Shown here piece by piece: positions 1 to 64,000 of a stretch of DNA of 64,000 nt (the stretch's first letter is position 1; the number at the start of each line of letters is the position of its first letter). The translations under genes were made by a program, and so were the position numbers. This DNA comes from a virus (taxonomy: Duplodnaviria; Caudoviricetes): the IMG/VR virus record IMGVR_UViG_637000339_000002; one strand, given 5' to 3'. The notes under the pieces were generated by a model. The model did not search any database. It worked only from the letters and a program-made list of their open reading frames with translations, and had not been told where the DNA came from.

Positions 1-10048: not shown

Positions 10049-11053
10049 ATGCAAAATCCATTTACAAATACAGCATTTAGCATGACGGCACTAACAAATG
10101 CAATAAATATATTGCCGATAAATTATGGACGAGTTGAAAATTTAAATTTGTTTCCAAGTAGGTCAGTAAGATTTAGACATATTACTATAGAGGAGCAAAA
10201 TGGAGTATTAAGTTTACTACCAACGCATTTACCAGGAGCACCAGCAACAGTAGGAAAACGTGGAAAACGAAAAATAAGAACTTTTACCATTCCACATATA
10301 CCACATGATGACGTAGTGTTGCCTGAGGAAGTACAGGGAATAAGGGCATTTGGGTCAGAAAGTGAACTGAAAGCATTGGCAGATGTAATAACTGATCATT
10401 TGCAGCTAATGAGAAATAAACACGCAATAACGTTAGAACATTTGAGAATGGGAGCGCTGAAGGGAATCATTCTTGATGCTGATGGGTCGGAGTTATTAAA
10501 CCTTTACAACGAATTTGAAATTACACCAAAAGTAGTAAATTTTGCATTGGGGACTGCGACAACCGATGTAAAGCGTAAGTGTCTGGAAGTATTGCGCCAT
10601 GTTGAGGACAATTTAAGTGGTGAATATATGACGGGGATTCATGCACTGGTAAGTCCAGAGTTTTTTGATGCACTAATTTCGCATAGTAAAGTGAAAGAGG
10701 CATATGAAAGATGGCAAGAAGGAGCAGCGCTGAGGAATGACATGAGATCAGGATTTACGTTCTGTGGAATAACATTTGAAGAGTATAGAGGGCAAGCAAC
10801 CGACCCTGAAGGAACCGTAAGAAGATTTATAGAAAGAGAAAGTGGAAACTGTTTTCCACTAGGAACAGCGAGCACATTTACAACGTATTTTGCACCAGCA
10901 GACTTTAATGAGACAGTAAATACTCTTGGACAGCCACTTTACGCGAAACAAGAGCCAAGAAGATTTGATAGAGGGACCGATTTACATACTCAGTCAAATT
11001 CTCTGCCAATGTGCCATAGACCGGGAGTATTAGTAAAAGTCGTTGTAACATAA
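10049..11053 (+). CDS. Major capsid protein (lambda gpE family)
   Basis: TLEHLRMGALKG, FAPADF.ETVNT.G, QSN.LP.C.RP motifs; 334 aa. Confidence 0.92.
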   Translation: MQNPFTNTAFSMTALTNAINILPINYGRVENLNLFPSRSVRFRHITIEEQNGVLSLLPTHLPGAPATVGKRGKRKIRTFTIPHIPHDDVVLPEEVQGIRAFGSESELKALADVITDHLQLMRNKHAITLEHLRMGALKGIILDADGSELLNLYNEFEITPKVVNFALGTATTDVKRKCLEVLRHVEDNLSGEYMTGIHALVSPEFFDALISHSKVKEAYERWQEGAALRNDMRSGFTFCGITFEEYRGQATDPEGTVRRFIERESGNCFPLGTASTFTTYFAPADFNETVNTLGQPLYAKQEPRRFDRGTDLHTQSNSLPMCHRPGVLVKVVVT

Positions 11054-11150
11054 CAACACAGGTAGAGCAACTATAAAGTGGTGAGGCAGAAGAATGCTTT
11101 ACCTGTGTGCCCCTTCTTAGCATGTAAAGGTTAGTATATAGCAGAAAAAT

Positions 11151-11456
11151 ATGCAAGAAAATATTAAGAGATTATTGCAAGATTGTTTTGCCCATTTAGG
11201 AAAAGTAGCTTTGTATGAATCAAAGGATAAGTCATATATGGTACAAGTACTAAAGCAACAGCCAGATAAATTATACGAGATTGGTGAAGGACAATTTGTA
11301 GGAGAAATTTTATTGTTGGAAGTAAGTGTGTTTGATGTATTAAAGCCAATGGTAGGAGATACTTTTTCCATAGGTAGTTGTAGATACAGAGTACACACAC
11401 CACCACTTAGAGATAATTCAGGAATGGTATGGAAAATTCAAGCATCGGGGGTGTAA
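11151..11456 (+). CDS. Head-tail joining protein (gpFII-like)
   Basis: 101 aa after capsid gene; P..GD.F.IG..Y.V...P..D..G..W pattern. Confidence 0.65.
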   Translation: MQENIKRLLQDCFAHLGKVALYESKDKSYMVQVLKQQPDKLYEIGEGQFVGEILLLEVSVFDVLKPMVGDTFSIGSCRYRVHTPPLRDNSGMVWKIQASGV

Positions 11457-11457
11457 A

Positions 11458-11461
11458 ATGT
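11458..11461 (+). pseudogene. 5' fragment (ATGT) of minor tail protein gpZ, the 5' exon of the intron
   Basis: ATG-T joined to CT-ATT-AAT... at 62842 (minus strand) reads MSINIEV... in frame with ORF 62325-62774. Confidence 0.8.
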
Positions 11462-13377
11462 GTGCGCCAAGAAGTGCGTAAGGAACAGTTGGTGAAAATC
11501 CAACACGGGTAAAGCTTAGCCGGCAACCTGGAACAAACCATTATGCTGCGTAAGGTAACGAGCGTAGTAAAGCTAATGGAATGGACAACATAGGGTGCAA
11601 CGAAAGTGAAGGTATTGAGTCCCGTAATTCACGCGTCATGGGGGCTGACACTTTACATTTGGTGGAAGGCAACATGGGTAATAACGCTAAGGCAAGATAT
11701 TACTCACCTCATCGGGATCGAAGGCCGCGTCATATGTTGAGATGGACCTTACGTGAACTTGGGAGATCCTTTGTATTCCTGTAAGGGTACTCTGGAACAA
11801 GTCAATAAAGGCGAGGACTGGAGGAAGATGCAAAGGAAGTCGGACTAACTGATAGTACTCGGAGTGTGGGAAAGCCACATACAAGGGGAAGCGGTTAGCA
11901 ATATAGTGACTGGTATAGGGATTGCTATACCAATACAACAGAGATTAGAGGAGTATGCAAGGAAAACTAAACCAGATAGCAGTAAGGGCTAAGCAAGATA
12001 AGCGAGTAAAATTTACATCATTAGTTCATTTGATTAATGAAGAGAATCTTGCAGAGTGTTATAAGGAACTAAAACGCAACAAGGCTTGTGGTATAGATCG
12101 TGTGACAGTGGAAGCTTATGGAGAAAATCTAGAAGAGAAACTTAAAACACTAGTGGATAGTATGAAGAGAAAACAATATCACCGCTACCAGTGAAAAGGG
12201 TATACATACCCAAAGCCGGGAGCAAAGAGAAGCGCGGTCTCGGAATACCATCAACGGAAGATAAGTTGGTACAGGTAATGCTAAAGAAGATATTAGAAAA
12301 TATTTATGAAGCAAACTTTATGGACAGCTCGTATGGATTTCGACCAGGAAGAAATTGTCATCAGGCGATAAACGCTCTAGATAAAGCAGTTATGCACAAA
12401 CCAATTAACTATATTGTAGAAGTGGATATCAAGAAGTTCTTTGATAATGTTCAACATAAATGGCTAATGAATTGTCTAAGGGAACGAATAGCTGACCCAA
12501 ATTTATTGTGGTTAATAAAACGATTTCTAAAGGCAGGAATAGTCGAAGTTGGATGTTATAAAGCAACCGATCAAGGCACACCACAAGGTGGTATAGTAAG
12601 CCCTGTCTTAGCTAATATATACTTACACTATGTGCTGGACTTATGGTTTGAAAAGAAATTTAAGCCAAAAGCCAGAGGATATTTACAGCTAATAAGGTTT
12701 TGCGACGATTTTGTAGTTGGCTGCGAGAGGGAAGAAGACGCAAAAGAATTTCTAGAATTACTGAAACAAAGACTAAGTAAATTTGGGTTGGAAATAGCTG
12801 AAAATAAAACAAAAATAGTAAAGTTTGGTAAGAAAGAATGGTATCAAGCAGAAAGAGAGAAACGTAGGACGGCTAGCTTCAACTTTCTAGGATTTACACA
12901 TTATTGTGGAAAAAGTCGTAATGGTAAACTTATGATGAAGCAGAAAACTTCAAAAATAAGCCTAGCCAGAAAGATTAAAGAAATCAAAGAATGGTTGAAG
13001 ATGGTACGAAGTCGTATCTGTCTCAAAGATTGGTGGCAGAAACTTAAAGCCAAACTAACAGGACACTATAGCTACTTCGGAGTTAGCGGAAATTATCGGT
13101 GTTTGATTCAATTCTATCGACCGGTAACAAAGTTAGCATTTAAGTGGATAAACCGACGTAGTCAAAAGAAAAGTATGGATTGGGAACAATTTATACACTA
13201 TTTAAAAGTAAATCCATTACCAAAACCAAAGGTATATGTTTCTTTATACACAGGAGCACTAGTGTGAACGCTGTATTGTGGAGCCGTGTGCGGGAAATCC
13301 GCAAGCACGGTTCTTTTGGGGAGACTATGGTTATGAGACCAAATCGCTGGTTTCAAGGTCATGAGTCTCTACCAGAC
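11462..13377 (+). mobile_element. Group II intron, full length, endonuclease-minus
   Basis: 5' GTGCG at 11462; domain V GAGCCGTGTGCGGGAAATCCGCAAGCACGGTTC at ~13282-13314; 3' ...ACCAGAC at 13377; loop ACATTT (11655-11660) complementary to exon AAATGT (11456-11461), consistent with EBS1/IBS1. Confidence 0.92.
11955..13267 (+). pseudogene. Intron-encoded reverse transcriptase/maturase, frameshifted near 12181
   Basis: KACGID, LGIP..EDK, SYGFRP, GTPQGG..SP.LANIYL, RFCDDF and domain X; expected Y.PLPVKRVYIPK is split by a 1-nt deletion. Confidence 0.9.
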
Positions 13378-13644
13378 CCCTCCCTTCAGAAAGCCCTATA
13401 TCTCTGCTTTTTTTGACTACTACAAAAGAAGCTTTTCTGTTGGAGACGTAAATAAACTTTGCTCTTTGTCTCCATTTTAAGCAGCAATCAAATTTTACGA
13501 GCTTCTGTCTCTTCTTCTATGGCAGTAACTTCAAACTTTTTTCCTTTAGCTTCATCTACAATTTGCTGATAAAGATTGTTTCATCACTGAGAGTTTTGCA
13601 ATCAATTGCTCAGAGGTTTGCAATAAAAGTTGTTGTATTCTCAT
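13378..13644 (-). pseudogene. Possible degraded ORF remnant cut by the intron
   Basis: GGAG then ATG at 13644, broken reading frames running up to the intron junction; no family recognised. Confidence 0.2.
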
Positions 13645-13974
13645 ATAGTCTCCATTAACCCCTTATACTCACCACAAGTTGTTCAATCTTTTTTGAAAAA
13701 CTTTCTTTGCAACCAACAAAAAAACATGATAGACTAGCTTTAGGGTTTTTTGTAATAAATAAAAATTTGAGATAAAAAATAATTTAGAAATGCCTCATAA
13801 TCGATTTTTAAGCTACCTTACATGAGCAACTTAGGTCTTGGTGGTATAATTGTACCCTGAAGTCGTAGAATCGTTTTAAAACCGCATTAGCAGACCAACG
13901 TTTATTTGAGTTTTATCAGCATAAAAAAAAGATGAGAGTAAGAGCCTTTTAAAAACGCACTAATTGTATTTTTC

Positions 13975-14280
13975 ATTAAATGTAAATATCTTAATAATAT
14001 TTTGTGGCAGCCTTTCTGGACTTCTTTCTTTTTGCTGTTTAAGTTATTGTACTTTATTTGTATTTTACTATTATTTTATATTATCTATTATTATTTATTA
14101 CTATTATATATATATAATATATAAGGGTTTTAGGAACGCAGAATCCGCTATAATGGCTGACTTCAGACACATAATAACTAGGAACACTTTTAGGAATAGA
14201 GGGCAAAAGGTTAGGATTCAAGCGATCTTTAGCTTCCTAGTTTCTCATTACTTATTTAGTAACCAAGGAATTAGGAATAT
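13975..14280. promoter_or_regulatory. Candidate phage replication origin (iteron-like TAGGAA repeats plus AT tract)
   Basis: TAGGA(A/T) at 14131, 14179, 14191, 14212, 14272; inverted copy at 14234; AT tract 14050-14123; immediately downstream of repA. Confidence 0.45.
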
Positions 14281-14431
14281 AATTCAACCATTTGATGTCT
14301 TATCCCTTTTTAATTGAAATCATAACTTATAATAGGGTTGTGGCTCCGAAGTTAGATTGAGTAGATGGTAGATTGAATAGAGAAAATAGGGCAACTCTAA
14401 AATATTTAAAGAGCCACCCATAAAGAAAGAC

Positions 14432-16627
14432 TTATCCTAACATTAAATTTTGCCTATAGCTAAAATCTTCAGCTCCAAGAGTGAACTTTCCTATACCACA
14501 AGCAAATGGTCCAGTTGGAATGTCAAGCCACTTATCCTCTTTTGCACCTGTAGACATTCCTTTAACTAACTGCTTTGCTTGTAAAAGTTCCTGAACTATA
14601 CGCTCTAGTCGATCTCTTCCCATACTGTGGAAAATCTCAGGTAGCCTATGCCGTTGTTTATATACTCCTGTGCTTCCTGTGTGAGTAAATGGGTGTCCTG
14701 CAACAGCAGATCGTGTAATTGCATCAGTAAGACATATTTTAAGGTCTTTTTCACTAGCATTTTTAACTGTTAGTTGTATTGTTATATCTTCTAGTAGCCC
14801 TGTTTCCTGATTTCTTAGGTAAGTTCTTACAGTGCGATCAGCTAAACCATTGGCCTTCACAACTGCCCCATGAAACAAAGCATTCTGTCTTGGTGTTTCT
14901 CCTACTGCCTTAAAGATTTCTAGCCTAGCTGTATTTTCTATTGGCCAAAAAGCGTATGAGCATCTAACACCATTAACAAGAGCAGAGGTACCTCTAATTG
15001 CATCGCGTGCTTGTTCAGCAGTTAATATTGGTTTTTCTCCTTTTGGCTTTCTCATGTGATGAGCAGTAATTATCGAAGCTCCAGTACTACATGCTAAATC
15101 AGATAATAAGCACATTAGATAATCCCCTACAGCAGGATCAGCATTTATATCTGCATGGATAAATGAAGCAAGTGGATCAAATACTATCAATTTCAGATCT
15201 TTAATTTCCTCGAGCTGTTTCATTACGGATTCGAATTCAGGAGAAACTTCGACGATTTTACCACGAACATTTCTGAGTATTGTAAGTGATCCTCTGACGT
15301 TTGGCAGTGGTACAATAAATAATTTATCTTTATGTTTCAACCTTTCACACTTAGGGTCGAGTCGTTCTAAGCGGCGGTGTATCTCACTTGCATCATCTTC
15401 TGCTGAAAAAATCACTACTGATCCATGTTCAGTAACAAGTGAACCAAAGCCACACATCTGATCCTTATCACTTGCAACCTTAAGCGCTAGGTCAAGAAGA
15501 AGCATACCTTTGCCTGTATCTCCCATTGCTGCTATTATTGAAGTAACACCTAAAGGAAATAGACCTTCAACAAGAAACTTTTGCTCTGGTACCGGACCTA
15601 CAAAGCGCTCTGCACTCCAATCTAAAATGTTAAGTGGCTGTTTTGTGGATCTTTCTAAACTTTTCATATTTGAAGTATCAGTAGCTGGAGTATCAATAGT
15701 AAGCAACGGAGTTGAAGCTAAAAACTCTTTGACATCTATACCTTCCTCTACACAATCAGCAGCATCCCATTTCTCAGGCTTACCTCGAGGAATTTCAAGC
15801 ACAGCAAGTGATGCAACTCCGATCTCTAAAAGCTTTTTTTCAGCATTTTTTGCGTATTTATTACCTGCTTCATCATTATCTGGCCAAATGATAATATGCT
15901 TACCTTTAAGTGGTGACCAGTCTGTTTTATCAATTGGTGCGTTTGCTCCAGACATTGCTGTTGTTGCTGTGATACCTTGTTCTATCAGCGCTTCTGCACA
16001 TTTTTCCCCTTCAACCAGAACAACTTTATCAGACTTTAAAATACTTGGTATGTTATAGAGAGGTCTTACTTTTGGCGCACCATACCGAGATTGTTTAACA
16101 TCAAAAGGCTTATATTGCTTTTTTCCTTTAGGAGGATCAGAACGATAAATTTTTACAATGACCTGACCATTTTCATCATAATAATTCCAACTGTGGGTAA
16201 TAAATTTCTCGAAGTCTTCGTCAGCCTTTGCGCATTTCTTGTTATATCCAAGACATTCACTTATAGAGGCCATCACTTCACAAAAGTCTCTCTTTGTATC
16301 TTTTCCCTGTGCACCTGCCCAAATATCAAGAACATCACCTTTCTGCCCAGTTGCAAAATCCTGCCAGAGTCCGGCTTTTCCACCAGTTAATGCTACTCTG
16401 AGGCTTTGTCCTTTGTTACCATGCACATCACCTATTCGGAATTCATCTCCATGAAAAGTTCCCCTTGGGAATAAATAAGAAAGGCATGATCTTATGTTTA
16501 ATAATAGTTGTCTTTTTATTTCTTCTACATCAAATTGCTCTAATGGTTCTACAGTATTATTAAAATCATAATATTCATCATTTAAAGTATTTTTTTGTTT
16601 GACATCAGTTAAAAAATCTTGTACCAT
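14432..16627 (-). CDS. repA: Primase-helicase RepA (Toprim plus RecA-like AAA helicase)
   Basis: LVEGEKCA, WPDND.AG, KWDAAD Toprim motifs; AMGDTGKG Walker A, IVFDP Walker B, HHMRK, RGTSAL. Confidence 0.9.
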   Translation of the reverse strand: MVQDFLTDVKQKNTLNDEYYDFNNTVEPLEQFDVEEIKRQLLLNIRSCLSYLFPRGTFHGDEFRIGDVHGNKGQSLRVALTGGKAGLWQDFATGQKGDVLDIWAGAQGKDTKRDFCEVMASISECLGYNKKCAKADEDFEKFITHSWNYYDENGQVIVKIYRSDPPKGKKQYKPFDVKQSRYGAPKVRPLYNIPSILKSDKVVLVEGEKCAEALIEQGITATTAMSGANAPIDKTDWSPLKGKHIIIWPDNDEAGNKYAKNAEKKLLEIGVASLAVLEIPRGKPEKWDAADCVEEGIDVKEFLASTPLLTIDTPATDTSNMKSLERSTKQPLNILDWSAERFVGPVPEQKFLVEGLFPLGVTSIIAAMGDTGKGMLLLDLALKVASDKDQMCGFGSLVTEHGSVVIFSAEDDASEIHRRLERLDPKCERLKHKDKLFIVPLPNVRGSLTILRNVRGKIVEVSPEFESVMKQLEEIKDLKLIVFDPLASFIHADINADPAVGDYLMCLLSDLACSTGASIITAHHMRKPKGEKPILTAEQARDAIRGTSALVNGVRCSYAFWPIENTARLEIFKAVGETPRQNALFHGAVVKANGLADRTVRTYLRNQETGLLEDITIQLTVKNASEKDLKICLTDAITRSAVAGHPFTHTGSTGVYKQRHRLPEIFHSMGRDRLERIVQELLQAKQLVKGMSTGAKEDKWLDIPTGPFACGIGKFTLGAEDFSYRQNLMLG

Positions 16628-17334
16628 AAGTTGAAACTTCTTTTAAGATTAAGCGTTTGAAAGGTTTTTGAGTAAGGCTGTTTTGATTGGGGTCTTACTC
16701 TTTCATTATGTAAGTAAAAACTACGGTGGGGGTTCTTTTGGCAAAGCTTGAAAAATATATTAACAAGTAAAGGAAGTCAGTTCAGGTGAAAAGTGAGGTT
16801 TTAGTATCTTCTTTCTTTTAAAGAAAAACACTCTATTATAATTCTACTACATTTTACTCACCATGTCAACCACTTAGTTTTTATTCTGTTGATATATTTA
16901 AAATAAATTAAAAAAACTAATGTTTTCTTTCTGCTATATAATTCATAATGGTGTCTTTGATAGAAAACCCTCTACTATATATATACCGGGTTTCTTATGA
17001 CTTTTTCTGAAAAAATTAAAAACTTTTTTCTTTGGAGGAGTTTGGCCTACCTATTAATGATAATCTTTTCAAGCCATCTGTAAAAATGAAAAGTTTCTGA
17101 AAACGGCAATTACTTTTTGGTTCATGAATAGAATTATTAAAGATGCTTTTTATTCAAATTTTAAAGGGCATTACAGGTGCTAAAGGGTACAGTTTAAAGT
17201 GGAATCACTTTAAAACGTAATTACAGGCTTTTTGCCTACCAATGAGACATAAAGTACGAAATATAAATCTTTGTCTCTATTTTGAACTATTAGCGGTAGT
17301 TAGCTGGTTCTTTACATTAAATAACTCAGCTATA

Positions 17335-20300
17335 TTATAGTGCATTTTTTATATTAACTAAATCTCTTAATTGATCGTTGTTAAATTCTGTAATCCAACT
17401 CTCGCCACTACTTATAGTTAGGTTTGCTAATTCCTTCTTGCTTTGAATCATCTCATCAATACGCTCTTCAAATGTACCTGTTGAAAGTAGCCTGTACACC
17501 ATGACATTACGTTCTTGCCCGATACGATAGGCCCGATCTGTTGCTTGTGCTTCCACTGCTGGATTCCACCATAAATCGTAATGTATTACATGGTTTGCCG
17601 CTGTTAAATTAAGCCCTGTTCCACCAGCTTTTAAAGACACTATAAGAATGTTGGACTGGAATAAGTTTTGAAAGTCATTAATCATTGTATCACGTGCTTT
17701 TCTAGAAAGTCCTCCATGTAAAAATGGCACTTCTGATTCAAACCTTTCTTCAAGTAGCCTAGCTATAATCTCACCCATTTCAGTGTATTGAGTAAATATC
17801 AATGATTTTTCTGCAACTTCACCAATACTAATCAATATTTCCTCAAGCATCTGCATTTTACCGGATTGTTCAATACTCGCACGCTTTTTCTTGCCAAACT
17901 GTGATGGATGGTTACAAATTTGCTTTAAAGCATTGATAAGTTTAAAGATTAGTCCCTTACGTTCAATCCCTTCACTTTTTTCTATCTTCTCCATAGTTGT
18001 ATCAACAACCTTTTGATAAAGCGCTGTTTGCTCTGAAGTGAGGGAACAATAACGATTGTTCTCAATTTTATCTGGTAAATCCTGAATAATGCTTTTATCA
18101 CTCTTAAGCCTACGTAACATAAAAGGGCTAGTGATTTTCATAAACCTTTCTAGACAAGTTTTATCTCTTGCTTTTTCAATCGGTGTTGCAAAGCTGCTTT
18201 TAAACTGCTTAGGAGTACCAAGATAAGATTTGTTGATAAAGTCAAAAATGCTCCAATACTCAAGCAACCTATTCTCAACAGGCGTACCACTCATAGCTAT
18301 CTTATGTTTTGCTGCAATAGTTTTAATTGCCTTGGTTTGTTCGGTATTAGGATTTTTTATATTTTGTGCTTCATCAATCACGAGCAAAAACCAGCGAATT
18401 TTATTAAGTTCTTTTTTATCACGACGTGCAAGACCATAGGATGTTAGAGCTACATCATAATCACTTGCCAATTCTCGATTTTGTCCGTGATAGACGAAAA
18501 GCTTTAATTCTGGTGCAAAACGTTCCATCTCTCGTTGCCAATTACTTAATATGCTTGTGGGAGCTACTACCAAGACTCTGTCCCGATCCAAAAACCCTGT
18601 ATTTTTGCAACACAGAATAGCTGCTATAACCTGTAATGTTTTACCAAGACCCATATCATCAGCAATTATGCTACCAAACCCGTTTTCTATGTTCTGTACA
18701 AGCCAACTAAATCCACGTTCTTGATATGGGCGTAGTTGTGCTATTAGATTATTTGGTGTAGTAACAGGTGTGTAAGTATTAAGTTTATTAAATAAGCTTG
18801 TAAGCTGCTGGTCAAATGCTACTTTAGTTTCATTTACTTCTCCTGTTAGAGCAGCTTGCATAAGCTCTGCTTGACTTAAATAATCAGGCAATTTATCAAG
18901 TTTTTTTAATAAAGCTTCTACCTCTTTGTCATCCAAAAGGACGTACTGATCGACTATTCGCACAAGCCCTCGGGAATCTTTTAGCAATTTTTTAAATTCT
19001 GTAACGCTTAGTTTTTTATCTCCTATTGCTACTTTCCAATCAAATTTCAATAAATTTTCCAGCGTTAAAAAGCTTTCGCGATCTTCTTTTATTTTATCTT
19101 TAGTAGACAAATTAAGACTTAATTGTGGTTTTAAGATTTTTTGTAAAGATTTCGGCAAAATAACTTTGATGCCTATTGCTCTTAGTACAGGCAAGATATG
19201 CAAAAATAATGGTGCAAAATTATCTAAATTAAATGATAATGTGCTATTATCGTCAATCGACTTTTCTAGTTCAGGTATATATTCAGACAAAAGTGCAAGA
19301 TCAGATAAAATACTAAGCTTTACGTTTTGATTAGAGAGTGCTTTTTCCAGCTTGATGAATGACTTCTCATCATCCAGTGATAACTGTACCTCAAGTTCAA
19401 ATTTTTCATGGTGATCTTTTATCATTAAATAGAGTTTGTAAGGTTTATCTGCTAAATAAAGACGTGAAAGCCAGAGATTAATTGCTTGCGGTATTTCCTT
19501 GTTGCTAAACTCAGTAAACTTGTATGATCTTCCAGTAAAGAATAATTCAAAGATGGATTTATCTCTATGCTTATCCAGTGATGCAGGAAAGTTATCTTCT
19601 ATATACCCTAAAAGGATGAGAGAGATAGCAACATTTACTTGTTCCTCTGGTTCCATAACGATTTCTTGATATTTAATCAATAGAGGCGGACAAATAGATG
19701 ATATCTTGCTATGAATTTCCTTAACTGACTCATTAAACAACGCCGGAATCCACCTAATTATTACTTCTCCTCTTTTGTTTTGTAATACTTGTGGTATTAG
19801 CGCTGACTTTTCCATTAGCATATGTGCAAACTGTGAAATCATATGCATGAAGCGAAGTTCAGGGTTAAGTTTGTGGAGTAACGAACTAGGAATATCATTT
19901 AAAAATCGTGCTACATCCCTCAATACATTTCCACTGAGCCTAAATAAATTAGTTGTACCATTGCTCACTTGAGTAAGGTAATGCTGATCATCAATGAATA
20001 GTTGAAATGTTTGCCAATTCTCAATATTTCCCCATCTTTTAATAAATAGCTCCTCTTCTGATAGTTCCTTCTTAGAAGCTGGATAGTACACTAATCTTCC
20101 TGCAGGATACTTTTGCCAATGCTTATAAGCTATCTGTAAGATATTATGAAAGTTTTTTTCAAAAAAAAGTGGATTATCTGTTAAAATACTACTGATACAA
20201 CCAAAAAGGTTAGGAATAGTTGATAAATCAATATCATTTAAAATTGCTTGGTTATGTATTCTAATTTTAGAACATGCCTTAAATATATCATCTATCTTTA

Positions 20301-20862
20301 AAATGTTTTGAGCATTTTCTAATTTTCCATTCCCAAAATCATCGATAAGTGCTGACAAATTACAATTATGAATATTAAAAATCATGAAGGGGTTTTTATC
20401 AATTTCTGCAGCAATAAGATAAATTACAGCAGCAATGTGTTTACAAGGCATAGCCCAATCAGGACAACTACAACTTGCATTCATCTCCTGCCAATTTGAA
20501 GGAAATAATTTAATCCCAAGATCATTAAGCTTATCAAACAAGCTGGCTGATAATTGTCTATTTATCAATTTAGCTAATATAGCTGGTGAAGTTTCAATAA
20601 TTTGACGAATGGTCTGTTGTTCTGATGAGCTTAATTCATTGAGTATAATTTTGACTTTATATGGTTGAGGTTTTGAACCACGATATGGGTAAGATCCTGA
20701 GCTATGAACTTTAGCTGTAACTATGTGACCATTAATTTTAATACCAAAAGCTCGACCAGTATTAGCACAAGTTCTGCCACGTGGAAGACGGTTATCATAA
20801 TCTATTCCGTCAAAAGACTGGAGCCACTTCTTACCCCACCATGTTCTTCCATAAATAGTCAT
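17335..20862 (-). CDS. SWIM Zn-finger plus SNF2-family helicase
   Basis: CSCPD...CKH SWIM motif; ADDMGLGKT, DEAQ, SGTPVEN, QATDRAYRIGQ. Confidence 0.93.
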   Translation of the reverse strand: MTIYGRTWWGKKWLQSFDGIDYDNRLPRGRTCANTGRAFGIKINGHIVTAKVHSSGSYPYRGSKPQPYKVKIILNELSSSEQQTIRQIIETSPAILAKLINRQLSASLFDKLNDLGIKLFPSNWQEMNASCSCPDWAMPCKHIAAVIYLIAAEIDKNPFMIFNIHNCNLSALIDDFGNGKLENAQNILKIDDIFKACSKIRIHNQAILNDIDLSTIPNLFGCISSILTDNPLFFEKNFHNILQIAYKHWQKYPAGRLVYYPASKKELSEEELFIKRWGNIENWQTFQLFIDDQHYLTQVSNGTTNLFRLSGNVLRDVARFLNDIPSSLLHKLNPELRFMHMISQFAHMLMEKSALIPQVLQNKRGEVIIRWIPALFNESVKEIHSKISSICPPLLIKYQEIVMEPEEQVNVAISLILLGYIEDNFPASLDKHRDKSIFELFFTGRSYKFTEFSNKEIPQAINLWLSRLYLADKPYKLYLMIKDHHEKFELEVQLSLDDEKSFIKLEKALSNQNVKLSILSDLALLSEYIPELEKSIDDNSTLSFNLDNFAPLFLHILPVLRAIGIKVILPKSLQKILKPQLSLNLSTKDKIKEDRESFLTLENLLKFDWKVAIGDKKLSVTEFKKLLKDSRGLVRIVDQYVLLDDKEVEALLKKLDKLPDYLSQAELMQAALTGEVNETKVAFDQQLTSLFNKLNTYTPVTTPNNLIAQLRPYQERGFSWLVQNIENGFGSIIADDMGLGKTLQVIAAILCCKNTGFLDRDRVLVVAPTSILSNWQREMERFAPELKLFVYHGQNRELASDYDVALTSYGLARRDKKELNKIRWFLLVIDEAQNIKNPNTEQTKAIKTIAAKHKIAMSGTPVENRLLEYWSIFDFINKSYLGTPKQFKSSFATPIEKARDKTCLERFMKITSPFMLRRLKSDKSIIQDLPDKIENNRYCSLTSEQTALYQKVVDTTMEKIEKSEGIERKGLIFKLINALKQICNHPSQFGKKKRASIEQSGKMQMLEEILISIGEVAEKSLIFTQYTEMGEIIARLLEERFESEVPFLHGGLSRKARDTMINDFQNLFQSNILIVSLKAGGTGLNLTAANHVIHYDLWWNPAVEAQATDRAYRIGQERNVMVYRLLSTGTFEERIDEMIQSKKELANLTISSGESWITEFNNDQLRDLVNIKNAL

Positions 20863-21555
20863 CTTGTAAAACTATATATTTTAACCTAGATAAGCTAGAT
20901 GCTGATTCTATGGACGATTTTCTCTGAATATGCAAAACTCATCTTGAACTACTACAAAATGTTAATTATAACAACAGAGAGGGCAAAAGCAATAAACACT
21001 TATATCAAAGGAAAAATTGATTAAGGGAAAAGTGAAACTTTTTAAAGGTTGTTTAATACCTTTACACCTGTGATTGTAGCACTAATGTTGTGCGATAAAT
21101 GTACAGTGAAAATGTCATCAGAAGTTACCCAATTATTGAGTAGTTTTTTTTACGGCGTCAAGACTCTTGCCAGCATAGAAAATATCAGTTCCTATATAAA
21201 TATCCTTATGGGCTAAAAGAAACTTCTATTGGTTGATAGAAAACAGAAAAAAACTATTTAAAAAGTATACTCAACAATATAACAAGGAAGCATAAGTTAG
21301 GAAAAGTAGTAGGCCGTTGATAAGGATTTGCCTATTTTCTCGATCAACTAGCTTTTGTATAAGTACTGATGGGTCAATATAAATGAGTAGTTCTGGGAAG
21401 CTTACTTTATCGGCTAATCTATATTAGCGTCATAGAGGATTTATATATTTCAAGCATGTTAATTATTTTTTCTGGATCATTTAGGAAACTATAGTAGACT
21501 TTACAACTCATTAATTATCACTTAACTTACCTCCTAGTAAGTTCTTGAGTTATGT

Positions 21556-22317
21556 ATGGATAACACGTTGATAATATTAGCAGCAGGAAAAAGCAGTAGA
21601 ATGAATTCACAGTACTCAAAAACACTACACCTAGTAGGAAATTTTACTCTTTTAGAGCATATAATTCACAATGCAAAACCGCTGAGTTTAAAAAGTCTAT
21701 CAATTGTCATTAACAAGCCTTTTCTAAAGGAGTTAGAAAGATTTAGTACCTTAAAAGATATAATTGATAAATATAATATAAAATTGATAATTCAAGAAAA
21801 TATTACAGGTACTGGCACTGCAGTTAAAATTGCCCTAGAAAGCCTGGAGCGGTTATCTGACCAAGACATAGTTTTAATACAGTACGGAGACACCCCGTTT
21901 ATATCTAGTGATACAGTTATGAGAATGACTGATTGTTTAAAGTGTAATAATAAAAATTTAGTTCTTCTTGGATTTAATAGTCAAGATAAGCAATATGGAA
22001 GATTAGTAATTGATGATAATGACAATGTTCAAAAAGTCTTGAAAAGTGAAGATGAAATTCTTCTTGCAAACTCTGGAATAATGGTTTCATACGCTAAAGA
22101 TCTTTATACCCTAATAAAAGAAGTAAAATTTAATGATTCGACCAACGAATGTTGTCTTAATGATATAATACCCATTGCAGCAAGCAATAACTTACGTGCA
22201 GGTTATGTAGTCGCTGACGAAAAGGAAGCAATGGGGGTAAATAACAAAGAGGATTTGGTCAAAGCAGAACGTTATTTTCAGGCAAATAGAAGAAGACAAC
22301 CAACCCTTCTTTCATAA
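21556..22317 (+). CDS. GlmU-like nucleotidyltransferase (N-terminal domain only)
   Basis: ILAAGKSSRM.S..SK.LH, GTGTAV, YGDTP, GVN motifs; no hexapeptide acetyltransferase domain. Confidence 0.85.
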   Translation: MDNTLIILAAGKSSRMNSQYSKTLHLVGNFTLLEHIIHNAKPLSLKSLSIVINKPFLKELERFSTLKDIIDKYNIKLIIQENITGTGTAVKIALESLERLSDQDIVLIQYGDTPFISSDTVMRMTDCLKCNNKNLVLLGFNSQDKQYGRLVIDDNDNVQKVLKSEDEILLANSGIMVSYAKDLYTLIKEVKFNDSTNECCLNDIIPIAASNNLRAGYVVADEKEAMGVNNKEDLVKAERYFQANRRRQPTLLS

Positions 22318-22351
22318 CTATATTTTTTTATTCATTGATCCTTAATTTAAG

Positions 22352-22381
22352 TTGACATTTGTTTGATACTAGTTTTATAAT
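22352..22381 (+). promoter_or_regulatory. Consensus sigma70 promoter for the 22449-33498 operon
   Basis: TTGACA, 18 nt, TATAAT; AGGGA SD-like sequence before ATG 22449. Confidence 0.7.
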
Positions 22382-22448
22382 GCTTTTTAAGTCTTACTTG
22401 TAAGATGATAGGTGTGAAAGATTTTCCTGGTTGTAGTGGGAGGGACAC

Positions 22449-23408
22449 ATGGGAATATTAATAACAGGTGCTGCAGGTTTGATAGGATCGGCTTTAGTAG
22501 AAAAGTTAGAAAAGCAGGGTTATGAAGTAATAAGCTGCGATATTAGGTTTCGCGACAACCCACTCAGTTTTTTTTCAGAAGATATAATGCCGCTACTCGC
22601 TAAGTGTACGGGGGTTATTCATCTGGCTGCAATTTCTAGAGTTATACATGGTGAGCTTTATCCTGAATTGTGCCAAAAAGTTAATGTCGATGGTACAATC
22701 CAATTCTTAGAATTCTGCAAGTCGCTTCCGAATAAACCATGGTTTATATATGCAAGCAGTAGAGAAGTATATGGAGAACAAAAGGAACTACCAGTTGCAG
22801 AGTCTGCTAGTATCAACCCAATAAATAATTACGCCAAAGGTAAAGCATTTATTGAAGAACAAGTAATAAATTTAAAAGGTTCTAACTTTAATGTAGCAAT
22901 ATTACGCTTCTCAAATGTATATGGTGGTTTACTAGATCATAGTAGTAGAGTAATTCCTGCACTCTGTATCAATGCATTGAAAGGCGATCCAATTAGGATA
23001 GAAGGTAAAGAATGTGTTTTTGATTTTACCTATTTGGATGATGTTATAGAGGGTATATACTTAACTGTTAAATATTTACAAAACGAGAAATCTTCTCTTC
23101 CTGCTATTCATCTTACTACTAATAGCCCATGTACTTTAGAAAACTTAGCAAAAACAATATTAAAAGTCACGGAAAGTGATTCTAGAATTGATTTTTATCC
23201 TCCAAGAAATTTTGACGTAACTAAGTTCCATGGTGATTTTACTAGAGCTAAAGAGCTACTTGGTTGGTCTCCAAAGCATTCATTAAAAGTAGGATTAGGT
23301 AAATTTATAAAAAGTCTACAAAACAATACACAAGAATATCCTAACAATATAGATATGGTAATATATGAAAATATTAAAAGTTATTCATGGTTACCCTCCT
23401 TATTATAG
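22449..23408 (+). CDS. NAD-dependent epimerase/dehydratase (extended SDR)
   Basis: TGAAGLIG, HLAA, SSREVYG, YAKGK, RFSNVYG. Confidence 0.9.
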   Translation: MGILITGAAGLIGSALVEKLEKQGYEVISCDIRFRDNPLSFFSEDIMPLLAKCTGVIHLAAISRVIHGELYPELCQKVNVDGTIQFLEFCKSLPNKPWFIYASSREVYGEQKELPVAESASINPINNYAKGKAFIEEQVINLKGSNFNVAILRFSNVYGGLLDHSSRVIPALCINALKGDPIRIEGKECVFDFTYLDDVIEGIYLTVKYLQNEKSSLPAIHLTTNSPCTLENLAKTILKVTESDSRIDFYPPRNFDVTKFHGDFTRAKELLGWSPKHSLKVGLGKFIKSLQNNTQEYPNNIDMVIYENIKSYSWLPSLL

Positions 23409-25701
23409 CGCTGGTTCGGAGGTTTACAGCCAAACTCTTGCCCATGAACTAGCCAATAATAATGAGGTACAAATATTTACTAGGCATGAAAACAGCTTCT
23501 TACCTGATTTCCATTATACTATAGCTCTGGACTGTAGTGATTCCCGGATCTTACTGAATTTAATTAATATACCTACAACTAAATATCGTTACAAATTTAT
23601 CAATGAAGAAGTAAATATAAAATTTAAAAGAATAATAGATAACTTTCAACCAGATCTTATACATTTTGGTCATCTTAATCATCTATCAATTACTTTACCA
23701 GAAGTTGCTTTTAAAGAAAATATACCTACAATTTTTACGCTACATGATTTTTGGTTAATGTGTCCAAGAGGAAGATTTATTCAACGTAATTCTGAAGATT
23801 TGTTACGGCTTTGTGATGGACAGAAGGATCAAAAATGTGCAACCCAATGTTACAAGGGGCATTTTACAGGAGATGAAGAATTCTTGAATTCAGACTTAAA
23901 TTATTGGGAACAATGGGTTGCAACTAGAATGAAGCAAACAAAGAAAGTAGTGGACTATATAGATTACTTCATTGCTCCGTCAAAATTCTTAATGGATAAA
24001 TTTACTCAAGACTTTAATGTTCCGATAAACAAAATTTCTTATCTTGATTATGGTTTTGATCTAAATCGTCTTAAGAATAGAAATAGGGTGCAAGAAAAAG
24101 GGTTTATTTTCGGTTATATAGGTACTCATACTCCCGAGAAAGGTGTTGACCTATTATTGAAGGCTTTTTCTCGCTTATCATCTAAAGCAAAACTTAGAAT
24201 TTGGGGAGCGGCAAGGGAAGAAACTAAAACTTTAAAAGCGATTGCCGATCAGTTTCCACATGCTGTTAAAGAAAGGATAGAATGGATGGGAAGTTATAAC
24301 AATAAAAATATAGTTACTGATGTATTTAATAAAGTTGATGCGATAGTTGTTCCTTCAATTTGGGGTGAAAATTCACCATTAGTAATACATGAAGCACAGC
24401 AACTGAGTGTACCAGTAATAACGGCTGATTATGGTGGCATGGCAGAATATGTAAGAGATGGAATAAACGGACTATTATTTAAGCATAGAGATACAAATAG
24501 TTTGTCAGAAAAAATGCAAGTCCTATCTACAGACCAGGAATTATACAGTGAACTGACCCAAAGAGGCTATCTTTATACTAAAAATGGTAATGTACCTTCT
24601 ATAAGTGAGCATACTGAGAAACTTAACAAAATTTACCGTAATATTATTGAAAATAAAGGCAAATCAGTGGCTACAAAACCTGGTCCTTGGAGAATTACTT
24701 TTGATACTAATCCAGATTACTGCAACTTTGCTTGTGTAATGTGTGAATGCTTTTCACCATATAGTAAAGTTAAAGAGGAGAAGAAAGCTAAAGGGATAAA
24801 ACCCAAGATAATGTCAATAGAAACTATCAGGAAGGTAATTAAGGAAGCAGATGGAACACCTTTAAGGGAAATCATTCCTTCTACTATGGGTGAGCCTTTA
24901 ATGTATAAAAGCTTTGATGAAATAATCAATTTGTGCCATGAGTTCGGCCTGAAGCTTAACCTCACGACCAATGGTTCTTTTCCTATTAAAGGAGCTAGAA
25001 AATGGGCTGAACTATTGGTACCAATTTTATCTGATGTTAAGATTTCCTGGAATGGGGCAACTAAAGAAACTCATGAAAGAATCATGAAAGGTTCAAAATG
25101 GGAAGTAGTGACAGAAAATTTAAAAACTTTCCTTGAAGTTAGAGATAAATACTTTAGCGATACAGGTGAAAGGTGTACCGTTACTTTACAATTAACATTT
25201 TTAGAAAGTAATTTACATGAACTTTACGACATAGTTGAGATGGCTATAAAAAATGGCATAGATAGAGTTAAAGGACATCATCTTTGGGCACATTTTAAGG
25301 AAATTAAGGATCTATCTATGAGGAGAGATGAATTAGCAATTAGTAGATGGAATACGGAGGTGGGAAGGTTATATGAACTTAGGGATAATATGCTATTGCC
25401 AAATGGTAAAAAGATAAAATTAGAAAATTTTACGATCCTTTCTCAAGAGGGTATCAAGGATTTGGCTCCAGGTGGTCAGTGCCCATTTTTAGGTAAAGAA
25501 GCATGGATAAACAATGAAGGCAAGTTTAGTCCCTGCTGTGCTCCAGATGAACTACGCAAAACATTAGGAGATTTTGGCAATGTTAATGAAGTTAAACTGG
25601 AGGAAATATGGCAAAGTAGCGAGTACCTAAACTTACAAAAGAATTATTTAAACTATGAATTATGCAAAACATGCAACATGAGAAAACCATTAGTCAATTA
25701 A
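23365..25701 (+). CDS. Glycosyltransferase family 4 fused to radical SAM with SPASM/twitch domain
   Basis: TLHDFW, EKG, PS.W.ENSP.V..EA GT4 motifs; CNFACVMC (CX3CX2C); C-terminal CP...PCC...GNV....L.EIW...CKTC. Confidence 0.88.
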   Translation: MKILKVIHGYPPYYSAGSEVYSQTLAHELANNNEVQIFTRHENSFLPDFHYTIALDCSDSRILLNLINIPTTKYRYKFINEEVNIKFKRIIDNFQPDLIHFGHLNHLSITLPEVAFKENIPTIFTLHDFWLMCPRGRFIQRNSEDLLRLCDGQKDQKCATQCYKGHFTGDEEFLNSDLNYWEQWVATRMKQTKKVVDYIDYFIAPSKFLMDKFTQDFNVPINKISYLDYGFDLNRLKNRNRVQEKGFIFGYIGTHTPEKGVDLLLKAFSRLSSKAKLRIWGAAREETKTLKAIADQFPHAVKERIEWMGSYNNKNIVTDVFNKVDAIVVPSIWGENSPLVIHEAQQLSVPVITADYGGMAEYVRDGINGLLFKHRDTNSLSEKMQVLSTDQELYSELTQRGYLYTKNGNVPSISEHTEKLNKIYRNIIENKGKSVATKPGPWRITFDTNPDYCNFACVMCECFSPYSKVKEEKKAKGIKPKIMSIETIRKVIKEADGTPLREIIPSTMGEPLMYKSFDEIINLCHEFGLKLNLTTNGSFPIKGARKWAELLVPILSDVKISWNGATKETHERIMKGSKWEVVTENLKTFLEVRDKYFSDTGERCTVTLQLTFLESNLHELYDIVEMAIKNGIDRVKGHHLWAHFKEIKDLSMRRDELAISRWNTEVGRLYELRDNMLLPNGKKIKLENFTILSQEGIKDLAPGGQCPFLGKEAWINNEGKFSPCCAPDELRKTLGDFGNVNEVKLEEIWQSSEYLNLQKNYLNYELCKTCNMRKPLVN

Positions 25702-27356
25702 TGAAAGATAGTGAGTACCTTAAATCTATTAGGGTTTCCCCCTGTGAAAGGTTTCACCAATTGTCAGAAAATCCTTTGTACAAAAATAGATTTATTAGAG
25801 TTGATAAATTTCACGAGCCTGGCCTTGCACCAGTTTATGATGAGACAGGCGCTTATCACATCGATGCAATGGGAGAAGCAATTTATCGCGACAGATTTTT
25901 AAAAACTTTTGGATTTTACTGCAATAGAGCAGCCGTAGAAGATGACACAGGGTATTACCATATTGATCCATCTGGATGTAGAGTATACAAACATTCGTAT
26001 CAATGGATTGGAAATTACCAAGAAGATATTTGTGTGATTAGAAAGCATGATAAGTTTTTTCATATTGATTTGAACGGCAATAGAGTTTATGAGCAAGAAT
26101 ACAATTATGTTGGGGATTTTAAGGATGGTATCGCTGTAGTCCATAAAGATGGTAAGGCTACACATATTAATAATCATGGAAAGTTAGTACATAATAAATG
26201 GTATAAAAAGCTTAATGTTTTTCATAAAGGATTTGCTATTGCAGAAGATAAGCATGGCTGGTTTCATATAGATATTAATGGCAATCCTGTTTACCGGCAA
26301 AGATTTAAAATGGTAGAAGCATTCTATAATGGCATGGCAAAAGTTGAAACTTTTGAAGGTGTATTAGGACAGATCGATATTACCGGAAACGTAAAGTTTA
26401 GTATTTTTGATTTAGATAAAGAATCTCAAGTGCATAAGATTTCTGCAGAACTTTCAGCCTTTTGGAAAACTTACCTCGCAAATGTTGCTATTGAACTTGA
26501 TTTGTTAAATATCTTACCTGCAACTATGCCAGTTTTATCTCAAAAGTTAAATATTATCGTTCCAAATCTAGAAAGGCTGTTAAGGGCGTTGTGGGAAATA
26601 GGGTTTATTGATTACGATAAGAACAAGGACTTATGGCAACTATCATCAAAAGGTAAGTGTTTTAAGGAAATACCATTTTTGCCTAAAGCAGCAGCAATGT
26701 GGGCAAGGGTTGCCGCTGAAAAGAATTGGTTAAAAATTGCCGATATATTAAGGCAGGAGTCAATATCTTCATTTGAATCTTTTAAGGAGAAAGAAACATC
26801 AGAAGACAGGAAAATAGCGTTTTACCAAGCATTGCTAGGATATTCCAGGTTTGACACTAAAGAGTTTAATTCTAGGGTTAATATAGATGGTGCTAAAAAT
26901 ATATTGCTATTTGGCGTACACTCTTTATTTCTTGCTTATTCTGATATACACAATAAAGGTTCTATAGGCTTATATTATTACAACGAACATAAAGTGCCTA
27001 GGCAGGCAGTAGAAGATTTAAAAATTAAACTCATAACTCAAGAAGAATTATCAGCTACAAATTATGAATTAGGTGTCTTTTGCCGCTTTCTGCAGCATTA
27101 TGATGATGATAAGGTATTGTCTTATTTAAAATTGGTAAAAAATAAAGGAATACCACGCGTTTTAGTGATAGAAACTATCCTAGATTACTACTCCCCAGTG
27201 GGAGGTTCTGTAGATATTAATGTAATGGTTGAAACAGGGGGTAAACTAAGAACATTGAGCGATTGGAAAAGAATACTAAAACAAGTAAAAGGGCTTAAAG
27301 TTTTTAGTATTGTACCTTTAACAGATTATTTATCAGTTATTGACATTAGGTGTTAA
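25701..27356 (+). CDS. WG-repeat protein fused to O-methyltransferase-like domain
   Basis: Repeats F..G.A.V.....(Y/F)HID..G; dimerisation-like AIELDL...LERLLRAL; RFLQHYDD and ETGGKLRT; TAATG coupling at 25701. Confidence 0.7.
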   Translation: MKDSEYLKSIRVSPCERFHQLSENPLYKNRFIRVDKFHEPGLAPVYDETGAYHIDAMGEAIYRDRFLKTFGFYCNRAAVEDDTGYYHIDPSGCRVYKHSYQWIGNYQEDICVIRKHDKFFHIDLNGNRVYEQEYNYVGDFKDGIAVVHKDGKATHINNHGKLVHNKWYKKLNVFHKGFAIAEDKHGWFHIDINGNPVYRQRFKMVEAFYNGMAKVETFEGVLGQIDITGNVKFSIFDLDKESQVHKISAELSAFWKTYLANVAIELDLLNILPATMPVLSQKLNIIVPNLERLLRALWEIGFIDYDKNKDLWQLSSKGKCFKEIPFLPKAAAMWARVAAEKNWLKIADILRQESISSFESFKEKETSEDRKIAFYQALLGYSRFDTKEFNSRVNIDGAKNILLFGVHSLFLAYSDIHNKGSIGLYYYNEHKVPRQAVEDLKIKLITQEELSATNYELGVFCRFLQHYDDDKVLSYLKLVKNKGIPRVLVIETILDYYSPVGGSVDINVMVETGGKLRTLSDWKRILKQVKGLKVFSIVPLTDYLSVIDIRC

Positions 27357-27359
27357 TAT

Positions 27360-28349
27360 ATGAAAGCATTGCAAAAAAATGGTTTTTTTATTATCAAAAA
27401 TCTAGTTCCTTTAGAGTTAATAACTCAGTCTTTAAATGATATAATAAGCAAGATATCAAAGTTATCTCAAGAATTAGGTGTTTCAACTTCTGACTATTTA
27501 AACTGCACTGGAAGATGGGGTACATCATCTCAGGTAACTAGAATTGTATCTCAAGTATTAGATAAAATTATTAAAAATTATCTTGAAAAGTCACTTCAAT
27601 GCCAGATACTGCAGAACAAATCAAATGTTATATGTAAAACTGCTGATTTAATAGATGCAGTTCCCTTCCATCAGGACATCTCTTATAGCTTTAATGACCC
27701 TTATCATTTTTCTGTTTGGCTAGCTTTGAATAATGTCAATAAAACTTCAGGTGCACTACAAGTTATAGAAGATAGTCACAACTGGAAAATACAGCCTCTA
27801 GTTGATTTTTGGCATCCATACTTTTTGGATCAATACTCGGATAACCGGGAAAATTATAAAATTAAGTCACTACCTATTTCAGCAGGAGATGCGATAGTTT
27901 TTGATTCACGGTTATGGCATGGTAGTGATAAGAATATAGATGCTAAAGATAGGTTTGCTTATGTTACGAGATGGGTTGTAAAAGATAAAAGTCTTCCTTG
28001 TGTGCCAAAACCTCAGCCTTCAGTTTTTGGTATATTAAACTGTGGTGCATTAACAGAATTTATACTGAGAGAATACTTATCATTATTTCGTCGCCAGGAA
28101 AGTATAAAAACAAAAAATATGGAAGAACTTATTAAGAGCTGGTTAGCCTTTATTACAGACACAACTACAAATATTTCTGAGGTCAACACTGCTGAAGCTA
28201 AGCGAGATTTATATAAGCTGCTTATTCTGAATCAAGCGTCAGCACTACATGATGCTGGAGACATTTCAGGAAAAATATACAAAAATTTATGGTTTTCACT
28301 GCTTGTATTTCTCAATAAAAAAGTCAATGTGGTGGAGCTAGCATTATAA
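27360..28349 (+). CDS. PhyH-family Fe(II)/2-oxoglutarate dioxygenase
   Basis: PFHQD, SVWLAL, GDAIVF...WHGS...R (HxD...H triad). Confidence 0.88.
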   Translation: MKALQKNGFFIIKNLVPLELITQSLNDIISKISKLSQELGVSTSDYLNCTGRWGTSSQVTRIVSQVLDKIIKNYLEKSLQCQILQNKSNVICKTADLIDAVPFHQDISYSFNDPYHFSVWLALNNVNKTSGALQVIEDSHNWKIQPLVDFWHPYFLDQYSDNRENYKIKSLPISAGDAIVFDSRLWHGSDKNIDAKDRFAYVTRWVVKDKSLPCVPKPQPSVFGILNCGALTEFILREYLSLFRRQESIKTKNMEELIKSWLAFITDTTTNISEVNTAEAKRDLYKLLILNQASALHDAGDISGKIYKNLWFSLLVFLNKKVNVVELAL

Positions 28350-30125
28350 ATGAACAAAAGTAGAGTTGGTAGTTTCAAGTATATATTGGTGTTCATTTTG
28401 AATATCTTATCCAAGTTTAAGCTTAATGTGCTTGTAATGTTCCTGGTTGCCCTAGTAGTGGCTATTGATTTATCTTTTAGAAAGTATGTAGTAAAAAATA
28501 TCTTAGATACAGCTGTAAAATATCAAGAAGGTAATGTAATTGAAAATCTTTTATTACCTGTAAGCGCTTATGTTTGTATGGCATTACTTATTACTACTGC
28601 TTTTAGATTCTATGGCTATTTTGTTGACATTCGAATGTTTACCTCAATGCGTCAAAAAATAGCTGATATGTCTTTTTACAGGCTGCTTCAGCAAGACCAT
28701 TCCTATTATCAAAACAACCTATCCGGAAGTTTAGTATATAAGGTCAGTAACTTAATGGATAGTGTGATAGAGCTAATAAGACTGCTTATAGACTGTTTCT
28801 TTAGTTATAGTATAGCATTAATCTTGGCTATTTATACTTTATCACTAGTAAATATAAAGTTTGCAATAGCTACATTCATTTGGGTGAACATTTTTATTTT
28901 GATTTCGGTTTTCAGTTTTCGGGTGCTTACCGGATTAGCCGATGATCATTCTAAACAAAGTTCACAAGTAATAGCGGGTATAGCCGACAGTATTTTAAAT
29001 GTTATATCAGTAAGGTTATTTTCTCGGCAAGCGCATGAGAGGCATAAATTTTTTCAAGTATGCAAGAAAAAAACTATTGCAGAAAGAAAATTACAATGGG
29101 CATACTTTTGGCTTTGGTTTATATATGGCTATTCATTTGATATACTCCAAGCAGTAAACTTGTATTTTTTAATTCATGATTATCAATTGAACAAGATTGC
29201 AATAGGAGATATTGCTCTTGTACTTGGAATTAATATATCGATTATAGAGTTTCTTAACCATCTAACTAGGAATCTTACCCAATTTTCTACTCATTTCGGC
29301 AAAGTTTCAGATGCATTGCCAATCTTGACTACCGTACCAGAAATTCAAGATAAGGAAAATGCTAAAAAATTAAATTTATTAAGTGGAAGAATAACGTTTA
29401 ATAATGTTTCTTTTTCTTATGAGGGTCAGAAGTCATTATTTCAAGATTTTTCAGTTACCATTAATCCTTGCGAAAAGGTAGGTCTAGTTGGTTATTCTGG
29501 AGGTGGTAAATCTACTTTTATAAACTTAATCATAAGGCTATTTGATGTTAAAAAAGGTAATATACAGATTGATAATCAAGTAGTATCGGAAGTTACACAG
29601 AGTTCTTTGAGGCAACAAATATCTGTAATACCTCAAGAACCATTGTTGTTTCATGATACTATTTTAGCAAATATTATATATGGTAAACTTCAATCTACTA
29701 TCGAAGAAATAATAAGAGCTGCAAAGCTGGCTGGTATTCACGATTTCATTATGACTCTACCCGATCAATATGAAACTGTAGTCGGAGAAAAAGGCATAAA
29801 GCTATCTGGAGGGGAAAGACAAAGAATAATCATAGCGAGAGCATTTCTAAAAAACGCTCCGATATTATTTTTCGATGAGCCAACTAGTCAGTTAGATTCT
29901 ATAACAGAGAAAACAATTCAAATGAGTTTATTTAAGTTGATGGAAAATAAAACCACCATTACTATAGCACACCGTATTTCTACACTTTTACATATGGACC
30001 GAATTCTAGTATTTAACAAAGGAAAAATTGTCCAAGATGGTAAACACGCTGAATTAGTTTCTAAGCAAGGTCTTTACAAGGAACTTTGGAATGCTCAAAT
30101 TGGTTGTTTGAATGGCAAAAAATAA
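28350..30125 (+). CDS. ABC exporter (fused permease and ATPase)
   Basis: N-terminal TM domain; GYSGGGKS, LSGGERQR, FFDEPTS, IAHR. Confidence 0.95.
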   Translation: MNKSRVGSFKYILVFILNILSKFKLNVLVMFLVALVVAIDLSFRKYVVKNILDTAVKYQEGNVIENLLLPVSAYVCMALLITTAFRFYGYFVDIRMFTSMRQKIADMSFYRLLQQDHSYYQNNLSGSLVYKVSNLMDSVIELIRLLIDCFFSYSIALILAIYTLSLVNIKFAIATFIWVNIFILISVFSFRVLTGLADDHSKQSSQVIAGIADSILNVISVRLFSRQAHERHKFFQVCKKKTIAERKLQWAYFWLWFIYGYSFDILQAVNLYFLIHDYQLNKIAIGDIALVLGINISIIEFLNHLTRNLTQFSTHFGKVSDALPILTTVPEIQDKENAKKLNLLSGRITFNNVSFSYEGQKSLFQDFSVTINPCEKVGLVGYSGGGKSTFINLIIRLFDVKKGNIQIDNQVVSEVTQSSLRQQISVIPQEPLLFHDTILANIIYGKLQSTIEEIIRAAKLAGIHDFIMTLPDQYETVVGEKGIKLSGGERQRIIIARAFLKNAPILFFDEPTSQLDSITEKTIQMSLFKLMENKTTITIAHRISTLLHMDRILVFNKGKIVQDGKHAELVSKQGLYKELWNAQIGCLNGKK

Positions 30126-31176
30126 GATGGAAAAAATTATTGATCTGAGAAGTGACACTACAACTCTGCAGAGCTCCAACGTTATACATGCAATAAGTAA
30201 TGCAACTGTTGGAGATTTTGCTTATGGTGAAGACAAAAGCTGTAATGACTTATCAGAATATTGCAAACAATTATTCAAAGTAGAAGAAGCATTATTTGCA
30301 ACCAGCGGTATGCTTGCAAATAGATTAGCCATTGCCAGTCAAACAAGTCCTGGTGATGAACTAATAACTCATTATAATTATCACGTTAATTTTTTCGATA
30401 GCGCAGGCAATGCAAAAGTAAATAATATCGTATTTAATTGTATTAGAAATAATAGCGGAATCTTAGATGTTGCTGAAGTAGAATATGCTATTAATTCTAA
30501 GCCAAGGTACAAAATTTTTGCTCAGGTGAGTCTTGTTTCTATAGAAAATAGTATAAACGGGTTTAATGGTAAAATTTATCCTTTTGAAAAACAAGTCGAG
30601 TTATATCACTTTTTAAAAGCTCACAATGTAAATCTTCATTTAGACGGTGCAAGAATATTTAATGCTCATGTCGAAACAAATATTGCTTTAGCAGATTATG
30701 CTAAATATGTGGATACAATGAGCTTTTCTTTTACCAAAGGACTGGGAGCTCCTTTTGGTTCAATGCTTATGGGTAAAAGAGAGATAATTGAAAGGGCTAA
30801 AAAGCTACAGGTTTGGCTAGGTAGTGGTTATCATCAGATAGGGTATTGTGCTAATGCAGCAAAGTATGTACTACAGAACAATATTTCTAGGCTTAAAGAA
30901 GACAATAAACTCGCCAAACTGTTTGCAGACAAGATTAAGGAAATTCCACACATAAAACTGGTACTACCTTATCCAGAAACTAATATAGTAAGCTTTAGTA
31001 TAAAAGCACTAAATGTAACTAATGAGGTTTTCTTGAGTAAGTGCCAAGCTTATGGTTTATTGCTTTTTCCTTGGCTCGAGTCTCATATAAGAGCAGTTAC
31101 CCATCTTGGCACAAAGGAAACAGACATCATGAAAGCTGCTGAAATTATAAAGGAGGTTGTGTTAAATTTAATATGA
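30112..31176 (+). CDS. Low-specificity threonine aldolase family protein (PLP), copy 1
   Basis: DLRSDT, SG..AN, HLDGARIFNA, F.KGLGAP.G. Confidence 0.9.
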   Translation: MAKNKMEKIIDLRSDTTTLQSSNVIHAISNATVGDFAYGEDKSCNDLSEYCKQLFKVEEALFATSGMLANRLAIASQTSPGDELITHYNYHVNFFDSAGNAKVNNIVFNCIRNNSGILDVAEVEYAINSKPRYKIFAQVSLVSIENSINGFNGKIYPFEKQVELYHFLKAHNVNLHLDGARIFNAHVETNIALADYAKYVDTMSFSFTKGLGAPFGSMLMGKREIIERAKKLQVWLGSGYHQIGYCANAAKYVLQNNISRLKEDNKLAKLFADKIKEIPHIKLVLPYPETNIVSFSIKALNVTNEVFLSKCQAYGLLLFPWLESHIRAVTHLGTKETDIMKAAEIIKEVVLNLI

Positions 31177-32225
31177 GAGTAAAAATAGATTTCTTTAGCG
31201 ATTCAAACACTGACCCTTCAGCTAAAATGAGGGAAGCGATGGCTAAAGCAAAAGTTGGAAACGAAGCTGCATGTGAAGATCCAACTGTGAACGAATTAGT
31301 GGCAACCGCATGTAAAATATTAGGTAAACCTGCAGGAATCTTTTTGATTTCAGGAACGATGTCCAATGTAATTGCTTATAAAGTACACATTCAAAGACCT
31401 GGTGATTACTTGCTGCTTGATGAAACTTCACATCCACTCATAGTACAATCTGGCTTGATCGCAGCCCAGGCACATGCTACTCCTTTGCCCATCAAAGGTA
31501 CAAGAGGAATATTTACTGGAGAACAAATTGTTGAGTTTATTACTCGTCCTAGTTTAAGAAATATTCCGAGAGTTGGGCTTGTTTCTATCGAACAAACGAC
31601 AAATTTTGGTGGTGGAGCTGTGTGGCCTTTAGAATATATTCAAGAGATCTCAAGTCTCTGCAAAGAGAATGACGTATTCACTCATTTAGATGGAGCAAGA
31701 CTGTTCAACGCTTGTGCTCATACTAAAATATCTCCAAAGGAGTATGCAAGTTATTTTGATTCGGTATTCATTGATTTTAGTAAAGGATTAGGTGCTCCAA
31801 TGGGTGCAATATTGCTTGGAAGTGAAGATTTTATTGAAAAAGCTTGGTACTATAAGTTTCAAATTGGCGGAGGTATGCACCAAGCTGGCATTATTTCAGC
31901 TGCATGTTTATATGCTCTACGTAATAATGTAAATTCTTTAGAAGAAGATCATAAAAAAATGCAGCACCTTATAGAAGGCCTAGACTCCATAGATCAAGTT
32001 ATAATTGATATCGACCTGTATAAAACTAATATAGCGTATTTTTCATTACGTACTAATTGTATATCTACTCAAGAATTAATAAACGTACTAATGACAAATT
32101 ATGGAATTAGAATGGCTAACATCAAAGGTAAAATCAGAGCTATAACACATAGAGATATAAGCTATGAAGATATTAATACTACTGTATCTGCTATAAGAAA
32201 GATACTAAGTAATTTTCTGCACTAA
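31173..32225 (+). CDS. Low-specificity threonine aldolase family protein (PLP), copy 2
   Basis: DFFSDS, EDPTV, SGTMSN, HLDGARLFNA, SKGLGAPMG. Confidence 0.9.
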   Translation: MRVKIDFFSDSNTDPSAKMREAMAKAKVGNEAACEDPTVNELVATACKILGKPAGIFLISGTMSNVIAYKVHIQRPGDYLLLDETSHPLIVQSGLIAAQAHATPLPIKGTRGIFTGEQIVEFITRPSLRNIPRVGLVSIEQTTNFGGGAVWPLEYIQEISSLCKENDVFTHLDGARLFNACAHTKISPKEYASYFDSVFIDFSKGLGAPMGAILLGSEDFIEKAWYYKFQIGGGMHQAGIISAACLYALRNNVNSLEEDHKKMQHLIEGLDSIDQVIIDIDLYKTNIAYFSLRTNCISTQELINVLMTNYGIRMANIKGKIRAITHRDISYEDINTTVSAIRKILSNFLH

Positions 32226-32295
32226 TTGTTTGCAAACTTCTTGTCAAACAATATTATACCAATATAGTATTATACTAGCATCTGCATAGAGCTAT

Positions 32296-33498
32296 TTGGA
32301 AATAGGTGTGAACTTTGTCTTCTTTCAATATTTACTATTCTTCTGTGGATATATGCTGCTTTATTTATCAAGACAAAGTATACCAATTGCTCTACCACTG
32401 TTAATAGATACTGACCATGTAAAATTAAGCTATTTTTTTGCCTGCTTTTCTTTTTTTTATGGAGTATCAAAATTTGTTAATGGAATAATCATGGACTCCA
32501 AAAATAATCCATTATTTATGTTTGGGCTATGCAATATTGCAACTGGATTATTAACCATTGGTATAACTTTATCATATAATAATCTAACTTTATTACTGTT
32601 AACATTAATATTATTAGCTTGGACACAAGGGTTAGGTTGGCCAGCTATTACCAAGTTTATGGTTACAAACTCTAGCATCTCTTCAATTGCATCATCATGG
32701 GGAGTTATGAGCGCATCTCAGCAACTTGGTTCTTGTATTACTTTAATTGTATTACCAAGTATAATTAAAATATATAATGCAAAAAGTGCATTTTTGTACT
32801 CTGGTTTCTTATGCTTACTTTTTGGAATTTATATAATATTAAAGGCATATTACAAAGAAAGTGCCAACTTTACTACCTATTATAAGGTGCAGAAATCTCA
32901 AATAGGTATCAAGGTAACAAGTTCCATATGGTTTCTATGTTGTGCTACTTTTTGTGCTTATATTATAAAAATGGGAATCTTCTTTTGGTTTCCTATAATT
33001 TTAAAGAATAAATTACAAATTTCTCTTGTACAATCCTCACTAATAACAGGCGTATATGATTTAGGTGGAATCCTTGGAACTTTAATAACAGGAAGAATTA
33101 GTGATATGTACTTCTTTCAAAATAGAAGCTTGCTGGCATCACTTTATATGTTGGGTATAGCACTCACTTTTATTGCAATGAACTTTGGTCAAAACATAAT
33201 TCTTATGAACCTTTGTGCAATCTTATCAGGATTCTTTATATTTGGAGTGCAAGTACTGACAGGTGTTATAGCTGTAGAAATTGCTCCACAAAATAATGTA
33301 TGTGCAATTGTAAGCTTAACAGGATTATTTGGGTATATTGCAAGTTCAATATTTTCATGCGTGCTCTTAGGAGTACTTGTTAAGCACTGTGGTAACAGTA
33401 TTATGTTTTCATTTTTTTCCATTTGCTCTGTTGTTGCACTCGTTTGCTTTTCCATACTATCAAGCAAAGATCTAAAAAAACTAAGTAAAGCGGTGTAA
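32296..33498 (+). CDS. MFS transporter (GlpT/UhpC-like organophosphate family)
   Basis: Y..RQ, YGVSKF..G...D, QG.GWP, G.ISD motifs; about 12 TM segments. Confidence 0.85.
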   Translation: MEIGVNFVFFQYLLFFCGYMLLYLSRQSIPIALPLLIDTDHVKLSYFFACFSFFYGVSKFVNGIIMDSKNNPLFMFGLCNIATGLLTIGITLSYNNLTLLLLTLILLAWTQGLGWPAITKFMVTNSSISSIASSWGVMSASQQLGSCITLIVLPSIIKIYNAKSAFLYSGFLCLLFGIYIILKAYYKESANFTTYYKVQKSQIGIKVTSSIWFLCCATFCAYIIKMGIFFWFPIILKNKLQISLVQSSLITGVYDLGGILGTLITGRISDMYFFQNRSLLASLYMLGIALTFIAMNFGQNIILMNLCAILSGFFIFGVQVLTGVIAVEIAPQNNVCAIVSLTGLFGYIASSIFSCVLLGVLVKHCGNSIMFSFFSICSVVALVCFSILSSKDLKKLSKAV

Positions 33499-33515
33499 AA
33501 AAAATTTCTCAACAG

Positions 33516-34823
33516 TTAAACTTTGTAGATAGATTTTTTACCCAAGGAATAAACATGGTAACCATATCTTAGTAATAGCTCGCTATCTAATAAATTACGG
33601 AAATCAAAAACATTAGGTGCAGCCATAATACTCTTTAAACTTGCAAAATCTTGATTTTTAAATTCTTTCCACTCCGTTAACAATAACAAGGCTTCCGCGT
33701 CCCTTGCAGCCCCTATAGCATTGTCCGCGTATTCTATATCCTTTAGAACTTGCCTAGCATTATCCATCCCCATTGGGTCATATGCAGTAATTTTAGCCTT
33801 GTTATTCACTAACAATTGTGCAATATCTATAGCTGGGCTATTTCTTACATCATCAGTACCAGACTTAAAAGTTAGCCCCCATATTGCTATTTTTTTATTT
33901 TGGACTCCATTTAATACATATTCTACCTTTTTAGCAATGTTTGTTATATGATTATAGTTAGATTCCTTAACTGAATTTAAAATTTGTAGCTTGACATTGT
34001 GATCTTCAGCAAGCCTTATTAAAGCTGACAAATCTTTAGGAAAACATGATCCTCCAAATCCTGGACCAGCTTTGAGAAATTCCTTACCTATTCTATGGTC
34101 CATTCCCATACTGTTAGCTAAAAGGTCAATGTCTGCTCCTAATAGCTCACATAAACCTGCCATCTCATTGATAAAAGCAACCTTTGTTGCTAGAAAAGCA
34201 TTAGAAGCATATTTAATCATTTCAGCAGTAACTGTATCAGTGACTATTAACGGAATATTCTTATCTATAAATGATCTATATATAACTTCTAGTTTTGCTC
34301 TAGCTAGCTTAGTTTTTACTCCTATTATTATCCTATCTGGGTATAAAAAATCTGATACTGCAGAGCCTTGCTTGAGAAACTCTGGATTAACCCCCAAATC
34401 AAAGTTATAGCCCTTATTAGATAAATAATTATATATATTTTCTGCAGTACCAGGAGGAACAGTTGACTTTATCACTATTAAGCAATCTTGATTAACTCTC
34501 TCAGAAACTTCACTTACTGCATTATATACATTCTGTAAATTTGCATTTCCTAGGGAGTCTGATGGAGTATCTACAGTTACAAACACTACTTCTGTGTTGG
34601 GATTTATTTGAGAATACGAATCGAAGAATCTTATCCTTTGTAACTTTATATTATTCTCTAAATAGTCTGCTAATCCAGGCTCATATATAGGAATTTTTCC
34701 TAATTTCAATAACTCAATCTTCTTAGTATTTATGTCAATGCAATCAACGTTATGACCCTGCTCTGATAACATTGCACAAGATACTAAACCTACATACCCT
34801 ATTCCTATAATGGTTATATACAT
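33516..34823 (-). CDS. ugd: UDP-glucose 6-dehydrogenase
   Basis: GIGYVG, KSTVPPGT, NPEFL, GFGGSCFPKD, FKSGTDDVR.SP. Confidence 0.93.
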   Translation of the reverse strand: MYITIIGIGYVGLVSCAMLSEQGHNVDCIDINTKKIELLKLGKIPIYEPGLADYLENNIKLQRIRFFDSYSQINPNTEVVFVTVDTPSDSLGNANLQNVYNAVSEVSERVNQDCLIVIKSTVPPGTAENIYNYLSNKGYNFDLGVNPEFLKQGSAVSDFLYPDRIIIGVKTKLARAKLEVIYRSFIDKNIPLIVTDTVTAEMIKYASNAFLATKVAFINEMAGLCELLGADIDLLANSMGMDHRIGKEFLKAGPGFGGSCFPKDLSALIRLAEDHNVKLQILNSVKESNYNHITNIAKKVEYVLNGVQNKKIAIWGLTFKSGTDDVRNSPAIDIAQLLVNNKAKITAYDPMGMDNARQVLKDIEYADNAIGAARDAEALLLLTEWKEFKNQDFASLKSIMAAPNVFDFRNLLDSELLLRYGYHVYSLGKKSIYKV

Positions 34824-34887
34824 CTTGTCATCACCTTAAAAATATCCTAATGTAGCTCAACTGCTTAAACATTTAAAAAGAACATCA

Positions 34888-35802
34888 TTAACAATTAGAG
34901 TCATAAATTTTTACTCTAGCGTTGCATACATTATTTTTCTTAATTACTTTACTTTCTGAATAAACTATAAACAAAGTCGATGGTATTAATATTAAAATAC
35001 CATACAAAGCACTTTTATCAGGCAACTCATTAAACATAACATATGTTACTATTGCAGAAATTATTAGCTCTATGTATCTATATGGTGCAAGTGCAGTAGC
35101 ATCTGCAAGAGTAAAAGCTTTTAATGTGAAGAACAGAATTAGATTTGAATTAATTCCCAAAATCAGTAGTAATACTAATTCTAACAAGGAAGGCAAATGC
35201 CAATAAAACAGCAAAGGCACAGTGGAAAAAATAGTTGTTGTTAGAGCTGAATAAAATAACATACTTATTACGGACTCTTTTATTGCGAGTTTCTTATTAA
35301 GTATGTCTAATATAGCAAAGATTAATGTAGATACAATAAAAATAAGAATTTTAGGATTAAAGTCTTCACTATAAGCTTTGGTAGTAATAGCAATACCAAC
35401 AAAGCCAATAACAGTTACTGACCATCTTTGCCAAATTATATTTTCATTTAGTAAAGGGATTGCAAGAAGTATAACAAATAATGGTATAGAAAAACTTATA
35501 ATTGTTGCAGTTACTATGGGAAAAATAGCTAACCCATAGGTCCACAAGGTTATTCCAACAAATAACAATACTCCTCTAGTTATCTGAATAGATATTTGAC
35601 TTGTTTTAAAAGCTTCTCTTCCATAGTAAAGCATAAAAGGTACAAGGGTAATAGTGCTAAATAAAAAGCGGAAAAAGATTACTTCAAAACTTTGGAGATG
35701 TAAACTTAGATATTTTGATATAGTATCATTAGCTACACTACTAAGTAAACTGAGTATAAACCAGGTAACTCCAAGCAAATAAGCTCTTAATCTGTGATCC
35801 AT
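34888..35802 (-). CDS. EamA/DMT family transporter
   Basis: About 10 TM segments in two EamA repeats; FFRF, P....L....L.E motifs. Confidence 0.88.
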   Translation of the reverse strand: MDHRLRAYLLGVTWFILSLLSSVANDTISKYLSLHLQSFEVIFFRFLFSTITLVPFMLYYGREAFKTSQISIQITRGVLLFVGITLWTYGLAIFPIVTATIISFSIPLFVILLAIPLLNENIIWQRWSVTVIGFVGIAITTKAYSEDFNPKILIFIVSTLIFAILDILNKKLAIKESVISMLFYSALTTTIFSTVPLLFYWHLPSLLELVLLLILGINSNLILFFTLKAFTLADATALAPYRYIELIISAIVTYVMFNELPDKSALYGILILIPSTLFIVYSESKVIKKNNVCNARVKIYDSNC

Positions 35803-36285
35803 AAAACTCCCAATTTAATATTTTATGAGATAACTTTACTATAAAAAAGATCAATACTAGACAAGTTTTCCTCTATCTACTGTTTAACCATATTCATAAA
35901 TATTTAGTAGAAATGATTTGAGAAGTATTATATAAAGTGCAGCTTTATTGTATAATTTTAATAAACAGAAATGCTAACTGATTTTTTTGTAATATATGAT
36001 AATACTTGCGAATACTATCACATTATCAGGAAAAGTAATCGGGAGTACTGACGGCTGTGGCAATTTTACCAACTAGCTTCTCTGCTAGCATTAGCAATAT
36101 GTGTTTTCAGTGTTAGCTGTGAAGACGTTAAAGAAAGTTATCAAACAAGCAAATTAGCAGCAAAACTTTACGAAAATGCTTCAGTTGAGTCAGCTAAACA
36201 AATTTTCAGAATAGATATATTAAATACGTAACCATCTTTACTTATATCTTAATATAATGTTTCTCAGTACCGTCTTTAACACAAT

Positions 36286-37197
36286 TCAATTTTCACACTC
36301 ATCAGCAGTTAGGCCACTTGCTCGCACAATAATATCAATTGCAACACCTGCCTTTGCTAGATTTTTCGCAACCCTGATTTTCTCTGCTTTTTTAACTTTT
36401 TCCTTGCCGCTTTTCATATCTTCAGATAGAGATTTGACTAACGCATCTAATGATTCCGGTTCTCTGTACTCGTTTATTAAGCTCAATAGCTTTTTACTTT
36501 CTCTCGTTTCAGGTAGCAAGACTTTAATATTTACTGATAATGCTCCTGCTATTTCATATAATTTATCAAATAGTATGGTAGTATAACCTCTTTCATATTC
36601 ATGTATTTCCTTGAGTGTTACGCCAACTTTATCCGCTAAATCTTTTTGAGTATACCTTCTTATTAACCTCCATTCTCTTATTCTTTGCCCTATTCTGTAA
36701 TATATAGAATCAGTGCAGATTTCTCTCTCTGTATTATCATACTCGTAAATAGATAAGCCGGTTGCCTGGGAAATTATGTCAACTGAAACTCCTTCTTTCA
36801 CTAGATTTTTTGCTATTTCCAACCTTGCCTCTTCTTGATTAATTTTTTCGCTAATATGAACAAACCTGACTAATGAAGGTACTATTTTGCCTAACTTTTG
36901 ATTCTCATATATTTTCGTTAGATAGAGTATTTCCTCGTCTTCATAGCTGTCTTCCCTTACTATTACTGGTTCGGGTAATAAATCTATAGCATTAACTGAC
37001 AATACTCTTGCTATTACATATAGTACTTCAATTGGAATAGGAATATACCCATTTTCATAGCTGTTTACTTCTTGGTATGTTAAACCTATTTCACTTGCCA
37101 ATTCTACTTGAGTATGCCCTCGCATTAACCTGCTATCTTCTATTTTTTGTCCTATTTTGTAGCTTATAGAACTAATATCGCTTACAGAAACAAACAT
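36286..37197 (-). CDS. Double XRE-HTH regulator, wmk paralog
   Basis: Two [HTH TQ..LA...G.T..E...YE.G plus AKNL.K.GV..DII...GL] units; likely start ATG 37197. Confidence 0.88.
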   Translation of the reverse strand: MFVSVSDISSISYKIGQKIEDSRLMRGHTQVELASEIGLTYQEVNSYENGYIPIPIEVLYVIARVLSVNAIDLLPEPVIVREDSYEDEEILYLTKIYENQKLGKIVPSLVRFVHISEKINQEEARLEIAKNLVKEGVSVDIISQATGLSIYEYDNTEREICTDSIYYRIGQRIREWRLIRRYTQKDLADKVGVTLKEIHEYERGYTTILFDKLYEIAGALSVNIKVLLPETRESKKLLSLINEYREPESLDALVKSLSEDMKSGKEKVKKAEKIRVAKNLAKAGVAIDIIVRASGLTADECEN

Positions 37198-37222
37198 ATA
37201 TACCTTACTTAGAAATAAATTT

Positions 37223-38131
37223 TCATGCAATTTGATCAACGGATAAACCGATTATTTGCAAAATAATATCAATAGAAATTCCCCCTTTTACTAAATCCTT
37301 TGCAACTTTAATCCTTTCTATCTCTCTCACTTTCTCCTCACAAATCCGTATCCCTTCAAACAAAGACTTTATTAGTGCATGCCGTAGTTCTTGGCTCTCA
37401 ATTTCTTTGTATTCTTTAATCAAATCAGGTAGCTCATTTTTCACTTTACTCCCTTCCTTTATTAGTAGATCCGTAATATTAATCGATAATGCTTCTGCCA
37501 TTTCATATAATTTATCAAGTGGAACAGCAGTCCTTCCTTGCTCATAGTTGCTTATTTCGTCACGTGTTGTACTCATTTTTTCTACTAAATCTTTTTGAGT
37601 ATACTCTCTCACTAGCCTCCATTCTTTTATCTTCTTTCCTATTTGGCAGTAAATAGAACCTCCTTTTTCTTCAACGCATTCATCAGCAGAGAGGCCAATT
37701 GTTTTTGCAACAATATCAACAGAAACTCCTGCTTTAACCAAACCTTTTGCAATCTTTATTTTCTCTGCTTTTTTACTACTTTTTTCACTAACTTGGACAA
37801 AATTGGTTAGTAAACAAAACATCTTACGTAACTCCTGGTCATTAATCTTTTTATATTCTCTTACTAGATTTAAGATTTCTTCTCCCTCATCTTCAAGACA
37901 GCTTTTTGATATAGGAATTAGATCCGTAATACTGATTGATAGTGCCTCAGTTATAGCATATAACCTTTCAATTGAAATTCTACGATTCCCTTTTTCATAT
38001 TGAAGTATTACCCAGTACTTTACACCAAGTTTCTCTGCTAAATCTTTCTGAGTATACCCTCTCTCTAACCTCCAACTTTTTAATTTTTCTCCCACTTTAT
38101 AATCTAGACTTTTTTCCACAAAAAGAACCAT
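37223..38131 (-). CDS. Double XRE-HTH regulator, wmk paralog
   Basis: Same two-unit architecture; highly similar to 40266-41177. Confidence 0.9.
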   Translation of the reverse strand: MVLFVEKSLDYKVGEKLKSWRLERGYTQKDLAEKLGVKYWVILQYEKGNRRISIERLYAITEALSISITDLIPISKSCLEDEGEEILNLVREYKKINDQELRKMFCLLTNFVQVSEKSSKKAEKIKIAKGLVKAGVSVDIVAKTIGLSADECVEEKGGSIYCQIGKKIKEWRLVREYTQKDLVEKMSTTRDEISNYEQGRTAVPLDKLYEMAEALSINITDLLIKEGSKVKNELPDLIKEYKEIESQELRHALIKSLFEGIRICEEKVREIERIKVAKDLVKGGISIDIILQIIGLSVDQIA

Positions 38132-38157
38132 ACATATAATATTTTATACTATAGCTC

Positions 38158-38195
38158 AAAGGCTCCAGATATAATAGCCAGACTCTGGAACCTTT
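38158..38195. terminator. Stem-loop between the frameshifted gene and the regulator
   Basis: AAAGGCTCCAGA...TCTGGAACCTTT inverted repeat. Confidence 0.45.
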
Positions 38196-38206
38196 AAATT
38201 GATGAA

Positions 38207-39339
38207 TTAAAGTGCCCTACAAGTTTCTTTACTATTTTCACGTACTTTGTCTGCCCATGAAAACAATTTTTCACTTACTTCCTTCTGCTTTTCACTCCAT
38301 ATGCCGCACCTAGTGAAATTACCTCTTTCTACCACTTTCTTAAGTTTCACTCCCCCAAAAAGGCAATTTTTTCCAATTTCTTCTCCTCTTTTTTGTAATT
38401 CAGCCCACATTTCCTTATCCGCTACTTTTACTTGTACCTGACTGCAGTTTTTTACGTCCTGGTACAATACAATATTTAGCTTACCAAGGCTTGTAGGAAA
38501 TTCTAACACACGGAGCTACCATCTGATACATCAACGTAATTTCTTGCACCTCCTTCCTCCCTTCTGATCTCAACTGCATTATTACCCATTTTTAAAATGT
38601 TACTCCCTAACTCTCTCAGTATTTTGGCTACCTCTACCTTGCTATTCCCAGAAAACTCTATGTACGATGTTGTATTATCTATCTCAACATCTATTAATTC
38701 TCCTTCTTGCACAGCACTTTCGCCAGCTTTCTCTAGTTCTTCTAGTCTCTCATCTATCTGTGGCTGAACTTCTGGTTGTAGCTCATTATAGATTTCACCT
38801 ATCAGTTTATTCTGTAGTAGAGTATCATGAAACTCTGCACCACTTAGCATTAGCTTACGCATTATCTTTTTTCGATCACTTTTTTCTAATCTGTGAAAGT
38901 GTGTGCCCAATATCATGTATTCTGCGAAGCTCCACTCCCCATCATTACATGCATTTACTCTTGCTCCAGAGGCTAATACTTGCTCTATAACTTTATGCAA
39001 TGCATTTACGTTTTTTGTCTCTACTACAGCACTCTTAAACCAGCTCAACTTTTCACTTTCGCTTGCACTTGGTTTTATTTTTTGCAAATTTGAAGCAAAT
39101 GGATTTAAATCTTCTGCTTGATCATTTAAAGGTTTTGTGCCATAAACATAGTCAAGGCTTTTCCCGTAGTTGATTTTGTTTTCGCGAATGTTTCTGCTAG
39201 GGGAGGCCTCCCGGTTTATCTCCTTCTGGTTATTAATTTTACTCACAAATTTAGACTGCTTTATATCAACGCCTTCAAGAGCACCAAATATTTTCTTGTG
39301 ATTAACATTAGTCTTTTTATTCCGATCTTTACTAGTCAT
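38207..39339 (-). pseudogene. Frameshifted hypothetical protein homologous to the central domain of 52238-55138
   Basis: ORFs 38503-39339 and 38207-38509 join at DGSSV|LEFPTSLG and align colinearly with EGSDIVLTFYTSLG of the 966-aa protein. Confidence 0.8.
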
Positions 39340-39394
39340 ATAAACCTCATATTAAAAATACTTTTTAAGCGTACAATAAACTTTATACATCTTA

Positions 39395-39429
39395 CTACTC
39401 ATTATAAATTATAATGAGTAGATTTGCAA
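39395..39429 (-). promoter_or_regulatory. Sigma70 promoter overlapped by a perfect 12-bp inverted repeat (operator or radC terminator)
   Basis: CTACTCATTATA-aat-TATAATGAGTAG; minus strand TTGCAA, 17 nt, TATAAT. Confidence 0.55.
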
Positions 39430-39439
39430 ATACTTTCTA

Positions 39440-40096
39440 CTATAACAATCCATTTTCTCGAAAGCTGAAATAGCCTCCACTTGTGATGATAATATGGTCA
39501 AACAATTTTACGCTTACAGTACTACATGCTGCTGCTAAGCTCTTCGTTACTGCTTGATCTTCTTCTGATGGCTCTAAGCTCCCTCCAGGATGGTTATGTG
39601 ACATTATTATTGATGTTGCATTTTTCATTAATGCCTTTCTTGTAATTTCCTTTATGTATACTGGTGCTTTTTCCATTTCACCAATATAGGATTCTTCTCC
39701 AATTAGTTGACGCCTTTTATTCAAGTACAGTATTTTTACACATTCCCTTTCTGAGTGGCCTATACTTACGTTTAAGTACTCTACTATCCCTTGTAAGTCC
39801 ATGATTGGCTCACTCTTAAGCTTTTCTTTCAGTACCCTTTCTAGTGTTTCCTTAACACACATAATCATTGCTACTGCAGAATCAGTTACTCCTTCTATAA
39901 CTTTCAGGTCATCCATTTCTCTACCTAAAATCCTTCCTACTCCTGTATAAGTATTCACCAAATTTTTAGCAATTTCTTGAGCCTGTGGGCTTTCATGTAC
40001 TGCACTTAGAAACGTTTCCATTATTTCACGATCAAGTAGTGCTTTGCCTTTGCTTTCTAATATTCTGAATTCGATTTCTTCTTTACTTTTATTCAT
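39440..40096 (-). CDS. radC: RadC family JAB-domain protein
   Basis: HhH-like N-terminus; E...HNHPGG..EPS..D...DHII JAB motif. Confidence 0.92.
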   Translation of the reverse strand: MNKSKEEIEFRILESKGKALLDREIMETFLSAVHESPQAQEIAKNLVNTYTGVGRILGREMDDLKVIEGVTDSAVAMIMCVKETLERVLKEKLKSEPIMDLQGIVEYLNVSIGHSERECVKILYLNKRRQLIGEESYIGEMEKAPVYIKEITRKALMKNATSIIMSHNHPGGSLEPSEEDQAVTKSLAAACSTVSVKLFDHIIITSGGYFSFRENGLL

Positions 40097-40265
40097 ATAA
40101 TTTACCTTTCACTAACAACAAACTTTTTTTAGATATTTACTGCTGTTTTTTATCAGCATTGGCATAAAGCCATAGCTTTCGAGTGAAGTCAAATCAATTT
40201 CTCAATCTTTTTTACTTATTTTTTCATCTAAGAGTAAAGATATTAATATATACTGATTTTTTATT

Positions 40266-41177
40266 TTAAATCTGTTGAATTTCACCTAAAGAGAGGCCTG
40301 TTATTTGCAAAATAATATCGGTAGAAATTCCTCCTTTCACTAAATCCTTTGCAATTTTCATCTTTTCTGCTCTTTTCACTTTTTCTTCGCAAATTTGTAT
40401 GCTTTCAAACAGAGATTTTATTAGCGCATAGCGTAATTCTTGACTCTCAATTTTTTTGTATTCTTTTATTAAATCAGGTAGCTCACTTTCTACTATCTCA
40501 TCTTCCTCTATGAGCAGATCTGTAATGCTAATTGATAATGTTTCTGCTATTGCATATAATTTTTCCAGTGGAATGGCCACACGTCCTTGCTCATAGTTGC
40601 TTATTTCATCACGTGTTGTATCCATTTTCTCAGCCAAATCCTTTTGAGTATACTCTCTCACTAGCCTCCATTCTTTTATCTTTTTTCCTATTTGGTAGTA
40701 GATAGAACCTGTTTTTTCTTCAACACACTCATTAGCAGAGAGGCCAATTGCTTGTGAAACAATATCAACAGAAATTCCTGCTTTAACCATACCCTTTGCA
40801 ATTTTTACCTTCTCTGCTTTTTTACTACTTTTCTCACCAACTCGGGTAAATTTTGTTAGCAAGTAAAACACCTTGCGCAACTCTTGATCATTAATCGTTT
40901 TATATTTTCTTACTAGATTTAATATTTCCTCTTCTTCGTTTTTAAGGCAAATTTTTTCACTTGATACAGGAATAAGATCTATGATGCCAACCGATAACAC
41001 TTCTGCTATAGCATACAATTTCTCAATCGAAATTTTACGTGTTCCTTTTTCATATTGTAGTACTACTTGATACGTTACGCCAATTTTTCCCGCTAAATCT
41101 TTTTGAGTATAACCTCGCTTTAACCTCCAGCTCCTTACTTTTTGTGCTATTTTGTACCTTATCGAGATATTTGCCAT
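40266..41177 (-). CDS. wmk: WO-mediated killing candidate Wmk, double XRE-HTH protein (303 aa)
   Basis: MANISIRYKIAQKVRSWRLKRG... recognised from memory as wMel Wmk; lies between radC and the Rpn gene. Confidence 0.85.
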   Translation of the reverse strand: MANISIRYKIAQKVRSWRLKRGYTQKDLAGKIGVTYQVVLQYEKGTRKISIEKLYAIAEVLSVGIIDLIPVSSEKICLKNEEEEILNLVRKYKTINDQELRKVFYLLTKFTRVGEKSSKKAEKVKIAKGMVKAGISVDIVSQAIGLSANECVEEKTGSIYYQIGKKIKEWRLVREYTQKDLAEKMDTTRDEISNYEQGRVAIPLEKLYAIAETLSISITDLLIEEDEIVESELPDLIKEYKKIESQELRYALIKSLFESIQICEEKVKRAEKMKIAKDLVKGGISTDIILQITGLSLGEIQQI

Positions 41178-41250
41178 AAATATTATACAGGTTAATACTA
41201 CCAAATAAAGATATACAAAAGGGATGCTTCTTTCTATGTTTGAATTTTAG

Positions 41251-41279
41251 TTGAATATTTCTTCACAATTGTGTATAAT
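41251..41279 (+). promoter_or_regulatory. Promoter of the Rpn/DenV-like pair, in the divergent gap with wmk
   Basis: TTGAAT, 17 nt, TATAAT with extended TG; palindrome CACAATTGTG at 41264-41273. Confidence 0.55.
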
Positions 41280-41306
41280 TATTAATGCTTTTTAAGTGGA
41301 TTTCCT

Positions 41307-51823: not shown

Positions 51824-51957
51824 GCAATCTTAGGAAGAGTCAATAATTCAATTCCTTATAACACTAGCTAGCATGGTATCTTCACTAAAATATTTTTTTA
51901 AAAAGTTAGTTGACTTATAAATAATTCTCTACTAATACTAGCATATGTTTGTTTATT

Positions 51958-52004
51958 CTGCTGAAGTGGCTCCGCAGGTTACTGTATAAGCTTCAGCAGT
52001 TTTT
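51958..52004 (+). terminator. Hairpin with T tract (terminator or sRNA 3' end)
   Basis: CTGCTGAAG...CTTCAGCAG followed by TTTTT. Confidence 0.55.
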
Positions 52005-52180
52005 GTACTCCTTTAAAGCATCATATTCCTATATATTAAATATAGCTGGTGTTCTCAATTTTGTTGATCTATAGTAAAATTGGCTAAAACTTCCAGTAAT
52101 AAACAACTTTTAACCTAGCAGTACTCACCATAAAAACTTAACAAAAATATGAGTAGTAAAAAGATTATGTTGAAATTAAC

Positions 52181-52208
52181 TTGACACATACTACACATTC
52201 TATATAAT
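52181..52208 (+). promoter_or_regulatory. Sigma70 promoter of the ankyrin-OTU gene
   Basis: TTGACA, 16 nt, TATAAT; AGGAGG RBS before ATG 52238. Confidence 0.65.
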
Positions 52209-52237
52209 ATATTCTATATCTAGAGCTAGGAGGTAAT

Positions 52238-55138
52238 ATGGATACAGGGTCAGTAAAATATATTGCAGAATCTATCAGTGAACAAAGCAAACACACTGAT
52301 GAGCAAAAACTGAAGTGTGACCTAAGTGCTGGACAAGAGTTTTCAGAAATAGGTAGCCCAAAAACAGAAGCAACTGGATTACCAGTAGATAGTTATTATG
52401 AATTCATTAAGCGAGATTTGTTTTGGGCTGATAGAAGTTTGATAGATGATAAAAAATACTTAGAGGATTTAATAGATGAGTGGTTTATTCATGCACCTAA
52501 CTTAGGACTGGAAGAGAGTCAAAAAAAGTTAAATCAAAAATTACTCAATAGTATTATAAAAGATTTTAATATGGGAAATTATGACTCATTTTCAAATCTT
52601 AAGCAGTTTTTAGAAAGTAACGAGAAAAATAAAGACCTGAAGTACGTTCTTAATCTAAAAAGAGGGCATCTAGGAACAACAATATTGAACGTGTTTCTCG
52701 AATACGACGAAATTATTCCTTCTCTTCTCAAAGCTGGTGCTGATCTAAATATGCAGGATAATAAAGGTAAAACACTTTTGCATGATACTGCTATTTATTC
52801 TAGTGGATATGAAGATCTTGGGTATCTCTTAGATGCAAAAGCTGATCCAAATATACAAGATGAAAAAGGTAACACACCTTTACACTATTATGCTGCTAAG
52901 TGTAGTGATCAAAGCAGAAAAACTATGGATTTGCTCATAAGCAAAGGAGCTGATTTAAGCATAAAAAATAACGATGGAAAAACTCCACTGCAAGTTGCAA
53001 TTGATAATGACAACATTATAGGATGTTTATTAACTAATAGTCAAAAAAAATTAAGAGAGCAACTAGGTAAAATGCTTCTCGCTACAAGTTCTGATGAAGA
53101 TTGGGATAATGCTTATGATCCAGAGGTTGAAAATCTAAGAAAGTTTTTAAATCAATATGAAAATGACAACGACTTAAAGATAGTTTTAAATGTTAAGGAT
53201 GATAGTTCAGTACTTCTTGATTCGCCATCTCGTCGATTTCCTAATGTAAAAGCCTTGCTCTTAAAAGCAGGAGCAGCTGATTTTATAGGTAAAAAACAAG
53301 ACAATTATGAAAAATGCGATAGTTTTTTATCAGAGATTTATCAAATAAATTACCTTGCTAAACGCAATGAGTTTTTAAGTAAGGTAGTAAAAGCTAAAAG
53401 CATGATTGAATTACAAGAAGTTGTAAATGAGATTATAGCTTCTGGAATGAGATTAAATTTTGCTAAAGACAAAGATTATTACTTTGCAGATCACGTACTA
53501 GAAAAAATTGCTCAGCTAGAAGGAAGCTATGGAATTGCCAGTGATATAGTATGTACATTAATATCAAGAGGAGCAAAGTTAAAAAGGTCAGAAAGTTTAA
53601 AAGTCATTGATACAATAGAATTAAAGTTCAAAGCTCATAAGGCTAATATGATCAGTGCTCATTTAGAGTATGTTAGTAATACTGAGGAATTTTTTAGAAT
53701 TGCAAAGGCTGCTACCAGCGGTCAACTATATGATGGAAAAATCGATAATAATGTATTTTACTTAGAATACTCAGAGGATAGTATAATAGATGTTGCAAGA
53801 ATCACAGATAGAACAAGAAATCTGGAACTAATTCAGGAATCATATAGAAGGGATATAATAAAAATTGGCAAAAGTAAGATGGAAATTATAACCGAAAACG
53901 GCATAAGGTATTACACAGATCTTACAGAAGGCAGCGATATAGTATTAACTTTCTATACTAGTTTGGGAAATATAGACCTTAGACTGTATCCTGACATACA
54001 GGATAAAAGCAAGATTATAGTAGAAGTGAGTAATAGAGAAGAAATATTAGAAAAATTCAAAGGTCGCGAAGAAGAGTTAGGCAATGATTGCGCGCTCGGT
54101 GGCTACTCGGTCTACAATGCTATTGAACAGGGATATTTTGAAAGGTCTAGAAAATTAATGCGTCCTGAAGTCATAAGCGAGTCTAACAACAAATGGACAG
54201 AACGTGAAGAGTTAAGAAGGGATTCTATGGAGGAAATTGCTAGAAGGCATAAGTTATTACAAGATTTACGCAATATTGAGTCTAATATTGTACAAAAGGA
54301 GAAGAATTTTGACATAAAAACTTACCTGATAGACATCTTTAAAACTTTATCTAGGTTCTATGAAGAAAAAGGGGATATTTCTAAAACAGACTTAGCTAAA
54401 GCAGCAGAAAAGGAAAGTAAAAAATTGGGGTTAGAAGGTAAATACAACTGGAGTAAGATTTTTGGTTTAGAGGAAGAAATTATTGAAAAGGTAGAAAAAC
54501 AAGGTGATAAAGAGCAAAAATCAAACATACCTGATGACTTCTATCTAGGGCACGCAATCAATAATGGAAGCTGTTTTTTTGATTCATTCAGGCAAAGTCT
54601 AGAACAACAGAAGGGAATCAAAGTTACTGTAGAGCAGTTAAGGAATGAGTGTAAGAGATTTGCGCAAGACAATCCTCCAGAGTGGTTTATAAGTAAAATT
54701 GGCAATGACTTTGATGAGGTTGAAAGTGAGCTCGTAAATCGTGGAATTACGTGTAACCAATATATCAATAGCATTGGAAAGAATGAATTTTGGGGACGTT
54801 CCGATATCGAGGGCAGAGTACTTTGTGATAAGTATGGTGTGAAATTGCATGTTGCAGAAAGTAACCCATTGCACACTATTGATAAGCAACAAGATCCGTT
54901 CTTGCATCAGTTAATAGATAGCTCAAGATCAAAAGCAGGTAAGATAGATTATAGTCACAATAGTGCCTTACATATGGTAAATGGAGGCCATGATCATTTT
55001 CAACCCCTACTTTATAGAAATAAGACCTTGGCAAAACAAACGCAAGAACAAAAAGATTCCTTATGCTATTCAAGCTTGCCAAGCTGTAGTATGGATGAGT
55101 TAAAAATAGAAAAAGCCAACATAAGGCACTGCTTGTAA
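52238..55138 (+). CDS. Ankyrin repeat protein with C-terminal OTU-like cysteine protease domain
   Basis: GKTLLH, GNTPLH, GKTPLQ ankyrin repeats; NNGSCFFDS...WG....EG...HFQPL OTU pattern. Confidence 0.85.
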   Translation: MDTGSVKYIAESISEQSKHTDEQKLKCDLSAGQEFSEIGSPKTEATGLPVDSYYEFIKRDLFWADRSLIDDKKYLEDLIDEWFIHAPNLGLEESQKKLNQKLLNSIIKDFNMGNYDSFSNLKQFLESNEKNKDLKYVLNLKRGHLGTTILNVFLEYDEIIPSLLKAGADLNMQDNKGKTLLHDTAIYSSGYEDLGYLLDAKADPNIQDEKGNTPLHYYAAKCSDQSRKTMDLLISKGADLSIKNNDGKTPLQVAIDNDNIIGCLLTNSQKKLREQLGKMLLATSSDEDWDNAYDPEVENLRKFLNQYENDNDLKIVLNVKDDSSVLLDSPSRRFPNVKALLLKAGAADFIGKKQDNYEKCDSFLSEIYQINYLAKRNEFLSKVVKAKSMIELQEVVNEIIASGMRLNFAKDKDYYFADHVLEKIAQLEGSYGIASDIVCTLISRGAKLKRSESLKVIDTIELKFKAHKANMISAHLEYVSNTEEFFRIAKAATSGQLYDGKIDNNVFYLEYSEDSIIDVARITDRTRNLELIQESYRRDIIKIGKSKMEIITENGIRYYTDLTEGSDIVLTFYTSLGNIDLRLYPDIQDKSKIIVEVSNREEILEKFKGREEELGNDCALGGYSVYNAIEQGYFERSRKLMRPEVISESNNKWTEREELRRDSMEEIARRHKLLQDLRNIESNIVQKEKNFDIKTYLIDIFKTLSRFYEEKGDISKTDLAKAAEKESKKLGLEGKYNWSKIFGLEEEIIEKVEKQGDKEQKSNIPDDFYLGHAINNGSCFFDSFRQSLEQQKGIKVTVEQLRNECKRFAQDNPPEWFISKIGNDFDEVESELVNRGITCNQYINSIGKNEFWGRSDIEGRVLCDKYGVKLHVAESNPLHTIDKQQDPFLHQLIDSSRSKAGKIDYSHNSALHMVNGGHDHFQPLLYRNKTLAKQTQEQKDSLCYSSLPSCSMDELKIEKANIRHCL

Positions 55139-55544
55139 GTAGACCATAGCTTTGTATATGACTTGTTACACAACAATGAAGGGGAAAGTTTATTTATTAA
55201 GTTAAAAAAGAAATTATTTTACTTAAAAAACTTACTTAGTGCTTATGAATTTTCAAGTACACTTTCAGATTCAAAGAGGCTATAGATTGCTCGACATGTA
55301 CTACTTCGTGGAGTTGTGTGCTGAAGTTTAGAGTATTGCTTTTTTTGATGTTTACAGAATTTTCCTCCAAATCTACTATTAAAATATGCAGTTAAAGTTG
55401 GATACATTTTTTATCACTATTGCATCTGATATGCTAAAATCTTCATTATTTATATTGATATTTTCGCATAATTGATTCTGTAACATTGACTTACTTTTCT
55501 ATATCAATTTCAACATCTTCTTGTGTGGCCCTTTTCTGTTGCTT

Positions 55545-57014
55545 TTATAAATCAAGACCATAGAATTTCTCCCTTTGCTCACTCCACAGCATCGGTATTT
55601 CTTTTAAATCAACTAACTTCAAACCCCTTGGCTGCCTCCCATTTACTATATCTTCCTTAATCTTTGGTGCTAAATAATTTAATCTTAAAATTTGCTGTAT
55701 ACGTCTTGTACCTACGTTTATTTTCTTACTCAGCTCTTTCACACTTCTATATTTTCCTTCTTCCAATTGCCGTTTCCAGGAATGGGCTCTCACCACTGCC
55801 TTCAATAGTGCATTATTTGTTTTACCTTCTGGTTCGATTACTATGCATTTGTTTCCTTTCTTCTTCATTGGTATAAATTTTTCCTCTGATTCAGAACACA
55901 CTTCTATTCCATCTTCTTTTACCATTACTCCCTTTATTAATTTTTTCATTGCTTCTTTCTGTTCTCTGAAGCTTAAATTTTCTCCATCCCCATATAAGCA
56001 TTCGGCTCTTTTCATCACTTCTTTTTCTATTTCCCCAGCTACTATAGTTCGATTTACTGATTCACAATTCTTCCCCCTTAAGTGATTGTTGCATACGTAA
56101 TATCTATACCTTTTGTTCTCTTTTTTTGAGTATGTCAGAGTCATATTTACATCACAGCTCTTGCACTTGATTATTCCCTTTAGCAGTGCTTCCTCATATT
56201 TTGCTTTTCTATGTGGCTGATTACTTATCAATTCCTGCGCTTTTTGCCATTTTTCTTCTTCTATTATCGCTTCATGCTTTCCTTTATACTGTTTCTCATA
56301 ATGCCTGATTTTTCCCATATATATTGGGTTTGTTATTATTCTCCTCACTGTTGCCTTTTTAAAGATATCTGATTTTGCTTTCGTTCGATATCCTTCTCTG
56401 TTTAACTCTCTTGCCAATTCTGCCATTGACTTCAGCTCCATATACCTCTCAAATATATGCTTTATTATTTTTGCTTCTTTTTCATTTATTATTAATTCCT
56501 TTTCTTTTACATCATAGCCAAGCGGTGGATTTCCTCCCATCCATAACCCTTGTTCTTTCGATGTTGCTATTTTATTTTTTACTCTCTCTACTATCATTTC
56601 TCTTTCTAGTTGTGCCGCCCCTGATAGCACTGTTTGTACAAATTTTCCCATTGGCGTATTATTGTCGAATATTTGTGTTACTGCTACAAAACTTATCCGG
56701 TGCCTTCTAAAAAATGATGTTACTTCTATGCAGTCCTTTGTTTCTCTTGATAACCTATCTAGCGTATATACTACTACACAGTCGACTTCTCCTACCTTTA
56801 CATCTTCAAACAATTCCTTTATCGCTGGTCTATTCAAATTACTCCCTGAGAACCCTCCATCATCGTACTTTTTTGCCAATGCTACCCACCCTTCTCGGCT
56901 TTTTATATACTTCTCACATACTACTCGCTGTGCATCTAAACTATTAAACTTTTGTTCTAGCCCGTCTTCATTTGATTTTCTCGTATATATCGCGCATCTT
57001 ACCTCTTTCAGCAT
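55545..57014 (-). CDS. Large serine recombinase
   Basis: AIYTRKS, DGGFSG...RP, DRLSR; recombinase domain NPIYMG; Zn ribbon CKSC...YVC. Confidence 0.93.
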   Translation of the reverse strand: MLKEVRCAIYTRKSNEDGLEQKFNSLDAQRVVCEKYIKSREGWVALAKKYDDGGFSGSNLNRPAIKELFEDVKVGEVDCVVVYTLDRLSRETKDCIEVTSFFRRHRISFVAVTQIFDNNTPMGKFVQTVLSGAAQLEREMIVERVKNKIATSKEQGLWMGGNPPLGYDVKEKELIINEKEAKIIKHIFERYMELKSMAELARELNREGYRTKAKSDIFKKATVRRIITNPIYMGKIRHYEKQYKGKHEAIIEEEKWQKAQELISNQPHRKAKYEEALLKGIIKCKSCDVNMTLTYSKKENKRYRYYVCNNHLRGKNCESVNRTIVAGEIEKEVMKRAECLYGDGENLSFREQKEAMKKLIKGVMVKEDGIEVCSESEEKFIPMKKKGNKCIVIEPEGKTNNALLKAVVRAHSWKRQLEEGKYRSVKELSKKINVGTRRIQQILRLNYLAPKIKEDIVNGRQPRGLKLVDLKEIPMLWSEQREKFYGLDL

Positions 57015-57448
57015 TCTTTCTCCTTATCTCTCATTCCAAATAGGAGCGGTCCATTATAACTCATTCCCATTATTTTGCCGGCTACTGCTGATAATGACGT
57101 ATAAAACTCTTCTTTATAGATTAAACCCTTATCTGTTACCTTTACCGCATGCGTCTCTTCCCCTCTTTCTAATATTAGCTCTGTTCCCTCTACTGGCAGT
57201 TTATCGCTACTTATCCTTTTTCCCTTCTCTAGTCGATCTGCCAGGTATTCTAGTCTTTTTGCCCCTTTTCTTGATATTTCTCCGTACGCTTTTTCCTGCA
57301 TTCTATAAGCTAATCTTGGTATCAGGTATTTCTTTGAGTATCTAGGCGCTCCTTCTCCATATACCTTTTTCCATATTTTCCTCACCTCTTCCAACGCTTT
57401 TTTCTCTAAATTCATTACTTTCTTTTCTATTTCTTCCTTTCTTTCCAT
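57008..57448 (-). CDS. DUF2924-like protein
   Basis: LAYRMQE.AYG, GT.L..E.G...H.V.V, SLSAVA..I.G...NG..FG; usual partner upstream of this recombinase. Confidence 0.75.
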   Translation of the reverse strand: MERKEEIEKKVMNLEKKALEEVRKIWKKVYGEGAPRYSKKYLIPRLAYRMQEKAYGEISRKGAKRLEYLADRLEKGKRISSDKLPVEGTELILERGEETHAVKVTDKGLIYKEEFYTSLSAVAGKIMGMSYNGPLLFGMRDKEKEC

Positions 57449-57460
57449 ATTTTCAGCCTC

Positions 57461-57919
57461 TCATAATTTCTCAAATAACTTTTCTATTCTGTCTGTTTCT
57501 TTCTTCAATACTTCAGTTACCTCTTTACTATTTTTCGCATAATCCATCGCTGTCATCCCAAATTTATCTGCTTGTTCTATTTCAGCCCCTGCTTTTACTA
57601 GCTCCTCCACTATTTCCACTTTCCCCACCATACATGCAAGGTGCAGCGGTGTGCATTTACTGCCATACTCTTCAGCATTTACATTCCCTCCTGATTTTAT
57701 CAATTCTCTAACTGTTTCTAGACGTTTCTCCGTTATCGCTAGGTGCAGTGCTGTATATCCTTCTACATCCGCTGCATTCACATTCGCTCCTTTTTCAACT
57801 AATAAGCTCACTGTTTTTCCGTCTACTGCATAATGCAGTTCCTTTTTTGTCCCCTTAATATTTTTACCTGAGTTCTCTAATAATTCTTTTAGTTCATCCT
57901 CTTTTTCTTTTTTACTCAT
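57461..57919 (-). CDS. Ankyrin repeat protein
   Basis: GYTALHLA, TPLHLAC, GMTAMDYA. Confidence 0.9.
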   Translation of the reverse strand: MSKKEKEDELKELLENSGKNIKGTKKELHYAVDGKTVSLLVEKGANVNAADVEGYTALHLAITEKRLETVRELIKSGGNVNAEEYGSKCTPLHLACMVGKVEIVEELVKAGAEIEQADKFGMTAMDYAKNSKEVTEVLKKETDRIEKLFEKL

Positions 57920-57944
57920 AACCTACCTCACCTTTTCTTTAAAT

Positions 57945-58718
57945 TTAAGTCCCTTTTTTAATTCTCACCACCTCATCTATCATTTCGTTTACTTGGCACA
58001 TTATCTTGGTTGCTAAATTTTGACATTCTTTCTTTATTAATGATTTGTCTCTCTTCCTTATTTCTTCGATCTCCATTATTTTTAGCTCTGGCATATAGCT
58101 CCTATCCAACTTGTCTGCTATTTCTCCCACTAGCCCCTCTATTCCATAGCACGTCAGTTTTCTACTTTTTGTTACTCCACCTTTTGCTCTCAAAAATTTA
58201 CTTGCCTTTTCACTCTCTTCCCTATCACATAGATAATACTTTTCACTTTCCCATATGTAATACATTGGTGTTGAACCATACTTATTCAGTTGATTAACTT
58301 CAGATCCTGCTTTTACTAGCTCTTTTATTATTTCAACTCCTGCTCCTCCTATTTTACATGCAGAGTGCAGTGGCGTACATCCACTGACATATTGAGTGGC
58401 ATTTATTTCCGCTCCTGACCTTAGCAGTACTTTTACATTTTCTAAACTTTTTGCGAATACTGCACAGTGCAGTGGCGTATAACCATTTTTATCTCTTGCA
58501 TTGATCTCCGCCCCTTTTTCTATTAATAACCTCACTGTTTTGTGATCGGAATTTTCTACTGCATGGTGCAATACTGTTTCTCCTTTTTCATCCCTTTTAT
58601 TAATATTTTTAAATCCATTCCTTGATACTTCTTTAAAAAACTTGTTAAAAGATTCTTTCTTTTCTTCGCTGAACCCCATTTCATACCTCACAAAATTATC
58701 TTTTCTAGCGCCAGACAA
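57945..58718 (-). CDS. Ankyrin repeat protein (true start probably slightly downstream)
   Basis: GETVLHHA, GYTPLHCA, GCTPLHSA. Confidence 0.9.
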   Translation of the reverse strand: MSGARKDNFVRYEMGFSEEKKESFNKFFKEVSRNGFKNINKRDEKGETVLHHAVENSDHKTVRLLIEKGAEINARDKNGYTPLHCAVFAKSLENVKVLLRSGAEINATQYVSGCTPLHSACKIGGAGVEIIKELVKAGSEVNQLNKYGSTPMYYIWESEKYYLCDREESEKASKFLRAKGGVTKSRKLTCYGIEGLVGEIADKLDRSYMPELKIMEIEEIRKRDKSLIKKECQNLATKIMCQVNEMIDEVVRIKKGT

Positions 58719-58846
58719 ATTTCTTATATTTACCTGCTGCTATTCAAGTTATGTGCGTTTTGGCATAAAAAGGCAAGTCTTTTTTCGCGTAGTACACCTT
58801 TTTAACTAAATACTAATATAGTATATGAAGATATAAATATATATGC

Positions 58847-60007
58847 TTAATATATTAAACATATTACTTGTTTCTCTTCCCAACCTCTGTTCAAATGACG
58901 ATGTTCGTGCCACGTTAGTACGCCTGGGTAAAACACTAAAACGTAATTTTCCGGTTCATGTATTGAATCCTTTTGCTCTGAATTTAAATCCCTTTCAAAA
59001 TGAATATTGTGCTCTGCCACACCAAATATTATAACTTTTTGGTTGGTAAAATCTTCTACTTTGTAGTGGTGAGTAACGCTAAACCTTTCTAAAATTGGCT
59101 TGTGTTTTAAATTCCACAGTTGTTCAGATAGTTTATCACTTCCTAGTAAAAATTTACTTCCTTTCTCTTCTCCACTCGTAACCGGAAAACACGCGTTTAT
59201 TTCTCCTAAGTTCCAGCTATCTGATAATACTATCTGCGCTTTAGCAAACTTAATCTTAGGTAATAAGCTCTGTGGTAGCGGATATAGCGCTTTGAAGTTA
59301 TACCACACATGATTTCGTTCATAAATACCGTTGTAGTTCTTAGTATGAGGCTCGGTTTCTCCAAGTATTGCTACATCCAAGCGATATATGTCATTGCTTA
59401 AAGCTCGTTCATAATGATCGCGTAGATAGTTTTCTACAATCCTAATAACCGGACCATGAGACCTGAAAAAATTTACTCTTCCAAATGATAAAACTGGCCC
59501 ATCTTTTTCTATTTTTACCCCGGAATAATCCGATAATAAACTTCCGAAAAAACTCTCATCCAATATGAACCTGCTAATGTTGTAATAATCGTTAAAAATC
59601 CTCATTAGCCTCGATCTTGCAGGCAATGATAGTTTTGCTAGTTCTACTACTGCATCAACGAAGAAGTCATTCAGAACATCTTTTATCCCTATCTGCAGTT
59701 CAAAGAAGTGCTTGCCAGATGGTTCTTCGATAATTGTAATATCTTCTATATTTGCCCATTTTAGTGCTATTTTCAGTGAAGCAGGTGTTCCTCTTAAACG
59801 CTGAAATTTTATCCCTTTTTTTATCGCCTTTCTTTTGTCTTTTACCCAATGTAGGATTTCTCCTAGCCCATATTCCTCTATTATCCATGGCAACACTTTT
59901 TCCCCTTGGCTAAATTTAAACCCTCTGATACAACCAGGATCTACTTTGTAATCTATTGCATCAACCAGCGCTTTTTCCTTTTTTGTTGCGTTTGGCGGTA
60001 ATAGCAT
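58847..60007 (-). CDS. Phage tail/baseplate protein (P2 gpI-like)
   Basis: LLPPNAT..E, LPW...EYGL, RGTP..L..AL, P.RS; follows gpJ. Confidence 0.8.
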   Translation of the reverse strand: MLLPPNATKKEKALVDAIDYKVDPGCIRGFKFSQGEKVLPWIIEEYGLGEILHWVKDKRKAIKKGIKFQRLRGTPASLKIALKWANIEDITIIEEPSGKHFFELQIGIKDVLNDFFVDAVVELAKLSLPARSRLMRIFNDYYNISRFILDESFFGSLLSDYSGVKIEKDGPVLSFGRVNFFRSHGPVIRIVENYLRDHYERALSNDIYRLDVAILGETEPHTKNYNGIYERNHVWYNFKALYPLPQSLLPKIKFAKAQIVLSDSWNLGEINACFPVTSGEEKGSKFLLGSDKLSEQLWNLKHKPILERFSVTHHYKVEDFTNQKVIIFGVAEHNIHFERDLNSEQKDSIHEPENYVLVFYPGVLTWHEHRHLNRGWEEKQVICLIY

Positions 60008-60798
60008 TAATTTAACTCAACATTTAAACTTTTTAAGAAAGCGCACTCATTTCCTTTCACAACTATGTCTTCTCTTGGCTCTATTAATTCCACGTTTTCT
60101 ACTCCTTCCATAAACAAATTGGCTATTATCCATGATCTTGTTACCTTCCATCCTAATCTTTTCGTTGTTCCAAATTTTTCGATAAATTTCTTCTTCATCG
60201 TTTCAATAATATCTGGTCTTTTAATGCTAATTTTACTGTGGATATCTATTTCTATCATATTGCAACTTACCACTTCAACTGTATCTGTTAAAATCCTCAC
60301 ATCCTCCCTGTTTAGCTGATTTTTGACAATTTCTAGTAATTCTTCTTGCAGTGTGGATAATTCTGTGGATAAGATTGAAACTTGTACTTTCCCTGGTATA
60401 GGTGATTCTACTAATGCATCCTTTACTCTACTATCTGCTGACAGTGCATGATATCGATAGTGTTCTTTACTTCCTCCCGTGCTCCAGCCTATTATCTTTG
60501 CTTTAATTATTTTTCTAAAACGTTCGTCATCTTCTTCTTTCTGCCTCTCCACTCCATAAAATTCAGCTAAATTATCAAGATCTTCTCCTGTCGCAAACTT
60601 AAGTAAATTACTCTTTACTGCTTCGTTTATCCTTTGTCTCAGCAAAAGCTCTCTCCAGGCTGCTACTTCTAATACCTTCATCGCTGAGTCACTTTCTACT
60701 AATGCCGTAAAACTTTCATCTCGACTTATTAATTCTTCTTTCATACGTGAAAAGATTTCTTCGAAGTTCAGTGGCTCAATAATGTTAGTCTGCTGCAT
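60007..60798 (-). CDS. Baseplate assembly protein J
   Basis: AWRELLLRQRINEA, A.G.DLDNLA, S.GG...Y.YHALSAD..V. Confidence 0.9.
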   Translation of the reverse strand: MQQTNIIEPLNFEEIFSRMKEELISRDESFTALVESDSAMKVLEVAAWRELLLRQRINEAVKSNLLKFATGEDLDNLAEFYGVERQKEEDDERFRKIIKAKIIGWSTGGSKEHYRYHALSADSRVKDALVESPIPGKVQVSILSTELSTLQEELLEIVKNQLNREDVRILTDTVEVVSCNMIEIDIHSKISIKRPDIIETMKKKFIEKFGTTKRLGWKVTRSWIIANLFMEGVENVELIEPREDIVVKGNECAFLKSLNVELN

Positions 60799-60800
60799 CT

Positions 60801-61136
60801 TTATACTACAACCTCATCGAAGCGAATCTTTTTCCCCATTGGTACGTACAACCCTTCCAGGTCAAGCGTTACTTTTCCCTCTTTTACTTCTGTCATTTTT
60901 ACTTTTTCTAATTTAAACCTTTTTTCCCATTTTTCCAAAGCTTCTGCAGTTGCTGCGTAAATTTCTAGTGTTAAATCACGATTAACTGGCTTATCCAATA
61001 ATTCAAATAGCCTAGACCCGTAATTCCTCATCATAATTCGTGATCCTATAGGAGTCGTAAGTATATCAATTATTGATTGCTTTAAGTGCTCTATTCCTTC
61101 TAACGCTTTTCCTGTTTTACCATCCATACCCTTCAT
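60801..61136 (-). CDS. Baseplate assembly protein W (gp25-like)
   Basis: HLKQSI.DILTTPIGSR....YGS, WE.R. Confidence 0.9.
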   Translation of the reverse strand: MKGMDGKTGKALEGIEHLKQSIIDILTTPIGSRIMMRNYGSRLFELLDKPVNRDLTLEIYAATAEALEKWEKRFKLEKVKMTEVKEGKVTLDLEGLYVPMGKKIRFDEVVV

Positions 61137-61138
61137 TT

Positions 61139-61393
61139 CTATTTTGCAAAGACGCTTTTACTGCCTTTTATTACTTTTAACCCACAAGATACTGAATCCC
61201 CTACTCTTCCTACACCATGACCATTTGCAAACACTGTTTTTGATCCTTGAATCATTACTTTTCCTTCGTTAAAATTGTCTCCTTTCCTACAGACTGGGAA
61301 ATCATTTACAAAAACATTATTACTGCCGCTAATGCAAAAATGTGGTGTTGCTTCTCCACAATAATCTCCTACTCGCACAACTGATTTATTCAT
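61139..61393 (-). CDS. PAAR-domain spike tip protein
   Basis: Repeated R.GD...GS..VF.N units. Confidence 0.85.
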   Translation of the reverse strand: MNKSVVRVGDYCGEATPHFCISGSNNVFVNDFPVCRKGDNFNEGKVMIQGSKTVFANGHGVGRVGDSVSCGLKVIKGSKSVFAK

Positions 61394-61400
61394 TTTCCAA

Positions 61401-61865
61401 TTAATTAAGTTCTATTCTATCTGCTTTCAGTTTTATTTCGCTCCTTGTCATCTCTAGACTTGATTCCCCAGCTTTCAATGTTATTTTGTCCACTACTTCA
61501 ATCTCTAAATGATGCTTCTCTTTATCATATAACAATCTTGTCCCATCTTGAATTTTTACACTATTTATTTCTTTTTTATTCTCTGGTGCAGGGTATTTTT
61601 CCTGATATATTCCTGCTAATACCACCCCTAATGATAGTTCTCCTAGCGCAGAAAGTATAATAACCTGTTCATCGATATCTGGAGGAGACCAATTTCTATC
61701 TTTTCCTGCTTTACTTGTTATCCATGGCAACCAATCTGTTAAAAATTCCCCTATTTGCACTTTTACTCTCGCTTTTTCATAATCTACTTCTTTCACAAGC
61801 CCAATACGTATAATGTTAGCTAACTTTCTTTGCAACTCTGAAATAGCAAAATTACTTTCCAACAT
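61401..61865 (-). CDS. Baseplate spike protein V
   Basis: IR.G.V..VD...ARV, TDWLPW...AG....W.PP...EQV, DG....YD. Confidence 0.9.
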   Translation of the reverse strand: MLESNFAISELQRKLANIIRIGLVKEVDYEKARVKVQIGEFLTDWLPWITSKAGKDRNWSPPDIDEQVIILSALGELSLGVVLAGIYQEKYPAPENKKEINSVKIQDGTRLLYDKEKHHLEIEVVDKITLKAGESSLEMTRSEIKLKADRIELN

Positions 61866-62328
61866 TTATTTCACCGATTTCTATTTTGTGTGGCATAAAT
61901 TTTCCCTCTTCCCAAATAGATCGACCCAAGTGTACTTCATGCACCCAGTCTACCATCCACACTAAATACGCGTCTAATTCTGGCCTAAATCCGTCAATTT
62001 CTGCTGATATAAATTCACCTGGCGAAACATTTTTTACGTTCCAAGTATTTTTATTTACTACTCTCGCAACCTCAGCAGCTAATTCTCTGACAATAATAGC
62101 TGCATTCTCTATTGTGCTATCAATCACAATTCGTGCCTCAAATCTTGCTTTCAGGGCTAATTCTTCTGTTCCTGAATCTTTTCCTTGCTCTAAACTTGAC
62201 AATTCCACAAATACCGCTGGTGCTACTATTTCCCTTCTTATCATTGGATATATTTCACATGTCTGTATCGCTGGTATTTCTTTCTTCAACATTCTGCAAA
62301 TTGCTTTGTGCAACTCAATTAAAATCAT
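61852..62328 (-). CDS. Tail terminator/collar-like protein
   Basis: Lies between gpZ and gpV; PAVFVEL and W.V.W patterns. Confidence 0.6.
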   Translation of the reverse strand: MILIELHKAICRMLKKEIPAIQTCEIYPMIRREIVAPAVFVELSSLEQGKDSGTEELALKARFEARIVIDSTIENAAIIVRELAAEVARVVNKNTWNVKNVSPGEFISAEIDGFRPELDAYLVWMVDWVHEVHLGRSIWEEGKFMPHKIEIGEINVGK

Positions 62329-62842
62329 ACTTTTACAATATAGTTTAATTCACGCTCAAAATATTTCTCAAATATCCCTTCTGTTTCATAATTAACTAGC
62401 TCCTTTATTATTTTTGATGCTTCTGGTTCCAGTCCTAATTTTACCTCTTGTATTGGCAAAGCTGTTCTTCCTTCACGCCTAAAAACACCACTATTTCCTC
62501 TTGGCATTGTTGCCATAAATCCTCCTATAAACTTATGTTTTCCTACTTTCGCTCCTTTTCTTGTTTGTCTCATCTTGCCAATTGCTGATACCCTAATATC
62601 ATATAAATTTGCTCTCATTAATACATCTAACCTACTTGTCTTAGCCTTAAAAATTCTTAGCCTTTTTCTCATTACCGTTAATTTTATCTTCTTTTCCTCA
62701 CTAATTTCCTTAGCTGCTTGCGTTTTTAACCATAGTGCTGTTTTGTTCAATGCCCTCACCGCTGCTTTTTCCACTTTTTTCCTTTCAGCATTTACATTTT
62801 CAATTACCTTATTAATATTATCGGTAACTTCTATATTAATAG
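62325..62842 (-). pseudogene. Minor tail protein Z, separated from its start codon
   Basis: RALNKTA, F.A.M..G..GVF.R.G...LPI motifs; frame open to the intron junction at 62842. Confidence 0.85.
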
Positions 62843-63560
62843 GTCTGGTAGAGACTCATGACCTTGAAACCAGCGATTTGGTCTCATAACCATAGTCTCC
62901 CCAAAAGAACCGTGCTTGCGGATTTCCCGCACACGGCTCCACAATACAGCGTTCACACTAGTGCTCCTGTGTATAAAGAAACATATACCTTTGGTTTTGG
63001 TAATGGATTTACTTTTAAATAGTGTATAAATTGTTCCCAATCCATACTTTTCTTTTGACTACGTCGGTTTATCCACTTAAATGCTAACTTTGTTACCGGT
63101 CGATAGAATTGAATCAAACACCGATAATTTCCGCTAACTCCGAAGTAGCTATAGTGTCCTGTTAGTTTGGCTTTAAGTTTCTGCCACCAATCTTTGAGAC
63201 AGATACGACTTCGTACCATCTTCAACCATTCTTTGATTTCTTTAATCTTTCTGGCTAGGCTTATTTTTGAAGTTTTCTGCTTCATCATAAGTTTACCATT
63301 ACGACTTTTTCCACAATAATGTGTAAATCCTAGAAAGTTGAAGCTAGCCGTCCTACGTTTCTCTCTTTCTGCTTGATACCATTCTTTCTTACCAAACTTT
63401 ACTATTTTTGTTTTATTTTCAGCTATTTCCAACCCAAATTTACTTAGTCTTTGTTTCAGTAATTCTAGAAATTCTTTTGCGTCTTCTTCCCTCTCGCAGC
63501 CAACTACAAAATCGTCGCAAAACCTTATTAGCTGTAAATATCCTCTGGCTTTTGGCTTAA
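62843..63560 (-). mobile_element. Group II intron, 3' 718 bp of a second copy, interrupted by an IS
   Basis: Reverse complement of 12660-13377; identical RT C-terminal translation, domains V and VI present. Confidence 0.93.
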
Positions 63561-64000
63561 GAGGTTGTCCGGAAACAAGTAAAAGGCTATAATATCTGAA
63601 ATTTTAGTACGGGGTAAAGATGAGAAAAAAGTATCCAACAGATCTAAGCGAAAGGGAATGGTCAAGAATAGAAAAACACTTCAGAGTATCATACAAGAAA
63701 GGAGGAAGGCCGCCAAAGTATAGCAAAAGAGAAATATTAGAAGCAATTTTCTATGTATTGCGTACAGGGTGTCAATGGCGGTATTTACCAAATGATTTTC
63801 CGCTATGGAAGACTGTGTATGAGCAGTTCAGGCAATGGAAGAAGCAGGGAATTTTTGAGAAAATGAATTATGAAATTACAAAATATAGTAGAAGAAAAAT
63901 AGGAAGGAATGAGCAGCCGAGTGCCTGTATAGTAGATAGTCAATCTGTAAAGACTACAGAAAAGGGGGGATCAAAGGCTATGATGGAAGTAAAAAAGTAA
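63561..64000 (+). mobile_element. IS5-family insertion sequence (ISWpi1-like), left part
   Basis: GAGGTTGTCCGGAAACAAGTAAA terminus starts exactly where intron identity stops, after a TAA target. Confidence 0.88.
63620..64000 (+). CDS. IS5-family transposase OrfA
   Basis: YPTDL...EW, RTGCQWR.LP.DFP.W.TVY..F..W, IVDSQSVK; AAAAGGGGGG near 63960 shifts into IKGYDGSKK. Confidence 0.9.
   Translation: MRKKYPTDLSEREWSRIEKHFRVSYKKGGRPPKYSKREILEAIFYVLRTGCQWRYLPNDFPLWKTVYEQFRQWKKQGIFEKMNYEITKYSRRKIGRNEQPSACIVDSQSVKTTEKGGSKAMMEVKK

Follow-up and report, generated by a model that had tools for sequence, protein, structure and literature searches.

Reciprocal homologous recombination between two inverted copies of a group II intron very probably flipped positions 13378-62842 (~49.5 kb) of the window, the 64,000-nucleotide stretch of DNA analysed here. 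Four flank identities and the un-inverted gene order in relatives (over 18.5 kb and 22 kb of the flipped DNA) are directly seen, and we therefore attribute the arrangement to a reciprocal crossover. An exchange of exons with an inversion of this segment had been proposed in a sequence-only reading of the window, and it is borne out by the flanks and colinearity of sister records (L006/G001, L028, G002 and G003).

The window covers the right-hand 64 kb of a Wolbachia WO prophage that is integrated and carries eukaryotic-association genes; its main features are as follows.

1115..2380, plus strand: ParB-like/DNA methyltransferase gene, first of the head-side block (phrog_498, phrog_8071)
4355..6178, plus strand: terminase large subunit (phrog_15, E 1.6e-255)
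7055..8499, plus strand: portal gene, frameshifted near 8312 by a 1-nt deletion relative to G001 (tblastn)
8505..11053, plus strand: head protease gpC, decoration protein gpD and major capsid gpE (phrog_53, phrog_49, PF03864)
14432..16627, minus strand: second RepA-like primase/helicase, Toprim + AAA_25 (PF13481, PF01751)
17335..20862, minus strand: SNF2-family helicase (PF00176, PF12419, PF00271)
21556..35802, unstranded: eleven-gene metabolic/transport island, Undecim-cluster-like (eleven ORFs with Pfam matches)
36286..41204, minus strand: HTH_XRE regulator paralogues including wmk (37223-38131), with RadC (39440-40096); WO-PC2-like (PF01381, NF047948, PF04002)
46118..51118, plus strand: ORF pair of 474 and 1173 aa in the cifA/cifB place (position, size)
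52238..55138, plus strand: ankyrin-repeat protein (PF12796)
55545..57014, minus strand: large serine recombinase of the phage integrase type (PF00239 + PF07508 + PF13408)
57461..58718, minus strand: two ankyrin-repeat genes (tblastn with WOVitA1 gwv_1153 and gwv_1154)
58847..62328, minus strand: baseplate module of gpI, gpJ, gpW, PAAR, gpV and a conserved hypothetical (WOVitA1 tblastn, 57-81% identity; phrog_9992)

The serine recombinase, lambda-like head, P2-like baseplate, eleven-gene island, HTH_XRE/RadC genes and wmk together place the prophage in the sr3WO type (WOMelB-like). The wmk locus matches NF047948 with 445.7 bits (cut-off 300). Matches in the island, which resembles the cluster named Undecim (PMC9203015), comprise NTP transferase, epimerase, glycosyltransferase/radical SAM, PhyH and ABC transporter families, together with two beta-eliminating lyases, MFS, UDP-glucose dehydrogenase and EamA. 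The earlier list of segment contents holds for RepA, the Undecim-like island, wmk, the recombinase and the baseplate genes; cifA/cifB is a tentative label for the ORF pair, given for its position and size, and the pair had no match in Pfam, NCBIfam or phage tblastn. The tail genes described as cut off from the head operon are gpZ and the baseplate module; the genes for sheath, tape measure and tail fibre flank the head module on its far side and are encoded on the other strand, an arrangement shared with canonical WO. Aligned with the WOVitA1 portal protein by tblastn, the window gives residues 1-408 and 405-470 in two frames, whereas G001 gives residues 1-470 unbroken.

The features at the two breakpoints are listed below.

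11151..11456, plus strand: head-tail attachment gene (FII-like), last of the head operon (PF05354, 50.2 bits)
11458..11461, plus strand: orphan gpZ start (ATG + T), end of 5' exon A; adjoins the gpZ body in L006, L028 and WOVitA4
11462..13377, plus strand: group II intron copy 1, full length and chimeric, between 5' exon A and 3' exon B (RF02005, RF00029, TIGR04416)
12660..13378, plus strand: left arm of a 719-nt perfect inverted repeat (repeat search)
13378..13432, plus strand: beginning of 3' exon B, which natively follows the other intron copy; contains a terminator-like hairpin at 13406-13432 (G002, G003)
62325..62842, minus strand: gpZ body (3' exon A) without the first codon and one further base (PF06763, phrog_27)
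62843..63560, minus strand: group II intron copy 2, 3' 718 nt only, right arm of the repeat (RF00029, repeat)
63561..64000, plus strand: IS4/IS5-family insertion sequence truncating intron copy 2; the record ends inside it (PF13340)

On its sequence, the repeated element is securely identified as a bacterial mobile group II intron. Intron 1 matches Rfam RF02005 (D1-D4) at 11495-11727 on the plus strand with 132 bits and RF00029 (D5-D6) at 13279-13377 on the plus strand with 51.4 bits, and RF00029 recurs in intron 2 at 62843-62941 on the minus strand; both copies reach 51.4 bits against a gathering score of 40. The termini of intron 1, GTGCG at 11462 and AGAC up to 13377, agree with the conserved 5' GUGYG and 3' AY ends. 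Its ORF at 12191-13267 is a group II RT/maturase (TIGR04416, 317.1 bits, cut-off 300; also PF00078), frameshifted near 12180 by a 1-nt deletion relative to G002, so that the window copy reads as 81 + 368 aa, whereas the ORFs are intact in G002 (439 aa) and G004 (449 aa). Candidate EBS-IBS pairings join intron positions 194-199 (ACATTT) with AAATGT and 244-249 (CACCTC) with GGGGTG, in an atypical order. The four 5' exons have in common a G-rich tract followed by an A/T-rich stretch with GT at its end.

The arms of the inverted repeat, 12660-13378 and 62842-63560, are 719 nt long and 100% complementary, with 49,463 nt between them. The 718 bp originally ascribed to the two copies are thus confirmed with one addition, an exon C common to both. 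An inverted repeat is therefore present at both breakpoints, and the flanks are exchanged relative to those of relatives, as expected of inversion by homologous recombination. The IS ORF at 63620-64000 matches PF13340 (IS4/IS5 transposase N-terminus), and a second stretch of the IS, 441 nt identical and inverted, occurs at contig positions 35568-36008. The 5' 1198 nt of intron copy 2 and 5' exon B would lie beyond the IS, outside the record. Neither the exact 40-nt IS/intron junction nor the 5' exon A/intron junction was found among viral or metagenome contigs, a collection that may omit records close to the genome of the window.

Rfam matches and ORF coordinates agree with the initial placement of intron 1 after an ATGT, which lies one base past the TAA (11454-11456) of the head-tail ORF. 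When this ATGT is joined to the 3' exon of intron 2, translation begins MSINIEV and continues in frame into the PF06763 Minor_tail_Z/phrog_27 protein, as had been predicted. The tail-completion gene gpZ is thus cut 4 nt after its start, and the breakpoints fall exactly at the intron borders. Splicing intron 1 as now arranged would yield a peptide of 25 aa, MSLPSESPISLLFLTTTKEAFLLET followed by a stop, and not the 13 aa first suggested. The assignments of the hairpin at 13406-13432 and of promoters are consensus matches only. A gpZ of the MSINIEV type directly 3' of the head-tail gene was expected in related WO phages, and it occurs there in all 25 of 25 IMG/VR loci; the same adjacency is seen in WOVitA4, WOVitA2 and WOcauB1. 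Of 15 loci in genome contigs, 11 have the two genes side by side, three have a different insertion of 1.4-1.5 kb between them and one is interrupted by a contig end.

Sister records supply the exons in their original partnerships. Site A is empty in L006/G001 and in L028, which match the window at 100% identity over 311 nt of 5' flank and over 518 nt and 259 nt, respectively, of gpZ flank, with zero bases between the flanks; the window gpZ body is 100% identical to that of L006. Chance is excluded because this direct join of fully identical flanks recurs in two independent records. WOVitA4 has the same ATGT-gpZ junction at ~83% identity. G004, in other respects a canonical provirus, carries an intact intron (97.6-98.5% identical) at exactly this position of gpZ, and is an intermediate state occurring in nature. 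At site B, G002 holds a full intron between its own 5' exon and window positions 13378-15030 (99.67% over 3,587 nt). This 5' exon is an intergenic site (...GGGGGGTGAAAAATTGT) between RepA2 and a ParB/methylase gene and not a gpZ start, which argues against intron 2 having had an ATGT of its own in a separate head module. Site B is empty in G003, as it is in L032.

Gene order in the relatives points the same way. G001 is colinear with window positions 44286-62842 (98.94%, 18,583 nt) and continues directly into 11461-6069 (99.89%, 5,395 nt), the un-inverted order, and G003 is colinear with 35963-14056 (94.25%, 22,086 nt). Both follow the predicted interior order, and an extra rearrangement is possible within 35963-44286, which is covered by none of the relatives. 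At the junction of the intron and 3' exon B, the window lacks one C that G002 and G003 have, which may reflect either a homopolymer error or a genuine change. Differences between the window and the G002 intron fall on both sides of position 12660, in both halves of the intron, and so do not locate the crossover.

The proposed history begins with intron copy A homing in sense orientation into the first gpZ codons, 4 nt past the ATG, and with copy B entering in antisense orientation at the intergenic site beside the second RepA gene, ~49.5 kb distant and past the baseplate, recombinase and cargo genes. A reciprocal crossover between the inverted copies, presumably by RecA-type recombination, would then have flipped 13378-62842, and an IS5-family element would have entered the intron copy beside gpZ before or after this event. 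As a result, the head operon now runs into ATGT, a chimeric intron and the former 3' exon B with its terminator-like hairpin, and gpZ and the baseplate genes, deprived of the gpZ start codon, face the opposite way 49.5 kb downstream. The inversion is probably fixed in the lineage of the window and looks like prophage decay. Two other origins were considered and rejected: recombination between IS elements would give half an intron at the head side and not a full intron with 3' exon B, and Campbell-type integration of a circle at the intron would give direct and not inverted repeats.

The perfect repeat also raises the question of whether real introns were mis-joined to their flanks during assembly, with the true order being canonical. 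A run search gave 24 sequencing runs, all as Logan contigs; 21 of them had at least 0.89 of the words, the runs containing the stretch came from 14 studies, and four runs from four studies were aligned. In all four, contigs break at the intron borders (stops at 11447-11489 and 13348-13378). The intron has ~2-5 times the depth of its flanks, and no contig bridges it. Linkage across a repeat copy therefore comes from the record, since no contig of these runs reaches from one flank of a copy to the other. Contigs of three of the four runs contain 5' exon B joined to the intron 5' end, and those of one run contain the intron-gpZ junction; both are predicted by the inversion, but short words cannot separate the orientations because all four exon-intron junctions are common to both states. 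However, the 102-kb record crosses a complete ~0.93-kb IS and a 1.9-kb multi-copy intron, where the Logan contigs all break, and it therefore probably rests on long-range data. Moreover, the same layout and 34.7-kb spacing have been given for wMel WO-B by several groups (PMC368164, PMC3173496, PMC4223829, PMC9203015). We therefore regard an assembly artefact as very improbable.

The rearrangement was suspected from the outset to be known, and it is in print for wMel WO-B. According to the text of these papers available to us, the head and baseplate blocks of WO-B lie ~35 kb apart, whereas wAu has them contiguous and its P2-like block in the reverse orientation (Wu 2004, PMC368164; Kent 2011, PMC3173496; Sutton 2014, PMC4223829). 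The window matches the B1/B2 split in layout and spacing (PMC3173496, PMC4701759, PMC4223829), the distance from 20862 to 55545 being 34,683 nt. The split has variously been described as a 'major rearrangement', as the insertion of genes gained by lateral transfer and as a plain inversion with intervening genes, and the available text names neither the two introns nor the severed gpZ start, both of which are found in the window (PMC368164, PMC3173496, PMC4223829). In the version expressed by Kent et al. 2011 (PMC3173496), foreign DNA, partly common with a Rickettsia plasmid, was put between the head and baseplate modules, and the intervening block does hold the eleven-gene island and other cargo. 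Such an insertion would, however, neither invert the baseplate block nor yield two inverted intron copies with exchanged exons, and G001 already has the recombinase-side cargo in un-inverted order. This model is already contradicted by the sister-record comparisons and is extremely improbable.

A published WO phage comparison covers the same phage group, with the same repeat class at borders, and lists inversions, duplications and recombinations. Its legend, as far as available, places WOMelB under duplication only and likens the internal cargo of WOMelB to phage-particle synteny, the published alternative to insertion as the reason for the split; unlike the present analysis, its available text contains neither an exon-level reconstruction nor the gpZ split. 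We found no published statement of an intron mechanism for the WO-B split in the available text of the papers covered, so an earlier statement elsewhere is possible. A close parallel is Octomom, whose loss and amplification in closely related strains likewise involve homologous recombination between identical intron copies; one of the flanking group II intron RT repeats is likewise interrupted by an IS5-type element (PMC3861217, PMC13719037). The Octomom repeats are direct and give deletion or amplification, whereas those of the window are inverted and give an inversion that breaks a phage gene (PMC3861217, PMC13719037).

The sequence-only reading further proposed that the 719-nt arms flip back at low frequency, so that gpZ would regain an intron able to splice and the late operon would work again. 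Phage switches of the invertase type, of which the Mu G segment is an example, rely on a dedicated enzyme that acts at short specific sites, and either state works. The window resembles the Mu G segment as an invertible phage segment touching tail-end genes, but no dedicated invertase, short sites or pair of working states were seen in it. The perfect repeat is a substrate for homologous recombination, and in Wolbachia cell lines identical mobile-element copies have recombined to give deletions and an inversion, with long-coexisting variants (PMC13719037); the same source, as far as available, describes prophage regions as unchanged in evolved lines. Against a switch, the intron RT/maturase and the portal gene (relative to G001) are both frameshifted, and contigs of all four runs, which drop rare variants, carry no other letter or indel across the RT/maturase. 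The sole recombinase of the segment, the large serine integrase, has no link to the intron sequences. Even in the restored orientation, the intron within gpZ would encode a defective maturase and the frameshift in the portal gene would persist, so that there would not be a working state for each orientation. A reversible switch is unsupported and highly unlikely. A narrower version, in which the perfect arms still recombine, a few chromosomes have head, gpZ and baseplate genes re-joined around a full-length intron, and splicing of this intron, aided by the maturase of another copy, gates tail completion, is likewise highly doubtful and slightly the less credible; if true, the inversion would be a stochastic brake on phage production beside the cif and wmk cargo.

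The intron-mediated inversion adds no new kind of mechanism. It would provide a base-level cause for a long-noted oddity in the layout of a much-studied prophage, the one bearing the genes for cytoplasmic incompatibility and male killing. An intron crossover that removed the gpZ start codon, and not inserted DNA, would have parted the head and baseplate blocks by flipping. This reading would correct the module comparison of the WO-B-like prophage with other WO phages. The start of gpZ appears to be a recurrent homing site of the group II intron, the rearrangement offers simple PCR targets for strain typing, and the severance of gpZ may help to explain the presumed inactivity of the WO-B-like prophage type.

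A complete group II intron occupies positions 11462-13377 on the plus strand, with Rfam matches to D1-D4 and D5-D6, GTGCG...AGAC ends and an RT/maturase ORF. The final 718 nt of this intron recur on the minus strand (63560-62843), where this second copy is cut off by an IS4/IS5-family element reaching the window end, and the two copies form an inverted repeat of 719 nt with 100% identity. ATGT precedes copy 1, one base past the stop of the head-tail gene, and the body of the Minor_tail_Z (phrog_27) gene, gpZ, lies directly after copy 2. The sequence-only reading gave a 13-residue product for the splicing of copy 1 as it stands; the predicted product is 25 residues long. A 1-nt deletion near 12180 splits the RT/maturase ORF of copy 1 into 81 and 368 aa; it is 439 aa long in the related IMG/VR record G002 and 449 aa in G004. 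At the junction of the intron with the 3′ flank of the intergenic site beside RepA2 (site B; 13376-13380), the C run lacks one base that is present in G002 and in a further record, G003.

The window forms the final 64 kb of a virus record of 101,979 bp, cut at gene ends. Bacterial genes, including SecA, FolD and NuoD, make up the first ~14.5 kb of this record, and minus-strand genes for patatin, tail, tail-fibre and replication functions come next. The window starts with a plus-strand head block of ParB/methylase, terminase, portal, protease, gpD, gpE and the head-tail attachment gene (ending at 11456). The WOVitA1 phage genome shows the same divergent layout, with tail/replication genes opposed to head genes. 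Compared with WOVitA1, the window has ~690 nt extra between gpW and the portal gene (6401-7090), and the related record G001 shares this stretch. Further features are as follows.

6707-6988: 93-aa ORF inside the ~690-nt extra stretch between gpW and portal
11038-11126, minus strand: WsnRNA59 (Rfam, 114 bits), antisense to the capsid gene at its 3′ end
41307-42203, plus strand: PD-(D/E)XK Rpn-type transposase gene
43446-45875, minus strand: 809-aa protein with a TomO-type hydrophobic C-terminal domain (NF047986)

An excerpt on wMel expression (PMC4683655) describes an antisense RNA that is abundant over the WO-B capsid gene. The TomO-type and transposase genes have the regulator cluster on one side and the cif-like pair on the other. 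This putative cifA/cifB pair (46118-51118; 474 and 1173 aa) had no Pfam or NCBIfam match and no tblastn match in the phage collection.

The inversion is real and cleanly explained. In G001, the sequence of 44286-62842 (98.94% identity) runs straight into that of 11461-6069 (99.89%), giving the un-inverted order of head, gpZ, baseplate, ankyrins, recombinase and cargo. G003 is colinear with 35963-14056 and then with a ParB/head block. Together, G001 and G003 (14056-35963) back the predicted ancestral order over 40.5 of the 49.5 kb, with 35963-44286 uncovered. The serine recombinase gene (55000-57000) differs from that of G001 by 133 substitutions in 2 kb, compared with 0-9 per kb elsewhere. Because this is the sole strongly divergent stretch between the two, the alignment suggests that the gene was replaced through recombination.

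For the head-side junction, we recovered 25 IMG/VR loci with the gpZ protein as the query and 15 genome-contig loci with the head-tail protein. The expectation that gpZ follows head genes in related WO phages was borne out. In all 25 IMG/VR loci, gpZ is closely preceded on its own strand by a head gene (the capsid gene, the head-tail gene or both), and gpZ comes directly after the head-tail gene in 11 of the 15 genome-contig loci, the others having a different insertion of 1.4-1.5 kb (three) or a contig end (one). None of the 15 carries this intron at the head-tail/gpZ junction. In two of the 25, G001 and locus L028, the 5′ flank and the gpZ flank are 100% identical to those of the window and abut without the intron, and the junction is likewise uninterrupted in the phage genome WOVitA4.

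The first 32 nt on the 3′ side of copy 1 were found in two other IMG/VR records, G002 and G003. G002 matches 11447-15030 at 99.67% and contains a full intron preceded by a 5′ exon particular to that copy (...GGGGGGTGAAAAATTGT). The ParB/methylase gene ~1.9 kb away from it belongs to a second head module, which shares ~80% identity with that of the window. In G003, site B is empty. The gpZ start (site A) and site B are alike in having a G-rich tract, an A-rich run and GT, and the 5′ exons of two further intron copies, at loose contig ends, show the same pattern. In the simplest history, intron copy A would have homed into gpZ, a reciprocal crossover with the inverted copy B would have flipped 13378-62842, and the IS would have inserted, either earlier or later than this crossover, into the copy adjacent to gpZ. 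Three other origins were rejected: IS-IS recombination would leave half an intron at the head side, insertion would neither invert the baseplate block nor swap exons, and the repeats left by Campbell-type integration would be direct.

Of the 24 sequencing runs listed, 21 contain at least 0.89 of the words of 10500-14500, and 14 studies contributed the runs in which all or part of this segment is present. Contigs of four runs (four studies) covered every bin with no differing letters; they end at the borders of the intron, and depth increases ~2-5 fold there. The junction of 5′ exon B with the intron (three of the four runs) and that of the intron with gpZ (one of the four) are as the model predicts, but they are no proof of linkage because all junctions are common to both orientations. 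We regard a mis-join of the flanks in assembly as very improbable. The record crosses a whole IS and the multi-copy intron, where the short-word contigs of these runs break, which suggests long-range assembly data, and the published layout and gap size of wMel WO-B agree with the window. The SNF2 gene and the recombinase are 34,683 nt apart here, and the gap between the WO-B blocks B1 and B2 is given as '34.7 kb' or '35 kb' in excerpts of PMC3173496 and PMC4701759.

The rearrangement is already in print. An excerpt of PMC4223829 describes the wMel P2-like block as inverted relative to wAu, with genes intervening, which matches the layout of the window. In passages from other papers, the rearrangement is termed a 'major rearrangement and translocation' (PMC368164) or ascribed to the insertion of laterally acquired genes (PMC3173496), and the WO-B order is called 'rearranged... 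reflects active phage particles' (PMC9203015), with intron RTs at WO rearrangement borders described in general (PMC9203015). An intron-intron crossover splitting gpZ was not found stated in the literature searched, Leclercq et al. 2011 and supplements lying outside the search.

The inverted intron copies had also been proposed to flip ~49.5 kb reversibly, restoring gpZ and the late operon. A flip back is physically possible, and in Wolbachia cell culture identical mobile elements recombine and the variants coexist long, according to part of PMC13719037. A functional switch is unsupported, however. The present data show no flipping at this locus, short-word contigs being blind to orientation. 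The RT/maturase ORF is split, and the portal gene (7055-8499) has a 1-nt deletion near 8312, a frameshift absent from G001, where the gene is intact and the head block is 99.89% identical. In addition, an IS breaks replication-block sequence contiguous in G004, and the recombinase of the segment is a large serine integrase. Two inverted copies of one IS4/IS5-family element lie ~65.5 kb apart (contig 35090-36020, which splits sequence contiguous in G004, and window 63561-64000), forming a possible second inversion substrate. Promoter-like matches within the IS are consensus hits only.

In wMel, whose layout matches the window, RNA-seq excerpts report appreciable expression of baseplate genes and low expression of head genes (PMC4683655); the severed baseplate block is therefore transcribed independently there. 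In G004 (C1:20700-22616), a canonical WO provirus, the intron occupies the identical site, 4 nt into gpZ, with an intact ORF (449 aa). Because this intron is more similar to the window copy (97.6-98.5% identity) than its flanks are (only 81-88%), the comparison suggests arrival by independent homing, and gpZ, a phage late gene, seems to be targeted recurrently by intron homing at its start.
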